A DNA stretch of 64,000 nucleotides from contig JAIQFX010000051.1 of NCBI GenBank assembly GCA_020073005.1, positions 732 through 64,731 on the forward strand. The letters are read 5' to 3'. This DNA comes from Terriglobia bacterium. GTDB lineage: Bacteria; Acidobacteriota; Vicinamibacteria; Vicinamibacterales; CAVVIG01. This document shows positions 1 to 64,000 of this stretch, piece after piece. The translations under genes and the position numbers were made by a program. The notes beneath the pieces are model-generated. The model saw nothing but the letters and a program-made list of their open reading frames with translations, did not search any database and was not told the origin of the DNA. The number at the start of each line of letters is the position of its first letter. Position 1 is the first letter of the stretch.

Positions 1-240
1 AACCTCGGCGAAGTGCTGTTCGCGAAGAACAAGAACGACGAAGCGAGCCAGGCGTACACCAAGGCGGCGCAGATGGACCCGACATGGGGCAAGCCGCTCT
101 TCGGGCTCGCGAAGATCGCCCTGAACAAGGGCGACAAGGATGGCGCGATCAAGGCGTTCGAACGCGTCGTCGCCGCCGACCCGAGTTCGCCGGAAGCCGC
201 GCAGGCGAAAGCGGTCGTGGAGCAGTTGAAGAAGTCATGA
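1..240 (+). CDS. TPR-repeat protein, C-terminal fragment (gene begins upstream of window)
   Basis: Frame 1 is open from the window edge to TGA at 238-240. The sequence ...AYTKAAQMDPTWGKPLFGLAKIALNKGDKDGAIKAFERVVAADP... has TPR-like helix-pair spacing, similar in style to the C-termini of the downstream sulfatase/TPR paralogs. Confidence 0.6.
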   Translation, partial: NLGEVLFAKNKNDEASQAYTKAAQMDPTWGKPLFGLAKIALNKGDKDGAIKAFERVVAADPSSPEAAQAKAVVEQLKKS

Positions 241-385
241 GGTGCCGGGTGCGGCGTACCTGGTGCCATGCGGGGTGCGGGGTGCCGCGTGCGGCGTCCC
301 GTACACAGTGCGGCGCACCCGGCACTAGCCTGAGGCACCCGGCACGGCACCCAGCACTTCAGCACCAGGCACCCAGCACCCGCCG
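241..385. repeat. Inverted arrays of G-rich heptamers (GGTGCSG-like on the left, complementary CACCCRG-like on the right), intergenic
   Basis: Left part: ggtgccg ggtgcgg ... ggtgcca ... gtgcggg gtgcggg. Right part: cacccgg cac ggcaccc agcac ... accaggc acccagc accc. Together they can fold as a long imperfect hairpin between two genes. Confidence 0.7.
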
Positions 386-2593
386 ATGTCCCGCCCCCTC
401 CGATATACGTTCATTCTGATACTGGCGGCTCTTGGCACCGGCCTGGCGGCCGTAGGCGGATGGCGGTACGCGCGCGCGTCGGCGCCCGTCAGCGGCCCGA
501 TCGTCATCATCTCCATCGACACGCTGCGCGCCGATCATCTCCCGGCGTACGGCTACCAGAAGGTCAAGACGCCGGCGATCGACGCGCTGGCCGCCGACGG
601 CGTCGTGTTCGAGCGCGCGTACTCGCACGCGCCGCAGACGCTGCCCGCGCACGCCGCGATCCTCTCGGGCCTGCTGCCCTTCGAGCACGGCGTCCGCGAC
701 AACATCGGCTTCACGGTGAAGACCGGCGAGCGGCTCCTGCCGCAGATGCTCCGCGAGCGCGGGTTCACGACCGGGGGCGTCGTCTCGGCGTTCGTCCTGC
801 GCAAGGACACCGGCATCAGCCAGGGCTTCGATTTCTTCGACGGCGAGATGCCGCCGGCCACGCCCGATCAGCCGATCGGCTCGGTCCAGCGCGACGGCGC
901 CGTGTCGGAAGCGATCGCGGAACGCTGGCTCGCGTCGATCGGCACGTCCCGCGCGTTCCTGTTCCTGCACCTCTACGAGCCGCACAAACCGTACGCGCCG
1001 CCGGAGCGCTACGCGCAGTTCGCGCCGTACGACGGCGAGATCGCGTACAGCGACGAGATCGTCGGCCGGCTCATCCGCTACCTGAAATCGCATCAGCTGT
1101 ACGACCGATCGACGATCGTGCTGCTGTCCGATCACGGCGAGGGCCTCGGCGATCACGGCGAGCAGGAGCACGGCCTGTTCGTCTACGACGAAGCGATCCA
1201 CGTGCCGCTGATCATCAAGCAGGAAAGCAACGTCGGCGCGGGCCGCCGCGTGACGGGCCTCGTCCAGCACATCGATCTGGTGCCGACGATTCTCGATCTC
1301 GTCAAGGCGCCGATTCCCGGCAACCTGCGCGGCCGCTCGCTCAAGCCGGTCCTCGACGGCACGGGACCGCTCGCCGAGCCGTCCGTCTACTCCGAAGCGC
1401 TCTACGCCCGGTATCACTTCGGCTGGAGCGAGCTGACGGCGCTGACCGACGACCGCTATCGTTTCATCAAGGCGCCGCACGAAGAGCTCTACGACCTGCA
1501 GCGCGATCCGCACGAGCGCGAGAATCTGGCGGGCGATCGCGTGCAGGCGCGACAGGCGCTGCGCGCCGCGCTGGATCGTCTCGCCGCCGGCGCCGCGATT
1601 CATGCGCCGGCCGAAGTCTCGGCCGACGCGCGCGAGCGGCTGCAGGCGCTCGGCTACGTCGGCGCGCAGACCGAGATCGCGACCGCGCCCGGCGAGACGC
1701 TGCCCGATCCGAAAGACAAGCGGCAGATTCTCGAGACCTACCGCGCGGCGGTCGACCTGGCGGGCGAACGCAAATGGCCGCAGGCGATCGCGCTGCTTCA
1801 GCAGATCCTGCGCGAGGATCCCGGGATGGCGGACGTCTGGAGCCAGCTCGCCGGTTTTGCGGGGCGTCTCGATCGCATGGATCTCGTCGTCGACGCCTAC
1901 AAGCACTACATCGAGCTGAAGCCGTCGGAGCCCGGCGGCTATCTCGGCGCGGCCTCGGCGTTTTTCAAGCAGCGCAAGCTCGAGGACGCGCGGGCGCACG
2001 CCGCGCTCGCCGCCGACGTCGCCTCCGATCACGACGTCCGGTCGCGGGTGGCCGCGCACGAACTGCTCGCGCGCCTCGCCCTCGCCCGGCACGACGCCGA
2101 TGACGCGCGACAGGAAGCCCAGCTCGCGCACGAGGCGGATCCGAAGCTGCCCATCGTTCCGTACATCGACGCGCGCCTGCTCTACGATCAGGGAAAATTC
2201 GGGGACGCGCTCCCGCTCTTCGAGCGCGCGCTCGCCGATCAGCAATCCGGCGGCAGTCCGCTGGCCGAGCTGCACTACTACGCGGCGGACACGTTCGGGC
2301 GCCTCGAGCGATATCCCGACGCCGAAGCGCAGTTCACCGCGGAGCTGCGCGACTTCCCGCAGAACTCGCGCGCGCGCGGCGGATTGGCGATGCTCTACCA
2401 GGCCAACGGTCAGACCGACGCCGCGAATCGCGCCATCACCGACATGATTCGCGTGGCGCCGACCCCCGAGTCCTACGCGCTCGCCGCGCGCCTCTGGACG
2501 ATGTTCGGTGACCGGCAACAAGCCGATGCCATCCGCGCGGACGCGCGACGGGCGTTCGCCGACACGCCGCGACGCGCCGCCAACGCGCGCTGA
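386..2593 (+). CDS. Membrane-anchored sulfatase-like (alkaline-phosphatase superfamily) enzyme fused to a C-terminal TPR domain, paralog 1 of 4
   Basis: 735-aa ORF with an ATG start and N-terminal hydrophobic anchor [17 protein letters not shown]. Motifs [31 protein letters not shown] and [18 protein letters not shown]. Linker [10 protein letters not shown]...DPKD is followed by a TPR-like C-terminal half. Confidence 0.85.
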
Positions 2594-2605
2594 CGCGGAA
2601 CCACG

Positions 2606-4807
2606 GTGGGAAAAGAATCCTCCTCTCGTTTCAGTGTCCTCCGTGGTGTCGCCTTTCTTCTCGTCGCAGCTCTCGTAACGACGGTCGCAGTCTTCGTTTT
2701 CCGGAGCCGCGGCGTGCAAGCCGACCTTCGGCCGATCCCCAATCAAAACGTCCTGCTCATCACCATCGACACGCTTCGCGCCGACGCGCTCGGCAGCTAC
2801 GGCGGACAGGCGTCGACGCCCGCGCTCGATCGTCTGGCCGCCGGCGGCGTGCGGTTCGATTTCGCGCACGCGCACGCCGTCCTGACGCTGCCTTCGCATA
2901 CGAGCATCCTCACCGGCCGGTACCCGTTCCAGCACGGCGTGCGCGACAACAGCGGCTACCGCCTCGCGCCGGACGCGCGCACGGCGGCGACGATCCTGAA
3001 GCGCGCCGGCTACGCGACGGCGGCGTTCGTCGCCGCGTTCCCGCTCCACTCGCGCTTCGGGTTGAACCAAGGCTTCGACGTGTACGACGACCGCTTCGGC
3101 GAGACGCGCGCCCCGACCGAGTTCGTCATGCCCGAGCGCCCGGCGACGACGGTCGTCGCGCTCGCGCGCGAGTGGCTCGCCGCGCGGCACGATCGTGCGT
3201 TCACCTGGGTCCACGTCTTCGAGCCGCACGCGCCGTACCGCCCGCCGCCGCCCTACGACGCGCAGTACGCCGCGCGCCCGTACTACGGCGAGGTCGCGGC
3301 GGCCGACGCGGCGCTGGCGCCGCTGCTCGACGATGTCCGCCGGTCGGCGCAGCCGACAGTGGTCATCGTCACGGGCGATCACGGCGAGGCGCTCGGCGAT
3401 CACGGCGAGGACACGCACGGCATCTTCGCGTACGAGTCGACGCTCAGGATTCCGCTGATCATCGCGGAGCTCGGCGGGACAGGTCCGGCTGAAGCCGGAC
3501 GCCACGATAACAGTCGGGTCCGGCTTCAGCCGGACGACGGCGAAGTCTCGAGCGTCGCCGCGCGTCACGTCGACATCCTGCCGACGATCCTCGACGCGGT
3601 CGGCCAGGCGATTCCGTCCGATCTCCCGGGCCGCTCGCTGCTCTCCGCCGCCGAGCGCCGCTCGGCGGCGGCGCCGCGCACGTCGTACTTCGAGGCGATG
3701 TCCGGCATGCTGAACCGCGGCTGGGCGCCGCTCACGGGCGTGCTCGCCGATCGCGACAAGTACATCGACGTGCCGATCCCCGAGCGGTACGAGCTCGCGA
3801 GCGATCCCGCTGAAGCCTCGAACCTCGCGGGCCGCGCGCCGGAGCGCGATCGCACGCTCGCCGCGAGCCTTCGCGCGTTCCAATCGGAGCTGCCGGGCCA
3901 GCGGCGTCCGGAAGATCCGGACGCCGCGGCGCGGCTGCGCGCGCTGGGGTACGTGAGCGGCGACGCGCCGATCAAGCCGCGCTACACCGACGCGGACGAC
4001 CCGAAGACGCTCGTCGGCCTCGACCAGGAAATCCACCGCGGCGTCGACCTGTTCGTCGCGAAACGCTTCGCCGACGCCGTGCAGGTGTACGAGGGCGTCA
4101 TCGGCCGCAGGCCGGACATGGCCATCGCGTACCGCCATCTCGCGTTCGTGCGGTGGGAGTCGGGCAACGTCGCGGCGGCGATCGCCGTGCTCGAGCGGGC
4201 GCGCCAAGCGGGCGTCGCGCACGGCGGCATCACGTCGCAGCTGGGCGCGTATCTCGCGGAAGCCGGCCGCGCCTCCGACGCCGTCCGCCTGCTGCAGCCC
4301 GTGGCCAGCGCCGCGGCGCCCGACATCGACGCCCTCAACGCGCTCGGCATCGCCTACGCGCGGAGCGGACGGGCCGGCGAGGCGCGCGCCGTGTTCGAGC
4401 GGATGCTCGCGCTGAATGCGGAAAGCGCGATGGCGATGGAGAATCTCGGCACGCTGGATCTGGAGCGCAACGATCTGCACAGCGCCGGCAGACACTTCGC
4501 TGACGCCGTCCGCGTCGATCCGTTTTCGTCACAGGCCCAGGCCGGCATGGGCGTCGTCTCGCTGAAGACCGGCGACCGCCGATCGGCGATCGCGGCGTGG
4601 ACGAAGGCCGTCGAGCTCGACGCCACCAACTACGACGCGATGTACAACCTCGCCATGGCGCTCCTGGGCGACAAGCAGGCGGCGGCCGCGCGTCCCTATC
4701 TCGAACGATTTCTCCGCTCGGCGCCCGCCGCGTTTTACGAAAAAGACCTGCGGGAAGTCGCGGCGCTGCTCCAGCGCCTGCCTCAGGACGCCCGGGAAAA
4801 ACGCTAA
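2606..4807 (+). CDS. Sulfatase-like/TPR fusion protein, paralog 2 of 4
   Basis: 733-aa ORF starting with GTG at 2606 (exact start uncertain). Anchor FLLVAALVTTVAVFVF. Motifs LLITIDTLRADALGSYGG, LTLPSHTSILTG and VTGDHGEALGDHGEDTHG. Linker ARLRALGYVSG...DDPKT is followed by TPR-like repeats. It carries the in-frame palindromic insert at 3484-3535. Confidence 0.85.
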   Translation: MGKESSSRFSVLRGVAFLLVAALVTTVAVFVFRSRGVQADLRPIPNQNVLLITIDTLRADALGSYGGQASTPALDRLAAGGVRFDFAHAHAVLTLPSHTSILTGRYPFQHGVRDNSGYRLAPDARTAATILKRAGYATAAFVAAFPLHSRFGLNQGFDVYDDRFGETRAPTEFVMPERPATTVVALAREWLAARHDRAFTWVHVFEPHAPYRPPPPYDAQYAARPYYGEVAAADAALAPLLDDVRRSAQPTVVIVTGDHGEALGDHGEDTHGIFAYESTLRIPLIIAELGGTGPAEAGRHDNSRVRLQPDDGEVSSVAARHVDILPTILDAVGQAIPSDLPGRSLLSAAERRSAAAPRTSYFEAMSGMLNRGWAPLTGVLADRDKYIDVPIPERYELASDPAEASNLAGRAPERDRTLAASLRAFQSELPGQRRPEDPDAAARLRALGYVSGDAPIKPRYTDADDPKTLVGLDQEIHRGVDLFVAKRFADAVQVYEGVIGRRPDMAIAYRHLAFVRWESGNVAAAIAVLERARQAGVAHGGITSQLGAYLAEAGRASDAVRLLQPVASAAAPDIDALNALGIAYARSGRAGEARAVFERMLALNAESAMAMENLGTLDLERNDLHSAGRHFADAVRVDPFSSQAQAGMGVVSLKTGDRRSAIAAWTKAVELDATNYDAMYNLAMALLGDKQAAAARPYLERFLRSAPAAFYEKDLREVAALLQRLPQDAREKR
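3484..3535. repeat. Palindromic GTCCGGCTKMAGCCGGAC element, double-arm copy, inside the paralog 2 CDS
   Basis: gtccggctgaagccggacgccac (3484-3506) is the reverse complement of the 23-mer at 38202-38224 and 62582-62604. The second arm gtccggcttcagccggac lies at 3519-3535. It is translated as ...PAEAGRHDNSRVRLQPD... Confidence 0.85.
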
Positions 4808-4820
4808 GATCTGATCCTCC

Positions 4821-7277
4821 ATGACCGCAGGGCTCGTCCTCGCGCTGGCGGCAGCCGTGGCCGTCCAGGATCAGGCGGCGCCGGTCTTCAAGGCCGGCGT
4901 CGAGCTCGTCCGGCTGGACGTGCGCGTGACGGACGCGCTCGGCCGGCCGGTGCGCGATCTGCGGCCGGACGAGCTCGAGGTGATCGAAGACGGCGAGCGC
5001 CGGCCGATCGTCTTCTTCCAGCACATCGAAGAGCCGGCCGAGTCGTTCGCGGACGTCGCGCGGCACACGGTCGCGGGCGAAGTCTCGACCAATCAGGGGG
5101 CGGCGCGCGGGCATCTGTACGTGCTCGTGTTCGACCAGGAGCACATCACGCCGGGCCGCGAACAGCGCGTGCGCCAGGCGGCGCGGCGCTTCGTGCAGAC
5201 GCGGCTGCGCCCGGGCGATCGCGTCGCGCTCTACGCGCTGCCGGGACCGGGACCGCAGATCCCGTTCACGGCGGACGCGCGGCGGATCGCCGCCGAGCTG
5301 TCGAGCGCGCGCGGGATCGCGGAGCCGCAGGCGTTCGGCGCGCTCGGCAGCATGTCGCTGCCGGAGGCGTACCAGATCGTGCTCGGGAACAACGAGGTGT
5401 ATCAGCGCGTGGCGGAACGGATCCAGGGGCAGGGGACGAGCGACGCCGCGCGCCGCGCCGACGCATCGCTCGTCGGCAGAAGCGACACGCCGCTGACCAA
5501 TCCGATCAAGGAAGACGCGGAACGGATCGCCAATATCGCCGACGGCCAGACGCGGCGCGTGCTCGCGGCGCTGACCGACCTGCTGCGCGCGATGCGCGGC
5601 ATCGAGGGACGCAAGTCGGTGCTGTTCATGTCCGAGGGCTTCTACGGCGACCGCCTGTCGCGGGAGATCGAGCAGGTCGCGGCGGCGGCCGCGGAATCGT
5701 ACAGCGTCATTCACGCGTTCGATCTCAACCGCCGCGAGCCCGACATCACGCTCGACGAGCCGTCCGGCGCCGACCAGGCGAACGCGATCCACGACACGCT
5801 GAGTCCGCTCGGCTCGCTGGCCGCCGAGACGGGCGGCTCGCTCGTCATCGACGCCAGCATGCGCGCCGGCGAAGCCTTCGACGCGATGGCCGATCAGTCG
5901 CAGGACTACTACCTCGTGGGCTTCACGCCGCGCGCGGAGGCGCTGAAGGATCGCGGCGCGTACCGGCGCGTGGCCGTGCGCGTCCGCCGCGGCGGGGCGC
6001 AGGTCAGCACGCGCACCGGGTTCGCGCTGAATGAAACCGCGGCGCGCCTGGATCGGCGGCAGGCGATCGATCGCGCCATGACGTCGCCGTTCCCGCTCCA
6101 GGGCCTGCCGGTGCAGTACACGACCTACGTGCTGCGCGGCAGCGCGGCGGGCCTGCAGCGCGTGATTCTCAGTCTGGCCGCGGAGCTGCCGCTCGCCTCG
6201 CGCGATGGCGCGCCAACCGGCGTCGCCGACGCCGCGGACGTGGCCTTTGTCGTGCGCGCGGCCGTTGACGGCCGCGTGGCCGCCAGCGGTCACGACGCGA
6301 TCGCCCTGCCCGAACGGCGGGCGCCGGCCAGCACGACGGGGACCGGCACGTTCCGCGCGCAGTTCGAGCTGCCGCCCGGCGACTATCTGATGCGCGCGAT
6401 CGTGCGCGAGCCGGGCGGGCTCGTCGGCAGCGCCGACCGCCGCTTCACGGTGCGCGCGCTGAACGGACCGACGCTCGAAAGCGGCGACCTCGTCCTGAGC
6501 CCGACGCGCGGCGAGCTGCCCGTGCGGCCGACGGCGTACATCGGCGACGGCCTGAGCGGCGTGCTGGAGCTCTACGCGCGGACCATTGATCAATTGCGCG
6601 ACGCGCGCGTCGTCGTCGATCTCATTCCGGTCGGCGAGGACGCGGCGATCGTCTCCGGCTCGGCCGATCTGCAGCCGATCCGCGCGATCGCGGGGGGCGC
6701 CGCGCGCGAAGCTCGCGTGGCGCTGCCGCTTCCGTCGGTCGCGCCGGGAACGTACGTCGCCCGGGCGCGCGTGTTGTCGGGGTTGGACACCGTGTCGCAG
6801 GTCGTTCGCGACATCGAGATTCGGCAAGGCCAGCGTCCGGCGTCTGTCGATGAAGATCCGCCGGCGGCGTTCGATCCGCAGGCCGTGGTGACCGGCGCGG
6901 TGGCGCGTGACTACGCGGCCGCGGCGACGACGGGCGCGGAGGGCCGGCGCGGACTCGAGCGCCTCGGCGCGCGCGACTTCCCGGCGGCGATTACAGCGTT
7001 TCAGGCGGCGCTGGCTGCGGACGAGAACAACGGCGCCGCGGCGTTTCTCCTGGGCTGGGCGTTTCACGGCGCCGGCGACGATCGACAGGCGATCAGCGCG
7101 TGGCGTCGCGCCGCCTTCGTCGATCCCACGCTCGTCTCCGCGCACCTCGCGCTGGCCGACACCTACCTCCGCCTCGCGCAGCCCGCGCTCGCCGTCCAGG
7201 CGCTGCGCGCGGGTCTCGTCGCGCTGCCGCAGTCGGTCGAGCTTCTCGATCGATTGGGTCGGATCGAACGACGATGA
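4821..7277 (+). CDS. VWA-type protein of the 'VWFA-related acidobacterial domain' kind with a C-terminal TPR-like tail
   Basis: 818-aa ORF with a signal-like N-terminus. Lead-in FKAGVELVRLDVRVTDALGRPVRDLRPDELEVIEDGERRPI, then a VWA-like region ending YYLVGFTP...YRRVAVRVRRGGAQVSTRTGF. The tail is TPR-like. The stop overlaps the next start (ATGA at 7274-7277). Confidence 0.75.
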   Translation: MTAGLVLALAAAVAVQDQAAPVFKAGVELVRLDVRVTDALGRPVRDLRPDELEVIEDGERRPIVFFQHIEEPAESFADVARHTVAGEVSTNQGAARGHLYVLVFDQEHITPGREQRVRQAARRFVQTRLRPGDRVALYALPGPGPQIPFTADARRIAAELSSARGIAEPQAFGALGSMSLPEAYQIVLGNNEVYQRVAERIQGQGTSDAARRADASLVGRSDTPLTNPIKEDAERIANIADGQTRRVLAALTDLLRAMRGIEGRKSVLFMSEGFYGDRLSREIEQVAAAAAESYSVIHAFDLNRREPDITLDEPSGADQANAIHDTLSPLGSLAAETGGSLVIDASMRAGEAFDAMADQSQDYYLVGFTPRAEALKDRGAYRRVAVRVRRGGAQVSTRTGFALNETAARLDRRQAIDRAMTSPFPLQGLPVQYTTYVLRGSAAGLQRVILSLAAELPLASRDGAPTGVADAADVAFVVRAAVDGRVAASGHDAIALPERRAPASTTGTGTFRAQFELPPGDYLMRAIVREPGGLVGSADRRFTVRALNGPTLESGDLVLSPTRGELPVRPTAYIGDGLSGVLELYARTIDQLRDARVVVDLIPVGEDAAIVSGSADLQPIRAIAGGAAREARVALPLPSVAPGTYVARARVLSGLDTVSQVVRDIEIRQGQRPASVDEDPPAAFDPQAVVTGAVARDYAAAATTGAEGRRGLERLGARDFPAAITAFQAALAADENNGAAAFLLGWAFHGAGDDRQAISAWRRAAFVDPTLVSAHLALADTYLRLAQPALAVQALRAGLVALPQSVELLDRLGRIERR

Positions 7278-9204
7278 AAACGAAGAAAGGGACCTTTCTC
7301 TCCGTGTCCTCCGTGTCCTCTGTGGTGATTTCTTTCTTGGTCGGAGCGCTCGCTTTAGCGCAGTCGCCGCCGCCAAACGTCCTCCTCATCACCATCGACA
7401 CGGTGCGGGCCGATCATCTCGGCGCGTACGGTTACACGAAGGGCGCAACACCGGCGATCGATAGGCTCGCGCGCGAGGGCGTCCGCTTCGCCGATGCCAC
7501 GTCGCAGGCGCCGTTGACCGGACCGGCGCACGCCGCGATCCTCACCGGGCAGTATCCGGCGCGGCTCGGCGTCCGCGACAACGCCAGCACGCCGATTCCC
7601 GCCGGCACGTCAACGCTCGCGACGATGTTCAAGGGGCGCGGGTACAGGACGGGCGGCTTCGTCGGCGCGTTCATCCTGGGCCCGGAGTACGGCTTCGCGC
7701 AGGGCTTCGACACGTTCGACGCGACGTTCGCGCGATTCAACGCCGGGATGAAGCTGCAGGCGCAGCGCCGCGGCGGCGAGGTGACCGACGCCGCGCTCAA
7801 GTGGATACGGGGAGACAGCCACCAGTTCTTCGCGTGGGTGCACCTCTACGACGCGCACGCGCCGTACGACGCGCCCGCGCCCTTCCGCGCGCGCTTCGCG
7901 GCGGCGCCGTACGACGGCGAGGTCGCGTACGTCGACAGCTGCATCGCGAAGATCGTCGCGGCCCTCGAACAATCGGGCCAGCTCGAGCGCACGCTGATCG
8001 CCGTCGTCGCGGATCACGGCGAGGGACTGGGCGATCACGGCGAAGCCGAGCACGGTCTGTTCCTCTACGAATCCGTGCTGCACGTGCCGTGGATCATGCG
8101 GCTGCCCGGCCACGACGCCGCGGGATCGGTCGTCAAGACGCAGGTGCGCGCGATCGACGTGCTGCCCACGCTGGCGGCAATCGCGGGCGTGACGCCGCCG
8201 AAGACGGACGGCTCTATCCGAAGTGGCACTTCGGCTGGAGCGAGCTGAAGTCGGTCCGCGTCGGCGACTGGAAGTACATCGACGCGCCGAAGCCGGAGCT
8301 GTACGACATGCGCGCGGACGCCGGTGAAGCGCGCAACGCCATCGACGCGCGCGGCCCGCTCGCCGGCGGTCTGTCCGCGGAGCTCGGGAAAATCCAGACG
8401 GGATTCGGCGCCGCCGCCACCGTCACGGATGCGCCGCAGCCCGATCCGGAAACGCTGGCGCGGCTGCGCAGCCTCGGCTACGTCGGCATCGCGTCGCCGT
8501 CGCCGGGCGTGCGCGGTCCCGATCCGAAGGACATGGTCCCGACGCTCGAGACCTTCAAGACCGGAATCAGCCGCGCGATGGACGCGCTCGGGCGCGGCAA
8601 CGCGGACGCCGCGATCGCGCAGCTGAAGACGCTCGTCGCGATGAACGATCGTTCGTACGAGCTGCACCTGTTTCTCGGCGACGCGTACGCGGCCAAGCGC
8701 CAGTACGACACGGCGCTCGGCGAATACGCCGCCGCGCGGATGCTGAACGCGCACAGCAGCGCGCCGGCCATCTCCGAGGCGCGCGTCTATCTGGGGCAGG
8801 GCAATCTCGCGCGCGCGCTGCAGCAGATCGACGCGGCCGAGCGCCTGGATCCGACGAGCAGCGAGGTGCCGCTCGTCCGCGGCGAGATTCTGGAGAAGCA
8901 GGGCCGCGGTCCGGACGCGCTCGCGCAGTACGAGATTGCCGTCCGCACGAACGGCTCGGACGCGCAGGCCCGCGTCAGCCTCGCCAGCCTGGCGCTGCAG
9001 CTGCGTCAGTACGATCTGGCCCGGCCGCAATTCGAGAAGCTCGTGCAGATGGGCTATCGTCCGTCGCGGATGCACTTCGGGCTCGCGCAGATCGCCGAGG
9101 CGCAGGGCGACGTGAAGAAAGCGATCGCCGAGTATCGTCTGGCCCTGAAGCTCGAACCGTCGCTCAAGGAAGCCAGCGCGGCGTTGTCACGGCTCAGTCA
9201 ATAG
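7274..9204 (+). pseudogene. Sulfatase-like/TPR fusion, paralog 3 of 4, broken by an internal deletion plus frameshift near 8210
   Basis: Frame A (7274-8248) reads MKTKKG...LLITIDTVRADHLGAYGY...LTGPAHAAILTG...[17 protein letters not shown]...GVTPPKTDG and then hits nonsense and a stop. The frame offset by 2 nt (-1 frame) resumes at about 8212 with LYPKWHFGWSEL...ARLRSLGYVG...TPR and runs to 9204. About 22 residues conserved in the paralogs (RSL...YSE) are missing at the junction. Confidence 0.8.
7299..7327. repeat. Single arm of the CTCCGTGTC-type repeat, encoding part of the signal peptide (LSVSSVSSVV)
   Basis: cctccgtgtcctctgtggt at 7308-7326 is the exact reverse complement of accacagaggacacggagg at 48651-48669. 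Confidence 0.8.
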
Positions 9205-9212
9205 GAGGCACC

Positions 9213-9980
9213 ATGCTCCCGTTTGCGCTCGTCGCGATCCTTCTCCAGTCGCCGGCGTCAGACGCGCGGCAGGTCGCGCTCTCGGCCATACAGATCGTCA
9301 CCGAGGTCGACGCCGGCAAGCTCAAGGGCGATCTCGTGCGCCTCGCCTGGTCGCCCGACGGCAGGCAGTTCTATCTGCAGACGATCGAACGCGACAGCCA
9401 CGGAAACGTGAAGCAGGCGCGGCACTACGTCGTGTCCACGGCGTCGAGAGACGTGAAGAGCGCCGAGGGCGAGCCGGACTGGGCGTCGCAATACTGGACG
9501 TGGAAATCGGCACAGGCATCGCCCGCGGTGGCGACATTCAAGATCGACGTGAGCTCGCGGCAGGAAACCGTCCGGTCGACGGCGGCGCCCACCGGCGGCG
9601 CGCTCGCCAAGGGCGGCGCCGCTGATCCGGCGGCCGGCTCGACACTGCAGGACGTCGCATCCGCCGCCGACACGGCGCAGGTGCAGAACATCTACTCGCT
9701 CAAGGTGAAGAACGAAACGATCGGCGAGTGGATCAACGAGCCCGTGCTACCGGGCGTCAACTTCGCCTGGGCCCCGGCGCCCATCTCGCTCCTCGTGTTC
9801 GCGAAGCGGGAAGGCGGTCCGCTCACCGTACTGGATCCGTCCGGGCGCAAACAGGAGCTGACCGGCGCGAAGGCGGCGCTGCTCCCCGCCTGGTCGAACG
9901 ATGGGACGAAATTGGCATGGCTCGAGCGGAAGGACAGAAAGAAGTACGACCTGAAGATCGCGGAGATCTCATCGCGCTGA
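9213..9980 (+). CDS. Hypothetical exported protein with two PD40/TolB-like motifs
   Basis: 255-aa ORF preceded by AGGAGG (caataggaggcaccATG) and with a hydrophobic N-terminus. Motifs LAWSPDGRQFYLQT and PAWSNDGTKLAWL resemble PD40 beta-propeller blades. No family recognised otherwise. Confidence 0.6.
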   Translation: MLPFALVAILLQSPASDARQVALSAIQIVTEVDAGKLKGDLVRLAWSPDGRQFYLQTIERDSHGNVKQARHYVVSTASRDVKSAEGEPDWASQYWTWKSAQASPAVATFKIDVSSRQETVRSTAAPTGGALAKGGAADPAAGSTLQDVASAADTAQVQNIYSLKVKNETIGEWINEPVLPGVNFAWAPAPISLLVFAKREGGPLTVLDPSGRKQELTGAKAALLPAWSNDGTKLAWLERKDRKKYDLKIAEISSR

Positions 9981-9987
9981 TGCGCCC

Positions 9988-12054
9988 ATGAACGCGAAGA
10001 TTGCCACGAGCGTCGCGCTTGTTGCCGCCGTCCTGGGCGGAGCGAGCTCCGCCCCTACGGCGCAATTGCCGACCTTCCGCGCGGCCACGGACGTCGTCGA
10101 AGTGGACGTCGTCGTGGAGGACAGGCAGGGTCACTTCGTCACCGACTTATCCCCCGCTGACTTCGAGGTCAGCGAAGAAGGCGCGCCGCAGCGCGTGAGT
10201 CTCTTCTATCTGGTCGAGTCCGGCGTCGCGCGCGCGCCGGCGCTTCCCGTCCAGAACGAATCCGCCGCTGCCACCGGTGCGGCTCCACGGACACCGCGAT
10301 TCTTCATCGTGTACTTCGACGATGCGCACCTCACGCCGGCGGGATTCAAGCGGGTGCAGGCGGCGGCGCTGACGCTCTTCTCCAGGGAGTTCAAGCCGGG
10401 TGATGTCGGCGGCGTCATCTACAACGGCGCCATGGCCAACGGCCGCCTGACGTCGGATCGGGAAGAACTCGTCAAGGCGATCAAGAACGCGAAGCCGAAT
10501 TCCGCGAAGAACTCGCGCCTCATGGAAGAGCGCTCGTTCCCGCGTATGGGCGAAATCGAGGCCGTGCGAATTCGCGTGAACAACGACGAAAACATCAGGG
10601 CGGAGGTCATCCGCCGGGCAATCGAGGAAGAGCCGAACACCCGAGTGGAGATTATCGAAGCGATGGTCGACGTCAAGACGCAGAACCTCAGCTCGACGGC
10701 GCAGGCAGAGAGCAATCAGACGCTGCAGGGACTGCTCGCCGTCATGAATGGTCTCGCCAGGATCGAGGGACGAAAGACGATCCTTCTGCTGTCTGAGGGC
10801 TTCATCGCGGAAGAATCCTGGCCTCTCGTGCGAACTGCTGTCGACAGCGCTTCGCGCGCGAACGCCAGACTCTACACGCTGGACGCGCGCGGTCTGGAAC
10901 GCGGACTGCGCTCCATCTACGATGTCGCGCCAGGCGGCTCTGATTCCGGCCTGCGCACACTCGAGCAGCAGGACGTCGGCGCGGACGCCATCAACAGCCT
11001 TGCGGTGGACACCGGCGGCTTCGTCGTCCGCAACACCAACATCTTCGACGCGGCGGTCGGGCGCATCGCCGCCGACGCCGGCACGTACTACGTGCTTGGC
11101 TATCGCCCCGACAAGGCCGCGGACGGCAAGTACCGCCGTCTCTCGGTGAAGGTCACGCGGCCGGGACTCGTCGTCCGCGCGCGCAAGGGCTACGTCGCCA
11201 CGCCACGCGCCGCAGCCGCGCCAGCGGTTACGGCGACCGGCACTCCGGCTGCGCCGCGTAGTCAACCCGTGCCGGCTCCGACGCCGGATGATGTTCGCGA
11301 ACCGTCACCGGTCGAACCTCCCACGGCGCCTGCCGGCGGCGGTGATGCGACGCTTGTTCCGGCCACGTCCGCCGGCAACGGCGTGCGCCTGCGACCGAAC
11401 GTCGAGGTGCATCTGAACGACCTCGCCGCGAACGAAGGTCCCGACAAGGACGCGACCACGGGCTGGGAAGCCTATCAGCGCGGCGATCTCGCGACGGCGC
11501 GGACGTTTCTCGCCACGGCCGCGGCCCGCCGGACCGCGCAGCTGTGGGTGCACTACGCGCTCGGGCAGTCCGAGTACGCGCTGCGCGAATACCCCGGCGC
11601 GGTGGCGGCGTGGGAACGGGTCCACGGCGGCGCGCCTGAGTTCGAGCCGGTGTACTTCGATCTCGTGGACGGCTACCTTCAGCTGAAGGAGTACGACAAG
11701 GCCGTCCGTCTTCTGCGGACGGCGACGGAGCGATGGCCGCGCGATCCGGAAGTCTTCAACGCGCTCGGCGTCGTCCAGACGGCCCGCGGATCGCTCGACG
11801 ATGCGGTCAAGTCGTTCGGACAGGCGATCGCCGCGGTGCCTGGCGACGCGATCGGCTACTTCAACCTCGGCAAGGCGATGGAACTGAGGTACTACCGCTC
11901 GCGGCACTACGTGCAGCAGCTCCGGACGTGGGTCGCGAACGAGAGCGACCGCGCCGCCGCGGTCGAACACTACGAGCACTACCTCACGCTCGGCGGGCCG
12001 TACGCTGACGCCGCGCGCGAGGGCCTGACGCGGCTGAACTGGACACCGAAGTAG
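9988..12054 (+). CDS. VWA-type (TIGR03436-like) protein with a C-terminal TPR domain
   Basis: 688-aa ORF with a signal peptide ending ...APTAQ. Lead-in FRAATDVVEVDVVVEDRQGHFVTDLSPADFEVSEEGAPQRV, then the VWA-like body ...TGGFVVRNTN...YYVLGYRP..YRRLSVKVTRPGLVVRARKGY. A Pro-rich linker and TPR-like repeats follow. Confidence 0.8.
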   Translation: MNAKIATSVALVAAVLGGASSAPTAQLPTFRAATDVVEVDVVVEDRQGHFVTDLSPADFEVSEEGAPQRVSLFYLVESGVARAPALPVQNESAAATGAAPRTPRFFIVYFDDAHLTPAGFKRVQAAALTLFSREFKPGDVGGVIYNGAMANGRLTSDREELVKAIKNAKPNSAKNSRLMEERSFPRMGEIEAVRIRVNNDENIRAEVIRRAIEEEPNTRVEIIEAMVDVKTQNLSSTAQAESNQTLQGLLAVMNGLARIEGRKTILLLSEGFIAEESWPLVRTAVDSASRANARLYTLDARGLERGLRSIYDVAPGGSDSGLRTLEQQDVGADAINSLAVDTGGFVVRNTNIFDAAVGRIAADAGTYYVLGYRPDKAADGKYRRLSVKVTRPGLVVRARKGYVATPRAAAAPAVTATGTPAAPRSQPVPAPTPDDVREPSPVEPPTAPAGGGDATLVPATSAGNGVRLRPNVEVHLNDLAANEGPDKDATTGWEAYQRGDLATARTFLATAAARRTAQLWVHYALGQSEYALREYPGAVAAWERVHGGAPEFEPVYFDLVDGYLQLKEYDKAVRLLRTATERWPRDPEVFNALGVVQTARGSLDDAVKSFGQAIAAVPGDAIGYFNLGKAMELRYYRSRHYVQQLRTWVANESDRAAAVEHYEHYLTLGGPYADAAREGLTRLNWTPK

Positions 12055-12062
12055 CAAAAAAA

Positions 12063-12089
12063 GACCCCGGAGGTCAGCCCTCCGGGGTC
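12063..12089. terminator. Hairpin between convergent genes, with a U-tract on the minus-strand side
   Basis: gaccccggagg-tcagc-cctccggggtc has an 11-bp perfect stem. The A-run at 12055-12062 becomes a U-run after the hairpin for the minus-strand receptor gene. Confidence 0.7.
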
Positions 12090-12107
12090 GGTCGAACCGC
12101 AGGCAGG

Positions 12108-12130
12108 GTCCGGCTAAAGCCGGACGCCAC
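12108..12130. repeat. Intergenic copy of the GTGGCGTCCGGCTTCAGCCGGAC palindromic element (1 mismatch)
   Basis: gtccggctaaagccggacgccac is the reverse complement of the 23-mer family with a single loop change. Confidence 0.8.
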
Positions 12131-12136
12131 GGAACA

Positions 12137-15085
12137 TCAGAAGAAGAAGCGCACGCCGAGCCGCGCAATGCGCGGCTGCATGATCTCCTGCACGGTGTTG
12201 AACGCCGTCCCCGTGCGCGCGTCGTACTGGTTGCCCAGGACGGTCGCGTTGTTGGCGATGTTGAAGATGTCGAAGTCCAGCGCGAGATTCGTCTTCTGGA
12301 ACTTGAACATCTTCTCGACGCGCGCATCGAGCGAGGTCACCGCGTCGAGACGAAACTGATCGACGCTGGTCGTCAGCAGCACGCTCTTGCTCGAGACGAC
12401 CGGGTCGCCCGGGTTCACCTTGCTGCGGAAGTACGGCTCGCCGTACCCCTGGCGGAACAGGAGGTTGGCGCCGACGTTGATCCCCCACGGTCCCTCATAG
12501 AGCCCGTTGGCGGTGAACTGGTACTTGGGCGGCAACAGGTAGATGCTGCTCTTGCCGCTGCCGGAGGACTTCACGACGACCGGCCCGCCGTCGATGTTGG
12601 GTCCGGCGCTCTGGAAGGACTGGTACTGTCCCGAGGCGTTGGGCGTCGGCGTCAGGTCGAGCCGTGCGTCCGCCGCGCTGAAGTATTCGTTCCAGCTCGT
12701 CGTCGCAAACCCCGCGCGCGCCATCCAGTGATTCGACATGCGCTTGGTCGCGGTCGCTTCGAATCCGAGGTAGCGCTGGTGGTAGTCCGGCCGGTTCACG
12801 GCCGTGTAGCCGGGCAGCGCCGACGTCGCTCTGTAGATCGGAACGTTCGGCGCGCCGGTCACGGGAACGTTGAGCGCCGTGCCGTTCTGCACGTAGCTGG
12901 CCGGCGTCACGCCGTTGCGCGGGTTCCACAGAAAGTTGTTCATGTAGCGGTACGTCATCGTCGCGCTGACGCCGAAGTTCGCCATCAGCTCGTGGTCGAC
13001 GCCGCCCATGATTTCCTGCGTGCGCGGCGCTGTGATGTCGCTGATCTTGTTGTTCGACGTGAACACGCCCGGGTGCGACAGATCGACGACGTTGGACCCC
13101 TGCACGCCCTGGCTGAACAGGACTTCGTTGAGATCGGCGTAGCCGTTGCACCCGTTCGATTTTGCCTGGCCCTGCGCGAGAGTACACGGCGCGCCGGTCG
13201 ACGTCCGATCGACGGCGTTGTAGTACACGTAGGTGTACGGCTGGATGCCGGAGACGAATCCGGCGGCGTTACCCGGCAGCTGCGACGCGAACATCGCGTA
13301 GCTCACCCGGGCGATCGTCTTTCGCGAATCGTCGAGCGCATACGTGATACCGACGCGCGGCGTCACGTTGTTGAAGTCGTAGGCGTTGTTGACCGCCGTC
13401 GCCGTCGCCGCCGGCAGCAGCGGGAACCCGGCCACCGCGGGCGCGGTGGACGGCAGGATGGATGACGTCTGGTGGTCGAACCGCACGCCGGCCATCAGGG
13501 TCAACCGGTTCATCGAGATCGTGTCCGTGACGAAGCCCTGCGTGTACTTGCCTTCGCTGCTGACCACGTAGTCCTGCTGCGCCTGGGCGATCAGGTCCGG
13601 GTAGCCGTTCCAGAACGTCATGATCCGGTTGGGGCCCGTCACCGTCGACAGCGAATCGACCGGCGTCTTGCGGTACGAGAAGCCAAACTTCACTTCGTGC
13701 TTGCCCTTGAAGTAGCTCGCGTCTCCGCCCGCGAAGTACTGCGGGCGCGTCGTGCTGTAGAAGTAGTACGAGTTGTGCCAGACACCGCTATCGTCCTTGT
13801 AGAACGGCGTGTCCACACCGCCCCGCGGCGACAACTGGAACCCGCCGCTGATGTACGCGTATCGCGCCGACGCGAACAGGTTCTGCCCCACCGTGAAGTT
13901 GCCCTCGCCCTTGTAGTACTTGGTTGGGCCGGTCTGATCCCACGTCGTTTCGTCCGGGTGGGTCGCGCTCGCGCCGCGCCCGTTCTTCACCTTGTTGCCC
14001 TCGAAGAACGTGAAGTTGCCGCGGACGCTGGGATTCACCTGCGCGTCGCCTTTGAACGCGTAGTTCTTCAGGACCGTTTCATCCAGCGTTCCAATCAGCG
14101 TCCGGATGCGCGGGTTGGTCTCACCGATGGTGCCCCACACCCAGACCTTGTCTTTCAGGAGCGGGCCGCCGAGGTCGAAACCGTAGTCCTTGTATATATC
14201 CGTCCGGTTTCCGCAGTGCTGCGTGTACCCGCTGTCAATGCAGGGCTGATAGGCGCCGCCGATCGTCTTGGCGAGCGTCGGATCCATGTTGTTGCCCTGC
14301 AGGTTCTCGTTCTCGAAGTAGTAGCGGGCATCGCCGTGGATCTGGTTGCTGCCCTTCTTGAGAATCAGGTTCAGCTGCACGCCGGGCGTCGGGTTCTGCG
14401 CGTCCGCGCCGCCGGTCGTGATGGCCATTTCCTGGAACATGTCGAAGTCGTAGTAGGTCGGCGTCGACCCGGTCGCGCCCATGTCGGTGACCGGCACGCC
14501 GTCGATGTTCCACGTGTTGTCGGTGCCGAACGAGCCCTTGCCGATGTAGTTCGACTGCTGGCCCGACTCCGAGCCGCCGACGTTGACACGGTCGACGTAG
14601 ATCGTCGGCACCGTCTGCATGACGACCCACGGATCGCGCGCGCTCGGGATGTTCTGCAGTTCCTCGAGCGTCACGTTCGTCGTTGTCGTCTCGCGCCGGA
14701 TATCGATGATGGGCGTCGCCGCCGTCACGTTCACGGTTTCCGCCGTGCCCGCGACGCCGAGTTTGATGGCGACGGGCGTCGCAGAGCCGCTGGCCACCGC
14801 GACTTCAGGGTTGTTGTAGGGATTGAATCCCGAGAGACTGGCTTTGATCGCGTAAGTCCCGACCGGCAGATTCAGGAAATGCACCTGGCCCTGCGCGTCG
14901 GACACCTGCGTCTGATTGACGGGTCCGGTGAGGTCCACCGAGACGCCCGGCAGCCGGCCACCGGTCGTGTCTTCGATCGTGACGTCCACGCGCCCGGTGA
15001 AGATCTGCGCCGAAGCGGTCGACACCACGCCGAGCACCATCACGAGTGCCGCGAACCACGCGACGAGTTTACGGTTCCGTTTCAT
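12137..15085 (-). CDS. TonB-dependent-receptor-like outer-membrane barrel with an N-terminal carboxypeptidase-regulatory-like domain
   Basis: 982 aa from the ATG at 15085, preceded by GGAGGAG. Signal peptide MKRNRKLVAWFAALVMVLGVVSTASAQ. CarboxypepD_reg-like region GRVDV...GGRLPGVSVDL...AQGQVHFLNLPVGTYAI. The body is rich in Y/G/N/T beta strands and ends in a terminal ...LGVRFFF. The upstream M at 15124 was rejected. Confidence 0.8.
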   Translation of the reverse strand: MKRNRKLVAWFAALVMVLGVVSTASAQIFTGRVDVTIEDTTGGRLPGVSVDLTGPVNQTQVSDAQGQVHFLNLPVGTYAIKASLSGFNPYNNPEVAVASGSATPVAIKLGVAGTAETVNVTAATPIIDIRRETTTTNVTLEELQNIPSARDPWVVMQTVPTIYVDRVNVGGSESGQQSNYIGKGSFGTDNTWNIDGVPVTDMGATGSTPTYYDFDMFQEMAITTGGADAQNPTPGVQLNLILKKGSNQIHGDARYYFENENLQGNNMDPTLAKTIGGAYQPCIDSGYTQHCGNRTDIYKDYGFDLGGPLLKDKVWVWGTIGETNPRIRTLIGTLDETVLKNYAFKGDAQVNPSVRGNFTFFEGNKVKNGRGASATHPDETTWDQTGPTKYYKGEGNFTVGQNLFASARYAYISGGFQLSPRGGVDTPFYKDDSGVWHNSYYFYSTTRPQYFAGGDASYFKGKHEVKFGFSYRKTPVDSLSTVTGPNRIMTFWNGYPDLIAQAQQDYVVSSEGKYTQGFVTDTISMNRLTLMAGVRFDHQTSSILPSTAPAVAGFPLLPAATATAVNNAYDFNNVTPRVGITYALDDSRKTIARVSYAMFASQLPGNAAGFVSGIQPYTYVYYNAVDRTSTGAPCTLAQGQAKSNGCNGYADLNEVLFSQGVQGSNVVDLSHPGVFTSNNKISDITAPRTQEIMGGVDHELMANFGVSATMTYRYMNNFLWNPRNGVTPASYVQNGTALNVPVTGAPNVPIYRATSALPGYTAVNRPDYHQRYLGFEATATKRMSNHWMARAGFATTSWNEYFSAADARLDLTPTPNASGQYQSFQSAGPNIDGGPVVVKSSGSGKSSIYLLPPKYQFTANGLYEGPWGINVGANLLFRQGYGEPYFRSKVNPGDPVVSSKSVLLTTSVDQFRLDAVTSLDARVEKMFKFQKTNLALDFDIFNIANNATVLGNQYDARTGTAFNTVQEIMQPRIARLGVRFFF

Positions 15086-15334
15086 GTCTTCGGCTCCTCC
15101 TCTAAGAAGCTGATGACCACGCATCCTGTCGGATGCCTACGCGCGTCCTGCGTAAGACGAACGTAAATGCCGTGCGAGCAATCGGTTGACCGCTCGGCGA
15201 CCGTTCATGATACAGCGATCTGTATCGGGCGAAACATTGGCTTGCGTGATTTCGGCGACTGTCCGGCCGATGTCCGGAAATACGGTCGTCCACGGCGCAC
15301 CTGTCCGGAAACGAACACCCCTCGGGGCTCTATA

Positions 15335-16207
15335 ATGCGCGGTGTCGTGATGCCGGTCGTTCTGGCGCTGGCCGCCGCAGTCGCCACACTCCCCGCAATG
15401 GCTCGAGGGGCCCAATCCCCCGCGCCGCCTTCACAGACTGGCGCAAGCCGTCTCGTCCTTGCCGCCGCGACCGACCCGCGCAACCGCCCGCTCGTGGACC
15501 TCGGGCCCGATGATTTCGTGATTGAGGAAGGCAAAGACGAGCGCGAGGTGCTCTCCGTCCATCCGGCGGACTATCCGATCGTCGTGTTGCTCGGCACCGG
15601 CGTCGAAGCGCACGCGGACTTCGCCACGATTCAGACAGCCGTGCTGCACTTCATCGAGCGGCTCGGCGACGAGCGGCCGATCGCGCTCGTCTCGTTCGGC
15701 GGCGCGCCGCGGCTGATCGCGTCCTTCGAGGACGACCGGAAGACCGTGCTCGCGCGCCTGCAAGCCCTGTCCATCGACGCCGCGCCCGGCCGCGAGGTCC
15801 TGCGCGGCGCCGGCCTGGCGGCCGAGACGCTGCGCGCCACCCAGACGCTGTTTTCCGCCATCGTCGTCGTCTCCGGCACGCCGATCGACGCGGCTCGTGG
15901 AACGGACGAAGATACGCTCGGACCCATTATCGAGAGCGGCGCCATCCTGCATGTCGTCGCCAACTTCGGGAACGCCGCCGCCGCGCCGGGGACGCTGCGC
16001 GGACTCGTCGAGCAGACGCACGGCGTCTACACGCCGGTCTACACGGCCGCGTCGTTTCAGCCGGCGCTCGATCGACTGGCGGATCGGCTGTCGACCGAGC
16101 TCATCGTCGAATACCTGGTGCCGGCCGGGTCGAAGGCGAGCGACGTGCGCGTCGGCGTCCGGATTCCGGGCGCGCGGGTCCGCGGCCTCGGCGTGGCGCC
16201 CCGATAG
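15335..16207 (+). CDS. Small VWA-like (TIGR03436-style) exported protein with a degenerate MIDAS site
   Basis: About 290 aa. Signal peptide MRGVVMPVVLALAAAVATLPAMARGAQ (an alternative ATG lies at 15350). Motifs PLVDLGPDDFVIEEGKDEREV and IVVLLGTGVEAH, with tail LIVEYLVP...VRVGVRIPGARVRG. The upstream part of ORF 15167 was rejected. Confidence 0.65.
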   Translation: MRGVVMPVVLALAAAVATLPAMARGAQSPAPPSQTGASRLVLAAATDPRNRPLVDLGPDDFVIEEGKDEREVLSVHPADYPIVVLLGTGVEAHADFATIQTAVLHFIERLGDERPIALVSFGGAPRLIASFEDDRKTVLARLQALSIDAAPGREVLRGAGLAAETLRATQTLFSAIVVVSGTPIDAARGTDEDTLGPIIESGAILHVVANFGNAAAAPGTLRGLVEQTHGVYTPVYTAASFQPALDRLADRLSTELIVEYLVPAGSKASDVRVGVRIPGARVRGLGVAPR

Positions 16208-16228
16208 ACCCGGCAGATCCGATACGCG

Positions 16229-18301
16229 ATGAAAATCAGGCTCGCCTTTGCGGTCCTCGCTCTGACGGCAGTCGCCTGGTTTGTCTGGGAGCGCAGCCGG
16301 CCGTCGGTGCGTCCGGGCGCGTGCGCAGGCTGCAACGTCCTGCTCATCACGATCGACACGCTGCGGCTCGATCGCGTCGGCGCGTTCGGCGGCCCGGCCG
16401 GTCTCACGCCGCATCTCGATCGCCTCGCGGCGGAGGGCCTGCGGCTCACGCGGACCTACAGCTCCGCGCCGCTCACGCTGCCCTCTCACACGTCGATCAT
16501 GACTGCCGTGTCGCCGCCGGTGCATGGCGTGCGGACCAACGGCCTGTTCCGCCTCGGCGCCGCGCTTCCGACGCTCGCGACCGTCCTGAAGGCAGCCGGC
16601 TATCGCACGGGCGCGTTCGTCGGCGCGTTCGTGCTGGACGCGCGGTTCGGCCTGAACCGCGGATTCGACGTGTACGACGACCGCTACGGCGAAAAACACA
16701 CGGGCGATCCGACGGAAGGCGCCGAGCGCCGCGCGGAAGAGGTGATCAAGCCGGCGGCGGCATGGATCCTGGACGGCGGCCACCCGTCTTCAGCCACCAG
16801 CCACCAGCCACCAGCCACCAATCCTTGGTTCGCGTGGGTCCACCTCTACGATCCGCACGAGCCCTACCGCGCGCCCGAGCCGTACGCCTCGCAACACGAG
16901 CCGTACGACGCCGAGGTGGCGTACGCGGACGCGATGGTCGGCCGCTTGCTCGACGACCTGCGGTCGGCCGGACAACTCGATCGAACGCTCGTCGTGGTCG
17001 CGTCGGATCACGGCGAAAGCCTCGGCGAGCACGGCGAGCGCACGCACGGCGTGTTTACCTACGACGCGACGATGCGCGTGCCGTGGATCGTGTGGGCGGG
17101 GTCGCGTCTCCCGAGCGCGTCGACCGACGCGCTCGTCCGGCTGATCGACGTCGCCCCGACGACGCTCGACCTCGTCGGCGTGGCGGCGCCGCCTTCGTTC
17201 GAGGGCCGCTCGGCGCTCCCGGAGGCGGGCTGCCGGACCTGGTTCGCGCAGACTCCACCGGCGCGCACGGCGTACATCGAAGCGATGGACGCGAACCTGA
17301 CACGGAACTGGGCGCCCCTGACGGGCATCGTGTCGGGGAGCGCGAAGCTCATCGAGCTGCCGATCCCGGAGCTCTACGATCTCTCGTCGGATCCGAAGGA
17401 AGCGACGAACCTCTTCACGCGCGACGCCGAGCGCGCGCGCACGCTGAGTGCGCTGCTTCGCGAGTCCACGTCCGCATTTCTCTCGCGCGGTTCAGCCGCC
17501 GAGAAAACCACGCTGGGCGGCGAGGCGCGCCAGCGGCTGCAGGCGCTCGGTTACGTGGCGTCGAGCGCCGAGCCCGGCAATCGCGTCTTCACGGACGCCG
17601 ACGATCCGAAGACGCTCATCGGGCCCGCCAACGATCTCCAGCGCGCGGTCATCGCGTTCAACACGGGATCGAGGGCGCCGGCGATGGACGCCGTCCGCGC
17701 GATCGTCCGGGCGCACCCGGGCTTCACGACGGCCCATGGGATGCTCGCGTCGATGCAGCGCGAGAGCGGCGACCTGCGCGGCGCGATTGCCACGCTCGAG
17801 GACGTCCTGCGCCGCGGCATCGCGGATCAGAGCGTGATGATCGTGCTCGCGGGGTATCTGCAGGAGGCGGGCGACGCCGCCAAGTCGGTCGCGCTGCTGG
17901 AGGCGGTCGTCGCCGCGCACCCGGACTACGCTGAGGCGTACAACTCGCTCGGCGTCGCGTACATGCGCCTGGGCCGCCACGATCAGGCCCGCGCGGCGCT
18001 GCGCAAGGTGCTCGACCTCGATCCGACGTCGGCGAAGGCGTACGAGAATCTGGGCGCCGATGAATTGTCCGTGGGCGATCTGGCGGCCGGCGTCGACGAT
18101 CTGAAGCGGGCGATCGATCTCGATCCGCTGCTCTACGATGCGCTGTACAACCTGGCGCTGGCGCTGCACGATCTCGGACGGCGCGATGAGGCGCGGCCGT
18201 ATCTCGAGCGCTTCGTGCGCGAGGCGCCGCAGCCGCGCTACGCGCGCGACATCGCGAAGCTGCAGAGTGTTTTTGAAAAGAGCGGGACCGGAAAAAAATA
18301 G
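16229..18301 (+). CDS. Sulfatase-like/TPR fusion protein, paralog 4 of 4
   Basis: 690-aa ORF with anchor LAFAVLALTAVAWFVW. Motifs VLLITIDTLRLDRVGAFGG, LTLPSHTSIMT and VASDHGESLGEHGERTHG. Linker [11 protein letters not shown]...DDPKT is followed by TPR repeats. It contains the heptamer run at 16791-16818. Confidence 0.85.
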   Translation: MKIRLAFAVLALTAVAWFVWERSRPSVRPGACAGCNVLLITIDTLRLDRVGAFGGPAGLTPHLDRLAAEGLRLTRTYSSAPLTLPSHTSIMTAVSPPVHGVRTNGLFRLGAALPTLATVLKAAGYRTGAFVGAFVLDARFGLNRGFDVYDDRYGEKHTGDPTEGAERRAEEVIKPAAAWILDGGHPSSATSHQPPATNPWFAWVHLYDPHEPYRAPEPYASQHEPYDAEVAYADAMVGRLLDDLRSAGQLDRTLVVVASDHGESLGEHGERTHGVFTYDATMRVPWIVWAGSRLPSASTDALVRLIDVAPTTLDLVGVAAPPSFEGRSALPEAGCRTWFAQTPPARTAYIEAMDANLTRNWAPLTGIVSGSAKLIELPIPELYDLSSDPKEATNLFTRDAERARTLSALLRESTSAFLSRGSAAEKTTLGGEARQRLQALGYVASSAEPGNRVFTDADDPKTLIGPANDLQRAVIAFNTGSRAPAMDAVRAIVRAHPGFTTAHGMLASMQRESGDLRGAIATLEDVLRRGIADQSVMIVLAGYLQEAGDAAKSVALLEAVVAAHPDYAEAYNSLGVAYMRLGRHDQARAALRKVLDLDPTSAKAYENLGADELSVGDLAAGVDDLKRAIDLDPLLYDALYNLALALHDLGRRDEARPYLERFVREAPQPRYARDIAKLQSVFEKSGTGKK
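16791..16818. repeat. Perfect tandem heptamer (CAGCCAC) x4 inside the CDS
   Basis: cagccac cagccac cagccac cagccac is translated ...SATSHQPPATN... within a roughly 12-residue stretch absent from the other three paralogs. Confidence 0.9.
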
Positions 18302-18324
18302 GCCGGGTGGTTGCCCACCCGGCC
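18301..18324 (-). terminator. Intrinsic-terminator-like hairpin serving the minus-strand receptor gene
   Basis: ggccgggtgg-ttgc-ccacccggcc has a 10-bp stem. The A-run at 18292-18298 gives UAUUUUUUU after the stem on the minus strand. It begins at the stop codon of the plus-strand gene. Confidence 0.7.
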
Positions 18325-18336
18325 CATCACAAATCG

Positions 18337-18386
18337 TCCGGCTGAAGCCTGCGCGCTACGGCTGTAGCGCGAGCCTTTCAGGCGAG
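18337..18386. repeat. Degenerate palindromic element or nested hairpins between convergent genes
   Basis: gtccggctgaagcc is related to the GTCCGGCTGAAGCCGGAC family. It is followed by the hairpin cgcgctac-ggct-gtagcgcg (18352-18371) and gcctttcaggc. Confidence 0.55.
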
Positions 18387-18390
18387 CGTC

Positions 18391-21360
18391 CTACCAGATC
18401 AAACGGAAGCCCACGCGGGCCGTCCGCGGTCCGAGGATCCCGGTCGGCTGCAGATACGTCGCGCCGGTCGCCTGCACGATCGTCTCGCCGGCGTACGCGT
18501 TCGCCAGGTTGAAGCCGTCGAGGAACAGGCGGACCTTGGCCGCGTTGCCCAGGTTCACGGTCTTCTCGACGCGCACGTCGATGACCGAGATTTTGTCCTG
18601 GGTGTTCGCGTTGTAGTCCGTCGCGTACACCGTGGTGTTCGCGAGGCTTCCGCCGCGCGCCGCGCTGAACGTGCAGGCGCACGACGCGGGCGCCGACACC
18701 GACAGCGTCCGGGCGAAGTTCGCGCCGCCCTGGAACCGGTACACGGGGCTGATGCTGATGCCCCACGGCGCCAGGTACTGCGCGTTGAGCTTGAAGCTCA
18801 CGGTGCGGTAGTCGTAGTCGAACGGGCCGTTCGGCGTGTTCGGGAACGTCAACGGGTAATCGTGCTGCCACGTGTACCCGAAGCCCGCGCCGAGCGAGTA
18901 GTTATGGCTCTGGCGCTTGTTGACGGAGAACTCCAGCGTCTTGTACTTGCCGTCCTGCGCCTGATTCATCACGACGTTGTTCGTCGGATACGCGCAGGTC
19001 GGCGTCACCGTCGTCGTGGTCGCCGTGCAGCCCGCGATCAACGCGCTCGGGATCCCGCGGAACGTCAGGGTCTGATCGTCAGAGGTGCCCTGAATGTTGT
19101 CCGGCCCCTTGTCGATCACCGTGAACGGCACCGTGTACGCCGACGCCGGCCGCAGCGGCTGATACGTGCTGGTCTGGTTGGTGACCGTATACAGCACGAA
19201 CCCGACGCGCGCGCCGACGCCTTCGGTGATCTGACGCTCGACGTAAACCGTCGCCTGCTGCGAGTACGGCTGCTGCAGGTTCGGATCCACCGAGATCGTG
19301 CCGGCCAGCGCGCTGGCGGTCTGCGCGCCTTCCTCGCCGACCTGGTACGTCTTGTCGCCGGGCTTGCAGGTCGCGCAGACCTTGGCGTCGGTCCACGCGT
19401 AGGTGACGCTCTTCACGGTCTGGTTCGGGTTCGCGCTCGCCGCGACGCCGACACCAGGGTTGAAGCGATACAGCCCGTAGTTCAGCTTCAGCACGGTCTT
19501 GCCGTCGCCCATGAGGTCGTACGCCATGCCGAGGCGCGGCACGAACGAGTTCCACTTCACGTAGTGCTGCTCAGGGAAGCTCTGCGCCGCGATGGCGACG
19601 CCGGTCGGGAACGTGTACGCCAGCTGGTTCTGCGTGGGCGTCCACACGTCGTAGCTGTCGAAGCGCATGCCGAGGTTCATCGTCGCGCGCTTGTACGTCC
19701 ACTGATCGGTGATGAAGGCGTCGTACGTGCTCACCTTGTCGACGCTCAGCAGGTTGCCGTTCGGCCCGTCGCCGAGGCTGCCCGCGTGCGTCGCCGTCGG
19801 CGCGTACATCACGACGCTGGTCGGGATGCCGTTGGAGCCGATGGTTTCGCGGATGTTGCCCGAGGCCACCTGCTGATAGCCGTACCAGCCGGTTTCGAGG
19901 AGCATCTCGCCGCCGACCTTGAAGTTGTGCGAGCCGCCCCAGCCGTCCTTGAAGTACGTGACGGACCCGGTCGCCTGACGACGCTGCCGGTCGGTCTGCT
20001 CGATCTGATCGGCGCCCGTCAGCAGCGACTGGCTGTTGTCGAACTTCTCGTGCTCGGTCGTCGAGCTGTTGGCGAGCAGCGGGAAGTAGTAGCCGAACAC
20101 GCCGTAGCGCGCTTCGACGTACATGTTCTTGTTGACGGTGCCGTTCCACTCACCCTTGTAGATCCAGCTGCCGGAGATCTGCTTGAGCGTTCCATCGAGC
20201 GCGGTGTAGTTGAGCGAGCTCGACGGCAGACGATTCGGCTGAACCTTCTGGCCCCACTGGTAGTACCCGATCAGCTTGTTGTTCTGGTTGACCTGGTACG
20301 TGGTCTTGCCGGACGGATTCCACAGGCGCGTGTCGAACAGCGTGCCGGCGATCGGTCCGATGAAGTTCGGCTGGCCCACCGAGGTCTTCTGGTCGCGATA
20401 CGAGAAGTACCACCAGACCTTGTCCTTCTTGATCGGGCCGCCGACGTTGATGTTCGAGTCGCGGTACTTCGACGTCTCGTTGCTGTGATCGCGCACGCCG
20501 CCGGAGTTGGTGACCGGGTCGTACGCGAACTTGGCCGGGATGTTCGAGGCGATGTTGTCCGAGATCATCGAGTTGGTCTCGAAGTCCTGGTAGATCTCGC
20601 CCTGGAACTTGTTGCCGCCCGACTTGCCGAGCATCTGGCTCTGCACGCCCGGCGTCGGCATCTCGGCGCCCTGCGCGATCGTGCCGAGGAAGACTTCCTC
20701 GAACGACCCGTAGTCGACGTAGAAGCCCGCGGCGCTCGTGCCCTCGGTCGTGTTGATGCCCTCGACGAGGACGCGGTTCTGGCCGCTGTAGCCGTACGCG
20801 GTGTAGCCCGTCTGCGTGCCGGCGCGGTTGCCGCCGACGTCGATGCGGCCCATGGACACCGACGGCGTCACCGCCAGCAGCGACCACAGATCGCGCGAGT
20901 TCGGAATTTCCTGCAGCGCCTCGAGCTTGAAGTTCTGCTGCACGCGCGTGGATGACGTGTCGATGACGGGCGACGCGCCCGTGACCGTCACGGTCTCCTG
21001 CAGGGACGCCACGGCCAGCTCGACGTTGACCGTCGCCGTGAAGCCCATCGCAATCTGAATGCCCTCACGCTTCAGCGTGTTGAAGCCGGGCAGCTCGTAG
21101 GTCACCGTGTAGCTGCCTGGAGGCAGCGCCGGGAAACGGTAAAGACCGCCCGTATCGGTCACCGACGTCTGGGAGCCCATCATGGACGGGCTGGTGGCGG
21201 TCACCGTGACGCCGGGCAGGACGCCGCCGCTGCTGTCGGCGACCTTGCCGTTGATGGAGCCGGTGGTGCTTGCGCCACCACCCTGCGCGAACGCGTGGGT
21301 CGCCGCGAGCAGACTGACTGCCAGCATCGCGATGACCAGACGGAACCCTCGACCTCTCAT
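18391..21360 (-). CDS. TonB-dependent-receptor-like outer-membrane barrel with an N-terminal carboxypeptidase-regulatory-like domain (paralog of 12137-15085)
   Basis: 989 aa from the ATG at 21360, preceded by AGGAGGGGG. Signal peptide MRGRGFRLVIAMLAVSLLAATHAFAQ. Region GKVADSSGGVLPGVTVTATS...GGLYRFPALPPGSYTV. C-terminus ...ARVGFRLIW. The upstream 60 codons of ORF 21540 were rejected. Confidence 0.8.
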   Translation of the reverse strand: MRGRGFRLVIAMLAVSLLAATHAFAQGGGASTTGSINGKVADSSGGVLPGVTVTATSPSMMGSQTSVTDTGGLYRFPALPPGSYTVTYELPGFNTLKREGIQIAMGFTATVNVELAVASLQETVTVTGASPVIDTSSTRVQQNFKLEALQEIPNSRDLWSLLAVTPSVSMGRIDVGGNRAGTQTGYTAYGYSGQNRVLVEGINTTEGTSAAGFYVDYGSFEEVFLGTIAQGAEMPTPGVQSQMLGKSGGNKFQGEIYQDFETNSMISDNIASNIPAKFAYDPVTNSGGVRDHSNETSKYRDSNINVGGPIKKDKVWWYFSYRDQKTSVGQPNFIGPIAGTLFDTRLWNPSGKTTYQVNQNNKLIGYYQWGQKVQPNRLPSSSLNYTALDGTLKQISGSWIYKGEWNGTVNKNMYVEARYGVFGYYFPLLANSSTTEHEKFDNSQSLLTGADQIEQTDRQRRQATGSVTYFKDGWGGSHNFKVGGEMLLETGWYGYQQVASGNIRETIGSNGIPTSVVMYAPTATHAGSLGDGPNGNLLSVDKVSTYDAFITDQWTYKRATMNLGMRFDSYDVWTPTQNQLAYTFPTGVAIAAQSFPEQHYVKWNSFVPRLGMAYDLMGDGKTVLKLNYGLYRFNPGVGVAASANPNQTVKSVTYAWTDAKVCATCKPGDKTYQVGEEGAQTASALAGTISVDPNLQQPYSQQATVYVERQITEGVGARVGFVLYTVTNQTSTYQPLRPASAYTVPFTVIDKGPDNIQGTSDDQTLTFRGIPSALIAGCTATTTTVTPTCAYPTNNVVMNQAQDGKYKTLEFSVNKRQSHNYSLGAGFGYTWQHDYPLTFPNTPNGPFDYDYRTVSFKLNAQYLAPWGISISPVYRFQGGANFARTLSVSAPASCACTFSAARGGSLANTTVYATDYNANTQDKISVIDVRVEKTVNLGNAAKVRLFLDGFNLANAYAGETIVQATGATYLQPTGILGPRTARVGFRLIW

Positions 21361-21653
21361 GAAACCCCCTCCTGAACTTACCGGCTCAGCGGCCGTGGTT
21401 GGCCCGCCTGAGCAATCCAACTGAAACGCACAGCGCCCGGCCATCGTGCGTTGTTCCAACAGAGCTTCACGCACGGACAGGCAAACACTATGCTCGACCT
21501 TGGAGCCGCGAAGCTTAACACCGAAGCCGTGGACGAGCAATCGTTTACGTGCCCTTCACGGATCCGAGGAATCGACAGGATTCCGCGTGAATCCAAGAAG
21601 TTGTTCGTGATGAGTCCGATAGACCGAATCTGGGACGTCCGAGAGAAACCGAT

Positions 21654-21685
21654 GCGCCGGAGGCACATTCGTCCGTCTCCGGCGC
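21654..21685 (-). terminator. Possible terminator after atpF
   Basis: Stem GCGCCGGAG/CTCCGGCGC with a 14-nt loop, followed on the minus strand by aucgguuucucuc. Confidence 0.4.
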
Positions 21686-21691
21686 CGTCAG

Positions 21692-22195
21692 CTAGTGGCG
21701 GGGCGTTTCGATCTGCTTCAGCGCTTCTTCGATGAGGCTCTCGTTGTCGGCCTTCGACAGGTTGCGGCCGATGATCTTCGACGCGATCATGACCGACAGG
21801 TCGACGGCCTCGCGGCGAATCTGCTGGACGGCGCGCGCCGTTTCCAGCTGAATCTGCCGCTCGGCGTTGCGCACGATGCCTTCGGCGTCGGACCGCGCCT
21901 TCTGCTTCATCTCTTCGCGCAGCCGCTCGCCGTCGGATCGGCTGCGGCTGACGATCGCTTCGGCCTCGACGCGCGCGGTCTTGATGATCTGCGCGGATTC
22001 CTGCTGCAGCCGCTCCAGCTCCTGCTTCGCCTGCTGCGCATCGTCGAGTGACTTCTTAATCAGCGCGTGACGACTTTCCAGCGCCTGGAGAAGCGGCCCC
22101 CACGCGAACTTCGCGAGCAGGGTCAGCAGCACCAGGAACGTGACAATGGTCCAGATGAACAGCCCCGGATCGGGCTGGACCAACGGGTTATCCAT
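21692..22195 (-). CDS. atpF: F0F1 ATP synthase F0 subunit b
   Basis: 167 aa with a single N-terminal TM segment (LFIWTIVTFLVLLTLLAKFAW). A long charged coiled-coil follows (KKSLDDAQQAKQELERLQQESAQII...). It lies directly after atpE. Confidence 0.85.
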   Translation of the reverse strand: MDNPLVQPDPGLFIWTIVTFLVLLTLLAKFAWGPLLQALESRHALIKKSLDDAQQAKQELERLQQESAQIIKTARVEAEAIVSRSRSDGERLREEMKQKARSDAEGIVRNAERQIQLETARAVQQIRREAVDLSVMIASKIIGRNLSKADNESLIEEALKQIETPRH

Positions 22196-22216
22196 AAAAA
22201 GTCCTTCGCATGAAGC

Positions 22217-22267
22217 CGTCAGCTATCAGCTGTCAGCACTGAAAAGCTGAGAGCTGTGCGCTGACAG
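22217..22267. repeat. Inverted TRTCAGC heptamer arrays between atpE and atpF
   Basis: cgtcagc tatcagc tgtcagc - spacer - gctgaga gctgtgc gctgaca gc. Confidence 0.7.
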
Positions 22268-22495
22268 CTACTTCAGCAGCACCACGAGCAGCGCGAAGAC
22301 TTCCGCCAGAATCGCGACGCCTTCGAGCAGGAAGAGCGGCAGGTTCACGGCGCCGGTGATCTTGTCGGCCGCGCTCGGCTGCCGCGCAATGCCTTCGGCC
22401 GCCGCCGCCGCCAGCTTGCCGATCCCGAGCCCCGCGCCGATGACGATCATGCCGAGCGCAATCGCGGCGCCAAAAAAATGCAGACTTCCTACCAT
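22268..22495 (-). CDS. atpE: F0F1 ATP synthase F0 subunit c
   Basis: 75 aa from the ATG at 22495, preceded by GGAGGA. Two-helix hairpin with GAGLGIG, the loop ARQP, and the carboxylate in LFLLEGVAI. Confidence 0.9.
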   Translation of the reverse strand: MVGSLHFFGAAIALGMIVIGAGLGIGKLAAAAAEGIARQPSAADKITGAVNLPLFLLEGVAILAEVFALLVVLLK

Positions 22496-22518
22496 TCGCC
22501 TATCCTCCGTTGAGAGTC

Positions 22519-23463
22519 TCAGTGATGAACGTGAATCGCCATGCCGATGAACACGGCCGACAGTAACGCGAACACATACGCCTGAACCAGCACGACGATG
22601 ATCTCGAGGCCGGAAATCCCGACGGCCAGCGGCACCGACACCACGGCGCCGACACCGATGCCGACAATCGCCCGTCCCGCCATTTCCGTGAACAGGAACA
22701 CGAACGACAGAATCGCGAGAATCGCGATGTGCCCGCCGGTCATGTTGGCCGCGAGTCGCATCGTCAGCGCGAAGGGCCGCACGAACATCCCCATGACTTC
22801 GATGGGGATCAGAATGATGTACAGGGGCCAGGCCAGGCCGTGCGGCACCATGTTCACCCAGTGCTTGATCGCGCCATGGGCGCGCGACCCGGCGACGATG
22901 ATGGCGAAGAACGTGATGGTCGCCAGCGCGGCCGTCACGTTGAAGTTCGCGGTGGCGGTCGTGCCGCCGTGCATCACGTGCTTGAGGAACGAGTCCTCGG
23001 CCGTATGCAGGACGAAATGATCCAGGAGACCGATCGTCTCGAAGACCGGGATCAAGCCGATGCCGTTGGCGCACAGGATGAACACGAACAGCGTGAGGAC
23101 GAGCGGCGTCCACGTGTTCACCCATTTCTTCCCGACGTTGGGCTGCACGATGGCGTCACGGACGAACTCGACGACGGCTTCAAGCGCGTTCATGAAGCCG
23201 GTCGGCAGCGGGCGATCCTGCTTCAGGTAGCGCCGCACGGTCCACGTCACGACGACGAAGACGAACGCCGCGACGAGCCACAGCATGAGCACGTGCTTGG
23301 TGACCGAGAAGTCGATGCCGAGAACGTGCGGCAGGCGGATCAGCGGATGATCGTGCCCGCTGTTCGACACGTGCTCGATGATCGTCTTGCCGGCGTTGAA
23401 CTTCTCGGCGGCCCCTTCGGCGGCAGCGGCGGCGTGTTCCTGAACGGCTTCCTGGACCAGCAT
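22519..23463 (-). CDS. atpB: F0F1 ATP synthase F0 subunit a
   Basis: 314 aa, polytopic, with the conserved ...RPFALTMRLAANMTGGH... arginine motif. Confidence 0.9.
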   Translation of the reverse strand: MLVQEAVQEHAAAAAEGAAEKFNAGKTIIEHVSNSGHDHPLIRLPHVLGIDFSVTKHVLMLWLVAAFVFVVVTWTVRRYLKQDRPLPTGFMNALEAVVEFVRDAIVQPNVGKKWVNTWTPLVLTLFVFILCANGIGLIPVFETIGLLDHFVLHTAEDSFLKHVMHGGTTATANFNVTAALATITFFAIIVAGSRAHGAIKHWVNMVPHGLAWPLYIILIPIEVMGMFVRPFALTMRLAANMTGGHIAILAILSFVFLFTEMAGRAIVGIGVGAVVSVPLAVGISGLEIIVVLVQAYVFALLSAVFIGMAIHVHH

Positions 23464-23487
23464 GATCGTTGATGAGTATCCGTCTGC

Positions 23488-23859
23488 TTATCGCGGCGCG
23501 CGCGGGCCGTCCGCGAACAGCCGGCGCAGCGCGAAGGCTTCCATCACGTGCAAGGCGACAAAGTAACCGGTGAAACTGACGACGAACGGCACTGGCTGCA
23601 GCGCCAGCCCCTTGAGCATCACCACGACGTAGAATCCGAAGAACACCATCTTGCCCGCGAACCCGGCGACCATCAGCCCGGTCACGCGCTCGGGCGTGCG
23701 ACGGTAGGTCTGCTCGATGAGCACCCAGCTCCCGATCGCGATCACGAGCGGCGCGAGCATGCCGAGCACGACCTCGGCGCCGATCCGCCTGCCGAACCAG
23801 CCGATCGCGGCCAGTGCCGTCAGTGCGCTCACGCCGGCCATCCAGGCGACCGTCTTCAT
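23488..23859 (-). CDS. atpI: ATP synthase protein I-like small membrane protein
   Basis: 123 aa from the ATG at 23859, which overlaps the previous stop (ATGA). It has four hydrophobic segments and sits immediately upstream of atpB. The assignment rests on position and topology. Confidence 0.55.
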   Translation of the reverse strand: MKTVAWMAGVSALTALAAIGWFGRRIGAEVVLGMLAPLVIAIGSWVLIEQTYRRTPERVTGLMVAGFAGKMVFFGFYVVVMLKGLALQPVPFVVSFTGYFVALHVMEAFALRRLFADGPRAPR

Positions 23860-24101
23860 CGCCGAAAAACCGTCTTCGCCAGCTCGTAGAATCCGACGAT
23901 CAGCCCCAGCAGCAGCCCACCGAGCAGGAACCAATGCGCCTGCCCGAGCACGAGGTCGACGGCGTATCCGATGCCGCCGAGCAGGATAATGGCGCCGATC
24001 AGCGTGTAGCTGGCCCCCGCCGCAGGTCCCGACCGACGAATATTCTCTTGGAGATACTTCAGCGAACGCGCTAGGAAGAAATCGGGGTCGTTGTCGGGCA
24101 T
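23856..24101 (-). CDS. AtpZ/AtpI-family small membrane protein (putative F0F1-ATPase accessory subunit)
   Basis: 81 aa. The segment ...ASYTLIGAIILLGGIGYAVDLVLGQAHWFLLGGLLLGLIVGFYE... matches the two-helix G-rich pattern of AtpZ-type proteins found ahead of atp operons. Confidence 0.6.
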   Translation of the reverse strand: MPDNDPDFFLARSLKYLQENIRRSGPAAGASYTLIGAIILLGGIGYAVDLVLGQAHWFLLGGLLLGLIVGFYELAKTVFRR

Positions 24102-24188
24102 GTTCCCCTAGCGCACGCGGGCATTATGCACGCGCGCCGGGGAGTATAGCGTACCTTGTGAAATACTTCACCAGCCGTCGATGAACCG

Positions 24189-25638
24189 TCAGCGGACCGC
24201 CGCCGCGATCCCCACGGCCCCCAGCGTCCGCGCCGACGCGTCGGCCAGCTCGAACAGCAGCCGCGGGTACACGCCCAGCACGAGCGTCGCCACCACCGCG
24301 ACCCCCAGCGCCAGCGCAAGCGTCGGGCTCGTCGTCGGCTCCGATCCGAACACATCGCGCTTCAAGTACATGAACACGACGATGCGGACGTAGTAGTAGA
24401 GCGAGACGGCGCTGTTGAGCACGCCGATCACGGCCAGCCCGTAGTACTTCGCGTCAATCGCCGCGCTGAACAGCCAGAACTTGCCCATGAATCCGGCGGT
24501 CGGCGGAATCCCGCCGAGCGACAGCATGAACAGCAGCATGGCGAACGCGCCGAACGGATTCCGGAACGCCAGACCGCTGAAGTCCTTCAGCTCGTCGCCG
24601 ACGACGTCCGCGCGCCGCAGCAGCACGACGACGGCGAACGCGCCGAGCTGCATGAACGAGTAGACCATCAGGTACACGAGCGTCGCCGTCACGCCGCGCG
24701 TCGTGCCCGCGACGATCCCGATCAGCAGGTACCCGGCGTGCGCGATGGACGAGTACGCGAGGATCCGTTTGACGTTGGACTGCGTGAGCGCGGCGAAATT
24801 GCCGACCGTCATCGTCGCGATCGAGAGAACGTAGAACAGCAGGCGCCAGTCGGCGCTCATCGTCGAGAGACCCTCGATGAAGATCCGGATCAGCATCGCG
24901 AACGACGCCGCCTTCGACCCGACCGAGAGAAACGCCGTGATCGGCGTCGGCGCGCCTTCGTACACGTCGGGCGCCCACATGTGGAACGGGACCGCCGCGA
25001 TCTTGAAGCCGACGCCCGCCACGACGAGGATCACGGCCAGCACCAGCCGCGGATCCTTCTCCTGACCCGCGAACGCCGCCGTCATCGCGCGCAGGTTCGT
25101 CGTGCCCGACAGCCCGTACAGCAGCGACATGCCGTACAGCAGAAGGCCGAGCGAAAACGCGCCGAGCAGGAAGTACTTCACCGCCGCTTCGTTCGACCGC
25201 TGATTCGGCTTGAGGAAGCCCGCGAGGATGGAGGCCGATGAAGATCGTGATGAGATCGATCCCGCCCGCCATGATCATCATGCCGAGCGTCGCGCAGAGC
25301 ACGAGGAAGTAGTACTCGCCGGGCGACGCGCCCTCGACTTCGAGGTAGCGCACGGACATGAGGACCGTCATCGCCGCGGCGATGAGGAAGACCACTTTGA
25401 AGAACAGCGCGAACTGATCGACCGCGATCAGGCCGTGGGCGACCTCGACGTGGGTGTTCGCGAACGGCACGAGCGAGGCGAGCGTCGCGCCGATGACGAG
25501 CAGCGTGATCCACGCCAGCGCGTTGCCGCTCCGGCGCGGTAGCAGGACGTCCGCGACCAGGACGAGCAGCGCCCCGCCGGTGATCACCAGCTCCGGCAGG
25601 ATGTAATAGAAGTCGCTCGTGGAGATTCCGGCCGGCAT
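24189..25638 (-). pseudogene. nuoN: NADH-quinone oxidoreductase subunit N, interrupted by a small deletion/frameshift at about 25230
   Basis: The N-terminal frame (25638-25231) reads MPAGISTSDFYYILPELV...AGGIDLITIFIGL. After one stray nucleotide (25230), the frame of ORF 24189-25181 continues ILAGFLKPNQRSNEAAVKYFLLGAFS... to 24189. About 8 conserved residues (E-L-x-S-x-x-x-Y type) are missing. Confidence 0.85.
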
Positions 25639-27281
25639 CACCGATTCTCCGGGGACGGGTCTCCGCTGGATCGCTTCGGAGACCCGTCCCCGAGGTCACA
25701 CGGCATCGAGGCGAGGAACTTCGCCGCGGGGTTGGTCGAGGCGGCGACCTGCGTGGGCGTCGGCGGCGCGGTGTCGCAGTCCGCGGCCTTCGCCGCGGCG
25801 TACTCCGGGCTCACGCGCGACATGACGTGCTGCACCGACGTCTCCAGCCGCCGCAGGAACGGCGCCGGATAGAGCCCCATCCACACCGCGAGGATCAGCA
25901 GCGGCGCGAACGTCGCGAACTCACGGTGGCTGAGATCCAGCAGCCGCTCGTTCTTCGGATTCTCGACCTTGCCGAACATGGTCCGCTGGTAGAGCGAGAG
26001 CATGTAGACCGCGCCGAGCACGACGCCGCTCGCGGCGAACGCCGCCCACACCTTGCTCGTCACGAACACCCCTTGCAGGATCAGGAACTCGCCGATGAAT
26101 CCGTTCAGCGTCGGCAGCCCGATCGACGACATCGTCATGACCATGAACACGGCGGCGTAGACCGGCATCACTTTGGACAGCCCGCCGTACTCCGAGATCT
26201 CGCGCGTGTGGCGCCGCTCGTAGACGATGCCGACGATCAGGAAGAGCGCGCCGGTCGAAATGCCGTGATTGAGCTGCTGAATGATGCTGCCCGTGATGCC
26301 CACCGGGTTCAGCGCGAACATGCCGAGCATCACCATCGCCATGTGGCTGACCGAGGAATAGGCGACGAGCCGCTTCCAGTCCTTCTGCGCGAGCGCGACG
26401 AGCGCGCCGTAGACGATGCCGATGATCGACAGGACGACGATCATCGGCACGAAATGCCGCGACGCCTCCGGCAGGATCGGGAGGCTGAAGCGCAGGAAGC
26501 CGTACGTCCCCATTTTCAGGAGGACGGCGGCCAGGATCACCGAGCCCGCCGTCGGCGCATCGGTGTGCGCATCAGGCAACCAGGTGTGGAACGGGAACAT
26601 CGGGACCTTGATCGCGAAGCCCAGGAAGAATGCGAGGAAGACCCACCACTGCAGGTTGAACGGCACGTTCAGCTTGTGGAACTGCGTGATGTCGAACGTG
26701 TAGATGCCGGTCAGCTGGTGGTTGTAGAAGTACAGCGCCAGGATGCCGAGCAGCATGACGACGCTGCCGACGAGCGTGTACAGAAAGAACTTGATCGCCG
26801 AGTACAGCCGGTTCGCGCTGCCCCAGATGCCGATCAGGAAGTACATCGGCACGAGCATGACTTCCCAGAACAGGAAGAACAGCAGGAAGTCGAGCGACAT
26901 GAACGCGCCGAGCATGCCGGTCTGCAGCACGAGCAGGAAGATGTAGTACTCCTTCACCCGCTCGGTGATCGCCGTCCACGACGACAGGACGGCGATGAAG
27001 CCCATCATCGTCGTGAGCAGGATGAGCAGCGTGCTCAGGCCGTCGACGCCGAGGAAGTATTCCGCTCCCACCGAGGGGATCCACTGCGCGCGCTCGACGA
27101 ACTGGAAGTCCGCGCTCGACGGGTTGTACCAGAACCAGAGCGGCACCGAGATGGCGAACCCGATGAGCGCGACGATGTTCGCGACCCAGCGGATGGCGTC
27201 CTCGTTCTTCTTGTTGATGAGCAACAGAACGAGCGCGCCGGCCAGCGGCGTGAAAAGAATGATCGAGAGGTAATGATTCAT
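25638..27281 (-). CDS. nuoM: NADH-quinone oxidoreductase subunit M
   Basis: About 547 aa from the ATG at 27281 (MNHYLSIILF...), 4 nt after the nuoL stop. Mrp-antiporter-like polytopic protein (WLPDAHTDAPTAGSVILA). It has a roughly 50-aa hydrophilic C-terminal extension. Its stop overlaps the nuoN ATG (TGATG). Confidence 0.9.
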   Translation of the reverse strand: MNHYLSIILFTPLAGALVLLLINKKNEDAIRWVANIVALIGFAISVPLWFWYNPSSADFQFVERAQWIPSVGAEYFLGVDGLSTLLILLTTMMGFIAVLSSWTAITERVKEYYIFLLVLQTGMLGAFMSLDFLLFFLFWEVMLVPMYFLIGIWGSANRLYSAIKFFLYTLVGSVVMLLGILALYFYNHQLTGIYTFDITQFHKLNVPFNLQWWVFLAFFLGFAIKVPMFPFHTWLPDAHTDAPTAGSVILAAVLLKMGTYGFLRFSLPILPEASRHFVPMIVVLSIIGIVYGALVALAQKDWKRLVAYSSVSHMAMVMLGMFALNPVGITGSIIQQLNHGISTGALFLIVGIVYERRHTREISEYGGLSKVMPVYAAVFMVMTMSSIGLPTLNGFIGEFLILQGVFVTSKVWAAFAASGVVLGAVYMLSLYQRTMFGKVENPKNERLLDLSHREFATFAPLLILAVWMGLYPAPFLRRLETSVQHVMSRVSPEYAAAKAADCDTAPPTPTQVAASTNPAAKFLASMPCDLGDGSPKRSSGDPSPENR

Positions 27282-27285
27282 AACG

Positions 27286-29469
27286 CTATCTGACAAAGAG
27301 ATAAATGGTGACGAACGCGAACACGCCGAACACCATCAGGAGCGCGTAGTTCTGCACGAGGCCCGTCTGCAGCCGCCGGAACCAGTAACTGCCTTCCTCG
27401 CAGACGCGGCCGACGAGGTTGACGACGCCGTCGACGACCGTGCTGTCGGTCAGGCCCGAGAACCACGCGCTGATGACCGTCAGCCAGCCCGTGCCGTTCA
27501 CCGCGCCGTCGACCACGTTCCGATCGAACGACCAGAGCCCGCGGCCGCTGGCGAGCGTCCCCGAGATCACGGTCGCGTTGTACAGCTCGTCGACGTAGTA
27601 CTTGTTCGAGAGCAGCTTGTGCGGTCCGGCCCACTGCTCCGCCAGTCCCTGCGAGATCTCGGGGCTCGTCACGTAGAACTTGCGCGCCAGGCCGATACCG
27701 GCGGCGGCGATCAGCACCGAGAAGCCCATCAGCCCGAGCTCGACGCCGCGCGACACGTGAGGCTCAGCTTCATGCTCGGCTTCGGCAGCCGGCGCGGCCG
27801 CGTGGCCCTCGCCGCCGGCCACGGCTTGCGCCGTGAAGCTCGGCTCCAGGAAGTGCTCGATCGTGTTCGGGCCGTTGAGCGCGGCCGGAATGCCGAAGAA
27901 CCCCGCGACGACCGCGCCGACGGCGAGCGCCATCAGCGGGAACGTCATCGGCGTCGGCGACTCGTGCGGTCCGTGCCACGCGCCGTGACCGTGACCGTGA
28001 CCGTGATCGTCGGGCGCCGCGTGGCCGTGCGCGTCATGACCGCTCGCGTGCGCCGGATCGGCGTGACCGTGCGCGGCTCCCGCGCCTTCCCATTCGGGTC
28101 CGCGGTACGCGCCGAGGAACGTCATCGACACGAGCCGGAACATGTAGAACGCGGTCATCAGCGCGGTGGCGACCGCGATCACCCAGATTGCCTTGTTGTT
28201 GATGAACGCGCGGAACAGGATTTCGTCCTTGCTGAAGAATCCTGAGAGCGGCGGGATGCCGGCGATCGCGAGCGTGCCGATGAACATCGTGGCGAACGTG
28301 ACCGGCATGTATTTCTTCAGGCCGCCCATGTGCCGCATGTCCTGCTCGCCCGCCATCGCGTGGATGACGGACCCGCTGCCGAGGAAAAGCAGCGCCTTGA
28401 AGAACGCGTGCGTCATCAGATGGAACGCGCCGGCCGAGAACGCGCCGACGCCCATCGCCGTGAACATGTAGCCGAGCTGCGAGACCGTCGAATACGCGAG
28501 CACGCGCTTGATGTCGTACTGCACGAGGCCGATCGACGCCGCCATGAACGCGGTCAGCACGCCGACGATCGCGACAATCTGCATGACCATCGGCGCGTGC
28601 GAGAACAGGACCGCGTTCCGGCCGACCATGTACACGCCCGCGGTGACCATCGTCGCCGCGTGGATCAGCGCCGACACCGGCGTCGGGCCTTCCATCGCGT
28701 CCGGCAGCCAGACGTACAGCGGAATCTGCGCGCTCTTGCCGGTCGCGCCGACGAACAGGAAGAGGCAGATGAACGAGAGCACGCCGAAATGCGTGGTCTC
28801 GACCGTCATCGTCGCGGCCGCGTTCTGCACCGCCCGGAAGTCGAACGTGCCGAACATGTAATAGATGAGGAAGACGCCCAGCACGAAACCCCAGTCGCCG
28901 ATGCGGTTCGTGATGAAGGCTTTCTTGCCGGCGTCCGAGGCGCTCTTCTTTTCGTACCAGTAGCCGATCAGCAGGTACGAGCAGAGACCCACGCCCTCCC
29001 AGCCCACGAACATCACCAGGAAGTTGTTTCCCAGGACGAGCATGAGCATGAAGAAGCAGAACAGGTTGAGGTAGCAGAAGAAGCGCGCCACGCCGCCGCG
29101 CGGCTCCTCCGCCATGTACGCCGTCGAGTAGACGTGGATGAGCGTGCCGATGCCGGTGACGACGAGAATCATCAGCCCGGACAGCGGATCGAGGCGGAAG
29201 CCCCACGGAATCTGCAGGCCGCCCACGCCGTGCTGCGTCATGAGCGGGATCGACGGAATCCACTGCGCGATGACGACGTCGAAGGCGCGCGACTCGGACG
29301 GCAGCCCGAGCAGCTGCCAGAACGCGAAGAGCGACAGCGCCAGCGCCGCCGTCATCATCGTGCAGGCCACGACGCCCGCCGTCTTGCGCGAGAACGAACG
29401 GATGCCGATGAGGCCGTTGATGGCGGCCCCGGCGCCCGGAAGCAGTGGAATCAGCCAGATGTATTTCAT
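27286..29469 (-). CDS. nuoL: NADH-quinone oxidoreductase subunit L (with a His-rich loop insertion)
   Basis: 727 aa. Motifs MKYIWLIPLLPGAGA... and WLPDAMEGPTPVSALIHAATMVTAG. The ATG follows the nuoK stop directly. Confidence 0.9.
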   Translation of the reverse strand: MKYIWLIPLLPGAGAAINGLIGIRSFSRKTAGVVACTMMTAALALSLFAFWQLLGLPSESRAFDVVIAQWIPSIPLMTQHGVGGLQIPWGFRLDPLSGLMILVVTGIGTLIHVYSTAYMAEEPRGGVARFFCYLNLFCFFMLMLVLGNNFLVMFVGWEGVGLCSYLLIGYWYEKKSASDAGKKAFITNRIGDWGFVLGVFLIYYMFGTFDFRAVQNAAATMTVETTHFGVLSFICLFLFVGATGKSAQIPLYVWLPDAMEGPTPVSALIHAATMVTAGVYMVGRNAVLFSHAPMVMQIVAIVGVLTAFMAASIGLVQYDIKRVLAYSTVSQLGYMFTAMGVGAFSAGAFHLMTHAFFKALLFLGSGSVIHAMAGEQDMRHMGGLKKYMPVTFATMFIGTLAIAGIPPLSGFFSKDEILFRAFINNKAIWVIAVATALMTAFYMFRLVSMTFLGAYRGPEWEGAGAAHGHADPAHASGHDAHGHAAPDDHGHGHGHGAWHGPHESPTPMTFPLMALAVGAVVAGFFGIPAALNGPNTIEHFLEPSFTAQAVAGGEGHAAAPAAEAEHEAEPHVSRGVELGLMGFSVLIAAAGIGLARKFYVTSPEISQGLAEQWAGPHKLLSNKYYVDELYNATVISGTLASGRGLWSFDRNVVDGAVNGTGWLTVISAWFSGLTDSTVVDGVVNLVGRVCEEGSYWFRRLQTGLVQNYALLMVFGVFAFVTIYLFVR

Positions 29470-29775
29470 TTACGACCGCATCACATTCATCTCGTCGATG
29501 TTGACGGTCTCTTTGTTGCGGTAGAACGCGAGGATGATGCCGAGGCCGACGGCCGCCTCGGCCGCCGCGACCGCGATGACGAAGATCGCGAACACCTGCC
29601 CGATGCCGTTCTGCAGCTGCTGCGAGAAGGCGATGAGGTTGATGTTCACCGCGTTCAGAATCAGCTCGATCGACATGAAGATGATGATGATGTTGCGGCG
29701 CACCATGACGCCCACCACGCCGATCGTGAAGAGCGCGGCCGAGAGCAGAATGTAGTGGGTCGTGGTGATCGGCAT
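29470..29775 (-). CDS. nuoK: NADH-quinone oxidoreductase subunit K
   Basis: 101 aa. [28 protein letters not shown]...[10 protein letters not shown]...[11 protein letters not shown] is a typical three-helix NuoK. Confidence 0.9.
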
Positions 29776-30287
29776 CACAGTTCCCTCTTGGCCAACACGA
29801 TCGCGCCAATCATCGCGACCAGCAGCAGCATCGACGCAATCTCGAACGGAATCAGGTAGCTGGTGTAGAGCAGCCAGCCAATCTGCGCGGTGTTGCCGGT
29901 CACGGGCATCGCCGCCCCCGGCACCGGGACCATCGCCGGCTGCGAGTGCCCGTAGACCGCGATGGCGCCGACTTCGACCAGCACGGCCGCGGCCAGCAGG
30001 AATCCGAGCATCGTCCGGCGATGCGGATCCGAGTGCGCCTCCGGCGGCCGCTTGAGATTCACCAGCATGACGACGAACAAATACAACACGACGATGCCGC
30101 CCGCGTAGACGAGCACCTGAATCGCGGCGAGGAACTCGGCGCCCAGCAGGACGTACAGCGCGGCCACGAACAGGAAGTCCATCACCAGGAACAGCACGCT
30201 GTGCACGGTGTCCTTCGTGCTGACCACCAGCACGGCGAATCCGAGAATGCACGCGGCGATGAAGTAGAACGCGATCGCTTGCGCCAT
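29775..30287 (-). CDS. nuoJ: NADH-quinone oxidoreductase subunit J
   Basis: 170 aa. [35 protein letters not shown]...[14 protein letters not shown]. The ATG shares one nucleotide with the nuoH stop (TGATG), so there is no room for nuoI. Confidence 0.85.
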
Positions 30288-31309
30288 CAGAGCAGCATCA
30301 CTTTGATGATCCCGGTGACCACCAGATTCGCGATCGCCAGCGGAATCAGAACCTTCCATCCGAGCCGCATCAGCTGGTCGTAGCGGTAGCGCGGCAGCGT
30401 CGCGCGAACCCAGATGAAGATGTAGAGGAAGACGAACGACTTGACCAGGAACCAGGTCCACGACGGGATGAAATCGAGGAACGAGAGAAACGCGACGTTC
30501 GGGAACGGACGCAGCCACCCGCCGAGGAACAGCGTCGTCGCGACCGACGAGACGACGATCATGTTCGCGTATTCGGCGAGGAAGAACAGCGCGAAGCGCA
30601 TCCCGCTGTATTCGGTGTGGAAGCCGCCGGTCAGCTCCTGCTCCGCTTCCGGCAAATCGAACGGCGCGCGGTTGGTTTCGGCGAGGCCGCCGATGAAGAA
30701 GATCAGGAACGCCAGCGGCTGCACGAACGCGTACCACATGTGCGAGCTCTGCTGCGCGCGCACGATGCTGACCATGCTGAGCGAACCGGCCATCATGATG
30801 ACGCTCACGAGCGTCAGCGTGACCGCGACTTCATAGGAAATCAGCTGCGCCGACGCGCGCAGGCTGGCCAGCAGCGGGTACTTGCTGTTCGACGCGTAGC
30901 CCGCCAGGATGATCCCGTACACGCCGACCGACGCGACCGAGACGATGTAGAGCAGGCCGACGTTGATGTCGGTGATGTAGAGCGTCACCTGCCGGCCGAA
31001 CAGCTTCACCTCGGGCCCGAACGGAATCACCGCGTACACGATGAGCGCCGGCACCATCGAGATGATCGGCGCGATCGTGAAGACCCACCGGTCGGCGCGG
31101 ACCGGCGTGATGTCTTCCTTGATCATCAGCTTCACGGCGTCGGCGACCGGCTGCAGGATGCCGTACGGGCCGACGCGCATCGGGCCGAGCCGCGACTGCG
31201 CCCACGCGATCACCTTCCGCTCGAGCAGCACCATGTAGGTGACCGAGACGAGCGTCGCGTTGAGGACGATGACGATCTTGAGCAGCGGGATGACCAGCGT
31301 GTCGATCAT
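30287..31309 (-). CDS. nuoH: NADH-quinone oxidoreductase subunit H
   Basis: 340 aa from the ATG at 31309. Motifs ...[34 protein letters not shown]... and ...[29 protein letters not shown]... Confidence 0.9.
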
Positions 31310-31331
31310 TTCAGTTCTTGGCCGCAGGCGC

Positions 31332-32462
31332 TCACCGGTCGACCTCACCGAGCACGACGTCGAGCGATCCGATGAGCGCGACGACGTCTGCAACAAGATG
31401 GCCCTTGATCAGCGTGCGCAGCCCCTGGAGATTGCAGAACGACGGCGGCCGGACGCGGAACCGGTACGGGTTGGTCGATTTGCCGTCGCTGACGATGAAG
31501 TAGCCGAGCTCGCCCTTCGGCGATTCGATCGCGTGATAGGTTTCCCCCGCCGGCGGTTTGATCAGGCGCGGCACCTTGCCGACGATCGGGCCCTCGGGAA
31601 TGCCCTCGGTCGCCTGCCGGATGACGCGCAGCGACTGGCGGAATTCCTCGAGCCGCACCAGATACCGATCGTAGGTGTCGCCGGCCGTGCCGATCGGCAC
31701 GTCGAACTCCATCTCGTCGTACGCGGCGTAGGGCTCGTCCTTGCGGACGTCGCGCGGCACGCCCGAGCCGCGCAGCGGCGGGCCGCTCAGCCCGAGCGCC
31801 ACGGCCGCCGGACCGTCGATCACGCCGATGCCTTTGGTGCGCTCCAGCCAGATCCGGTTGTGCGTCAGCAGCTCCTCGTACTCGTCGATCTTCGTGGCCA
31901 TGATCGTGCAGAACTCGAGGACCTTCTTGTCCCAGCCGGGCGGGATGTCCAGCGGCAGTCCGCCGATGCGCATCGAGTTGTACGTGAGGCGCGCGCCGCA
32001 CATTTCCTCGAAGAGATCGAGAATCAGCTCGCGCTCGCGGAACGCGTAGAGGAACACGGTCATCGCGCCGATGTCCATCGCGTGCGTGCCGACCCAGAGG
32101 CAGTGGCTCGCGATCCGCTGCAGCTCGCACAGAATCGTCCGCACGTACCGCGCGCGGCGCGGCACCTCGAGCGACATCAGCTTCTCGACCGTCTCGCAGT
32201 AGCCGACGTTGTTGGTCGCGGCCGCGACGTAGTCCATCCGGTCGGTGAGCAGGATGATCTGCGTCCAGTTGCGGTTCTCGCTCAGCTTCTCGATGCCGCG
32301 GTGCAGGTAGCCGATGACGACGTCGGCGTCCACCACCTTCTCGCCGTCCAGGCGCAGGACGACGCGCAGCACGCCGTGCGTGCTCGGATGCTGCGGGCCC
32401 ATGTTCAGCACCAGCTCGTTGGTGTCGAACATGGCGCCGTGATGAATGACCGGTGTGTCCAT
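31332..32462 (-). CDS. nuoD: NADH-quinone oxidoreductase subunit D
   Basis: 376 aa. Motif ...[26 protein letters not shown]...[11 protein letters not shown]..., ending [13 protein letters not shown]. Confidence 0.9.
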
Positions 32463-32490
32463 TTTTCAATGGGCCGAGCGAACTCGGCCC

Positions 32491-33096
32491 TTACTCAATG
32501 TCCGCCTGCTCGCGCGACTGGCGCAGCTTGAGCCACTCGATCGGATTTTCGAGTAGCAGTTCGCCCGGCCCTTCGAGCGGATAGTCCTTGCGCTGCGGGT
32601 GGCCCTGCCAGTCTTCGGGCATCAGGATGCGCCGGCGATCCGGATGTCCGGTGAAGCCGACGCCGAACATGTCGTAGACCTCGCGCTCCAGCCACCCGGC
32701 CGCGGGCCAGACGCCGGTGACCGACGCCAGCGGCTGCTGCTCGCCGAGAATCACCTTCAGCCGGACGCGATGCCGGTGCCGCGTCGAGTAGAGGCAGTAG
32801 ACGACGTCAAAGCGGCCTTCCGCGCGTGGCGGCCAGTCGGTCGCGGTGACGTCGGAACAGAAGTCGAACGCCGCGTCGGCGGCGTCGCGCAGGTGCTGTG
32901 CCACTTGCAGGATGAGCGCCGCGGGGACGACGAGCGTCCAGTCGCCAAGCCAGTAACTGACGTGCGTCACGCCTCCGGGCACCGCCGCGTGAAGCGTCGC
33001 GATGAACGCGGGCGCCGTGACGTCGGCCGGCGGCGGCGGATCGGGAGGGCCCGTCGGCGCGGCGGCCTTCGGGACATGCGCGGGCGCGTCAGCCAT
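32491..33096 (-). CDS. nuoC: NADH-quinone oxidoreductase subunit C
   Basis: 201 aa. Motif ...DVVYCLYSTRHRHRVRLKV...WPAAGWLEREVYDMFGVGFTGHPD. The ATG immediately follows the nuoA TAA, so no nuoB lies between them. Confidence 0.85.
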   Translation of the reverse strand: MADAPAHVPKAAAPTGPPDPPPPADVTAPAFIATLHAAVPGGVTHVSYWLGDWTLVVPAALILQVAQHLRDAADAAFDFCSDVTATDWPPRAEGRFDVVYCLYSTRHRHRVRLKVILGEQQPLASVTGVWPAAGWLEREVYDMFGVGFTGHPDRRRILMPEDWQGHPQRKDYPLEGPGELLLENPIEWLKLRQSREQADIE

Positions 33097-33453
33097 TTAG
33101 ACCCATTCCAGCGCGCCCTTTTGCCACGCGTAGTAATAGCCAACGACCAGGATGAAGATGAACACGAGCATCTCGATCAGCCCGAACAGGAGCAGCTTGT
33201 CGAAGATGACGGCCCAGGGAAACATGAAAACGGTCTCGACGTCGAAAATCACGAACAGCATCGCGACCAGGTAGTACCGGATGCTGTAGCGATCGCGCGC
33301 GTCGCTGAGCGGCTCGATGCCGCACTCGTACGGCTCGAGCTTGACTTTGTTGTACTTGCTCGGATGAATCAGACTCGTGAAGACGAGCGTGAACAACGCA
33401 AAGCCGGTCGCAACGGCGACGAAAATGGCGATTGGGATGTAAGAAGAAAGCAT
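33097..33453 (-). CDS. nuoA: NADH-quinone oxidoreductase subunit A
   Basis: 118 aa. Motif ...KLEPYECGIEP...RYSIRYYLVAMLFVIFDVETVFMFPWA... Confidence 0.9.
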   Translation of the reverse strand: MLSSYIPIAIFVAVATGFALFTLVFTSLIHPSKYNKVKLEPYECGIEPLSDARDRYSIRYYLVAMLFVIFDVETVFMFPWAVIFDKLLLFGLIEMLVFIFILVVGYYYAWQKGALEWV

Positions 33454-33608
33454 TGAGGTGACGCGTCGCGAGAGAAAAACGCGACAGAGAAAAGCCGTTG
33501 GTTTATAACACGCGACCTGAGGGGTGTCAAGAAAACGGCCGCCCGCGGTTTCGGTGCAATCATTCGCCGCAACCTACAGATTTCAAACCATTTTTCGTCG
33601 GCGAATCC

Positions 33609-33638
33609 TTGACGCTCCTCTGAAGCGGGACCTATACT
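33609..33638 (+). promoter_or_regulatory. Sigma70-like promoter candidate giving a (near-)leaderless VWA transcript
   Basis: TTGACG (33609-33614), an 18-nt spacer, then TATACT (33633-33638). The ATG at 33645 lies only 6 nt after the -10 box and has no SD. Confidence 0.4.
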
Positions 33639-33644
33639 CATTCG

Positions 33645-34541
33645 ATGAACGCTGGGCGCATTTGGCCCGCACTCCTGCTCGCCGCGCTCGTCCTGACCTG
33701 GCCGGGCCGGCTCGCCGCGCAAGCCATCCAGCGATCCATGTACGTCAGCGTGATCACCGACGCCGGCGCGCCGGTGCCCGATCTCGGACCGCCGGACTTC
33801 ATCGTGCGCGAAGACAACGTCGCGCGCGAAGTCCTGCACGTCGAACCCGCGACGGACCCGATGCAGGTGGCCGTGCTCGTCGACACGAGCCAGCAGGCGC
33901 GCAACGACATCGCCTACATGCGGACGGCGCTGCCGCCGTTTGTCGCCACCTTGACCGAAGGTGCCGTCAAGAGCGAGGTCGCGATCATCGGGTTCGGCGA
34001 GCGGCCGACGACCCTCTCCGACTACACGACCAGCCGCGCGACGCTGCAGAAAGGCGTCGATCGCATCTGGTCGCAGCAGGGCTCGGGCGCGTACCTGCTC
34101 GACGCGATCACCGAGATCAGCGAGGGCTTCAAGAAGAAGGAATCGCGGCGGCCGGTGATCGTCGCCATCGCGGCTGAAGGCGCCGAGTACAGCTTCCGTC
34201 AGTACGATCAGGTGCTCGAAGCGCTCGCCGGCGGCGGCGCGGCGTTCTACGCGATCATGCTGGGCACGCCGTCATCGTCGGTGAGCCAGGAAGCCATCAG
34301 CCGCAACATCGTTCTCGATCGCGGCCCGAATAACAGCGGAGGCCGGCGCGAGCAGTTGCTCAGCGCCATCGCGCTCGGCGAAAAGCTGAAGCAGCTCGGC
34401 GACCAGCTCACGCACATGTACAAGGTGACCTACGCGCGGCCGCAGTCGCTCATCCCGCCGGAGAAGGTCACCGTCGCGGCCACCGGCGCCGGACGCACGG
34501 CGCACGGCACATTGATCAAGGACGACAAGGGCCGTCGATGA
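33645..34541 (+). CDS. VWA-like (TIGR03436-style) exported protein
   Basis: 298 aa with signal peptide ...LTWPGRLAAQA. Motifs VSVITDAGAPVPDLGPPDFIVREDNVAREV and VAVLVDTSQQARND, tail YKVTYARP. The stop overlaps the next ATG (ATGA). Confidence 0.7.
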   Translation: MNAGRIWPALLLAALVLTWPGRLAAQAIQRSMYVSVITDAGAPVPDLGPPDFIVREDNVAREVLHVEPATDPMQVAVLVDTSQQARNDIAYMRTALPPFVATLTEGAVKSEVAIIGFGERPTTLSDYTTSRATLQKGVDRIWSQQGSGAYLLDAITEISEGFKKKESRRPVIVAIAAEGAEYSFRQYDQVLEALAGGGAAFYAIMLGTPSSSVSQEAISRNIVLDRGPNNSGGRREQLLSAIALGEKLKQLGDQLTHMYKVTYARPQSLIPPEKVTVAATGAGRTAHGTLIKDDKGRR

Positions 34542-35536
34542 CCCGGCATCTGAGGACATGGGCGGCCCCGGCGATCGCCGTCGCCATGGCTGCGGCACTG
34601 GTGAGCGTCTCGGCGCAAACGCCGGCGCAAACGCCGCCACCTGATCCGCAGGCGCCCGGCCGTCAGCAACCCCAGCAACCCTCGTTTCGCGCGGGCGTCG
34701 ACCTCGTGTCGCTGAACGTCACGGTCTCCGACGGCACCGGCAAGTACGTCACGGATCTCGGGACCGAGGATTTCAACGTGTTCGAGGACGGCGTCAAGCA
34801 GGACGTGACGTTCTTCACCAAGACCAACCTGCCGATTGCGCTGGCGCTGCTGCTCGACACGAGCGCCAGCATGGACACCAAGCTGCCGACCGCGCAGGAA
34901 GCGGCGATCGGCTTCGCGAAGCGGCTGCGGACGCAGGATCTCGCTGAAGTCATCGACTTCGACAGCCGCGTCGTCGTGCTGCAGAACTTCACCGCCAGCG
35001 CGCCCGAGCTCGAGCAGGCGATCCGCAAGACGTCGGCCGGCGGATCGACGTCGCTCTACAACGCGGTCTACATCGCGCTCAAGGATCTGAAGAAGGTCGT
35101 CGCGAAGAACGTCGACGAGATCCGCCGGCAGGCGATCGTCGTGCTGTCGGACGGCGAAGACACGTCGAGCCTGCTGCCGTTCGAGGAAGTGCTCGACCTC
35201 GCGAAGCGATCGGAAACGGCGATCTACTCCATCGGCCTGCGCGCGCCCGAAGGCCCGGGCTCGTCGAGCACCAAGGGATTCAAGGAAGCCGAGTTCGTCC
35301 TGCGGCAGTTCTCGCAGGAGACCGGCGGCCGCGCCTTCTTTCCATCGCAGCTCGCGGACCTCGCCGGCGTCTACGGCCAGATTTCCGACGAGCTGTCGAG
35401 CCAGTACACGGTCGGCTACACGCCGCGGAATCCGCGCCGCGACGGCTCGTGGCGCCGGATCGTGGTCCGGGTCGCGAGGCCGAACCTGACGGCGCGCACC
35501 AAGCTCGGCTACTTCGCGCCCACCACGCCGCGATGA
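34538..35536 (+). CDS. VWA domain protein (TIGR03436-like) with an intact MIDAS motif
   Basis: 332 aa with a signal peptide. Motifs FRAGVDLVSLNVTVSDGTGKYVTDLGTEDFNVFEDGVKQDV, LALLLDTSASMD (DxSxS) and GGSTSLYNAV, with tail YTVGYTP...WRRIVVRVARPNLTARTKLGY. Confidence 0.85.
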   Translation: MTRHLRTWAAPAIAVAMAAALVSVSAQTPAQTPPPDPQAPGRQQPQQPSFRAGVDLVSLNVTVSDGTGKYVTDLGTEDFNVFEDGVKQDVTFFTKTNLPIALALLLDTSASMDTKLPTAQEAAIGFAKRLRTQDLAEVIDFDSRVVVLQNFTASAPELEQAIRKTSAGGSTSLYNAVYIALKDLKKVVAKNVDEIRRQAIVVLSDGEDTSSLLPFEEVLDLAKRSETAIYSIGLRAPEGPGSSSTKGFKEAEFVLRQFSQETGGRAFFPSQLADLAGVYGQISDELSSQYTVGYTPRNPRRDGSWRRIVVRVARPNLTARTKLGYFAPTTPR

Positions 35537-36357
35537 ACGTCGCGCCGCTTGCCCTCTACACGGCGGCCATGGCGGCTTACGCCTGGCACTTCGCGCAGCG
35601 CAATCCGGCCGTCGGCCGCGCCGCGACGACGATGCTCGTCGCCGGCGCGCTCGCGCACACCTTCGTGATCGGCATGCTGACGATGGAGATCGGGCAGGTG
35701 CCGATGGCGGGCGCCACGTCCGCGATCTCGACGTTCGTCTGGCTGCTGGCCCTCGCGTATCTCTACACGGAGATGACGACCGACGAGCGCGCGATGGGCG
35801 TGTTCATCCTGCCGCTCCTCGTCCTGCTGCAGGCGATTCCGGCGATCCGTCCGATCGAGACGCGCGCGGCGGTGCTGCAGGGGCCGCTGTTCGGGATCCA
35901 CGTGTCGTCGCTGCTGTTCGCGTACGCCAGCTTCGCGCTCGCGTGCGTCATCGGCATCACGTACGTCCTGCTCTTCAAGGAGATCAAGGCCAAGCATCTC
36001 GGCTTCTTCTACGCGCGGCTGCCGTCGCTCCAGGTGCTGGACCGGATGAATCAGCGGGCGATCGTCATCGGCTGGATCTTCCTCACCTTGGGTTTGATCG
36101 TCGGCTTCATCTTCGCCGCCCAGGCGCGCGGCGGCTACGGATCGGGCGACCCGCGGGTGCAGGCCATGTCGCTCATGGATCCGAAGATCTTCGTCGCGCT
36201 CGTGTGCTGGGTCGTGTACTCGTTCGAGCTGTTCGGCGCGCGGCGGATCGGCTGGGGCGGACGGCGCACCGCGTACTTGTCGCTGCTCGGCTTCGTGATC
36301 GTGCTGCTGAACTTCGTGCCGATCAGCTACTTCTTTTCGAAGAGCCACAACTTCTAG
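35533..36357 (+). CDS. HemX/CcsA-like polytopic membrane protein (cytochrome c assembly protein family) preceding hemA
   Basis: 274 aa from the ATG at 35533, which overlaps the previous stop (ATGA). It has about 8 TM segments. A W-poor version of the WWD region (...SLMDPKIFVALVCWVVY...) is present. Its position upstream of hemA matches the hemAXCDBL-type operon layout. Confidence 0.6.
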   Translation: MNVAPLALYTAAMAAYAWHFAQRNPAVGRAATTMLVAGALAHTFVIGMLTMEIGQVPMAGATSAISTFVWLLALAYLYTEMTTDERAMGVFILPLLVLLQAIPAIRPIETRAAVLQGPLFGIHVSSLLFAYASFALACVIGITYVLLFKEIKAKHLGFFYARLPSLQVLDRMNQRAIVIGWIFLTLGLIVGFIFAAQARGGYGSGDPRVQAMSLMDPKIFVALVCWVVYSFELFGARRIGWGGRRTAYLSLLGFVIVLLNFVPISYFFSKSHNF

Positions 36358-36362
36358 CGATG

Positions 36363-36449
36363 AATCTGGTCATTGAGTCATTTGGTTACGTGGTCATTTT
36401 GAGGACGCACTCAATCGGCCACATCAATGACCAGATCACTAGATGACTC
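36363..36449. repeat. AT-richer inverted repeat (TGGTCAT-type heptamers) in the hemX-hemA gap
   Basis: atctggtcattga (36364-36376) is the exact reverse complement of tcaatgaccagat (36424-36436). There are further tggtcat / atgactc copies. Confidence 0.75.
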
Positions 36450-36464
36450 GATGAACACATTCGC

Positions 36465-37805
36465 ATGCACCTTCTTCTAGTCGGAGTCAGTCACCGCACC
36501 GCGCCGGTCGAAGTGCGCGAGCGCGTGGACTTCCAGGCGCGCGGCGTCGCCGAGGCGCTCGGCGTGCTGGCCTCGCGCGGGTCGACGCGCGAAGCGGTCG
36601 TGCTGTCCACGTGCAACCGCGCCGAGCTGTACGTCGCCTGCGACGACGTCCAGCCGACGCGCGACGATCTCGTGGGCTTCGTCGGCGACTTCCACGGCCT
36701 CGCGCACGCAGACCTCGCGCCGCACGTCTACGACGTCAGCGATCTCGACGCGGCCCGCCATCTGTTCCGCGTCGCGGCAGGGCTCGACTCGCTCGTCGTC
36801 GGCGAGCCGCAGATCCTCGGTCAGGTGAAGGAAGCGCATTCAGTCGCCACCGAAGCGCACACCGTCGGGCCGGTGCTCAACCGGCTGTTCCACAGCTCGT
36901 TCGCCGTCGGCAAGCGCGTGCGGACCGAGACCGGCCTCGGCTCCGGCGCGGTGTCGGTGAGCTACGCGGCCGTCGCGCTGGCGCGCAAGATCTTCGGCGA
37001 CCTCACGGGCCGGAACGTCCTCGTCGTCGGCGCGGGCGAGATGGGCAAGCTGACCGCCCTGCACATGAAATCGCAGGGCGTGCACCACATGACGATCATC
37101 AGCCGGACGATGGCGCACGCGGCGCGGACGGCCGAGGCGATCGGCGGCGCGAGCGCGGCGCCGTGGGACGAGCTCGATGCGTCGCTCGGCGCGAGCGACA
37201 TCGTGATCACGGCGACCGGCGCGAGCGCGCCGATTCTCACGAAGGCGCACATCGAAGGCGTCATGCGCCGGCGGCGCAGCCGTCCCCTGTTCATCATCGA
37301 CATCGCCCTGCCCCGCGACGTCGAGTCCGCGGCCGGCGAGATCGAGCAGGTGTTCCTCTACAACATCGACGATCTGCAGGCAACCGTTCGCGAGAATCTC
37401 GCGCGGCGCGCCAGCGAGATGGTCCGCGCCGAAGCGATCGTCGCCGAGGAGATCGACAAGTTCGGCGCGTGGTTCCGCTCGCGGGGCGCGATTCCGACCG
37501 TCGTCGCGCTGCGCCAGCGCTTCGAGGCGATCCGCCAGGCGGAGCTCGAGCGCCTCGACTTCAAACTCTCCGCGCTGCCGCCGGAAGCCCGCACGCGCGT
37601 CGACGAGATCACGCATCTCATCGTCGAGAAGCTTCTGCTGACGCCGACCGAGCAGCTCAAGGCGGTCGGCGACGCCGACACGGTCGGCGCGTACACCGAG
37701 GCGCTCACGCGCCTGTTCGGCCTGCCCGAAGAGGGCGACGCGGAACGCACGGATACCGTCGAACCTTTCAACCCCGAACGACGCAATCGGCCGCGCTCGC
37801 GCTGA
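36465..37805 (+). CDS. hemA: Glutamyl-tRNA reductase
   Basis: 446 aa. MHLLLVGVSHRTAPVEVRE...VVLSTCNRAELY (catalytic Cys), and the NADPH-binding site VLVVGAGEMG. Confidence 0.92.
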   Translation: MHLLLVGVSHRTAPVEVRERVDFQARGVAEALGVLASRGSTREAVVLSTCNRAELYVACDDVQPTRDDLVGFVGDFHGLAHADLAPHVYDVSDLDAARHLFRVAAGLDSLVVGEPQILGQVKEAHSVATEAHTVGPVLNRLFHSSFAVGKRVRTETGLGSGAVSVSYAAVALARKIFGDLTGRNVLVVGAGEMGKLTALHMKSQGVHHMTIISRTMAHAARTAEAIGGASAAPWDELDASLGASDIVITATGASAPILTKAHIEGVMRRRRSRPLFIIDIALPRDVESAAGEIEQVFLYNIDDLQATVRENLARRASEMVRAEAIVAEEIDKFGAWFRSRGAIPTVVALRQRFEAIRQAELERLDFKLSALPPEARTRVDEITHLIVEKLLLTPTEQLKAVGDADTVGAYTEALTRLFGLPEEGDAERTDTVEPFNPERRNRPRSR

Positions 37806-38861
37806 ATGCCCGTGGCCCACGAACTCCGTCTCGGGACGCGCGGCAGTCAACTCGCCTTGTGGCAGGCCAACACCGTCGCCGCGCGGATCGCCGCCGCCGG
37901 CGGCCCGCCGTGCCGCGTCACGATCATCAAGACGTCCGGCGATCGCCTGCAGGACGCGCCGCTGTCGACGGTCGGCGGAAAGCGCCTGTTCGTGAAGGAA
38001 ATCGAGGACGCGCTGCTGCGGCGCGACGTCGATCTCGCGGTCCACAGCAGCAAGGACATGCCGGCGGTGCTGCCCGGCGGCCTCGCGATTGCGGGCGTCC
38101 TGCCGCGCGAGGATCCGCTGGACGCGGTGATTCTGCCCGCGACGGTCCGCCTGAAGGCGGACCCCACGGCATCAGGGGACGTGGCGTCCCGCGCGACACA
38201 CGTGGCGTCCGGCTTCAGCCGGACCGCAACGGTGGATGATCTCGTCGCGCATCTCGGGCCGGCACCGTCGATTGGCACCGGCAGCGTGCGGCGCATCGCG
38301 CAGTTGATGCGGCTGTTTCCCGGCGCGCGGTTCGCGCCGATTCGCGGGAACCTCGACACGCGGCTGCGGAAGCTCGATCAGCCGGCAGCGGAGGCTGGTA
38401 AGCTTGACGCCATCGTGCTGGCCGCGGCCGGACTGCGACGGCTCGGATTCGGCGCCCGCATTTCGATGACGCTGCCGGCCGCCTCGTGCGTGCCGGCGCC
38501 CGGGCAGGGCATCGTCGCAATCGAGATTCGCGAGGACGACGACGTGGTGCGGCGCGCGGTGGCGGCGATCGACGATCCACAGGCGGGCGCGGCGCTCGCG
38601 GCCGAGCGCGCGCTGGTGGAAACGCTGGGCGGCGGATGTCAGACGCCGGTCGGCGCGCTGGCGTCTCCGCTTCCGGGTGAGATGCTCGAGTTGACGGCGG
38701 TCGTCGTCGCACTGGACGGCAGTCGCGCCGTCCGCGCGCAGGCGCGAGGGTCGTGGAAGGAAGCGGCCGCGCTCGGCGCGCGCGCGGGCGCGGACCTGCT
38801 GCGCGACGGCGCGGGCGAGATTCTGGCCGAAGCGCAGCGGGCATCGTCAACGAACGACTAA
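37806..38861 (+). CDS. hemC: Hydroxymethylbilane synthase (porphobilinogen deaminase) carrying an in-frame palindromic insert
   Basis: 351 aa. Motifs LRLGTRGSQLALWQA, GDRLQD, GGKRLFVKEIE, VHSSKDMP, GTGSVRR, RGNLDTRL and GGCQTPVG. It carries an extra ~30 aa at 38145-38224. Confidence 0.92.
   Translation: MPVAHELRLGTRGSQLALWQANTVAARIAAAGGPPCRVTIIKTSGDRLQDAPLSTVGGKRLFVKEIEDALLRRDVDLAVHSSKDMPAVLPGGLAIAGVLPREDPLDAVILPATVRLKADPTASGDVASRATHVASGFSRTATVDDLVAHLGPAPSIGTGSVRRIAQLMRLFPGARFAPIRGNLDTRLRKLDQPAAEAGKLDAIVLAAAGLRRLGFGARISMTLPAASCVPAPGQGIVAIEIREDDDVVRRAVAAIDDPQAGAALAAERALVETLGGGCQTPVGALASPLPGEMLELTAVVVALDGSRAVRAQARGSWKEAAALGARAGADLLRDGAGEILAEAQRASSTND
38145..38224. repeat. Double-arm palindromic element (GTCCGSCTKMAGSCGGAC family) inserted in-frame in hemC
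   Basis: The arms are gtccgcctgaaggcggac (38145-38162) and gtggcgtccggcttcagccggac (38202-38224). Translated VRLKADPTASGDVASRATHVASGFSRT. Confidence 0.85.
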
Positions 38862-38952
38862 CGACTAACGACTAACGACTAACGACCAACGACTAACGAC
38901 CAACGACCAACGACCAACGACCAACGACTACCGACTCACGACTACTGACCAC
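38855..38952. repeat. Tandem heptamer array (CGACTAA/CGACCAA and degenerate units, about 14 copies) filling the hemC-cobA gap
   Basis: cgactaa x4, cgaccaa, cgactaa, cgaccaa x4, cgactac, cgactca, cgactac, tgaccac. The first unit contains the hemC TAA stop. The last unit ends 2 nt before the next ATG. Confidence 0.9.
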
Positions 38953-38954
38953 TG

Positions 38955-40487
38955 ATGTCCATCGTCTACTTAATCGGCGCCGGCCCTGGCGACCCGGGCC
39001 TCATCACGGTGCGCGGCATGCAGTGCCTCGCGGCCGCGGACGTCGTTCTCTACGACCATCTCGTCTCCGCGCGGCTGCTCCGCTACGCGCGCCAGGATGC
39101 CGAGACGATTGACGTCGGCACGGCGGCGCCTCAGCCGCTCGAGCAGGAAGCCATCTGTTATCTCCTCGCGGAGAAGGCGCGTGAAGGCAAGACCGTCGCG
39201 CGTCTCAAGTGGGGCGATCCGTTCGTCTTCGAGGGCGGCGGCAGCGAGGCGCTGTTCCTGCACGAGCAGGGCGTGCGATTCGAGGTCGTGCCCGGCATCC
39301 CGGCGGGCATCGCCGTGCCGACCTTCGCCGGCATCCCCATCACGTACGCCGGCGGTGGCGACACGCTGACGTTCATCCGCGGCCACGAAGACGCCGGCAA
39401 GACGCGCGCGGCGATCGACTGGACCAGCCTGGCGCGCCTCGACGGCACCATCGTCTGCTACGCGGGACCCGATCAGCTGCCCCGGATTCTGCACTCGCTG
39501 CTCTCGCACGGACGGCCCGGCGACGATTCGGCCGCCGTCGTCTACGACGGCACGCTGGCCACGCAGGAAACGATCGACGGGCCGCTGGCTGAGATCGCCG
39601 GCAGGCTCAAGGATTCGACCGATCGGCGGCCCGCGGTGCTGGTGGTCGGCCGCGTCGTCGCGCTGCGCGAGCATCTGCGATGGTTCGACAACCGGCCGCT
39701 CGTCGGCAAGCGCATCCTCGTGACCCGGCCGCGCGAGCAGGCCGCGGATCTGATCGATCGCCTGGAGTCGATGGGCGCCTCGACGATCGAAGCGCCGATG
39801 ATTCGCATCCTGCCGCCCGAGGACGACTACGCGGCGCTCGACGACGCGTGCGCGCGCGCGTCGGAGTTCGACTGGATCATCTTCACCAGCGCGAACGCGG
39901 CGGACGCGTTCGTCGCGCGCCTGCTGGCGGGACCGCACGATCTGCGCGCGCTCGGCGGCGTGAAACTGTGCGGCGTCGGCCCCGCGACGGCGGAGCGGCT
40001 CGCGCGCCACGGCCTGAAGATCGATCTCACGCCGTCCGAGTACCGCGCGGAAGCGGTCGTGCGCGCGATCACCGAGGCGCAGCCGGTGAAGGGACTCAAG
40101 GTCCTGCTGCCGCACGCGGACATCGGCCGCGAGCTGATCGCGGACGAGCTGCGCAAGCAGGGCGCCGAGGTCACGGAAGTCGTCGCGTATCGAACGGTGG
40201 AAGCGGAACCCGATCGCGAGGGCGAGCCCGACATCTATCGCATGCTGCTCGAGCGCCGGATCGACGTCGTCACGTTCACGAGCGGATCGGCGGTCCGCAG
40301 CTTCGTGCACGCGCTCGGCGCCGAGCCCGCGGCTGATCTCTTGAACGGCATCGTCGTCGCCGCGATTGGTCCGCTGACGGCGGAAGCGGCGGCGCAGTGC
40401 GACATCAAGACCGCGATCATGCCGGCGGCGCACACGGTCCCCGCGCTCGTCGACGCGATCGTGGAGTACTTCGGGAGGCAGGCATGA
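38955..40487 (+). CDS. cobA-hemD: Bifunctional uroporphyrinogen-III C-methyltransferase / uroporphyrinogen-III synthase
   Basis: 510 aa. The N-terminal half has [18 protein letters not shown]...[12 protein letters not shown] (TP_methylase). The C-terminal half (from about residue 255) is HemD-like ([10 protein letters not shown]...FTSANA...FTSGSAV). Confidence 0.85.
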
Positions 40488-41479
40488 ATCCCACGACGAC
40501 GCCTACCACGCTGAAACTCACGCGACGGCTCCGCCGCCTGCGTCACTCCGAATCGATGCGCGCGATGGTGCGCGAGACGCGGCTGTCGCCGGACATGTTC
40601 ATGCTGCCGCTCTTCGTCTGCGAGGGCGAAGGCGTCCGGCGCGAAGTGCCGTCGATGCCCGGCGTGTTCAACCTCTCGGTCGACGAGGCCGTGAAGGAAA
40701 CGGAAGGCGCGCAGCGCGACGGCGTGAAGAGCGTCATTCTCTTCGGCCTGCCCGATCACAAGGACGGCGTCGGGTCGGGCGCGTACGATCCGGAGGCGCC
40801 GGTGCAGTCGGCGATTCGCGCGATCAAGCGCGCCGTGCCCGGCGTGCTCGTCGTGACCGACGTGTGCCTGTGCGAGTACACCGACCACGGGCACTGCGGG
40901 ATCGTCGTCGACGAAGAGATCGTGAACGATCCGACCGTCGATCTCCTGGCGCGCGCGGCCGTGTCGCACGCGGCGGCGGGCGCGGACATCGTCGCGCCGT
41001 CGGACATGATGGACGGCCGCGTCGGCGCCATCCGCCAGGCGCTCGACGAGCGCGGATTCCAGAACACGGCGATCATGGCGTACGCGGCGAAGTACTGCTC
41101 CGCCTTCTACGGTCCGTTCCGCGACGCGGCCGCGTCGGCGCCGGCGTTCGGCGACCGCCGGTCGCATCAGATGGATCCCGCCAACAGCGACGAAGCGCTG
41201 CGCGAAGTCGCGCAGGACATCGAGGAAGGCGCCGACATCGTCATGGTGAAGCCGGCGGTCACGTACCTCGACGTGATCCGCCGCGTGAAGGACGCGTTCC
41301 ACTACCCGACCGCCGCGTATCACGTCAGCGGCGAGTACGCGATGCTCAAGGCCGCGGGGCGCAACGGCTGGATCGACGAGCGGCGCGCCATGCTCGAAAC
41401 GCTGACGTCCATCCATCGCGCCGGCGCGGACATCATCCTGACTTACTACGCGCGCGAAGCTGCAAAGGCGATCGCCTGA
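40484..41479 (+). CDS. hemB: Porphobilinogen synthase (delta-aminolevulinate dehydratase), Zn type
   Basis: 331 aa from the ATG at 40484 (ATGA overlap). Motifs [15 protein letters not shown], Cys-rich [24 protein letters not shown], and active-site Lys IVMVKPA. Confidence 0.92.
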
Positions 41480-41480
41480 C

Positions 41481-42281
41481 ATGATCATCACGTCGCTGCT
41501 CCTCGCGGGACTCGTCGGCGGCGCGCAGGCGCCGTCGCCGGCGGCACCGCCGGCCGTGCGCATCGAGCTCAAGGACGACGGCATCACGCTGCCGCCGCGC
41601 ATCACGGCCGGACTGACGACGTTCAGCGTCGAGAACGCGGGCACCGGTCCGCACGACGCCCGCTTCGTTCGGATCACCGGCACGCACACGGTCGCCGACG
41701 TGTCCGCGTGGTTGAAGGCAGGCGGTGCGGTGCCCGAGTGGCTCGTGACGGCCGGCGGCGCCGGCGCGCTCGCGCCAGGCGGGAAAGAGGAATACACGTT
41801 CAACATCGCGCCCGGCTCGTACGTCGTCCTGTGCGGGCATCGCGGCGACGATGGCGCGACGCACGCCGAGAAGGGCGGATTCACGGCGCTGCAGGTCGAC
41901 GCCGGAAAATCGACGCTGCGTCCGCCCGACGCGGACCGCATCGTCACGCTGCGCGATCACGGCTTTCAGCTGACGGCGCCGATCGAGGGCGGCCGCTCGA
42001 CGTGGCACGTGCGCAACACGGGCAGCGAGCCGCATCAGATGTTGATCGTGAAGCTGGCCGACAGCGGCGGCGAGTATCCCGAGCGCGCGTGGTTCAACCA
42101 CGGCGCGCGCGGCCCGCGTCCGGGCCAGGCGGCCGGCGGCGTGCTCGAAGTGCCTCCGGGCGAAGAGGCGTGGATCCGCCTCGAGCTCGGGCCCGGGCAT
42201 TACCTTCTCTTATGCGCCGAGCAGGAAGAGGACGGCCAGCACTTCGACCTCGGGATGATCTACCGCTTCACGATTGAATAA
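41481..42281 (+). CDS. Exported protein with two tandem cupredoxin-like repeats (hypothetical)
   Basis: 266 aa with a signal-like N-terminus. There is an internal duplication: FSVENAGTGPHDARFVRI / WHVRNTGSEPHQMLIVKL, and GSYVVLCGHRGDDGATHAEKG / GHYLLLCAEQEEDGQHFDLGM. The second repeat has a His...Cys...His...Met pattern. Confidence 0.5.
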   Translation: MIITSLLLAGLVGGAQAPSPAAPPAVRIELKDDGITLPPRITAGLTTFSVENAGTGPHDARFVRITGTHTVADVSAWLKAGGAVPEWLVTAGGAGALAPGGKEEYTFNIAPGSYVVLCGHRGDDGATHAEKGGFTALQVDAGKSTLRPPDADRIVTLRDHGFQLTAPIEGGRSTWHVRNTGSEPHQMLIVKLADSGGEYPERAWFNHGARGPRPGQAAGGVLEVPPGEEAWIRLELGPGHYLLLCAEQEEDGQHFDLGMIYRFTIE

Positions 42282-42315
42282 GGTCCGGCGACGGCGCGGG
42301 AATATAATCCCGCTC

Positions 42316-43980
42316 GTGAAACATTCCAGCCTGGCGCTTCTCTCCACTGCCGGCCTCGTCGCGGCCCTTGTCGTATTGGTCTCGGCGCAGCAGCCCGCGC
42401 GGCCCTTCGACCTGCTCGTCACCAACGCGCGGATCATCGACGGCACCGGCGCACCGGCGGTCGCAGGATCGGTCGCCGTGCGTGACGGCCGCATCGCCGG
42501 CGTCGGACGCGTCACGGGCGCAGCTGCGCGCACGATCGACGCGCACGGGCTGGTGCTCGCGCCCGGATTCATCGATCCGCACTCGCACTCGGACTACGCG
42601 CTGCTGACCGACGGCAACGCGGAAAGCAAGATCCGCCAGGGCGTGACGACCGAAGTGATCGGTGAGAGCGGATCGGTGGCGCCGCAGAAACCGACCGCCG
42701 CGCGCAACTGGAGCGACTTCGCCGGCTACTTCGCCGCGATCGAGAAATCGAAGACCTCGGTGAACCTGCTGTCCTACATCGGCCTCGGCCAGGTGCGCGA
42801 GTTCGTGATGGGCAACGACGATCGCGATCCGACGCCGGACGAGCTCGCGAAGATGACCGCGGTCGTCGCTGACGCGATGAAGCAGGGCGCGTACGGCACG
42901 GCGACCGGACTCATCTACACCCCGAACGCGTACGCCAAATTGCCTGAACTGATCGCGCTCTCGAAACCCGCCGCAGCCGCGGGGGGGCTGTACGTCTCGC
43001 ACCTGCGCTACGACGGCGACAAATGGCGCGAAGGCATCGAGGAGGCGATCGCCGTCGGCGAAGGCGCGCACATGCCCGTACAGATCCTGCACCTCAAGAT
43101 CACCGGGGCTAAGAACTTCGGACGGATGAAGGACGCGATTGCGTTGATCGAAGCGGCACGGAAACGCGGCGTCGAAATCTCCGCGAATCAATATCCGTAC
43201 GTCGCGAGCAGCACCGGGCTCATCCAGACGATCCCGCCGTGGGCGCACGAAGGCGGCAACGCGAAACTCGTCGCGCGGCTCAAGGATCCGGCGACGCGCG
43301 AGCGCATCCGCAAGGAGATGGACGATCCGAACCCGACGTGGGAGAACCGGCTCATTTCGGCGGGCACGTGGCACAACGTGCAGATCGCGTCGCTGCCGTC
43401 GCGCACGGGCATGGACACCGGCTACAGGCGCTTCGAAGGCTGGCGCGTCGACGATGCCGCGAAAGAGATGGGCAAGGATCCGTACGACTTCGTCTTCGAG
43501 ATGCTGATCGCCAACGGCGGCAGCGTGAGCTGCGTGTGGTTCATCATCGACGAGAGCGATCTCAAGCTGGCGATGCAGCAGCCGTGGGTCTCCATCGGAT
43601 CGGACGGCTCGGCGCTCGCGACGTCCGGCCCGCTGCGGACGGGCGTGCCGCACCCGCGCAACTTCGGCACCTTCCCGCGCGTGCTCGGCAAGTACGTCCG
43701 CGAGGAGCACACGCTCACGCTCGAGCAGGCCGTCCACAAGATGAGCGGCCTGACCGCGTCGCAGCTCCACATCAAGGATCGCGGGCTCATCAAGGAGGGC
43801 ATGGCCGCGGATCTCGTGATGTTCGATCCGGCGACGGTCGCCGATCGCGCGACGTTCACGGATCCGTTTCAGTACCCCGTCGGCATCTCGACCGTCATCG
43901 TGAACGGCAAGGTCGTGCTCGACAACGGACGGCACACCGGCGAGCGGCCCGGCGTCGTGATCCGAGGACACGGAGTCTAG
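42316..43980 (+). CDS. D-aminoacylase-like amidohydrolase (exported)
   Basis: About 554 aa from the GTG at 42316 (MKHSSLALLSTAGLVAALVVLVSAQQ). The ORF track begins at a TTG at 42274 that overlaps the previous gene. Motifs DLLVTNARIIDGTGAP...VRDGRIAGVG...VLAPGFIDPHSHSD (HxH metal site). Confidence 0.75.
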   Translation: MKHSSLALLSTAGLVAALVVLVSAQQPARPFDLLVTNARIIDGTGAPAVAGSVAVRDGRIAGVGRVTGAAARTIDAHGLVLAPGFIDPHSHSDYALLTDGNAESKIRQGVTTEVIGESGSVAPQKPTAARNWSDFAGYFAAIEKSKTSVNLLSYIGLGQVREFVMGNDDRDPTPDELAKMTAVVADAMKQGAYGTATGLIYTPNAYAKLPELIALSKPAAAAGGLYVSHLRYDGDKWREGIEEAIAVGEGAHMPVQILHLKITGAKNFGRMKDAIALIEAARKRGVEISANQYPYVASSTGLIQTIPPWAHEGGNAKLVARLKDPATRERIRKEMDDPNPTWENRLISAGTWHNVQIASLPSRTGMDTGYRRFEGWRVDDAAKEMGKDPYDFVFEMLIANGGSVSCVWFIIDESDLKLAMQQPWVSIGSDGSALATSGPLRTGVPHPRNFGTFPRVLGKYVREEHTLTLEQAVHKMSGLTASQLHIKDRGLIKEGMAADLVMFDPATVADRATFTDPFQYPVGISTVIVNGKVVLDNGRHTGERPGVVIRGHGV

Positions 43981-44757
43981 GTGAGAGTCCCCCTCCGAGT
44001 CTCGGTGTCTCGGTGGCTGATCTCCCTCGGCGTTCTCTGCACGCTCAGCGCCCTCGTGTCCGCGCAGCACGCGGCCTTCCGGGTGAAGGGACGCGTCGTG
44101 ACCGAACGCGGCGAGCCGATTCCGCGCGCGGACGTGCGGCTCGAAGCGTTTTACGGATATTTCGCCGGCACGTTTGCAGGACAGCGCACGTTCTCGACGA
44201 CAACCGACGCCAAAGGTCTGTGGAGCGTCGGCGCGTTGCAGCCGGGCGTGTGGCTCTTCGAAGTGTTCGCGCCGAACTACATGCCGGAAACCGTCGTCCT
44301 GCCCATCCGCATCCTGACGACAGTCAGCATGGGCACGTCGGGCATGGCGCTGACGTGGGACCTGGTGCTGAAGCCCCAGCGCGTGTCCGACGACGCGCGC
44401 GGCACGCTGTTGACGGAAGCCGTCACCGTCGCCCGCGACAAGCAGGTCGAGAAAGTCCGCGAGATGCTGAGCCGCGTGCCCGACGACGCCGACGCCGACT
44501 TCCTGGCGGGAGCCGCGCGCATTGCGCTGGTCGCGCGGGACACCGACCTCGCGCGCCCGCTCTTCATGCGCGCGCTCGAACGCGACCCCTCGTCGTACCG
44601 CGCGGCGATGGGCATCGCGTCGTTGTTCCTCCTGCAGCGCGACTTCGACAGCGCCTCGCGGGCGTTCGACGCGACGCGCAATCGGACGCACGACAAGGAC
44701 GAGCAGAAATTCCTGACGGCCGCCATCGGCGACCTCGCGACCATCAAGATTCGCTAG
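43981..44757 (+). CDS. Hypothetical exported protein with a CarboxypepD_reg-like beta-sandwich plus a TPR-like tail
   Basis: 258 aa with a GTG start right after the previous TAG. Signal LISLGVLCTLSALVSAQ. Motifs VKGRVVTERGEPIPRADVRLE...TTDAKGLWSVGALQPGVWLFEV, then a helical region ...FMRALERDPSSYRAAMGIASLFLLQRDFDSA. Confidence 0.5.
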   Translation: MRVPLRVSVSRWLISLGVLCTLSALVSAQHAAFRVKGRVVTERGEPIPRADVRLEAFYGYFAGTFAGQRTFSTTTDAKGLWSVGALQPGVWLFEVFAPNYMPETVVLPIRILTTVSMGTSGMALTWDLVLKPQRVSDDARGTLLTEAVTVARDKQVEKVREMLSRVPDDADADFLAGAARIALVARDTDLARPLFMRALERDPSSYRAAMGIASLFLLQRDFDSASRAFDATRNRTHDKDEQKFLTAAIGDLATIKIR

Positions 44758-44781
44758 CCGACGTATCCTTGTGTCTTGACT

Positions 44782-46065
<1,284 letters not shown>

Positions 46066-46070
46066 GAACA

Positions 46071-46101
46071 GAAAAGTGAAAAATGAGAGTCTTCACTTTT
46101 C
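46071..46101 (+). terminator. Hairpin plus T-rich tract after hemL, built from CTGAAAA-family repeat arms
   Basis: gaaaagtgaa - 11 nt - ttcacttttc has a 10-bp stem and is followed by agttttctcttttcag. It lies between convergent hemL and rseP. Confidence 0.6.
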
Positions 46102-46128
46102 AGTTTTCTCTTTTCAGTCTTCAGTTTC

Positions 46129-47454
46129 CTATCGCCAGGGCATCAGGCGTTCGATCCAGCTGATGCGCGTCAGATCGTTGTAGATCACCGTCACCATCAG
46201 CATCATCAGCACGACCAGGCCCGCGAGCAGCATCTTCTCTTTCACGCGGATGCTGAAGTCGCGGCGCACGAGACCTTCGAGCCCCATGATGAAGATGTGC
46301 CCGCCGTCGAGCACGGGGATCGGCAGCAGGTTCAGGATGCCGAGGTTGAGGCTGATCATCGCCATCAGACTGAAGAGCGACATCCATCCCAGTTGCGCCG
46401 ACTCGCCCGACAACTGCGCGATCGCGACCGGGCCCATCAGCTGCCGCGGCGACGTCTCGCGCGTCAGCAGGCCCCACAGCGTCTGGAAGATCAGGCCGCC
46501 GTACTCGACGTTGCGCTGCGCGCTCATGCCGATCGCCTGCGCGACGCCCGGCTTGATCGTGACGTTGTCGTCGACGGGAATCACGCCGAGCCAGCCGACG
46601 GTGCCGTGTTTGCCGACGGCCACCGGAATGCTGCGCGCCACGCCGTCCCGCAGGACCGACAGCGTGATCGTCTGGTCGGGGTGCTTGGCGATCGTCTCGC
46701 GCAACTGCCAGTGGAACGTCACCGGCTGGCCGTCGGTGGCGACGATCACGTCGCCCGCCTTCAGGCCGCTCTTGTCCCCCGGATCTCCCGGCGTGATGGA
46801 TCGCAGGTGCGGGTGCACGTTGGGCAGGACGCCGATGTCGCCGATCTCGAGGCGGCCGGCGCCCGCAAGCTGGACGGTCGTCACCTTGCGCGACAGCTCC
46901 TGCCCGTCGCGCAGCAGCACCAGCGTCACCTCGCGATTGGGACGCGATCCGATCGCGACGAAGAACTGCTCCCACGTGCCGACGGCGTGATCCTGCACCG
47001 ACACGATACGGTCTCCGGATCGCACGTCGGCGCGCGCGGCCGGCGATCCAGCCGCGACGACGCCGACGACCGGCGGCTGATCTTCGTACGCGCCCTTCTC
47101 GACGCCCTGGAACAGCACGATGGCCGTCAGCACGAACGCCAGCAGGATGTTCATGGTCGGTCCCATGATTAGCACCTGGAAGCGCTGCCACTTGCTCTTC
47201 GACAGGAATTCGTCCGCCTGCCCCGTGCGCTCATCGTCCGGATTTTCGCCGGCCATCTTCACGTAGCCGCCGAGGGGCAGCGCGCCGACGCCGTACTCCG
47301 TGTCGCCGCGGCGGAAGCTCAGCACCGTGGGATTGAACCCGAGCTGGAATTTGAGGACGCGAATCCCGACGCGCTTGGCGGCGAGAAAATGGCCGAGCTC
47401 GTGCACGAACACGAGCACGCCAAGCACGAACAGGAACGCCAGTAATGTAGTCAC
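46129..47454 (-). CDS. rseP: RIP (site-2) zinc metalloprotease RseP
   Basis: 441 aa with a GTG start. Motifs HELGHFLAAK (HExxH), PDZ-like middle regions, and NLLPIPVLDGGH. Confidence 0.9.
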   Translation of the reverse strand: MTTLLAFLFVLGVLVFVHELGHFLAAKRVGIRVLKFQLGFNPTVLSFRRGDTEYGVGALPLGGYVKMAGENPDDERTGQADEFLSKSKWQRFQVLIMGPTMNILLAFVLTAIVLFQGVEKGAYEDQPPVVGVVAAGSPAARADVRSGDRIVSVQDHAVGTWEQFFVAIGSRPNREVTLVLLRDGQELSRKVTTVQLAGAGRLEIGDIGVLPNVHPHLRSITPGDPGDKSGLKAGDVIVATDGQPVTFHWQLRETIAKHPDQTITLSVLRDGVARSIPVAVGKHGTVGWLGVIPVDDNVTIKPGVAQAIGMSAQRNVEYGGLIFQTLWGLLTRETSPRQLMGPVAIAQLSGESAQLGWMSLFSLMAMISLNLGILNLLPIPVLDGGHIFIMGLEGLVRRDFSIRVKEKMLLAGLVVLMMLMVTVIYNDLTRISWIERLMPWR

Positions 47455-47455
47455 G

Positions 47456-48634
47456 TCAGACCTTTAATTGTAACTCGCCGGCCAGCTCTTCGGCACGCTC
47501 GCGCGCCCAGCGATCCACGGCCCGCACCTCGGCGAGCGTGGCGACGTTCGCCAGGGGGCCGGGCGTGTGCGCGTCCATCGTGCGCGCGATGACCCGCGGG
47601 ATGGCGGTGAAACCGATGCGGCCGTCGAGGAATCGCGCGACCGCCACTTCATTCGCCGCGTTCAAGACGACCGGCAGGCTGCGCTCGGCGTCCAGCGCGC
47701 GGTACGCCAGACCCAGACAGGGAAACGCCGCGGTGTCAGGCGCTTCGAACTCCAGACGTCCCGCCGCCGCGAGATCGAGCGGCGGCAGGGGCGCGTGCCA
47801 GCGGTCGGGATACGAGAACGCGTACTGAATCGGCAGCCGCATGTCCGTCAGGCCGAGCTGCGCGATGATCGATCCGTCCGTCAGCTCCACCATCGAGTGC
47901 ACGACCGACTGCGGGTGGATGACGACGTCGATCTGATCGGCACGCACGCCGAACAACCAGTGCGCCTCGATCACTTCGAGGCCCTTGTTCATCAGCGTGG
48001 CCGAATCGATCGTGATTTTTCTGCCCATGCGCCAGGTGGGATGCTTCAGCGCGTCCGCCGCCGTGACCCCTGTCAGATCAGACGCGGCGCGGCCGCGAAA
48101 AGGTCCGCCCGACGCGGTCAATATCAATCGTGTGATCTCCGCGCGATTCCTGCCATGCAGGCATTGGTGGATGGCGTTGTGCTCGCTGTCCACCGGCAGA
48201 ATCGCGACGCCGTGCCGCGCGGCGGCGTCGGTGACGATGCCGCCGGCCATGACGAGCACTTCCTTGTTGGCCAGCGCGATCGTTTTCTTCTGCGCGATCG
48301 CGGCGAGGACGGCCTCGAGCGCCTCGGTCCCGCTCGACGCGCAGAGCACGAGGTCGACGTCCGGATGCGATGCGACGGCGACGAGTCCGTCGCGGCCGGT
48401 GCCGGCGAGCGCCACGCCGGCCGCGTAGCCGATCTGCTTCAGGCGATCCATCGCGGCGCCCGTGGCCATCGCGGCGACGCGCGGCCGGTACTGCGTGACC
48501 TGCGCCGCGAAGAGCTCCGCGTTCTCGCCGGCGGCGAGGCCGACGACCTGCAGTCGATCGGCATGCGCGTCGACGACGGCGAGCGCGCTCTGGCCGATCG
48601 AGCCGGTCGATCCAAGGATGGCGAGGCGTTTCAT
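47456..48634 (-). CDS. dxr: 1-deoxy-D-xylulose 5-phosphate reductoisomerase
   Basis: 392 aa from the ATG at 48634. Motifs MKRLAILGSTGSIGQSAL, LANKE, ILTASGGPFR, and HPTWRMGRKITIDSATLMNKGLE. The upstream 21 codons of ORF 48697 lie in repeat sequence and were rejected. Confidence 0.92.
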   Translation of the reverse strand: MKRLAILGSTGSIGQSALAVVDAHADRLQVVGLAAGENAELFAAQVTQYRPRVAAMATGAAMDRLKQIGYAAGVALAGTGRDGLVAVASHPDVDLVLCASSGTEALEAVLAAIAQKKTIALANKEVLVMAGGIVTDAAARHGVAILPVDSEHNAIHQCLHGRNRAEITRLILTASGGPFRGRAASDLTGVTAADALKHPTWRMGRKITIDSATLMNKGLEVIEAHWLFGVRADQIDVVIHPQSVVHSMVELTDGSIIAQLGLTDMRLPIQYAFSYPDRWHAPLPPLDLAAAGRLEFEAPDTAAFPCLGLAYRALDAERSLPVVLNAANEVAVARFLDGRIGFTAIPRVIARTMDAHTPGPLANVATLAEVRAVDRWARERAEELAGELQLKV

Positions 48635-48647
48635 CGCTGAAAAGGAA

Positions 48648-48735
48648 GGAACCACAGAGGACACGGAGGGCACGGAGGTGAGAAATGTGGGCGACACAGG
48701 TTCCTTCCTCCGTGTCCCCCGTGTCCTCCGTGGTT
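48648..48735. repeat. Inverted GGACACGGA-type repeat (hairpin element) between cdsA and dxr
   Basis: The left arm aaccacagaggacacggagggcacggagg pairs with the right arm cctccgtgtcccccgtgtcctccgtggtt with 3 mismatches in 29. The loop is about 28 nt. Confidence 0.85.
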
Positions 48736-48743
48736 AATCCCTT

Positions 48744-49562
48744 TCATACGTACTTCAGTACTACGTAGTAAACCGGCGCCGCGAAGAGCAGCGCGTCGAT
48801 CCGATCGAGCACGCCGCCGTGCCCGGGAATCAGCGTCGAGCTGTCCTTCACGCCGGCGCTGCGCTTGAGCATCGATTCGAACAGATCGCCCGCGATGCCG
48901 AGCGCGACCATCGTCAAGCCGAGTCCGGCGCGCAGCGCGACGGGCAGATCCGGCAGCCACCACGCGCCGGCGACGGTGAGCGTCGCGGCACCGAAGACGA
49001 AGCCGCCGATCGCGCCTTCGATCGTCTTCTTCGGGCTGATGGCGGGCGCGAGCAGCCGGCGGCCGAACGCACGGCCCGTGTAGTACTGCGCCGTGTCGCT
49101 CACCATGACCGTCAGCATCAACAGGAACACGGCGGCGCTGCCGCGTGACGCGCGGATCGACAGCATCGCGCCGATGGGCAGCCCGAGATACAGCATCGGG
49201 AAGACGCTGGCCGCCGCGCGGCCCATCGCGTCTTTGTCTCTATCGCCGCGCCACGTCATCAGAGACATCGCCGCCAGGACGACGAAGCCGGACATCAGGA
49301 CGGCGTCGAGCAGAAACGCCGTGGCGACGATTTCATCGCCGAGCCAGTGAAACGACGAGACGCCGATCGACGCAAGGACGGTGGCGGCGCCGGCCGGCAC
49401 CGCGGGAATCGGCAGGCCGCACGCCGTCGCGAGCCGCGAGTATTCGACGAACGCGAGGATGAGCAGCAGCTCGCCGAACGCGAAGAAGACGGGAGACGGC
49501 GCGAACCACACGACCGCGACGGCGATCGCAATCAGCGCGGCCCCGCTGAGGACGCGGGTCAC
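48744..49562 (-). CDS. cdsA: Phosphatidate cytidylyltransferase
   Basis: About 272 aa from the GTG at 49562, which overlaps the uppS stop (GTGA). The signature SMLKRSAGVKDSSTLIPGHGGVLDRID is present. The longer ORF to 49670 would overlap uppS. Confidence 0.85.
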   Translation of the reverse strand: MTRVLSGAALIAIAVAVVWFAPSPVFFAFGELLLILAFVEYSRLATACGLPIPAVPAGAATVLASIGVSSFHWLGDEIVATAFLLDAVLMSGFVVLAAMSLMTWRGDRDKDAMGRAAASVFPMLYLGLPIGAMLSIRASRGSAAVFLLMLTVMVSDTAQYYTGRAFGRRLLAPAISPKKTIEGAIGGFVFGAATLTVAGAWWLPDLPVALRAGLGLTMVALGIAGDLFESMLKRSAGVKDSSTLIPGHGGVLDRIDALLFAAPVYYVVLKYV

Positions 49563-50350
49563 TTGATGCTGAGCGCCACCGGCGACGGTTTGATGCCGCC
49601 GTAGCGGCGGTCGCGTTTCTGGTAGGCGAGCACGGCTTCGAGGAGATGACGGCAGCGGAAATCCGGCCACAGCGTTTCGGTGACCCAGATCTCGGCGTAC
49701 GCGATCTGCCAGAGCAGGAAGTTACTGACGCGCATCTCGCCGCTCGTGCGGATGAGCAGATCGGGATCCGGCTGTCCTGCGGTGTACAGGAAGTCGCTGA
49801 AGCGCCGCTCGTCGAGATCCTCGGCGGGAATGCCCGACGCGATCGCGCGCCGCGCCGCGTCGACGATTTCCGCGCGGCCGCCGTAATTGAGCGCGATGTT
49901 GAACAGCATGCCGGTGTTGGCCGCCGTCTGCCGGATGCCGATCTCGAGCTCGGTCTGCACGTCCGGCGCGAGCTCGTCGGACCGGCCGATGACCTGGAAG
50001 CGGATGTTGTTCTTCTGCAGCGTGCCGAGCTCGAGGCGGATGTACCGCTTCAGCAGCGTCATCAGCGTGTTGACTTCCGCGCGCGGCCGCTTCCAGTTCT
50101 CGACCGAAAACGCGTAGAGCGTCAGCACGCCGATCCCGAGCCGCGCCGACGCCTCGACGACGTCGCGCACCGAATCGATGCCGGCGCGGTGCCCTTCGAC
50201 GCGTGGAAGATGGCGCTGCGCGGCCCAGCGCCCGTTGCCATCCATGATGATGGCGACGTGCGTCGGCAGCTGCTCGAAGTTCACCTGCCGCGCCAGCGTC
50301 TCGTCGGGCGAGCCCGGCGGAATCCACGCCAGCAGCTGCTCAAGCGACAT
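49559..50350 (-). CDS. uppS: Isoprenyl transferase (undecaprenyl-diphosphate synthase)
   Basis: 263 aa. Motifs HVAIIMDGNGRWA, LTLYAFSVENWKRP and RTSGEMRVSNFLLWQ. Confidence 0.92.
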   Translation of the reverse strand: MSLEQLLAWIPPGSPDETLARQVNFEQLPTHVAIIMDGNGRWAAQRHLPRVEGHRAGIDSVRDVVEASARLGIGVLTLYAFSVENWKRPRAEVNTLMTLLKRYIRLELGTLQKNNIRFQVIGRSDELAPDVQTELEIGIRQTAANTGMLFNIALNYGGRAEIVDAARRAIASGIPAEDLDERRFSDFLYTAGQPDPDLLIRTSGEMRVSNFLLWQIAYAEIWVTETLWPDFRCRHLLEAVLAYQKRDRRYGGIKPSPVALSIK

Positions 50351-50391
50351 GACGGTTCCCAGGAGGCAATCGTTGCAAGCGTTGATTTTAC

Positions 50392-52236
50392 CTAATATCC
50401 CATCGCATACGCGGTCCGCCGCGGATCGCCGCCCGCCATCATGGTCCCCGTTTTCGGATCGAAACGAATCGCCTGCATGTGGCCGAGCGACCCCCAGCCG
50501 GGCAGCACCTGCACGTCGTGCCCCATCGCCTTGAGCGCCGCGATGGTCTCCGGCGAGGCGCGGTTCTCGATCTGCACGCGCAGCGCCGCGCCGGGCTTGT
50601 AGAAGTTCGGCTTGGCGTCGACGACGAACCGCGGCGCCTCGATCGCCTGCTGCACAGGCAAACCGAAGTCGATCAGATTGACCAGCATCTGGAACTCGGT
50701 CTGCCCGATCGTCTCGCCTCCGGGCGAGCCGAAGACGAACGCCGGCTTGCCGTCCTTCAGCACGATGACCGGCGAGTTGTTGAGGATGGGAATCTTGCCG
50801 GGGCCGACGTAGTTCACGTCGGTGGGATACGGCGATGTCGAGCCCAGCCGGAGGCCGTTGTTGAGCAGCAGGCCGGTGTTGCCGACGACGACGTTGTTGC
50901 CGAAGAGGCCGCCGAGCGTCGGCGTGACGGCGATCGTGTTGCCGAACGCGTCGGCGATCGAGTAGCTCGTCGTGTGCTGCTCGGCGTCGTAGTCGTCCGG
51001 AAAATGCTTGCCGCCGGCCGGAGCGGATGTCGTCGACGCGCCTTCAGGCGTGCCCGGGTTTGGATACGGACCGGCCTTCGTCATGTCGATCAGCGCGCGG
51101 CGCGTTGCCGCGTAGCCTTTCGCGAGCATGCCGGCGGTCGGGATGATCGTGAACTTCGGATCGGCGACGTACCGATAGATGTCCGCCTTGGCGACTTTGA
51201 TCGCCTCGATCTCGGCGTGCAACGCCTTCGGCGTGCCCGGCCCGAATGATGTCAGATCGAACCCTTCGACGAGATTCGCCTGCATCAGGACTTCGAAGCC
51301 GCCGCGCGACGTCGACGGATTGCTGTAGACGTCGTAGCCGCGATACGTCGTGTGCAGCGGCTCCTCCCACTTCGGCTCGTACGCCGCGAGGTCCGACGCG
51401 CGCATCACGCCGCCGTTCGCCCTGAAGAAATGATCGAACTCCTGCGCGATGTCGCCCTTGTAGAAGCGATCGAACGCCGCTGCGATCGCCGCCGAACGAT
51501 TGGCGCCCTTCGTTTTCGCCTGCGCCTCCGCCTCGACCATCTTGCGCAGCGTGCTCGCGTAGTCAGGGTTCTTCAGCAGCTCGCCGGCTTTCAACGGCTG
51601 TCCGCCCGGCAGATAGATCTTCGCCGTTGTCGGATACTTCGACAGGTTGTTCTTGCCGCGGTTGATGTCGTCAGCGAGCATCGGATCGATCGGGTAGCCC
51701 TTCTCGGCGTACTCGATCGCCGGCGAGAAGACGTCCGCGACGCTCATCGTGCCGTAGCGATCCAGGAGAAACAGGTAGCCGCCGAGATTGCCAGGCACGA
51801 TGCCGGCCTTCATGCCGGCGTTCAGCAACTCCGGCGTCATCTCGGCCGGCTTGAGGCCCTTGGGCGCGGCGCCCGTCATCGCGAGCGACATCACCTTGCC
51901 GGTCTTCCTGTCGAACAGCGTCGCGAAGCCGTTGCCGCCGATGCCGTTCATCTCCGGCTCGCCGAGCGCGATCATCGCGCCGACGGCGACGGCGGCGTCG
52001 AACGCGTTGCCGCCCTTGAGGAGCATCTGCAGTCCCGCCGAAGACGCGATGGGATGGCCGGCCGTCACGAGGCCGTGCAGACCGGCGACCGCGGGACGCG
52101 TCTGCACGCGGCGATCCGTCGCGGGCGCTTCGGCCGCCTGCTGCTGCGCGACGATGACGGCGCCGCACGCGATGAGAAGGACAGCCGAGCCGAGAGCCGC
52201 TCGCAGGATCTTGGCCTTGTTCACGGGGCACCTCAT
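50392..52236 (-). CDS. ggt: Gamma-glutamyltransferase (exported)
   Basis: About 614 aa from the ATG at 52236 (the GTG at 52224 is an alternative). It has a signal-like N-terminus and the autoprocessing/nucleophile region ...EQHTTSYSIADAFGNTIAVTPTLGGLFG... Confidence 0.85.
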   Translation of the reverse strand: MRCPVNKAKILRAALGSAVLLIACGAVIVAQQQAAEAPATDRRVQTRPAVAGLHGLVTAGHPIASSAGLQMLLKGGNAFDAAVAVGAMIALGEPEMNGIGGNGFATLFDRKTGKVMSLAMTGAAPKGLKPAEMTPELLNAGMKAGIVPGNLGGYLFLLDRYGTMSVADVFSPAIEYAEKGYPIDPMLADDINRGKNNLSKYPTTAKIYLPGGQPLKAGELLKNPDYASTLRKMVEAEAQAKTKGANRSAAIAAAFDRFYKGDIAQEFDHFFRANGGVMRASDLAAYEPKWEEPLHTTYRGYDVYSNPSTSRGGFEVLMQANLVEGFDLTSFGPGTPKALHAEIEAIKVAKADIYRYVADPKFTIIPTAGMLAKGYAATRRALIDMTKAGPYPNPGTPEGASTTSAPAGGKHFPDDYDAEQHTTSYSIADAFGNTIAVTPTLGGLFGNNVVVGNTGLLLNNGLRLGSTSPYPTDVNYVGPGKIPILNNSPVIVLKDGKPAFVFGSPGGETIGQTEFQMLVNLIDFGLPVQQAIEAPRFVVDAKPNFYKPGAALRVQIENRASPETIAALKAMGHDVQVLPGWGSLGHMQAIRFDPKTGTMMAGGDPRRTAYAMGY

Positions 52237-52291
52237 GGAAAAAGGTTGCGGTAAACGGCACATTATCGCCGATGTAAACGGGAGCTCCGCG

Positions 52292-53077
52292 CTAATAGTG
52301 GACGGCGACCAGGAATAGTCCTTCGGCCGGTGCGGTTTGTCCGGCGGCCGTGCGATCTCGCGACGCGAGCACGTCGTTCATCCAGTCCACCGGCCGCCGT
52401 CCGCGGCCGATCTCGACGAGCGTGCCGACGATCGTCCGCACCATGTGGCGGAGGAAGCCGTCGCCGGTGATTTCATACATCACCAATGCGGAGTGAGGAG
52501 TGCGGAGTGCGGAGTGCAGACCGGCTTCCCCAATCCGCATTCCGCACTCCTCAATCCGCGATGTGACGATCGTCCGCACCGTCGACTTCACCTCGCTCTT
52601 CGGTCCCTGGAACGCCGCGAAGTCGTGCGTGCCCTTGACCAGCGCGGCCGCGACCTGCATCGCGGCGACGTCGAGCGCGCCGTAGACGTGCCACGCGTAG
52701 TGGCGCTCGAACGGATCGAGGACATCGGCGTTCCAGAGGCGGTAGCGGTACGTCTTGCCGCGCGCATGGAACCGCGCATGAAAATCGTCCGGCGCGTCTT
52801 CCGCCGACAGCACGCGCACGGCGGGCGGCAGGTTCGCGTTGAGCGAGCGCTGCACGACGTCGGCGGTGACGGCGCGCGCGAGCGTGAACGACGCGACCTG
52901 TCCACGCGCGTGCACGCCGGCGTCGGTGCGGCCGGCGCCGTGCACCGTGACGTCGCGCTCGTCGAGCAGCTTCAGCGCGTCCTCGAGCTGTCCCTGGATC
53001 GACACGCCAGTCGCCTGCCGCTGCCAGCCGACGAAGTCGGTGCCGTCGTAGGCGAGCGTGATCTTGAAGGTGGGCAA
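52292..53077 (-). CDS. truA: tRNA pseudouridine(38-40) synthase, carrying an in-frame repeat insert
   Basis: 261 aa. Motifs FKITLAYDGTDFVGWQRQ, GAGRTDAGVHARGQV (catalytic Asp), FHARF and GFLRHMVRTIVG. It carries an extra ~20 aa at 52487-52559. Confidence 0.9.
   Translation of the reverse strand: MPTFKITLAYDGTDFVGWQRQATGVSIQGQLEDALKLLDERDVTVHGAGRTDAGVHARGQVASFTLARAVTADVVQRSLNANLPPAVRVLSAEDAPDDFHARFHARGKTYRYRLWNADVLDPFERHYAWHVYGALDVAAMQVAAALVKGTHDFAAFQGPKSEVKSTVRTIVTSRIEECGMRIGEAGLHSALRTPHSALVMYEITGDGFLRHMVRTIVGTLVEIGRGRRPVDWMNDVLASRDRTAAGQTAPAEGLFLVAVHY
52487..52559. repeat. Inverted GCGGAKT heptamer arrays inserted in-frame in truA
   Basis: gcggagt gaggagt gcggagt gcggagt gc ... gcattccgcactcctcaatccgc. 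The stretch 52541-52559 is identical to 60831-60849. Translated (minus strand) ...RIEECGMRIGEAGLHSALRTPHSAL... Confidence 0.85.
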
Positions 53078-53081
53078 TTCT

Positions 53082-53660
53082 TCAGGCGACCACGGGCCGC
53101 GACCCTGGCTTCACGACGGGCAGTCCCTGCGCGCACAGCGGACATTGATCGGGCTCGTGCGTCGGCAGGGCGATCTCGAGGAGCGCGGCGAACGGCACGT
53201 CGAACCGTACCGCGCCGCCGCTGCGATCGACGAGGGACGCCGCGCCGACGACCTGTCCGCCGGCCGCCCTCGCCACCTGCATCGTCTCGCGCGTCGATCC
53301 CCCGGTCGTCAGCACGTCCTCGATCACCAGCACGCGATCCGTTTCGCTGATGACGAACCCGCGGCGCAGCGCGAGCGCGCCGTCCTGCCGCTCCGCGAAG
53401 ATGGCGCGCACGCCGAGCGCGCGGCCCACTTCGTGGCCGATGACGACGCCGCCGAGCGCCGGCGAGAGCACGAGGCTCGGACGCAGGTCGCGCGTGCGAT
53501 CCGCGATCGCGCGGCCGAGCGCTTCGGCGTGCTTCGGGTGCTGCAGCACCAGCGCGCACTGCAGGTAGCCCGGACTGTGGAGCCCGGACGACAAACGGAA
53601 ATGACCTTCGAGCAGCGCGCCGGAGCGCCGGAAGAGATCGAGAAGCTCGTCGCGGGTCAT
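53082..53660 (-). CDS. pyrE: Orotate phosphoribosyltransferase
   Basis: About 192 aa from the ATG at 53660 (a TTG lies at 53663). Motifs FRLSSGLHSPGYL and the PRPP loop VLVIEDVLTTGGS. The start shares one nucleotide with the upstream stop (TGATG). Confidence 0.9.
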   Translation of the reverse strand: MTRDELLDLFRRSGALLEGHFRLSSGLHSPGYLQCALVLQHPKHAEALGRAIADRTRDLRPSLVLSPALGGVVIGHEVGRALGVRAIFAERQDGALALRRGFVISETDRVLVIEDVLTTGGSTRETMQVARAAGGQVVGAASLVDRSGGAVRFDVPFAALLEIALPTHEPDQCPLCAQGLPVVKPGSRPVVA

Positions 53661-56101
53661 CAATTCGAACTTCTCACTTTTCCGTTTTCACTTTTCAGTG
53701 TGTCGTCGAAGAGTTTCATGATCCGCCTGTACTCGTCCGCCCAGCTCGTCTCGTCCTCGAACCCGTGATCCTCGACCGGGAACATCGCGACGGACCAGTT
53801 CTCCTTGCGCAGCTCGATCAGGCGCTGCACCAGACGCACGCTGTCCTGGAAGAGCACGTTGGTGTCCACCATGCCGTGGCAGATCAGGAGCGCGCCCTTC
53901 AGGCCCTGCGCGAAGTAGATCGGCGAGCTCTGCCGGTACGCCTCCGGATCGTTCTGCGGCTCGTTCAGAATGTTCGACGTGTAGCCGTGGTTGTAATGCG
54001 CCCAGTCGGTGACGGGCCGCAGCGCCGCGCCGGCCGCGAACGTGTCGGGCGACGTGAACATCGCCATCAGCGTGATGAAGCCGCCGTAGCTGCCGCCGTA
54101 CACGCCGATGTGCTTCGCGTTCACCTTCTGCTTCTCGACGAGATACTTGGCGCCGTCGACGACGTCGTCCAGATCCTTGCCGCCCATGTGGCGATAGATT
54201 GCCGTCCGCCAGTCGCGGCCGTAGCCCGAGCTCGCGCGGTAATCGGGATCGAGCACGACATAGCCCTTCGACGCGAGGACGTTGTGGAACATGTACTCGC
54301 GGTAGTAGCTCGCCCAGTACTTGTGCGCGTTCTGCGCGTAGCCCGCGCCGTGCACGAAGACGACGGCCGGCGCCGACGGATCGCGTTTGGCGCCCATCAT
54401 CTCGGGCGTGAACAGCCGCGCGTAGACGTCGACGCCGTCGCGCGTCTTATAAGTAATGAGCTGCGGATCGATCCACCTGTGCGACCGCCACTCGTCGGTC
54501 GGCGTCGTCGTCACCTGCTTCATCGCCGCGCCGGCCCCATTGGGTGTGTTCGGCATCAGGTACACCTCGTGCGGCTTCGTGCTCGCCGAGTAGATGATGC
54601 CGAACGTCGTGTCGTCGGGCGAGACGACGCCCGCGCTGCCACCCGTCAGCGACGTCAGCTTCGTGCGCGCGCCGCCGTCAACCGACATTGAATAGATGTG
54701 GCGCTCGCCGGGATGCACTTCCGTGCTCGTGATGTAGAACTTCTTCTTGTCCGGCGACAAGCTGAGCGATTCGATCTCCCACTTACCCTGCGTCAGTTGA
54801 CGCGCGGCGGGGTGCTCCGCTGTCGCGTCGAGCGTGTAGAGATGCATCCACGCGTCGCGCTCGGACAGGAACCAGATGTGTTTCTGGTCCGGCAGAAAGC
54901 CGAGTGACGGATCGTTGGGCCCGAAGCCGCCGATCTCGCGCACCCACGCGTCGTCGTGCAGCGTGTCGAGGACGCGCGTCTTGCCGGTGTCGGGATCGAC
55001 CGCCGCCAGCCACCGATCTTTATTGTCGTTCGCGCGCACGTGCGCGACCGTCAGCGATCCGTCCTCGGAGATTTGCGGCATCGCCCAGCGCACCTCGCGC
55101 GGTTGCGGTTTGGCCTCCGTGGCATCCGGCTTCAGCCGGACCGTTCCTGCGAAACCGCCGTCCGCCCACACGGTCTTGCCCGTCTCGAGATTCATGATCG
55201 CGAGCGTCCGCTTGTCCTGCGAATCGCCGACGTAGGTCCGCGCGGGAATGTCTTCGGTGTAGCTCGTCGCCGTCACGTAGTTCGGGACGTTCGGCCGCTT
55301 CGCCGCGTCGGCGCGCTCGACGACGAGGATCATCACGTGCGTGCCGTCGGGCGACAGTTGCAGATCGCCGGCCGACTGCCGGTCCGCGAGCTCGAGCTTC
55401 GGCAGCGCGTTCGCCTTGTCCTTCTCTTCGGCCTTCTTCTTCTTCTCGGCTTCGGTGCGCGTGTGCTCGATGAGCTGCGTCTCTTCCGTCTTCACGAACT
55501 TCTGGCTGTCGGTGTCGCGCGCGTCGCGCTTGCGCGGCTCGATGTCGGTGAGCTGGAGGATGCCGCCGGCCATCGCGCCGTCGAGAGAAACGAGATACAA
55601 ATTGTTCTCGCGCGTGAACGTGACCGCCGTTTCATGGCGCGCCCACCGCGGGTTCGATTCATTGCCCATCGTGCGCGTGATCTGACGTCGCGCGCCGGAC
55701 ACGGAATCCAGCAGGACGATGTCGCCGCGATCGACGGCCAGCACTCGGCGGTGCGCCGCGTCCCACGCGCCGTTGACGGGCGGCGCGCTGCGCCGTTCTT
55801 CATCCGACAGCTTCCGGAGATCGCTCCCGTCGCGCGACACGACCCACGTCGACGCCTCGTCGTCCTGCGGCCGCCGCCACTCGAAGTAGAGCCGCGCGGA
55901 ATCGCCGGACCAGCGCAGGCCGGTCGGCGGATAGCCGACGAGCTTCGGGCCGCGCATCACGCTGTCGACCGTCAGCTCGAAGCCGGCGGGCTTCGACGGC
56001 GGGGCCGCGCCGGCGGACGAGGTTCCCGCCAGGTGCGCCGAGGCGGCGGTCAGAGCCAGCGCGGCGAGGCCGCAGGTCACGCGCGAAGCAGAAATGTGCA
56101 T
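53660..56101 (-). CDS. S9-family serine peptidase (prolyl oligopeptidase / dipeptidyl-peptidase type), exported
   Basis: 813 aa from the ATG at 56101, preceded by GAGGAA. It has a signal peptide and a beta-propeller-like N-terminal part. The C-terminal hydrolase has GVYGGSYGGF (GxSxGG), HGMVDTNV and VEDHGF. The upstream 114 codons of ORF 56443 were rejected. Confidence 0.85.
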   Translation of the reverse strand: MHISASRVTCGLAALALTAASAHLAGTSSAGAAPPSKPAGFELTVDSVMRGPKLVGYPPTGLRWSGDSARLYFEWRRPQDDEASTWVVSRDGSDLRKLSDEERRSAPPVNGAWDAAHRRVLAVDRGDIVLLDSVSGARRQITRTMGNESNPRWARHETAVTFTRENNLYLVSLDGAMAGGILQLTDIEPRKRDARDTDSQKFVKTEETQLIEHTRTEAEKKKKAEEKDKANALPKLELADRQSAGDLQLSPDGTHVMILVVERADAAKRPNVPNYVTATSYTEDIPARTYVGDSQDKRTLAIMNLETGKTVWADGGFAGTVRLKPDATEAKPQPREVRWAMPQISEDGSLTVAHVRANDNKDRWLAAVDPDTGKTRVLDTLHDDAWVREIGGFGPNDPSLGFLPDQKHIWFLSERDAWMHLYTLDATAEHPAARQLTQGKWEIESLSLSPDKKKFYITSTEVHPGERHIYSMSVDGGARTKLTSLTGGSAGVVSPDDTTFGIIYSASTKPHEVYLMPNTPNGAGAAMKQVTTTPTDEWRSHRWIDPQLITYKTRDGVDVYARLFTPEMMGAKRDPSAPAVVFVHGAGYAQNAHKYWASYYREYMFHNVLASKGYVVLDPDYRASSGYGRDWRTAIYRHMGGKDLDDVVDGAKYLVEKQKVNAKHIGVYGGSYGGFITLMAMFTSPDTFAAGAALRPVTDWAHYNHGYTSNILNEPQNDPEAYRQSSPIYFAQGLKGALLICHGMVDTNVLFQDSVRLVQRLIELRKENWSVAMFPVEDHGFEDETSWADEYRRIMKLFDDTLKSENGKVRSSN
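53675..53698. repeat. CTGAAAA-family heptamers forming the 3' end of the peptidase CDS
   Basis: cactttt ccgtttt cactttt cag is translated on the minus strand as ...LKSENGKVRSSN*. Confidence 0.7.
55119..55141. repeat. Single-arm copy of the GTGGCGTCCGGCTTCAGCCGGAC element inside the peptidase CDS (1 mismatch)
   Basis: gtggcatccggcttcagccggac is translated on the minus strand as VRLKPDAT. Confidence 0.8.
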
Positions 56102-56216
56102 GGATTCCTCAAAAAAACGGGGCCTAAGTATACAATTGCCTGAACCATATTTCCCCGCCGGACGTCTACTGATCAGACCAGCGACAGATTTTCCTTTTCT
56201 TGATGGAGCGTCAGAA

Positions 56217-57857
56217 ATGCGTCTGTTCCACACCATCCGCCGCACGTCAGTCGCCGTGATCGCCGCGGCGATCACCCTGGCTGCACCGTCCGTTTTCGCG
56301 CAGAGCGAACAGTCGCGATTCGCGAGCAGCCTCGAAGCCGCCGCGGCGCAGGCTGCCGCGCAATCGGGCGGCGACATCGTCCGCCGGATCTCGGTTGACG
56401 ATGCGGTCAAGCTCGCGCTCGAACAGAACCTCGGCATCCGCATCCAGCGCCTCGATCCGCAGATTCAGGACATGGGCGTGGCGCAAGCCCAATCCGCGTG
56501 GGCGCCGAACTTCACCTCGGCCCTCCAGCGAAACTCGCAGGTCCAGCAGTCGACGAACGCGCTCGCCGGCGGCGCGACGAGCGTGGACAACGGCACGCTG
56601 GGCACGCAGATTGGCCTGAACCAGACGCTGCCGTGGGGCGGCAGCTACTCGGGCACCTTCAACAACTCCCGCGTGACGACCTCGAACTTCTTCGCCGCCT
56701 ACAGTCCGCAGCTGAACTCGACGGTGAACGTGCAGTACACGCAGCCGCTCCTGCGCAACTACTCCATCGATCAGATTCGCCAGCAGGTCGCCAGCAGCAA
56801 GAAGACCCGCGACCTCTCGGACATCCAGCTGCAGTCGGTGATCACCGGGACGCTGCGGGGCGTGAAGAACGCGTACTGGGATCTCGTCTACACGATCGAC
56901 AACCTCAAGGCGCAGCAGCAGTCGCTCGCGCTCTCACAGCAGTTCCTGAAGGACAACCAGAAGCGCGTCGAGATCGGCACGCTGGCGCCGATCGACATCG
57001 TCCAGGCGCAGGCCGAAGTCGCCGCCAACGAGCAGGGCGTCATCGTCGCGGACGCCGCGATCAAGCAGGCGCAGGATGCGCTGCGCGCGCTGGTACTCGA
57101 TCCGGGAGCGCCGGACTTCTGGAACATCGACTTCGAGCCGACCGACGCGGCGTCGTTCGCCGAGCGCGCGATCGACATCGACGCGGCGGTCCGCAACGCG
57201 CTGGACAAGCGGTCCGACCTGCACACGGCGAAGAACAGCCTCGAGCAGAGCGACATCAACCTGAAGTTCTTCGGCAACCAGATCAAACCGGACGTCAACG
57301 CGCAGGTGAACTACATCGCAGCGGCGTCTGGCGGGCAGCCGCTGGCGAGCCAGGTGAACATTCTGGGACAGACCGCGAAGGTGCCCGAGCGCGGGTACGG
57401 CACCGTGTTGGGCGACGTGCTCAAAGCGTCGTACCCGACCTGGACCGTCGGCGTGCAGATAGGCTATCCCCTCGGCCTGAACATCGCCAAGGCGAACCTC
57501 GCGAGAGCACGGCTGCAGTACGAGCAGTCGCAGTCGCAGCTCAAGAACCTCGAGATGCAGGTGGCCACACAGGTGCGGACCGCGGCGCGCAACGTCCAGA
57601 CCAACCAGAAGCGCGTCCAGTCGGCGAAGGCGTCGCGCGAGCTGCAGGAGAAGAAGCTCGAGGCCGAGGAGAAGAAGCTCGCGGCCGGCATGTCGCAGAG
57701 CTTCTTCGTCTTCCAGGCGCAGCGCGACCTCGCGCTCGCCCGCACGGCGGAGATTCAGGCGATTGCCGACTACAACAAGTCGCTCGTCGATTTCGAAGCC
57801 GTGCAGGAAGTCCCGCTCAACGGCGGCGGCGGGGGAATTACAATCGCCGGGCGCTGA
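56217..57857 (+). CDS. TolC-family outer-membrane efflux protein
   Basis: 546 aa from the ATG at 56217, with GGAG upstream. Signal ...LAAPSVFAQ. Two repeated halves have a long-helix pattern (ALEQNLGIR..., ...RVEIGTLAPIDIVQAQAEVA..., ...SQSFFVFQAQRDLALA...). Confidence 0.8.
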   Translation: MRLFHTIRRTSVAVIAAAITLAAPSVFAQSEQSRFASSLEAAAAQAAAQSGGDIVRRISVDDAVKLALEQNLGIRIQRLDPQIQDMGVAQAQSAWAPNFTSALQRNSQVQQSTNALAGGATSVDNGTLGTQIGLNQTLPWGGSYSGTFNNSRVTTSNFFAAYSPQLNSTVNVQYTQPLLRNYSIDQIRQQVASSKKTRDLSDIQLQSVITGTLRGVKNAYWDLVYTIDNLKAQQQSLALSQQFLKDNQKRVEIGTLAPIDIVQAQAEVAANEQGVIVADAAIKQAQDALRALVLDPGAPDFWNIDFEPTDAASFAERAIDIDAAVRNALDKRSDLHTAKNSLEQSDINLKFFGNQIKPDVNAQVNYIAAASGGQPLASQVNILGQTAKVPERGYGTVLGDVLKASYPTWTVGVQIGYPLGLNIAKANLARARLQYEQSQSQLKNLEMQVATQVRTAARNVQTNQKRVQSAKASRELQEKKLEAEEKKLAAGMSQSFFVFQAQRDLALARTAEIQAIADYNKSLVDFEAVQEVPLNGGGGGITIAGR

Positions 57858-57963
57858 AACTGAAAAGTGAAAACAGAAAACTGAAAACTGAAAAGTAGAG
57901 ACCTTTTCTTTTTCGCGGTAGTCTTCACTTTTCGGTTTTCATTTTTCGGTTTCAAGTTTCAAA
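57855..57963. repeat. Long inverted CTGAAAA heptamer arrays between the TolC-like gene and GT2
   Basis: ctgaaac tgaaaag tgaaaac agaaaac tgaaaac tgaaaag ... gtcttcacttttcggttttcatttttcggtttcaagtttca. The stretch 57920-57933 is identical to 46088-46101. Confidence 0.85.
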
Positions 57964-57977
57964 GTACTATTCCCCTC

Positions 57978-58775
57978 GTGCCCCGGCTTTCCGTCACGGT
58001 CATCACCAAGAACGAAGCGGCGGACATCGACGCGGCCCTGACGTCCGTCGCGTGGGCCGACGAGATCGTCGTCGTCGATTCGCACAGCACCGACGACACC
58101 GTGGCCATCGCACGGCGGCACACCGACCGCGTCGTCGTCCGCGACTGGGCCGGCTACATCGATCAGAAGAACCACGCCGCGTCGCTCGCGAGCCATGACT
58201 GGATTCTGTCGCTCGACGCCGACGAGCGCGTCACGCCGGAGCTCGCGGCCGAGATCACGCAACTGATCTCCAGTGAGCCGCTCGCGGCCGGATACCGGAT
58301 CCCGCGCGTGACGTGGCATCTCGGCCGATGGATCCGGACGACCGACTGGTATCCCGACCATCAATTGCGCCTCTACGATCGGCGCCGCGCGCGATGGACC
58401 GGCGCGTACGTGCACGAGGCGGTGACCGTCGACGGCGCGATTGGTCACCTGCGCGGCCAGCTGCAGCATTACGCGTTCCACGACATCGCGGATCATCTCG
58501 AGACCATCGATCGCTATTCGACCTTCGCCGCGCGGCAGATGCGCGAGGCCGGAAGACGCGGCGGCCTGCTGCAGATGATCGGCCATCCGCCGCTCGCGTT
58601 CCTGCGCAACTATCTCGCGCACGGCGGCATCCGCGACGGCGCGCCCGGCTTCATCATCTCGGCGCTGAACGCGTACTACGTGTTCCTCAAGTTCGCAAAA
58701 CTGTGGGAGTTGCAGTCAACGCTCGTGAATCACGAAGACACGAAGAGCACGAAGGACACGAAGCAACCAACATGA
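57978..58775 (+). CDS. Family 2 glycosyltransferase
   Basis: 265 aa with a GTG start. Motifs LSVTVITKNEAADIDAALTSV..ADEIVVVDSHSTDDT and ILSLDADE (DxD-like). The C-terminal tail ...HEDTKSTKDTKQPT is encoded by a repeat arm. Confidence 0.8.
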   Translation: MPRLSVTVITKNEAADIDAALTSVAWADEIVVVDSHSTDDTVAIARRHTDRVVVRDWAGYIDQKNHAASLASHDWILSLDADERVTPELAAEITQLISSEPLAAGYRIPRVTWHLGRWIRTTDWYPDHQLRLYDRRRARWTGAYVHEAVTVDGAIGHLRGQLQHYAFHDIADHLETIDRYSTFAARQMREAGRRGGLLQMIGHPPLAFLRNYLAHGGIRDGAPGFIISALNAYYVFLKFAKLWELQSTLVNHEDTKSTKDTKQPT

Positions 58776-58811
58776 GCTCTTCGTGTTCTCCGTGGCCTTC
58801 GTGCCTTCGTG
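58731..58811. repeat. Inverted CACGAAG-type repeat spanning the GT2 stop and the GT2-GT4 gap
   Basis: cacgaagacacgaagagcacgaaggacacgaag ... cttcgtgttctccgtggccttcgtgccttcgtg. Confidence 0.8.
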
Positions 58812-58827
58812 ATACATAGTCTCGTCA

Positions 58828-59976
58828 ATGTTTTCCTTGCATGTCGACACGGCCCGCACGTGGCGCGGCGGACAGAATCAGGTGCTCCTGACCGTCAACG
58901 GCCTGCGCGCGATCGGGCAGCGCGCGGCGCTCGTGGCGCACCCCGACGGCGAGCTCAGGAAGCGCGTCGAGGAAGGCCTCGAGCTGATTCCGATCGCGCC
59001 GAAGACCGAGATGGATCTGACGGCCGGCTGGCGCTTCGCCCGGCTCCTCAAGAAACTCGCGCCCGACGTCATTCACGCGCACGATCCGCATGGCGTGGCG
59101 ATGGCGTCGCTCGCGTTGTCGCTCGGAGCATCGTCGTCCACAAAGAGCGGGTCCACGGCGCGCGTGCCCGCGCTGGTCGCCTCGCGCCGCGTGGACTTTC
59201 ATCTCAAGGGCAATTCGTTCTCGCGCTGGAAGTACCGGCAGGTGGACTGCTTCATCGCCGCGTCCGAGGCGATCCGGCAGATGCTCGTCGCCGACGGCGT
59301 GCCGGCCGACCGCACCGTCACCGTCCACGAGGGCATCGACGTCGACCACGTGCTCGCCGCGCCGCCGGTCAACGTGCACGAAGCGTTCTGGCTGCCGCAC
59401 CATGCGCCCGTCGTCGGCAACGTCGCCGCGCTCGTGCCGCACAAGGGCCAGCGGTACTTGATCGACGCGGCGCATCTCGTCGTCCAACAGATCCCCGACG
59501 CGCGATTCATCATCCTCGGTGAAGGCGAACTGCGCGAGCACCTCGAGCATCAGGTGAAAGAGCATCACCTCGAGAAGCACGTCCTGCTGCCGGGCTTCCG
59601 CACCGACGTGCTCGGCTGCATCAAAGGCTTCGATCTGTTTGTGATGAGCTCGGTGACGGAAGGCCTGGGGACGTCGCTGCTGGACGCGATGGCGTGCGCG
59701 CGCCCGATCGTCGCCACGCGCGCCGGCGGCATTCCGGAAATCGTCGAGGACGAGGTGAACGGCGTGCTCGTCCCGCCGCGCGACGCGCACGCGCTCGCCG
59801 ACGCCATCATCCGCCTGTTGAAGGACGAGGGGACGCGGCAGCGGATGGGCGACGCCGGCCTCGCGCGCGTGCGCGAGCGATTCACCGTCGATCGGATGGT
59901 CGCCGAGACCGCCGGAGTCTACGAAAGAGTCGTCACGCTCCCTCGCCAAGTCTCGAGTGTGAAGGCTCACGTCTGA
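58828..59976 (+). CDS. Family 4 (GT-B) glycosyltransferase
   Basis: 382 aa. Motif ...FIILGEGELREHLE...HVLLPGFRTDV...FVMSSVTEGLGTSLLDAMACARPIVATRAGGIPEIVEDEVNGVLV (E-x7-E region). Confidence 0.85.
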   Translation: MFSLHVDTARTWRGGQNQVLLTVNGLRAIGQRAALVAHPDGELRKRVEEGLELIPIAPKTEMDLTAGWRFARLLKKLAPDVIHAHDPHGVAMASLALSLGASSSTKSGSTARVPALVASRRVDFHLKGNSFSRWKYRQVDCFIAASEAIRQMLVADGVPADRTVTVHEGIDVDHVLAAPPVNVHEAFWLPHHAPVVGNVAALVPHKGQRYLIDAAHLVVQQIPDARFIILGEGELREHLEHQVKEHHLEKHVLLPGFRTDVLGCIKGFDLFVMSSVTEGLGTSLLDAMACARPIVATRAGGIPEIVEDEVNGVLVPPRDAHALADAIIRLLKDEGTRQRMGDAGLARVRERFTVDRMVAETAGVYERVVTLPRQVSSVKAHV

Positions 59977-60851
59977 AGAGCGGCGGCGTCCGCTTTCAGC
60001 CTTCGCACTTCAGCCTTCAGACTCGAGACGTTTCTATGCCTCATCCCCAAGTGGCAGAGCGAGAAGTCGTACTTCACGGGATCGTCCGGGTCGAGGCGGC
60101 GCAGTGACGCCGTGATGTCGCGCGCCATCTTCCAGCCCGGGCTCGTGTACGTCGTCAGCCGCAGGCAGCGCCCGACGCGAATGACGTGCGTGTCGAGCGG
60201 CACGATCAGCTTCGACGGCGACACGCGCCGCCAGACGCCGAGATCGAGCGCGTCGCGCCGCACCATCCAGCGCAGAAACAGATTCAGCCGCTTGCATCCG
60301 CTGCCCTTCGACGGCTGCGCAAAAAAGTACGGCACGCCGGGCGCGCGGTTCGAGAAGCGCGGCACGCGTCCGTAGGCGGACCGGAGATCGAGCGCGAGCG
60401 CGCGCGTCGAGAAACTCTCGATCGCGTTCTCGATGTCCTCCGCGGACGGATCGTAGCCTTCGAGAAAGAAGCCTTCGACCGATCCCGAGCGGTCGAGCAT
60501 CTGCTTCAGCTGCCAGACGAGCGCGACGAGATCGGGCCCGCGCGTCCAGCGATGCACGATGGACGCGAACGGCTTCGCGTCGCGCCGTGGATCGAATCGA
60601 CGGACGTACGCGGCCGGCTCCGGTCCCATGACGGCGACCACGCGCTCGATCGACTGCAGCACGCTCATCACGCGGCCGAACGCCAGCGCGCCGGCCACGA
60701 ACCCGACGATCTCGCGGTCGTCGTTTCGTTCGAATCGCCGGACGATCTGAATCGGATCGATCGCCGAATCGGGGTAGTTGAACGACCGGTACAGGCCGTC
60801 CAGCGCCGGTTTCAACTCTTCAATCCGCAATCCGCACTCCTCAATCCGCAA
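59967..60851 (-). CDS. TIGR02757/DUF2400-like protein (function unknown)
   Basis: 294-aa ORF. The family call is from memory of the conserved pattern (...DPIQIVRRF...DREIVGFVAGALAFGRV..., ...RLNLFLRWMVRRD..DLGVW...). The first ~11 codons (MRIEECGLRIEE) come from a heptamer repeat, so the true start is uncertain. Confidence 0.5.
   Translation of the reverse strand: MRIEECGLRIEELKPALDGLYRSFNYPDSAIDPIQIVRRFERNDDREIVGFVAGALAFGRVMSVLQSIERVVAVMGPEPAAYVRRFDPRRDAKPFASIVHRWTRGPDLVALVWQLKQMLDRSGSVEGFFLEGYDPSAEDIENAIESFSTRALALDLRSAYGRVPRFSNRAPGVPYFFAQPSKGSGCKRLNLFLRWMVRRDALDLGVWRRVSPSKLIVPLDTHVIRVGRCLRLTTYTSPGWKMARDITASLRRLDPDDPVKYDFSLCHLGMRHRNVSSLKAEVRRLKADAAALQT
60816..60850. repeat. Single array of GCGGAKT-family heptamers (complement strand shown) at the 5' end of the minus-strand gene
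   Basis: ctcttca atccgca atccgca ctcctca atccgca. The stretch 60821-60849 matches 52531-52559 with 1 mismatch. Confidence 0.85.
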
Positions 60852-61533
60852 TGAGTATTATTCACCCATGCGGAAGCTCGCGCTGAAAGGACTCGCCGCC
60901 CTCATCGCGCTCGTCGCAATCGTCGCTCTCGGCGCGTACCTCTACCTGCGGCGCTCGCTCCCGCAATTCGACGGGACGACGACGGTCGCCGGCATCAGCG
61001 CGCGCGTCGACATCATCCGCGACGCGGACGCGATCCCGCACATCTTCGCCGCCAACAGGCTCGACGGCCTCTTCGGCCTCGGCTACGTCCACGCGCAGGA
61101 TCGCCTGTGGCAGATGGAGATCCAGCGGCGCATCGGCTTCGGCCGCCTGTCGGAGGTGCTCGGCGCCACCGCGCTGCCGCAGGATCGCTTTCTCCGCACC
61201 ATCGGATTCGGCCGCGCCGCGCGGGCCGCGTGGGCGTCGACGCCGGACTGGGCGAAGCAGCGGGTGAGCGCGTACGTCGCCGGCGTGAACGCGTTCATCG
61301 CCACGCATCATGGCGCCGGGCTGCCACCTGAGTTCTCACTGCTCCGCTTCGAGCCCGAGCCGTGGAAGGGCGAGGACGTCGTCGTCTGGGTGAAGATGAT
61401 GGCGTGGGATCTGAGCGGCAACTATTCGTTCGAGTTGCTGCGGCACGATCTCATACAGGCGGTGGGCGAAGCTCGAATGGCCCAGCTGCTGCCGCCGTAC
61501 CCAGCCAACGGGCTGAGTATTCTCGGAAAGAGC

Positions 61534-61610
61534 GGAACCACGGAGGACACGGAGGCAAGGAGCAATGAAATGTACTCTCCCTCCGTGTCCTCAGTGTCCC
61601 CGGTGGTTTC
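61534..61610. repeat. Inverted GGACACGGA-type hairpin element inside the acylase CDS
   Basis: ggaaccacggaggacacggagg ... cctccgtgtcctcagtgtccccggtggtttc. Translated GTTEDTEARSNEMYSPSVSSVSPVV, about 32 residues upstream of the Ser of SNNW. Confidence 0.85.
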
Positions 61611-62563
61611 TCTTTCGTGGACCCACGCGTTCGCGTCAGCGCTGTCCTTCGGCGACGCGACGACGCGCGACTTCCTGCGCGGTGGCGCCACCGAAGGCCT
61701 GGGCTCCAACAACTGGGTCGTCGACGGCACGCTGACCGCGAGCGGCAAGCCGCTCCTCGCCAACGATCCGCATCTCGGCACGCGGCTGCCATCGACGTGG
61801 TATCTCGCGCATATCTCCGCCGGCGACTTCGATCTCATCGGCGGCACCTTCCCTGGCACGCCCGCCGTCGCGCTCGGGCGGAACAAATACATCGCGTGGG
61901 GCGCGACCAACGTCGCCGCGGACGTCGAGGATTTCTATCGCGAGCGTCTCGACGCGACCGGGACGTTCTACGAGTTCCGCGGCGCGCAGGAGCCCATCAC
62001 GGTGATCCCCGAGACGATCGTCGTGAAGGGCGCCGCGCCGGTGCACGTCGACGTGCGCGTGACGCGCCACGGCCCGCTCTGGTCCGACGCCGTCAACGCG
62101 AACAACGCCGAGTCGAAGACGACTCCGAAGCCGGCGCCGCTCGAGCCGCTCGCGTTCCGCTGGACGGCGCTGGATCCGGACGATGGCACGCTCGCGTCGT
62201 TCCTGAAGGTGAACGAGGCGCGCAACTGGACGGAATTCACCGACGCGCTGAAGGGCTACGTCGTCCCGTCGCAGAATTTCGTCTACGCCGACGTCGACGG
62301 CCACATCGGCTACTACGCGCCGGGACACATTCCAGTCCGCGCGTCAGGCGACGGCTCGCGTCCCGCGGACGGCTGGTCCGGCGACGCGGAGTGGACCGGC
62401 TGGGTGCCGTTCGACGATCTGCCGCACACGTTCGATCCGCCGGACCACGTCATCGTCACGGCGAACAATCGTCCGGTCGCGCCGCCGTACAACCCGATGC
62501 TCGGCCTCGAGTGGGCCGAGCCGTACCGCGCGCAGCGCATCACCGACCTTCTCGATCAATTGC

Positions 62564-62604
62564 GTGACGTTCAAACGTCACGTGGCGTCCGGCTTCAGCC
62601 GGAC
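62564..62604. repeat. Hairpin gtgacgtt-ca-aacgtcac followed by GTGGCGTCCGGCTTCAGCCGGAC, inside the acylase CDS
   Basis: The 27-mer cacgtggcgtccggcttcagccggacc is identical to the hemC copy but is read here as SRGVRLQPD. Confidence 0.85.
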
Positions 62605-63164
62605 CAGACCCACAAACTCACGCCAGACGACTTCGCGCGGATGCAGGCCGACACGCTCTCGCTTCACGCGAAGACGCTGCTGCCCCTTCTGCTCTCGCAC
62701 GCGAACGCCGTCGGCGCGCGCGACAACCAGGCGATCGATCTGCTCCGCCGCTGGACCTTCAACGCCGTGGGCGACAGTCCGGCGCCGGCGATCTTCCAGG
62801 CGTGGTTCCTGCATCTCACCCCGACGCTCGCGGGCGACGATCTCGGTCCGCTCGTGACCGAGGCGTATCAGGGCAAGTTTTCGTTCGTGACGCGGTTCAT
62901 CATCAACACGCTGACGTCGAACCCATCTAACGACGTCACGTGGTGCGACGACGTGACGACGGCGAGACACGAGACGTGCGATGAAGCGGTGGCGGGTGCG
63001 CTGCACAAAGGCGTCGAGGATCTCACGCGTCTCATGGGCAGCGACATGTCGCGCTGGCGGTGGGACGCCGTGCACCGCGCCGTGTTTCCGCACACGCTCG
63101 ACTCGGTCGCCGTGCTGCGGCCGCTGCTCAGCCGATCGATCGGCATCGCCGGCGACTGGAGCAC

Positions 63165-63214
63165 CGTCGACGTCGGCGTGACCGCGGCCCGTCGACGTCG
63201 GCGTGACCGCGGCC
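63165..63214 (+). repeat. Perfect 25-bp direct tandem duplication
   Basis: cgtcgacgtcggcgtgaccgcggcc occurs at 63165-63189 and again at 63190-63214. Confidence 0.95.
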
Positions 63215-63450
63215 GATCATCCGTTCGAAGCGCACACCGTGCCCGGCTATCGCGAAGTCATCGACCTCTCGCCCGCGAACGACAGCCGCGTCCAGGATGC
63301 GGTGGGGCAATCCGGTCACGTCCTGTCACCGCACTACGATGACGCGCTGCAGGCGTGGCACGACGTGCGGCACCGGAAGATGCGGATGACGCGCGCGGAC
63401 GTCGAGCGCGGCGCGCTCGGCACGCTGACGCTGACTCCCCGATAGGGCCC

Positions 63451-64000
63451 ATGCATCGTCGCGACTTTCTCACAGACGTCGTCGCAACCGCGCGTCTCGT
63501 CTTCGTCGGCTGCGGCCTTGCCGGCGCAGATGTAGCGCGAGGCGTTCAGCCGAGCGGTGCGGCTCGCCGTCGGGTGACGGTGAAGGGCAAGCGAATCAAG
63601 ACCGTTGACGTCCACGCGCATTGCGCGATCCCGAAGGCGTCGGCGCTGCTGCGGCGGCCGGGCGCGGGCCCCGCGGCGGATGGACCGCTGACGCTCGACG
63701 GCCAGATGCTCGCCGATCGTCTGGCGGTCATGGACACGCAGGGTATCGACGTTTCGGTCCTCAGCATCAATCCCAACTGGTACGACGCGGATCGCGATCT
63801 CGCCACACAGGTCATCAGCATTCAGAACGAAGGCCTCGCGGAGTTCTGCGCGTCGCACGCCGATCGCTTCGCGGCGTTCGCGTCGGTCGCGCTGCAGTTT
63901 CCGGATCTCGCCGCCGAGCAGCTCGAGCGCGGCATGAAGACGATGGGGTTTCGCGGCGCGGCGATTGGCGGCAGCGTCGGGAAGCTCGAGCTCGCCGATC
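63451..64000 (+). CDS. Tat-signal amidohydrolase-2 (ACMSD/PF04909-like) family protein, N-terminal fragment running off the window
   Basis: Own translation from the ATG at 63451: MHRRDFLTDVVATARLVFVGCGLAGA... (RRxFL twin-arginine motif), then ...IKTVDVHAHCAIP...IDVSVLSINPNWY...FAAFASVALQFPDLAAEQLERGMKTMGFRGAAIGG. There is no stop before the window end, so it is not in the ORF track. Confidence 0.65.
   Translation, partial: MHRRDFLTDVVATARLVFVGCGLAGADVARGVQPSGAARRRVTVKGKRIKTVDVHAHCAIPKASALLRRPGAGPAADGPLTLDGQMLADRLAVMDTQGIDVSVLSINPNWYDADRDLATQVISIQNEGLAEFCASHADRFAAFASVALQFPDLAAEQLERGMKTMGFRGAAIGGSVGKLELAD

Follow-up and report, generated by a model that had tools for sequence, protein, structure and literature searches.

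A conserved Acidobacteriota gene cluster joining Oar/SusC-class barrels to TPR-tailed, Thr-nucleophile phosphoesterase-class enzymes, with a possible role in phosphoester uptake

The present study analyzes the first 21,360 nucleotides of a 64,000-nucleotide stretch of DNA (the window) from the genome of a soil acidobacterium of the order Vicinamibacterales (contig JAIQFX010000051.1), where a first-pass annotation had described three recurring protein architectures. That island is real, with corrections, and comprises PF00884-TPR enzymes, TIGR03436-type VWA proteins and CarboxypepD_reg barrels. The window does open inside a TPR gene, represented by its C-terminal 79 codons (1..240, plus strand); the product is 63–74% identical to the C-termini of proteins from loci L004 (8544-9917), L082 (3793-4743), L016 and L003, and its full-length relatives combine PF13620 with TPR, so that the fragment is the first, conserved gene (CarboxypepD_reg plus TPR) of what is here called operon A. 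There follow on the plus strand S1 (386..2593), an alkaline-phosphatase-superfamily enzyme of PF00884 fold with a Thr nucleophile and a C-terminal TPR; S2 (2606..4807), a paralogous fusion of enzyme and TPR that starts with GTG and contains an in-frame insertion at 3474-3540, where a palindromic repeat stands in two inverted copies; V1 (4821..7277), with a TIGR03436 VWA-like domain (170.8 bits; cutoff 81.25), an uncharacterised middle and a TPR tail; S3 (7274..9204), a disrupted enzyme-TPR gene; P (9213..9980), a small conserved protein whose annotation as PD40-like holds, with one repeat match (PF07676, 24.6 bits); and V2 (9988..12054), with a TIGR03436 VWA-like domain (184 bits), a disordered linker and a TPR tail. 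These genes are as tightly packed as was reported, with an ATGA overlap of V1 and S3 at 7274-7277 and remaining gaps of 7–21 nt. Converging on V2 is B1 (12137..15085, minus strand), an Oar/SusC-class TBDT-like barrel, and divergent from B1 is V3 (15335..16207, plus), a small, diverged VWA-like protein; in the upstream region common to both, the repeat TGTCCGGAAA occurs twice, at 15271 and at 15302. S4 (16229..18301, plus), an enzyme-TPR fusion 42% identical to S2, and a second Oar-class barrel, B2 (18391..21360, minus), 28% identical to B1, complete the island, and each barrel is thus in a separate, convergent transcription unit. The terminators in the convergent gaps had been described as shared. 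Strong hairpins do occupy both gaps, two in each, but in each pair the T-run follows a single hairpin, whose orientation suits just the barrel gene: a GC-rich hairpin at 12063..12089, read as an intrinsic terminator of B1, and a hairpin at 18297..18328 as a terminator of B2, both on the minus strand. The second hairpins lie at 12107-12131, another copy of the palindromic repeat, and at ~18336-18385.

Two of the genes differ from their earlier description. In S3 the coding frame switches at ~8210-8215 by GC3 frame analysis (frame 2 over 7274-8248, frame 1 over ~8213-9204), and alignment shows that it lacks 23 codons kept by a 72%-identical orthologue in L004; the gene is therefore disrupted by a frame-shifting deletion of ~70 nt, and is likely a pseudogene or an assembly error. 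Of the four reported enzyme-TPR fusions, S1, S2 and S4 thus stand (PF00884 with 127–165 bits) and S3 is not a single ORF. Likewise, of three reported TIGR03436 proteins, two with TPR tails, V1 and V2 are members (171 and 184 bits), but V3 is not, scoring 26.5 bits against a cutoff of 81, with VWA_2 at 26.9 bits (cutoff 27) and no BLASTP match to V1 or V2 at E <= 1e-3. V3 does match another small VWA protein elsewhere in the window, at 33645-34541, and an additional TIGR03436 gene (225 bits) lies at ~34.7-35.5 kb, unlinked to enzyme or barrel. The proposal that the island holds two copies of one unit was too simple: paralogs are 26–42% identical while each has its own orthologues at 45–75% (46–75% for S1, 44–73% for V1), and at such identities the paralogs are ancient rather than products of recent duplication.

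The enzymes S1-S4 match PF00884 with 127–167 bits, and their best catalytic-domain matches are type I sulfatases and phosphonate monoester hydrolases (PDB 5g2v, 7oz8, 2vqr and 2w8s; E 1e-52 to 1e-40), yet they cannot be the sulfatases that they had been annotated to resemble. At the formylglycine signature they read T-x-P-x-H, with Thr aligned to the formylglycine Cys and His to the Arg of GALNS and ARSA, and this holds family-wide (Thr in 142/142 members, His in 141/142); because T-x-P-x-H replaces C/S-x-P-x-R, formylglycine chemistry is impossible and a formylglycine type I sulfatase was rejected. Scores against NCBIfam arylsulfatase and choline-sulfatase equivalogs also fall far below the cutoff, the best being 167.8 bits against 481. 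Invariant among the 142 members (H89 in at least 141) are D45, T85, H89, H195, H200, D249, H250, E252, H257 and H262, a His/Asp-rich site that presumably binds metal. The motifs of NPP are D-G-x-R-x-D and T-F-P-N-H. The enzymes' I-D-T-L-R-A-D and T-x-P-x-H-x-S-I-x-T-G resemble these, and PF01663 (NPP; PDB 2gsn) matches with 55–60 bits (cutoff 23), mostly over the N-terminal 70-225 residues. Matches to NCBIfam EptA/MCR models span the DHGE..LG..HG...HG motif. Set against these Thr-nucleophile members of the superfamily (NPP, EptA and MCR-1), the enzymes have no multi-pass membrane domain, their overall fold scores higher against sulfatases, and the C-terminal TPR and LGY..DPK linker are specific to their own family. 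The lack of a multi-pass domain favours a hydrolase over a lipid-donor transferase. The annotated linker, R-L-[RQ]-[AS]-L-G-Y-V followed by DPK, was recovered in all four enzymes and is family-wide (37/39 and 80/94 proteins). Judged by sequence, the enzymes form a class of Thr-nucleophile phosphoesterases whose signatures are T-x-P-x-H and LGY..DPK. They had been described as membrane-anchored; each has one hydrophobic segment, 16–24 residues long and N-terminal, that could be a signal peptide or a membrane anchor, and P has only a weak one. A lipobox occurs in 66/100 enzymes outside Vicinamibacterales, including 25/35 downstream of a barrel gene, and in only 1/42 from Vicinamibacterales, with none in this window.

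Both minus-strand barrels were correctly described as CarboxypepD_reg proteins and carry OMP_b-brl_4. The PF13620 N-terminal extension scores 44 bits in B1 and 66 in B2, and the PF25183 barrel 78 and 108. The plug (PF07715) is sub-threshold in B1 (22.4 bits, cutoff 23.9) and without detectable match in B2, but a precomputed PF07715 match exists for many B1 orthologues; in the AF2 barrel model this region has pLDDT <50. After the N-terminal domain stand ETVNVTA and ETVTVTG, which by eye look like TonB boxes. The B1 model (pTM 0.71) finds its best structural matches among TBDT importers, namely FusA, YddB and SusC (E 1e-24 to 1e-20) and siderophore receptors, over a total range of E 1e-24 to 1e-16. 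Of the VWA proteins, the AF2 model of V2 (mean pLDDT 78) comprises a beta-sandwich, an alpha/beta domain, a linker and TPR. The MIDAS D-x-S-x-S is missing, with V1 reading FDQEHI and V2 FDDAHL, and only the first Asp of that region is invariant among 37 V2 orthologues; because of this missing motif the VWA proteins are described as adaptors only putatively. A PDB search found no relatives of P, which apart from PD40 has no known ones, although nine loci or more keep it in the V1-V2 interval (49% identity in L082).

The first-pass annotation had read the three architectures as a functional unit and proposed a test of neighbourhood conservation, which was positive in related genomes and metagenomes. 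In 79 species genomes 36 of 48 barrels lay within 600 bp of an enzyme gene versus 12.5 expected, a value reached in 0/200,000 simulated placements, and 21 of 36 VWA genes did so versus 7.25 expected, with placements drawn within the same 20-kb loci and uncorrected for shared ancestry. Barrel density was 1.3 per 10 kb up to a distance of 1.5 kb from the enzyme genes versus 0.21 further away (79 loci). A reciprocal search starting from B1-type barrels found a partner gene in 49/67 assessable metagenome contigs, and the B1 and V2 match lists have 18 contig sizes in common. Unit A, a conserved operon, comprises 6-7 genes, those of the CarboxypepD_reg-TPR protein and P among them, and in Vicinamibacterales the order is CarboxypepD_reg-TPR, S1, S2, V1, (S3), P, V2 and then B1 as a conserved convergent partner. 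The V3-S4 pair lies divergent beside B1 in many metagenome contigs, with V3 orthologues adjoining B1 in 14, and for this reason its link to B1 is no weaker than that to B2, whose orthologue in L002 likewise adjoins ATP synthase genes. Outside Vicinamibacterales the VWA component is facultative (~10/58 loci), and in Thermoanaerobaculia a barrel gene is followed by an enzyme gene on one strand (23/58 loci outside Vicinamibacterales). Adjacency outlasts class-level divergence while the order, the orientation and the flanks vary, which supports a functional link among the three architectures rather than a chance gathering. No further recurring gene family was seen in the neighbourhoods surveyed, no shared promoter motif was found, and Pho-type, phosphate-transport and regulatory genes were absent from the cluster and its neighbours. 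The cluster sits amid housekeeping genes, without catabolic genes. In some close relatives (~11/44 assessable contigs) a GT-C (PMT_2)-TPR glycosyltransferase gene is inserted between B1 and V2.

We tentatively read the island as one instance of a conserved, Acidobacteriota-specific envelope cluster for phosphoester uptake and processing, and the cluster probably represents a new type of system for uptake and processing; consistent with the earlier annotation, no description of this barrel-enzyme-VWA combination was found in the literature searched. Its core would be an Oar/SusC-class barrel with one to four paralogous, TPR-tailed Thr-nucleophile alkaline-phosphatase-superfamily enzymes, and its accessories the non-MIDAS TIGR03436 VWA proteins (often TPR-tailed), the CarboxypepD_reg-TPR protein and the small PD40-like protein. 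The barrel would import a phosphoester-containing organic substrate in a TonB-dependent manner, and the enzymes would cleave phospho(di)esters by hydrolysis. As lipoproteins, in Thermoanaerobaculia, they would act at the outer membrane; with a plain signal or anchor sequence, as in this window, they would act in the periplasm, and TPR and VWA modules would keep them at the transporter. Domain content, chemistry class of the active site and conserved linkage are shown by the data above, whereas the direction of transport, the substrate and a physical complex are inferred. Speaking against this reading are the missing Pho-type, phosphate-transport and regulatory genes, the lack of a common promoter motif, the plug that is sub-threshold in B1 and without match in B2, and, in this window, enzymes without lipobox and barrels in convergent transcription units of their own. 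Vicinamibacteria and Thermoanaerobaculia are abundant in soil and sediment and rarely cultured, and the cluster offers the large Oar-type barrel and TIGR03436 families, so far without assigned role, a testable unit that specifies which barrel is paired with which enzyme. It also corrects annotations of "sulfatase-like" or "choline-sulfatase" to a Thr-nucleophile phosphoesterase class and, if the substrate is organic phosphorus, bears on soil phosphorus cycling.

An alternative explanation could be that the enzymes are transferases or trimmers of an envelope polymer, lipid or protein, with chemistry as in EptA, BcsG or LtaS, the TPR and VWA proteins serving as a scaffold and the barrel as target, anchor or conduit. 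The DHGE-x-LG-x-HG-x3-HG match to phosphoethanolamine-transferase models, the housekeeping surroundings and the lack of catabolic and regulatory genes in the cluster agree with this, as does the GT-C gene of near relatives, whose position between B1 and V2 is easier to reconcile with envelope modification than with nutrition; TPR scaffolds, moreover, are typical of systems that export and modify exopolysaccharides. We nevertheless consider it unlikely, since the multi-pass membrane domain of known same-fold lipid-donor transferases is lacking, the partner barrel has a TBDT fold rather than that of a polysaccharide porin, and the GT-C gene is present in just ~11 of the 44 contigs. Secretion, in which Oar-class barrels carry TPR-tailed enzymes and/or VWA proteins across the outer membrane to extracellular substrates, in the manner of Myxococcus Oar and its protease cargo PopC, would explain the Oar-subclass architecture of B1 and B2 (PF13620 extension plus barrel), enzymes that are soluble except for one N-terminal hydrophobic segment, and the tight enzyme-barrel gene linkage. 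It is improbable given that importers top the structural matches of B1 and that two thirds of relatives outside Vicinamibacterales are lipoproteins, which would take the Lol route and not the barrel lumen; furthermore, Sec use is not known for PopC whereas these proteins have Sec-type N-termini, and Oar-PopC is the sole case of protein export by a TBDT in the Oar paper (PMC6434023).

It could also be that there is no functional unit, and that three hugely expanded Acidobacteriota families lie close by chance or inherited synteny. The families are indeed very large (at least 8000 enzyme-TPR and 2321 barrel matches), the TIGR03436 gene at ~34.7-35.5 kb stands apart from enzymes and barrels, and the barrels of this window have transcription units of their own. 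This would not account for adjacency that is far above random placement even when placement is confined to those 20-kb loci, that is recovered reciprocally from the barrel side, and that outlives between-class rearrangement although flanking genes change; we disfavour it as highly improbable.

Within the uptake reading, a more speculative and unlikely possibility is that the C-terminal TPR tail is a common docking tag that recruits changing envelope proteins to Oar-class barrels, with the CarboxypepD_reg extension of the barrels as a possible contact. The recruited set would include Thr-nucleophile phosphoesterases, NPP-type phosphodiesterases, the GT-C glycosyltransferase, VWA adaptors and the CarboxypepD_reg-TPR protein, and the whole would be an independently arisen Acidobacteriota counterpart of the SusCD/PusCD "utilisome" with the enzyme fused to a lid-like partner. 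If true, soil bacteria would have a major route to organophosphorus that has so far been overlooked.

Among the closest known systems are SusCD and its kin, Bacteroidota pairings of a TBDT with a surface lipoprotein, of which PusCD serves organophosphorus (bioRxiv 10.64898/2026.09.03.749221). Common to them and the cluster is a TonB-dependent barrel with a CarboxypepD_reg N-terminal extension; SusC subunits are among the best structural matches of the B1 model, SusCD-type loci likewise hold several paralogous hydrolase genes, and the Thermoanaerobaculia barrel followed by a same-strand gene for a TPR-domain lipoprotein resembles susC-susD, possibly a second origin of a transporter-lipoprotein pairing so far described mainly in Bacteroidota. 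On the other hand, no enzyme scanned had a SusD or RagB Pfam match, the enzyme TPRs are canonical 34-residue repeats fused to the enzyme, this window has enzymes without lipobox and convergent barrels, the VWA proteins have no counterpart there, and the complex is here a proposed one. By architecture the barrels also resemble Oar of Myxococcus xanthus (MXAN_1450; PMC6434023), a protein of ~1000 aa with a PF13620 extension, a plug with TonB box and a 22-strand barrel; they have the extension and a barrel of TBDT fold, with a putative plug and TonB-box-like motifs. Oar, however, has links to ExbBD/TonB genes and to protease export while the cluster barrels adjoin phosphoesterase-TPR and VWA genes with no Ton genes nearby. 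The Bat (BatA-E) aerotolerance operon differs in that the cluster VWA domains are TIGR03436 without MIDAS; no MoxR ATPase or DUF58 was found among the proteins scanned, which came from the island and from the main ORFs elsewhere in the window, and Bat operons are not known to have barrel or enzyme partners. What the Bat operon of Bacteroides and Leptospira does have in common with the cluster is exported VWA and TPR proteins.

The three protein families of the island form a real, conserved module whose core is a pair of genes, one for a PF00884-fold enzyme and one for an Oar/SusC-class barrel, with the VWA-like proteins, the small PD40-like protein P and a CarboxypepD_reg-TPR protein as lineage-enriched accessories. 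The gene map, built from the ORF listing, third-position G+C and translation, places on the plus strand the enzyme genes S1 (386-2593), S2 (2606-4807), S3 (7274-9204, coding frame broken) and S4 (16229-18301), the VWA-like genes V1 (4821-7277), V2 (9988-12054) and V3 (15335-16207), and P (9213-9980); spacing on this strand is 7-21 nt, with an ATGA overlap of V1 and S3. The barrel genes B1 (12137-15085) and B2 (18391-21360) lie on the minus strand. G+C of the window is 64-72%, the nearest relatives of S4 are from Vicinamibacterales, and since ATP synthase, nuo and haem biosynthesis genes follow downstream, the island was placed in the core chromosome. The first-pass annotation was largely correct about the barrel/enzyme/VWA module. 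Its sulfatase-like/TPR architecture was borne out as PF00884 plus TPR for S1, S2 and S4 (Pfam, NCBIfam), Pfam showed CarboxypepD_reg and OMP_b-brl_4 in both barrels and a single PD40 match in P, the proposed linker R-L-[RQ]-[AS]-L-G-Y-V followed by DPK is found in all four enzymes, and the TPR gene in which the window was said to open is, at 1-240 (plus strand), the C-terminus of a CarboxypepD_reg-TPR protein kept in relatives. Three TIGR03436 VWA proteins had been proposed; V1 (171 bits) and V2 (184 bits), both with TPR tails, stand well over the cutoff of 81, but the small V3, at 26.5 bits, falls under it and does not belong to the family.

Searching the enzyme alignment against one genome per GTDB species yielded 79 loci, about 21 Vicinamibacterales-like and 58 others, mostly Thermoanaerobaculia at 32-42% identity, on which profiles of the window proteins were iterated and all matches mapped. 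Within Vicinamibacterales the order CarboxypepD_reg-TPR, S1, S2 (sometimes swapped), V1, (S3), P, V2 and convergent B1 is kept, and in one related locus (L082) genes called independently and labelled by Pfam follow it, with V1 missing. The usual layout in other classes is barrel, enzyme and sometimes a further enzyme on a single strand, seen in 23 of the 58 loci, while another 18 of the 58 have upstream sequence too short to reveal it; a genuine TIGR03436 gene (167-189 bits) follows the enzymes in some. Up to 1.5 kb from an enzyme gene the density of barrel genes is 1.3 per 10 kb; at greater distances it is 0.21 per 10 kb. Under randomisation within each locus, a test that takes no account of shared ancestry, the nearest enzyme gene was no more than 600 bp away for 36 of 48 barrels (12.5 expected; 0 of 200,000 simulations reached 36) and for 21 of 36 VWA genes (7.25 expected). 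Chance co-localisation is thus very improbable, and that the linkage outlasts rearrangement of order and strand between classes points to selection. The barrel-anchored scan, in which B1 orthologues were sought in metagenome contigs (80 contigs, 48-86% identity), bore this out. Of 44 assessable downstream flanks, 35 have an enzyme, VWA or P gene converging on B1 no more than 2.6 kb away; of 52 assessable upstream flanks, 27 have an enzyme or small-VWA gene running divergently at up to 700 bp. At least one partner was present in 49 of 67 assessable contigs, a count that ignores shared ancestry. V3-type genes were often divergent from B1 in these contigs, which ties V3-S4 to B1 and not to B2 alone. 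All-against-all clustering of the neighbourhoods gave no further family shared by at least ten loci, and the moderately recurrent neighbours offered no functional clue, being housekeeping genes only (CtaA, CtaB, DUF420, NamZ/beta-lactamase, epimerase).

The island had been likened to two copies of one unit, and recent tandem duplication is contradicted by the low identity among paralogs (32-42% for S1-S4, 26% for V1/V2, 28% for B1/B2) together with the presence of separate orthologues for each at 45-75% identity across Vicinamibacterales. The paralogs are the product of ancient subfunctionalisation. S3 was not one intact ORF as first described; its coding frame shifts at about 8210-8215 by third-position G+C and translation. 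About 27 columns are absent at the switch in the paralog alignment, and 23 residues (ESVVPFIRGAAPRDPSPSYAETF) kept in a 72%-identical S3 orthologue from a related genome (L004) are absent from the window, which together indicate that a deletion of about 70 nt has broken the frame; S3 is a pseudogene, or else the assembly is wrong at this point.

Current annotation misnames the S enzymes. Aligned to solved sulfatases, they carry Thr at the formylglycine Cys position and His for the signature Arg (T-x-P-x-H), which rules out true sulfatases. Across a 142-protein alignment (80 loci and the window) D45, T85, H89, H195, H200, D249, H250, E252, H257 and H262 (S1 numbering) are invariant; with every candidate catalytic residue retained, paralogs serving as binding pseudo-enzymes were rejected, and none of the S enzymes looks catalytically dead. 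PF01663 scores are 55-60 bits, the N-terminal motifs are similar to those of NPPs, the DHGE..LG..HG...HG motif matches phosphoethanolamine-transferase models, and each protein has a single hydrophobic segment, at the N-terminus, and lacks a multi-pass membrane domain. On the active-site motif, the invariant residues, the PF01663 and DHGE matches and the single hydrophobic segment, the enzymes are read as phospho(di)esterases that are probably active and use a Thr nucleophile; their His/Asp-rich site would bind metal. The LGY..DPK linker is a family signature: 37 of 39 and 80 of 94 proteins carry it. By rule-based lipobox and hydropathy assignment, a lipobox is present in 66 of 100 enzymes outside Vicinamibacterales, among them 25 of the 35 whose genes come after a barrel gene, and in only 1 of 42 within the order. 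In enzymes outside Vicinamibacterales (loci L023-L078) the residue at +2 of the lipobox Cys is mostly G, R or S (as in CGRR or CRRG); the lipoprotein export signal of Bacteroidota is acidic, unlike this basic pattern. A PF01663 Phosphodiest-TPR fusion, broken by long-read frameshifts, adjoins Oar-type barrels in two related loci (L002:431-2423 and L082:18377-21891), so that the presence of TPR-tailed alkaline-phosphatase-superfamily enzymes beside barrels is not confined to the PF00884-type family.

The AlphaFold2 model of B1 (pLDDT 72, pTM 0.71, plug region at low confidence) matches TonB-dependent transporters, namely FusA, YddB, siderophore receptors and the SusC subunits of the levan and dextran utilisomes (E 1e-24 to 1e-16). 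B1 falls slightly under the Plug cutoff and B2 has no match, and many B1 orthologues do match Plug. The barrel-then-TPR-lipoprotein order outside Vicinamibacterales resembles susC-susD and PusCD, the SusCD-like organophosphorus system of Bacteroidota (bioRxiv 10.64898/2026.09.03.749221), but the enzyme partner lacks a SusD domain. Our tentative reading, at a little under even odds, is that the barrel would take up a substrate by a TonB-dependent route and that enzymes tethered through TPR and VWA proteins would hydrolyze its phosphoesters. B1 and B2 also have the domain architecture of the Oar subclass, and in Myxococcus export of the protease PopC depends on Oar (PMC6434023), so that the barrels might instead export the enzymes, an explanation we regard as improbable. 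Close relatives whose B1 is 86-87% identical have, between their B1 and V2 genes, a gene for a GT-C (PMT_2)-TPR membrane protein of 645 aa (L130:13058-14995, L001:859-2796), which lends some support to an envelope-modification complex, also unlikely if slightly less so. Of the 44 metagenome contigs that could be assessed, about 11 have a gap of matching size; the window lacks the gene, its gap at 12055-12136 being 82 nt with a copy of a palindromic repeat. Full-text literature searches turned up no publication that describes the cluster or TIGR03436. The cluster is a new form of transporter-centred envelope locus with a predicted function in phosphoester uptake and hydrolysis.

V3 has no BLASTP match to V1 or V2 (E <= 1e-3) and does match a small VWA protein at 33645-34541, one of two further tandem VWA genes downstream of the nuo operon; the other, at about 34680-35533, is the window's best TIGR03436 match (225 bits), with no enzyme or barrel gene linked. 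V1 and V2 lack the MIDAS motif. The V2 model comprises a beta-sandwich, an alpha/beta domain with helical insert, a disordered linker and TPR, and a fold search with it was uninformative on the VWA part, matches being dominated by the TPR tail. Sequence search found no significant relatives of P in PDB. A Bat operon was rejected on the absence of MoxR and DUF58 genes among the proteins scanned in the island and the rest of the window.

The convergent gene ends had been said to share a hairpin terminator. Each gap holds two hairpins, and that beside the plus-strand stop has its T-run on the minus strand in both gaps, so that it is a canonical terminator on the barrel side alone. No regulatory motif common to the three promoter regions was found. 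The divergent B1/V3 region has two exact direct repeats of TGTCCGGAAA (15271-15280 and 15302-15311, 31 nt apart), which were not seen in the upstream regions of S1 and B2 and which, at 4 matches across the window against 2.4 expected, are not above chance. No Pho or regulatory genes were found near the cluster, nor any Rfam matches in the window. Upstream of S1, at 238-386, is a long GC-rich imperfect hairpin with GGTGCC/GGCACC-type repeats (-85.7 kcal/mol, z = -2.1). The palindromic repeat GGTCCGGCTGAAGCCGGACGCCACG has 16 core matches in the window against 1.05 expected, with sites at 3474-3540, 12107-12131, 18336-18349, 38145-38224, 55118-55150 and 62581-62611. Copies form intergenic hairpins and also lie in coding regions (hemC, peptidase S9 and penicillin amidase genes); in S2 two inverted copies make an in-frame insertion of 13-17 aa absent from all 11 orthologues, behavior similar to that of Rickettsia palindromic elements. 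A tandem array of 7-nt period (ACGACTA/ACGACCA) occupies 38836-38954 between hemC and the hemD-cobA gene, and a dispersed T-rich repeat of TTTTCAG-like units lies between or beside genes at 46088-46142, 53655-53709, 57856-57960 and 59984-60024.

Follow-up and report, generated by a model that had tools for sequence, protein, structure and literature searches.

Tandem heptamer and nonamer foldback repeats between the genes of an uncultured Vicinamibacterales bacterium and its relatives

The window analyzed here, a stretch of 64,000 nucleotides on a metagenome contig, belongs to an uncultured member of the Vicinamibacterales (Acidobacteriota), and an earlier reading based on the sequence alone (hereafter, the sequence-only reading) was right to call the host Acidobacteria-like. 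Its genes, including hemA, hemC, cdsA, dxr, truA and a penicillin amidase gene (PenAm, starting at 60868), are separated and in places interrupted by short tandem repeats (Table 1). On re-inspection, each array listed in the sequence-only reading contained the repeats claimed for it, and three exact matches between distant copies were verified (the reverse complement of 7308-7326 with 48651-48669, 52541-52559 with 60831-60849, and 46088-46101 with 57920-57933). Head-to-tail 7-nt units were commoner than expected by chance: the window holds 10 period-7 arrays, compared with a mean of 0.41 and a maximum of 2 in 100 dinucleotide shuffles, and 7 period-9 arrays, compared with a mean of 0.72 in the same number of shuffles.

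Table 1 Repeat elements in the window. Paired, array, spacer and reverse-complement array.
Element	Position	Strand	Layout	Context
Irregular (GGTGCSG)n/(GCACCCS)n hairpin	241-385		Paired	Whole gap, stop (238-240) to ATG (386)
9-nt foldback family, CTCCGTGTC units, end GTGGTG	7299-7327		Single arm	Just past the stop at 7277
(CAGCCAC)x4	16791-16818	+	Direct only	In frame within sulfatase+TPR gene, peptide SATSHQPPAT
(TRTCAGC)n hairpin	22217-22267		Paired	Between two minus-strand genes; end adjoins the upstream gene's stop
(TGGTCAT)-type hairpin	36362-36462		Paired	Between Cytochrom_C_asm (PF01578) gene and hemA; GC 0.45
REP-like palindrome, inverted pair (GTCCGGCTKMAGCCGGAC + GCCAC)	38139-38231	+		In frame in hemC (31 aa)
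(CGACYAA)x13	38853-38952	+	Direct only	Provides hemC stop codon; ends 2 nt before next ATG
(CTGAAAA)/(TTTTCAG) hairpin	46049-46125		Paired	Fills convergent gap of aminotransferase and RseP genes
9-nt foldback AACCAC[GGAGGACAC]n ... GTGGTT	48641-48744		Paired	Between cdsA and dxr; MFE -68.5
(GCGGAKT)/(AATCCGC) hairpin	52487-52559	-	Paired	In frame within truA
(CTGAAAA)-type arm	53669-53698	-	Single arm	Encodes C-terminal tail of S9 peptidase
(CTGAAAA)n ... (TTTTCRG)n hairpin	57855-57963		Paired	Between OEP and GT2 genes
(CACGAAGRA)n foldback	58726-58816		Paired	5' arm is GT2 C-terminal tail; 3' arm in gap before GT4
TTCAGCC-unit hairpin	59950-60029			Overlapping 3' ends of convergent GT4 and DUF2400 genes
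(AATCCGC) arm	60816-60850		Single arm	In or next to short gap between DUF2400 and penicillin amidase genes
9-nt foldback	61534-61610	+	Paired	In frame, penicillin-amidase segment upstream of GSNNW motif

The layout proposed earlier, one array followed by a short spacer and the reverse-complement array, holds for nine of the listed loci, but two others are direct-only arrays and three are single arms. Most elements are AT-richer than their surroundings, as had been noted (GC of 0.33-0.64 versus about 0.67 for the window), the exceptions being 241-385 (0.75) and 16791-16818 (0.71). The hairpin at 241-385 is an irregular array (68-86% matches) with a predicted MFE of -84.6 kcal/mol. The array that ends hemC is predicted to be unstructured (MFE 0), and two other assemblies break within it. 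The CAGCCAC unit is stop-free on both strands, the first TGA of the hairpin at 57855-57963 is the stop codon of OEP, and in the S9 peptidase tail GGA replaces an in-frame TGA in a unit that would otherwise carry a stop. The arm at 60816-60850 has an exact 19-mer in common with the truA copy, and the hairpin at 59950-60029 was absent from the earlier list. A second, non-tandem class of REP-like palindromes is also present in the window, separate from the tandem-unit foldbacks, with further cores beginning at 3485, 3520, 12110, 18338, 55126 and 62589.

The phenomenon is clade-wide, partly cross-phylum and not peculiar to this genome. Per 100 kb, the window contained 15.6 period-7 arrays, compared with 8.9 for Vicinamibacterales and 1.4 for the outgroups, and across 1.07 Mb of related genomes such arrays, including those with 8-9-nt units, were enriched about sixfold over the outgroups. 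Paired arrays were found at 4.2 per 100 kb compared with 0.7 in the outgroups; period 7 dominated (24 of 45 pairs), and many of the relatives' arrays consisted of an array, a core and the reverse-complement array. The sequence-only reading was correct that the families recur, but its number of seven was too low, as the 115 arrays (relatives included) comprised 74 distinct heptamer units, forming a continuum of at least that many. The repeats are no assembly artefact, since the hairpin at 36362-36462 lies inside 10,194 nt that are 100% identical to an independent assembly (L002) and a second contig (P0001) encodes the same TruA insertion. Searches against Rfam at gathering and permissive thresholds gave only spurious microRNA-hairpin matches far below threshold.

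The elements typically span from a stop codon to the next start codon. Per 10 kb, convergent gaps contained 10.8 hairpins with periodic arms and co-directional gaps 6.4, divergent gaps contained none, and coding sequences 0.08. Co-directional and convergent gaps were about 80-130 times as dense as coding sequence, and the elements are predominantly intergenic. The foldbacks avoid promoter-type gaps completely, and these gap-type densities lend statistical support to the placement at operon junctions that had been suggested. For unpaired arrays, no strand bias relative to transcription was detected (19 versus 23).

Some copies do lie in coding sequence, as the sequence-only reading had it, namely in TruA, the penicillin acylase, the sulfatase and two C-terminal tails, with HemC added for the REP-like class. 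The in-frame copies of TruA, penicillin acylase and HemC occupy permissive loops, and full Pfam domains are retained across the insertions in all three proteins. The TruA segment that holds the insertion has 17 residues more than the matching segment of E. coli TruA. The GC3 of in-frame insertions was 0.41-0.71, compared with 0.70-0.89 for their host genes. The foldbacks are DNA-level elements rather than protein motifs, as had been argued, given that units recur in genic and intergenic positions, GC3 is atypical, and at least one family is dispersed. A statistic on stop-free units in coding sequences was dropped as circular.

That dispersed family has 9-nt units and fixed ends, TT(G/T)AACCAC ... 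GTGGTT, conserved in at least six contexts among the loci examined. Identical 20-mers were found in Gemmatirosa and Bacteroides, as well as in at least 120 metagenome stretches on contigs with a GC content of 0.32-0.76; the family occupies 44 places on the Gemmatirosa megaplasmids and is also present in Bacteroides finegoldii. Plasmid matches in Rhodovastum and Halomarina were not counted, as they lie inside coding sequences and may be due to chance or protein-level similarity. In 49 arm matches a partner arm was present, and the elements so defined were 73-294 nt long, within the 70-300 nt range of MITE-like terminal inverted repeats. No target-site duplication was detected in 40 distinct complete elements, and no conserved interior or parent-IS sequence was found in 30 long forms, whose interiors were essentially unrelated between contigs; a conserved cargo within the long foldbacks was accordingly rejected. 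The outer flanks are A-rich on the 5' side and hence T-rich on the 3' side. As the family is present in cultured Gemmatirosa kalamazoonensis and B. finegoldii, its function and mobility are experimentally testable.

Comparison with relatives shows that orthologous sites remain occupied while the occupying sequence turns over. A hairpin was present between cdsA and dxr in five of five relatives, drawn from two unrelated families, and between GT2 and OEP in four of four, with differing units. In the convergent gap between rseP and the aminotransferase gene, a classical 23-bp hairpin flanked by A/T runs replaces the heptamer hairpins in two relatives (L087 and L088), and the truA loop and PenAm linker hold unrelated hairpins in different relatives. 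Constant occupancy could also reflect function instead of a hairpin-targeting bias. The elements nest in one another's apex, with nested cases at the truA sites of L006 and L004, in Gemmatirosa and in L101/L123. Arm mismatches at cdsA-dxr, as read from the sequences, are common to orthologues, indicating that re-symmetrisation of the arms is not continual. Near-identical strains (L087 versus L088, and L002 versus the window) showed no polymorphism in copy number, so slippage is slow or unproven here. The 5' arm was the purine-rich one in 36 pairs versus 4 (p = 2e-7), and the purine-rich arm lies 5' on both strands; Gemmatirosa showed the same polarity (12 versus 0), whereas the outgroups showed no bias (5 versus 6).

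Several known systems resemble these elements, and the analogies drawn earlier with the short tandemly repeated repetitive (STRR) sequences of cyanobacteria and the palindromic elements (RPE) of Rickettsia proved apt. As in STRR, there are several families of 7-bp units in intergenic positions, but the host is an acidobacterium rather than a heterocystous cyanobacterium, and the units are not STRR1-3. The TGGTCAT unit (36363-36449) is a rotation of STRR2 TTGGTCA. STRR can form hairpins between co-transcribed genes, for example hupS-hupL. The short heptamer repeats of cyanobacteria have been on record since 1990, and the window and its relatives add a new and abundant soil lineage. Like REP, BIME and REPIN sequences and RPE, the elements form hairpins between unidirectional or convergent ORFs and sometimes provide the stop codon; as with REP and RPE, some copies are in frame in functional genes, and elements cluster and nest. 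In R. conorii, a palindromic element lies in frame in a pseudouridine synthase gene. Unlike REPs and REPINs, the arms are tandem arrays without self-complementarity rather than imperfect palindromes of 20-40 nt, there is no GTAG or CGTC tag, and no defined consensus element extends beyond the arms; such palindromes were found only in the separate GTCCGGCTGAAGCCGGAC class, which fits REP better. The tandem-unit architecture also sets the foldbacks apart from RPE, and the lack of target-site duplications (0/40) and of a conserved interior sets them apart from MITEs. Eukaryotic Foldback (FB) transposons have long inverted arms of short tandem repeats with variable copy number and a variable middle; they are kilobase-sized and make target duplications. 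The likeness to them in arm build is an analogy only, the elements here being 70-300 nt long and free of duplications (0/40).

Together with STRR, the nearest known counterparts are the GGGAATC heptamer repeats of Xanthomonas (Rehm et al. 2015, PMC4692102), which share the GC-rich host, the tandem 7-nt units, the "convergent" inverted pairs with the purine- or G-rich arm first (here among 45 pairs, 36 versus 4), and a position mostly between same-direction or convergent ORFs near or overlapping stop codons. In both systems, relatives keep the gene context with variation in length and sequence (here at cdsA-dxr, GT2-OEP and rseP-aminotransferase). Instead of the single G-rich word of Xanthomonas, dozens of unrelated units occur here, most of which cannot form quadruplexes; units of 8-9 nt and nested foldbacks of up to 282 nt also occur, in-frame hot spots recur in housekeeping proteins, and the phylum differs. 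The location bias and the inverted heptamer pairs therefore have precedent in the literature. The sequence-only reading knew of no description of this combination in such a genome, but its novelty is smaller than that suggests: inverted heptamer pairs near stop codons are published for GC-rich Xanthomonas, and heptameric long SSRs are over-represented in bacteria generally (Mrazek 2007, cited in both PMC4692102 and PMC4679880). For this group, repeats of this kind had not been described. Our literature search on Acidobacteria and Vicinamibacter repeats and on the exact repeat strings found nothing relevant. TAACTGA heptamers in Beggiatoaceae, Cyanobacteria and Bacteroidetes (MacGregor 2015, PMC4679880) likewise represent a short-unit word common to distant phyla with suspected horizontal spread, and the AAACTGA/CTGAAAA units of the window differ from TAACTGA by one base. 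The TAACTGA repeats are direct, keep a fixed orientation and immediately precede start codons, whereas the elements described here are mostly inverted pairs situated downstream of genes, with no orientation bias among unpaired arrays. Resemblance of units to known heptamer words was barely above chance (12 versus 7.1 expected, p = 0.045), and a heptamer vocabulary shared across phyla, being marginal, was not used.

Any mechanism has to account for the avoidance of promoter gaps, the purine-first polarity, the apex nesting, the site occupancy with sequence turnover and the recurrent in-frame hot spots in housekeeping proteins. With slightly better than even confidence, we favor foldback repeats of the same kind as the cyanobacterial STRR and the Xanthomonas GGGAATC pairs, which are copied, shaped by selection and serve as 3'-end hairpins. 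Each has a unit of 7 nt, or less often 8-9 nt, repeated in tandem, followed by a short variable core and then by the array in reverse complement. Replication slippage would lengthen or shorten the arrays, and the literature describes a preference for 7-nt units as general among bacteria. New sites would receive copies of whole foldbacks or of single arms, with no target duplication and preferentially at the apex of a hairpin already there, which would keep a site occupied as its sequence changes; nesting, turnover and dispersal are all seen. Selection would purge foldbacks from promoter regions and nearly all coding sequence; the copies that survive lie immediately downstream of genes or, where the unit is stop-free in every frame, in a few permissive protein loops and linkers. 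Foldbacks downstream of genes would be transcribed and most probably form 3'-end hairpins (terminator, attenuator or RNA stabilizer), by analogy with what has been argued for REPs.

The terminator role is weakly supported, as of about 10 arrays scanned between 44 and 64 kb, only one has the form of a canonical intrinsic terminator. A generic terminator scan gave 16 sites versus 10.2 +/- 3.6 expected, no real enrichment, and flagged only the array at 46071-46101, within the hairpin at 46049-46125, as terminator-like. Selection on the RNA strand was not detected in 19 hairpins, where sense and antisense folding energies were alike (p = 0.60), nor was an excess of G-U pairs in the same 19.

A wider claim, speculative and rather doubtful, would make the heptamer and nonamer foldbacks of Acidobacteriota, Gemmatimonadota, Bacteroidota, Xanthomonas and cyanobacteria (STRR) products of one family-independent process, in which a purine-rich strand would arise first and be followed by snap-back synthesis, or a hairpin-apex-targeting enzyme would act, with AACCAC...GTGGTT as a horizontally spreading member. 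If true, the purine-to-pyrimidine polarity, the nesting and the occupancy with turnover would all follow, and the decades-old puzzle of STRR origin would be explained.

Mobilization as REPINs, i.e., REP pairs that a RAYT (an IS200-like Y1 transposase) would move in trans by acting on hairpins in single-stranded DNA, seems unlikely to us. It would fit the location bias and the in-ORF occurrence, both as in REPs, the absence of target duplications, which Y1 transposition predicts, the nesting and clustering, which resemble REPIN clusters, and the coexistence of a true REP-like class in the window. However, the tandem-unit foldbacks lack self-palindromic arms, the ends are AACCAC/GTGGTT without a GTAG or CGTC tag, and each of 74 unrelated heptamer units would require recognition.

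It is also improbable that these are ordinary functional hairpins (intrinsic terminators or attenuators) evolved in place, with the units a by-product of slippage and nothing mobile. Against this speak the 20-mers with fixed ends that are identical across three phyla and across genomes ranging from 32 to 76% GC, as do the exact 19-mers by which paralogous copies already share idiosyncratic unit variants, the in-frame copies in truA, PenAm and hemC, where a terminator would harm, the lack of a U-tract in most elements and the lack of an advantage for the sense strand. The occurrence exclusively downstream of genes and never in divergent gaps is what such hairpins would show, a canonical terminator substitutes at an orthologous convergent gap, the CTGAAAA family has A-rich and U-rich arms with one copy flagged as a terminator, and the 9-nt family has A-rich 5' and T-rich 3' flanks.

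Regulatory G-quadruplexes or i-motifs, as proposed for Xanthomonas GGGAATC and Nostoc GGGGAYT, agree in polarity and location with the Xanthomonas repeats, and 241-385 has several GGG/GGGG runs. Most units (e.g., CTGAAAA, CGACYAA, GCGGATT, TGGTCAT and CACGGAGGA) lack a run of three or more G, so four-tract quadruplexes cannot form, and for most families this very doubtful reading is already contradicted by sequence. Phase variation, in which slippage-prone contingency loci toggle neighboring genes, would gain from a 7-nt unit that shifts the frame and from arrays that overlap gene ends, but it is most improbable given the position at 3' ends rather than promoters or 5' coding regions, the lack of length polymorphism among near-identical strains and assemblies, and flanking genes of housekeeping type.

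Protein-level repeat motifs or metagenome assembly artefacts are barely credible: translated copies do give peptides of 7-aa or 3-aa periodicity that recur in homologues (DCGLRI..., SAIRNPQ..., TEDTED), but this reading is already contradicted by the intergenic position of most copies, the atypical codon usage of in-frame copies, the use of the same DNA units in all frames and on both strands and, as to artefacts, the recovery of identical sequence from independent assemblies and from the finished genomes of cultured strains. Where arrays are stop-free, gene callers are led to predict extended or fused ORFs; the arrays also break metagenome assemblies and create spurious repeat peptides in protein databases.

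The repeat observation in the window is confirmed. Each array claimed in the sequence-only reading was recovered at its place by Tandem Repeats Finder, direct reading and an inverted-repeat scan, and the three exact long matches reported between distant copies are all true. Ten period-7 arrays were observed, compared with a mean of 0.41 and a maximum of 2 in 100 dinucleotide-preserving shuffles, and seven period-9 arrays compared with a mean of 0.72 in 100 such shuffles. The layout described as typical, an array, a spacer and the reverse-complement array (hereafter, foldback), was found at nine loci; two arrays are direct-only, three are single arms, and one further hairpin had been missed. 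Most elements are indeed AT-richer than their surroundings (GC 0.33-0.64, against ~0.67 for the window). An assembly artefact was ruled out: an independent assembly is 100% identical across 10.2 kb including one hairpin, and the TruA insertion is encoded again on another contig. L002 and L003, contigs from other samples, both stop exactly at the same base inside the (CGACTAA)n array; such arrays therefore break short-read metagenome assemblies.

Coordinates of repeat elements and associated features in the window and in compared contigs (L-numbers).
Sequence	Position	Feature	Context
Window	7299-7327	9-nt family copy	
Window	48641-48744	9-nt family copy	
Window	61534-61610	9-nt family foldback	penicillin-amidase gene
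Window	52487-52559	(GCGGAKT)/(AATCCGC) hairpin	truA
Window	59950-60029	additional hairpin	
Window		(CAGCCAC)x4, direct-only	
Window	38853-38952	(CGACYAA)x13, direct-only	L002 and L003 end at 38879
Window	60778-60867	stretch with AATCCGC arm	read through by gene callers
Window	56081-56216	divergent gap	OEP / S9 peptidase
Window	3483-3535	REP-like palindrome	
Window	12108-12131	REP-like palindrome	
Window	18336-18355	REP-like palindrome	
Window	38139-38231	REP-like inverted pair	HemC
Window	55124-55143	REP-like palindrome	
Window	62587-62606	REP-like palindrome	
L084	14389-14483	stop-free array	read through by gene callers
L004	10511-10612	different palindrome	TruA loop
L086	9503-9545	(AGAAGGY)n, direct-only	dxr/rseP gap
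L087	15423-15458	(AGAAGGY)n, direct-only	dxr/rseP gap

The window belongs to a 64-kb metagenome contig. Based on its TruA, the closest genomes are Vicinamibacterales (Acidobacteriota subgroup 6) MAGs, with at most 67% identity. We profiled 0.94-1.07 Mb of Vicinamibacterales DNA around truA, and outgroups retrieved by the same query. Period-7 arrays occurred at 8.9 per 100 kb in Vicinamibacterales and 1.4 in outgroups, and arrays with a reverse-complement partner at 4.2 and 0.7, respectively. Heptamer foldbacks are thus a clade-wide feature of Vicinamibacterales. Period 7 leads among the paired arrays (24 of 45), ahead of 9, 8 and 6, and unit diversity is extreme, with 74 distinct heptamers in 115 arrays.

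The genes of the window were mapped by codon usage, backed by Pfam and the gene calls of the public contig. Its elements typically take up the gap that separates a stop codon from the following start codon, several provide the stop codon itself, and none lies in the three large divergent (promoter-type) gaps. Across the Vicinamibacterales loci, periodic-arm hairpins numbered 10.8 per 10 kb in convergent gaps, 6.4 in co-directional gaps, 0 in divergent gaps and 0.08 in coding sequence. The divergent OEP / S9 peptidase gap is highly conserved at the nucleotide level in four relatives (L084, L086-L088; ...GGCGGGGAAATATGGTTCAGGCAATTGTATACTTAGGCCCCG...) and may be the site of promoters, an operator or a small RNA. 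The gap is repeat-free in the window and these orthologues, apart from an insertion in L087/L088 of a REP-like palindrome and a 19-nt tandem duplication. The dxr/rseP gap, 1 nt long in the window, holds purine-rich (AGAAGGY)n arrays in two relatives that stop 1-2 nt short of the rseP start codon. These arrays are like stacked Shine-Dalgarno-like motifs and recall the TAACTGA repeats near start codons in Beggiatoaceae.

Some elements are translated. The hairpin within truA (PF01416) is in frame, and on alignment with E. coli TruA (1DJ0) its extra residues fall at a gap within a segment (24 residues) that is probably a beta-hairpin region. In an alignment of 31 relatives, TruA ranged from 249 to 318 aa with variation confined to this one site (insertions of 17-80 aa), where the segment measures 33-37 aa in outgroups and many Vicinamibacterales. 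The peptides DCGLRI... and ...SAIRNPQSA found there are translated (GATTGCG)n and (AATCCGC)n. Elsewhere among the relatives, the site holds TEDTEDTED (9-nt family), unrelated repeats or, in some, only remnants. At the DNA level, hairpins at this site of 105, 228 and 282 nt are near-perfect (-69, -116 and -160 kcal/mol, respectively), with common outer arms and different inner cores. Likewise, the penicillin-amidase (PenAm) segment 5' of the GSNNW motif, presumably a spacer cut out on maturation, holds a 9-nt foldback in the window and an unrelated hairpin at the same position in a relative with ~90% identical flanks. In-frame insertions had a GC3 of 0.41-0.71, compared with 0.70-0.89 in their host genes. 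This atypical GC3 and the diversity of units bear out the earlier claim that these are DNA elements rather than protein motifs. Since 7 is not divisible by 3, every trinucleotide enters every frame once a unit is present in at least three copies, and therefore only stop-free units (AATCCGC, CAGCCAC, 9-mers) fit inside genes. The sole unit of the S9 peptidase tail that would bring TGA in frame reads GGA.

Gene callers read through stop-free arrays and falsely extend proteins, as in L084, at the N-terminus of protein P0003 and in the window, where the PenAm ORF call begins within an AATCCGC arm; examples are a Dxr of 418 aa instead of 392 and a TruA of 284 aa. Such read-through seeds repeat peptides, e.g., SAIRNPQ and TEDTED, in protein databases. 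A different palindrome occupies the same loop in the TruA homologues P0040, P0047, P0048, P0081, P0083 and P0085 and in L004, translating to ...LRQAQGAPSVSRGG... or ...RPELVEGR.... These homologues have a precomputed match to PF10105 that may stem from the translated repeat and not from a real domain.

Five syntenic contigs (TruA 74-83% identical) were compared junction by junction. The cdsA/dxr junction has a hairpin in all five: in three, a 9-nt foldback whose arms and flanks are conserved but whose loops are scrambled, and in two, an unrelated (GGCTGGA)/(CCAGCCY) heptamer hairpin. At GT2/OEP, a heptamer hairpin lies beside a conserved flank in four of four contigs with differing units. The convergent rseP/aminotransferase gap has heptamer hairpins in most contigs, replaced in one lineage (L087/L088) by a classical perfect 23-bp hairpin between A and T runs. 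Gaps free of elements were so in every relative compared, and some elements sit in the apex of others. Arm-to-arm mismatches are common to orthologues and near-identical strains showed no copy-number differences, indicating that change is slow and the arms are not continually re-symmetrised. A site-specific function could also keep a site occupied while its sequence turns over. The same pattern, however, also holds within truA and PenAm, which are implausible places for a working terminator, and we thus favour an insertion or growth bias at existing hairpins.

Among periodic-arm hairpins, purine-rich 5' arms outnumbered pyrimidine-rich ones by 36 to 4 (p = 2e-7), and strong non-periodic hairpins in the same genomes were 33 to 5 purine-first. 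As the measure is invariant under reverse complementation, this polarity is a real property. Purine-first and pyrimidine-first counts were 5 and 6 in outgroups, 12 and 0 in Gemmatirosa, and 25 and 8 in metagenome carriers. That the repeats would act as transcribed 3'-end hairpins is plausible, given their location, the canonical terminator replacing them at an orthologous gap, and the A-rich/T-rich flanks. We rate it no higher because only one array fitted a canonical terminator in a terminator scan of 44-64 kb, sense and antisense strands folded equally without G-U excess (p = 0.60), and unpaired arrays had no strand bias relative to transcription.

The 9-nt family has fixed ends, (A/C)ACCAC-[N]GAGGACACGGAGG ... 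CCTCCGTGTCCTC-GTGGTT, with A-rich outer flanks followed by TT(G/T). It occupies three window sites, and in relatives it turns up in several further contexts, among them the L086 truA loop. An exact 20-mer occurred in at least 120 metagenome stretches (contig GC 32-76%). In 80 loci examined, 49 of 98 arm matches could be paired with another arm no more than 400 nt away, for element lengths of 73-294 nt. A related query matched 44 places on two megaplasmids of the cultured Gemmatirosa kalamazoonensis, and Bacteroides finegoldii has clean copies, e.g., at a dnaN/exonuclease gene junction. Target-site duplications were absent from all 40 complete elements, and interiors were unrelated between contigs. 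The family thus fails the hallmarks of MITEs, sharing only inverted ends and the right size, and it differs from REPs in lacking self-palindromic units and the GTAG/CGTC tag.

Many bacteria carry an excess of heptameric repeats, with polymerase slippage proposed as the explanation (Mrazek 2007, as cited in PMC4692102 and PMC4679880). Cyanobacterial STRRs are 7-bp hairpin-forming repeats between co-transcribed genes with no known function, and TAACTGA repeats are common to several phyla (PMC4679880). Xanthomonas GGGAATC arrays, variable in length within conserved gene contexts, are often arranged as convergent inverted pairs close to stop codons, where the adjoining ORFs are aligned or convergent, and these G-rich pairs have the same polarity as the hairpins here (PMC4692102). 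The location bias and in-frame insertions are also seen in REPs and RPEs. The first interpretation is supported, and the repeats belong to a kind already known yet poorly understood. We found no literature on them in Acidobacteriota or Gemmatimonadota. New are the lineage and multiplicity of units, the nested foldbacks up to 282 nt, the TruA and PenAm hot spots, the polarity and promoter avoidance as quantified here, and a 9-nt foldback that crosses phyla, has fixed ends and lacks target duplications. With cultured hosts available, these regularities make the old open question of short heptamer repeats easier to test.

A second, non-tandem class in the window is a REP-like palindrome, GTCCGGCT[G/T][A/C]AGCCGGAC with a GCCAC tail, found in convergent gaps and in frame within genes. 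HemC gains 31 aa from an inverted pair (-55 kcal/mol), and the S9 peptidase and PenAm genes have single copies. Its density was 3.1 per 100 kb in Vicinamibacterales loci versus 0.23 in outgroups. In two metagenome contigs (L101 and L123, GC 0.32 and 0.54), 9-nt arms surround nested heptamer arrays, AATTAGG/AGTGAGG in one and CCCCAAT/CCCTGAT/CCCCAGT in the other. CCCCAGT is the classic STRR1 unit, a hint that low-GC organisms harbour both the 9-nt family and STRR-type heptamers.

Follow-up and report, generated by a model that had tools for sequence, protein, structure and literature searches.

A gene of the Sulfatase family in a Vicinamibacterales genome carries a translated, in-frame palindromic element that is very probably a REPIN of a RAYT-type family, inserted in an ancestor of the species and tolerated in a loop of the protein. 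The gene lies in a 64,000-nucleotide stretch of one contig, hereafter the window, from a 5.86 Mb draft (Vicinamibacterales, Acidobacteriota; 179 contigs, 67% GC) in which long spurious ORFs are common; the source organism is a soil or groundwater acidobacterium.

Results

The host gene, its paralogs in the window, and the parts of the element are as follows.

2606..4807, + strand: host gene, encoding a 733-aa membrane-anchored protein of the Sulfatase family (alkaline-phosphatase fold) that has TPR repeats at its C-terminus
386..2593, + strand: upstream tandem paralog, 37% identity, no insert in the homologous loop
16229..18301, + strand: further paralog, 47% identity, no insert
3482..3535, + strand: in-frame extra segment of 54 nt and 18 codons, residues 293-310, GPAEAGRHDNSRVRLQPD, seen in comparison with paralogs and ortholog
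3483..3500, + strand: REP-A hairpin 1, GTCCGGC-TGAA-GCCGGAC, with a 7-bp stem and 4-nt loop
3501..3506, + strand: unit 1 tag GCCACG (reverse complement CGTGGC, a GT[AG]G-type REP head), from the genome tag census
3507..3517, + strand: short spacer and degenerate unit 2 tag, ATAACAGTCGG, from the same-genus ortholog comparison
3518..3535, + strand: REP-A hairpin 2, reverse complement of hairpin 1 without mismatch

The element is a 53-bp REPIN made of two ~24-nt REP units set tag-to-tag, a unit consisting of an 18-nt hairpin with a 7-bp stem and a 5-6-nt GTGG/CCAC tag. Its hairpins, GTCCGGCTGAAGCCGGAC at 3483-3500 and GTCCGGCTTCAGCCGGAC at 3518-3535, are exact reverse complements, the palindrome arms span 23 nt with 91% complementarity, and the tag of the second unit is degenerate (GTCGG). 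The initial annotation had described a 52-bp double-arm palindrome at 3484-3535; the palindrome is real, and the exact arms place its start one base earlier, at 3483. The stretch folds at -50.5 kcal/mol (z = -6.5), a stability equaled by 0/200 shuffles. The 54 nt of 3482-3535 form 18 codons within ORF 2606-4807, so that the reading frame is kept as first described, and the ORF translation returns the same peptide that had been quoted for this paralog. The evidence supports the first reading of the stretch as a dispersed palindromic repeat, here in two inverted copies that form an in-frame insertion relative to paralogs and orthologs.

Allowing ≤2 mismatches, the REP-A hairpin matches the window 7 times, against 0.00 expected from 100 shuffles. 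The copies outside the host gene are as follows.

12108..12125, unstranded: intergenic REP-A between convergent ORFs 9988-12054 (+) and 12137-15124 (-)
38145..38224, + strand: doublet of REP-A units inside hemC (porphobilinogen deaminase, 37806-38858), in frame
55124..55141, - strand: one REP-A unit, read in frame as VRLKPD, in a gene for an S9/DPP-IV-type peptidase (53660-56443, -)
62587..62604, + strand: one REP-A unit, read in frame as VRLQPD, in a gene for a penicillin amidase (60778-63342)

Of the positions given earlier for these copies, 12108 and 38145 stand, while 38202, 55119 and 62582 lie five bases below the hairpins at 38207, 55124 and 62587, because the 5-nt tag preceding each hairpin had been counted in. 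Orthologous sites show both presence and absence: they are empty in the syntenic sulfatase-family orthologs described below and in the penicillin amidase ortholog of a third species of the genus (G002), whose contig stops short of the peptidase site. In hemC, the loop contains a REPIN in this genome and arrays of inverted heptamers in relatives; a search for hemC in the closest sequenced congener (G001) returned no match.

Across the genome, REP-A yields 291 hairpin matches, 228 of them strict (at least 6/7 stem pairs plus the tag on the side matching loop orientation). In 235/291 matches the tag (CGTGGY, or RCCACG when read from the opposite strand) is found on the side expected from loop orientation, and a reversed-pattern control gives 0-1 copies versus hundreds for REP-A in this genome and its relatives. 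Two stem sub-families are abundant, with 108 and 51 exact copies, and the 176 elements include 38 tag-to-tag doublet pairs. Fifty-two of the 176 (30%) lie in frame in ORFs with coding signal on both sides, compared with 65% of random sites under the same test; the family is thus not confined to extragenic sites, and intragenic REPs are on record for the superfamily (PMC3733652). Five of the six REP reading frames are without stop codons, and the TGA-containing frame is unused among the in-frame elements. Hosts confirmed by Pfam are HemC, the S9 peptidase, the penicillin amidase, SMC and an ABC exporter; others are helicases (Lhr, UvrD-like, DinG-like). Single units show no orientation bias with respect to local GC skew (38/27 vs. 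33/29, P = 0.59). Copy number is patchy, ranging from 0 to 391 across 40 related genera.

In five related genera, REP-A is linked to RAYT genes. Inverted copies stand on both sides of the gene in G021 (L125), G047 (L132) and G003 (L133); G044 (L127) and G008 (L138) have REP-A on one side of it. The encoded proteins carry an H-hydrophobic-H motif (MPDHVHLL), and GTAG tag variants also flank RAYT genes in relatives. A REP-A-flanked RAYT (Y1/HUH, PF01797) was sought in the 179-contig draft by Pfam search, flank hairpin scans and tblastn, and none was found. The assembly has four PF01797 (Y1_Tnp) genes, beyond which tblastn with REP-A-type RAYTs recovered nothing, and REP-A occurs within 3 kb of 0/4. 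These genes are unflanked or flanked by other palindromes, as on contig C114, where a different GTAG-tagged REP of only 11 copies is found, and at best they are 37-45% identical to the REP-A-flanked RAYTs of relatives. Because the assembly yielded no cognate RAYT, the copies here may be relics or may be mobilised in trans.

We compared the insert with paralogs and with orthologs, including syntenic ones that show the order upstream paralog, host gene, downstream gene. The tandem pair of upstream paralog and host gene is conserved in relatives. Between the PLII and HVD motifs, the 733-aa protein has 34 residues and the three other paralogs in the window have 16-17, in agreement with the shorter spacing noted at first; a closer paralog on contig C60 (66% identity) has 21, 13 fewer than the host. 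Syntenic orthologs from other genera (L046/G024, L038, L043) contain no REP, and their loops are 9-13 residues shorter and unrelated in sequence. The initial annotation had proposed looking for empty sites, and had held that palindrome-free orthologs with a homologous peptide of equal length would speak against an insertion: palindrome-free sites were found in these syntenic orthologs, and palindrome-free homologs are 9-18 residues shorter at this position. The loop in the empty-site homologs is too variable to align at the insertion boundaries.

The ortholog in G001, at 88-89% identity and in full synteny, carries at the same site a canonical REPIN, GTCCGCCTGAAGGCGGAC-GCCACG-23 nt-CGTGGT-GTCCGGCTTCAGCCAGAC. 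The spacer at 3507..3517 is 18 nt less than that of G001, and the element is translated as 18 residues here and 24 there. Judged from this alignment, the insertion is not private to the genome and is common to the same-genus ortholog, which refines the initial description. No ortholog of the host gene was found in G002; the best match there (L008/L047) is orthologous to the C60 paralog, with which it shares 79% identity.

The arms and tag differ between the two species (G000, the genome studied here, and G001) at 3/42 nt, against 29% at four-fold sites (P = 5e-4). Two of the three arm changes constitute a compensatory G/C swap that alters two amino acids and leaves the stem intact, and the left unit shows no change at any of its eight third-codon positions. 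The arms have changed more slowly than simple neutral decay of a passive insert would allow, which calls for constraint or homogenisation. Together with the high stability of the doublet, these features could indicate that the hairpin is kept by selection at the nucleic-acid level, as a ribosome-pausing mRNA structure, an RNase or stability determinant, or a protein-bound DNA structure. We consider this unlikely: the two stem variants are the abundant sub-families, and conversion from other copies, or exchange for one of them, accounts for the "compensatory" change with no need for local selection; the syntenic orthologs do without any hairpin; the G000 spacer has lost 18 nt and half a tag; and a gene-specific role is made less likely by the dozens of unrelated genes that hold elements.

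The same comparison bears on whether the two species gained REPINs independently at one hot spot instead of inheriting a single insertion. Their left units belong to different sub-families and their spacers are 18 nt apart, and in the paralogous clade the homologous loop gained a single REP-A in L015/G021 and in L024/G019, in opposite orientations. In all, three lineages have REP-A in the sulfatase-family loop, four have other palindromes there and three have tandem repeats; the presence of REP-A in two other genera and of other repeats in further relatives makes the loop a recurrent target. Nevertheless, the two copies share an identical 5' junction (GGG-ACR-G followed by GTCCG), orientation, frame, left tag with the next 2 nt, and right hairpin, and a single insertion with a later deletion and stem swap is the more parsimonious history. 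Independent gain is therefore improbable in our judgment, and we favor one inherited insertion.

To characterize the host, we examined its domain content, predicted structure and substitution pattern. The Sulfatase domain (PF00884) spans residues 47-333 (E = 9.7e-37), and the best Foldseek matches of the model are S1 sulfatases and phosphonate monoester hydrolases (E ~1e-19 to 1e-17). In S1 formylglycine sulfatases, a Cys/Ser-x-Pro-x-Arg signature supplies the formylglycine nucleophile. This signature is absent in the host, where the homologous position reads T94-L-P-S-H98, with T94 and H98 invariant among 38 homologs. The nucleophile is thus probably Thr and sulfatase activity is putative; with Thr-x-Pro-x-His replacing Cys/Ser-x-Pro-x-Arg, the protein initially termed a sulfatase is better described, from its motifs, as a sulfatase-family protein than as a demonstrated sulfatase.

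The AlphaFold model has a mean pLDDT of 87.7, with values <50 only at residues 1-4, 166-174, 293-309 and 731-733. Confident strands at 284-289 and 313-320 bracket the disordered residues 293-309; hence the structure prediction suggested at the outset places the insert in a disordered loop (pLDDT <50), a putative surface loop as judged from pLDDT and secondary structure.

Against the same-genus ortholog (dS 0.45), the gene as a whole has a dN/dS of 0.146; the part ahead of the insert gives 0.126 and the part behind it 0.143. A value of 0.15 indicates that the gene stayed functional, and the substitution pattern shows a host gene that is, by this measure, intact and under purifying selection. 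Codon-usage scores of the region are strongly positive in the host frame only, and all family-invariant residues are retained. Long spurious ORFs being frequent at 67% GC, one could suppose that the insertion inactivated the gene and left a pseudogene open by chance; this is highly improbable, and we reject it, as it is contradicted by dN/dS of 0.13-0.15 on both sides of the insert, by codon usage positive in one frame, by the invariant residues and by the confident fold. That the palindrome is instead a local product (chance, local duplication-inversion or an ancestral loop) or an artefact has in its favor only the loop-length variability of the family, and we give it practically no credence and reject it on the copy census, on the RAYT genes that the repeat flanks in relatives, and on the empty sites in orthologs.

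Discussion

We propose that a REPIN, of the kind that would be copied by RAYT (Y1/HUH) transposases, inserted into the sulfatase-family gene before this species and its closest sequenced congener diverged, and that the landing site would have been a hypervariable loop between two beta-strands. The gene has since remained under purifying selection, the element being translated as part of the protein. The insert could survive because its length plus one flanking base is a multiple of three, because REP frames are mostly free of stop codons, and because the loop tolerates extra disordered residues. We infer that RAYT transposition was the route of arrival and that the insert is neutral for the protein.

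A wider and quite speculative reading, to which we assign a low probability, is that permissive protein loops in Vicinamibacterales are recurrent landing pads on which hairpin elements replace one another; a resident hairpin might attract the next, and what keeps the arms inside coding DNA would then be concerted evolution, or selection acting on the nucleic acid instead of the peptide.

The kind of event is already described in other bacteria, and no new mechanism is revealed. The present case adds an example documented by an orthologous copy retained in two species, by empty sites in syntenic orthologs, by selection statistics and by a structure model, and Vicinamibacterales join a short list of lineages in which "extragenic" palindromes are routinely translated in functional, even essential genes. 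For annotation, VRLKPDAT, GPAEAGRH, VRLQPD and ASGFSRT in Vicinamibacterales proteins are repeat-encoded segments and not domains; for protein evolution, REPs supply insertions in loops; and for REPIN biology, arm divergence lies well below the synonymous rate within a coding region.

Intragenic GTAG/CGTC-tagged REPs and REP dimers were published by Di Nocera, De Gregorio and Rocco (2013, BMC Genomics 14:522, PMC3733652), who found units and dimers wholly within ORFs of known proteins, adding ~6-30 residues, many of the host proteins acting in DNA repair and replication. In that study, sub-families have alternative complementary stem residues, head-to-head dimers predominate, and most GTAG-20 units of Opitutus terrae have GTGG as their tag; the families are mostly from Proteobacteria, and Acidobacteria are named only for TIR-flanked tyrosine transposases. 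REP-A resembles these REPs in its short, GC-rich hairpin that is tagged at one end by a GT[AG]G-type sequence (GTGG, as in Opitutus), alternative-stem sub-families, head-to-head dimers, intragenic units, and repair or replication hosts (Lhr, UvrD-like, DinG-like, SMC). It differs in phylum, in its high intragenic share (~30% by a strict test) and in the retention of an orthologous copy across a species split; the comparison with those families is one of architecture.

With REPIN-RAYT systems (Bertels and Rainey 2011, PMC3116915; bioRxiv 10.1101/2021.07.10.451892), REP-A shares two inverted REPs forming one long hairpin, hundreds of copies, vertical inheritance over long times, and a single-copy Y1/HUH transposase flanked by REPs, here seen in relatives. 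Classical REPINs, in contrast, are essentially extragenic, and the REPs of this assembly are without a REP-flanked RAYT, so that their transposition is one we infer.

Most Rickettsia palindromic elements (RPEs), which belong to obligate intracellular Alphaproteobacteria, are longer (~100-150 bp) and probably unrelated in sequence to REP-A, and they are not known to have a RAYT partner. In the accounts cited in PMC3733652 and PMC1779305, RPEs lie in frame in functional, often essential genes and are translated as additional segments at the protein surface. REP-A works like an RPE, as a palindromic repeat in frame in functional genes that provides extra translated segments, without being a member of that family; the likeness is one of behaviour alone.

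Two Facing Hairpins Form an In-Frame REP Doublet

The ORF at 2606-4807 (+), which encodes a 733-aa sulfatase-family protein (the host protein), contains an in-frame palindrome built from two copies of the repeat REP-A:

3483-3500: REP-A hairpin 1, GTCCGGCTGAAGCCGGAC; 7-bp stem, 4-nt loop
3518-3535: REP-A hairpin 2, GTCCGGCTTCAGCCGGAC, exact reverse complement of hairpin 1; 7-bp stem, 4-nt loop
3482-3535 (54 nt), within ORF 2606-4807 (+): in-frame segment GPAEAGRHDNSRVRLQPD, 18 codons, residues 293-310

The initial annotation had described two mutually complementary copies of a dispersed element, which is borne out both by this exact reverse complementarity and by further sites; hairpins with ≤2 mismatches occur at 3483, 3518, 12108, 38145, 38207, 55124, and 62587 (7 in the window versus 0 in shuffled window sequence). 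Together with their inner flanks, the hairpins form 23-nt arms that are 91% complementary, and both units fold as one long RNA hairpin (-50.5 kcal/mol, z = -6.5). The insert peptide quoted in that annotation is the correct translation of ORF 2606-4807, the reading frame is indeed preserved across the 18 codons, and the 17-18 extra residues that it counted relative to the in-window paralogs agree with a PLII-to-HVD length of 34 residues in the host protein vs. 16-17 in those paralogs.

The source genome (G000; 5.86 Mb, 179 contigs, 67% GC), whose relatives are Vicinamibacterales MAGs of Acidobacteriota, yielded 291 matches to the REP-A hairpin. A tag is present in 235 of these: RCCACG follows hairpins with a TGAA loop, and CGTGGY precedes those with a TTCA loop. 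Since the loop form always fixes the side of the tag, the unit is a REP of ~24 nt headed by GTGG, a tag of the GT[AG]G type that characterizes the REP superfamily. A complementary stem pair separates two sub-families (GGCT/AGCC, 108 exact copies; GCCT/AGGC, 51). The 228 strict copies collapse into 176 elements, including 127 singles and 38 tag-to-tag, REPIN-like doublets that often combine one unit per sub-family. The sulfatase-gene element is one of these doublets; its spacer is short and its second tag degenerate.

The Host Protein and Its Loop

The host protein combines a Pfam Sulfatase domain (residues 47-333) with C-terminal TPR repeats, and its N-terminal 480 residues matched S1 sulfatases and phosphonate monoester hydrolases in Foldseek. 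The usual S1 formylglycine sulfatase signature is Cys/Ser-x-Pro-x-Arg; the corresponding position here reads T94-L-P-S-H98, with T94 and H98 invariant in 38 homologs, which points to a sulfatase-family enzyme of putative activity. The paralogs at 2606-4807, 386-2593, and 16229-18301 all have Thr-x-Pro-x-His, an N-terminal membrane helix, and C-terminal TPR repeats, and the three are probably not true sulfatases. A fourth sulfatase-family paralog (about 6911-9204) is split over two overlapping frames, its N-terminal part in a frame ending near 8248 and ORF 7801-9204 in another; a frameshift, a pseudogene, or an assembly error is possible.

An AlphaFold model built on 38 homologs (mean pLDDT 87.7, pTM 0.82) contains only two internal segments with pLDDT <50, residues 166-174 and 293-309. 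The latter corresponds to the residues encoded by the REPIN and is bracketed by confident strands (284-289 and 313-320); the model places the insert in a disordered loop.

Insertion History and Conservation of the Arms

In a tree of 65 homologs with the loop masked, the host gene groups with the gene of the congener G001, then with locus L036, and then with L007/L046, L038, and L043. The upstream paralog adjoins the gene in L046 (genome G024), L038, and L043, as in G000; the downstream gene is the same in L046 and is replaced by another sulfatase-family paralog in L038 and L043. These three loci are syntenic orthologs without a REP, which supply the empty site that had been sought among orthologs and paralogs: rather than a homologous peptide of equal length, they have an unrelated loop sequence that is shorter by 9-13 residues. 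G024 has one REP-A copy genome-wide. The closer paralog on contig C60 (66% identity) also lacks the palindrome, and its loop is 13 residues shorter. In the G001 ortholog (88-89% identity, complete synteny), a canonical REPIN of 24 codons occupies the site of the G000 insert and keeps its frame: GTCCGCCTGAAGGCGGAC-GCCACG-23 nt-CGTGGT-GTCCGGCTTCAGCCAGAC. The simplest history is one REPIN insertion in the gene ahead of the G000/G001 species split, after which 18 nt of spacer and a portion of the second tag were deleted in G000. Because independent assemblies agree, an artefact of assembly is excluded.

Between G000 and G001 the host gene has a dN/dS of 0.146 (dS 0.45), with values of 0.126 upstream and 0.143 downstream of the insert. 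The two hairpins and left tag differ at 3 of 42 nt, vs. 121 of 417 four-fold degenerate sites of the gene (29%; P = 5e-4). A complementary stem swap accounts for two of the three differences; it converts Ala-Glu-Ala to Pro-Glu-Gly, a change of two amino acids, yet the stem stays paired and no third-codon position of the swapped unit differs, which argues that conservation of the arms acts on DNA or RNA and not on the peptide. A passive insert does not fully explain this conservation. Either the stem is under structural constraint, or REP copies are homogenised with the rest of the genomic population, where both stem variants are abundant. A locus-specific function of the intragenic hairpin is unlikely, because syntenic orthologs carry no hairpin and the same repeat resides in dozens of unrelated genes.

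REP-A inside Genes and Recurrent Use of Loops

We called an element intragenic when an uninterrupted frame ran through it with ≥150 nt of ORF on each side and a coding score >12 bits in 240 nt on both sides, using a codon-usage log-likelihood whose training set was long ORFs high in GC3 and low in GC2. On these criteria, 52 of the 176 elements (30%) lie in frame inside genes, vs. 65% of random sites; REP-A is therefore depleted from genes about two-fold, yet is by no means extragenic. Of the six REP frames, five are open, and each of these is used (VRLKPDAT, GPAEAGRH, VRLQPD, ASGFSRT, and RPASAGP); no in-frame element uses the TGA-containing frame. Hosts assigned by sequence include SMC (two elements), Lhr-type, UvrD-like, and DinG-like helicases, 2-oxoacid dehydrogenase E1, an ABC exporter, HemC, an S9 peptidase, and penicillin amidase; Pfam confirmed host identity in 5/5 scanned, with the elements inside domain envelopes. 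Genes for DNA repair and chromosome maintenance feature prominently as hosts: the SMC gene has two separate in-frame doublets (C56:3695-3745 and 4923-4986), one in the hinge domain, and a UvrD-like helicase gene (C135) also has two.

The penicillin-amidase copy (62587) is absent from the ortholog in G002, a third species of the genus. A second, unrelated palindrome, ACCACGGAGGACACGGAGG ... CCTCCGTGTCCTCAGTGTCCCCGGTGGT (61536-61617), lies in frame in the same ORF (60778-63342); G001 and G002 each contain many matches to this stretch, on either strand. An AT-rich inverted heptamer array (GAAAACT/GAAAAGT ... complement) in the intergenic gap at 57855-57960 likewise has many matches in both genomes. 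Short, nearly identical matches to a tandem heptamer run (AATCCGC-like; 60816-60855), which lies just upstream of the penicillin-amidase ORF or at its 5' end, are also spread across G001 and G002.

Among 57 loci read, the homologous sulfatase-family loop ranges from 23 to 54 residues. Single REP-A copies occupy it in the C60-type clade in opposite orientations (L015/G021, VRLQPD, GTAG tag; L024/G019, VRLKPD), other hairpins in L045, L103, L068, and L041, and short tandem repeats in L016, L044, and L088. The loop has therefore gained REP-A at least twice, and probably a third time, with several further gains of other repeats. In hemC (37806-38858, +), a REP-A doublet (38145-38224) lies in frame in the cofactor-binding domain of porphobilinogen deaminase. 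The same loop in G002, G021, and G019 (loci L143-L146) holds a different palindrome of inverted heptamer arrays, (GGGCTSA)n ... (TSAGCCC)n or GGCTGAT/ATCAGCC, and in G024 (same locus set) only a short remnant; thus, different hairpin elements occupy one hemC loop in different genera.

Link to RAYT Transposases

No REP-A lies within 3 kb of any of the four PF01797 (Y1_Tnp) genes in the genome. One of these genes, of RAYT type (C114:62379-62991, outside the window), is flanked in the classic arrangement by a different GTAG-tagged palindrome, CGCGACCCTTTCAGGGTCGCG: GTAG + CGCGACCCTTTCAGGGTCGCG occurs twice on one side and once, inverted, on the other. This second REP family numbers only 11 copies genome-wide. 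Behind another Y1_Tnp gene, C124:15271-15316 (outside the window) is a long perfect palindrome of GGGTCGGACC words with a 20-bp stem, possibly a TIR-type end and not a REP. Elsewhere in this taxonomic family, REP-A flanks RAYT-type genes on both sides, in inverted orientation, in G021, G047, and G003 and on one side in G044 and G008; the encoded proteins carry the HUH motif and are 37-45% identical to two RAYT-like proteins of G000. Exact-pattern counts are patchy, ranging from 0 to 391 in 40 related genera (reversed-pattern control, 0-1), with 161 in G000 and 39 in G001. Based on these flanked genes and counts, the REP-A family is RAYT-associated in the lineage. Searches with tblastn found no closer RAYT copy or fragment in G000, and the cognate RAYT is missing or unassembled in this draft assembly of 179 contigs.

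Relation to Known REP Systems

The definitions of REPINs and RAYTs go back to Bertels and Rainey 2011 (PMC3116915). Di Nocera et al. 2013 (PMC3733652) described GTAG- and CGTC-tagged REP families in which sub-families carry alternative, mutually complementary stem residues, head-to-head dimers predominate, and REPs and dimers can lie wholly inside ORFs of known proteins, the dimers encoding 20-30 residues; they reported a GTGG tag in Opitutus terrae GTAG-20, related intragenic REPs to Rickettsia RPEs, and found DNA-repair and chromosome-maintenance genes prominent as hosts in other phyla. REP-A shares with these REPs the tag type, stem sub-families, facing dimers, and wholly intragenic copies; therefore, the sulfatase-gene element belongs to an already described kind, intragenic REPs. 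To this the present analysis adds a missing cognate RAYT (in a draft assembly), syntenic empty sites, orthologous retention with selection statistics, and the recurrent use of one loop.
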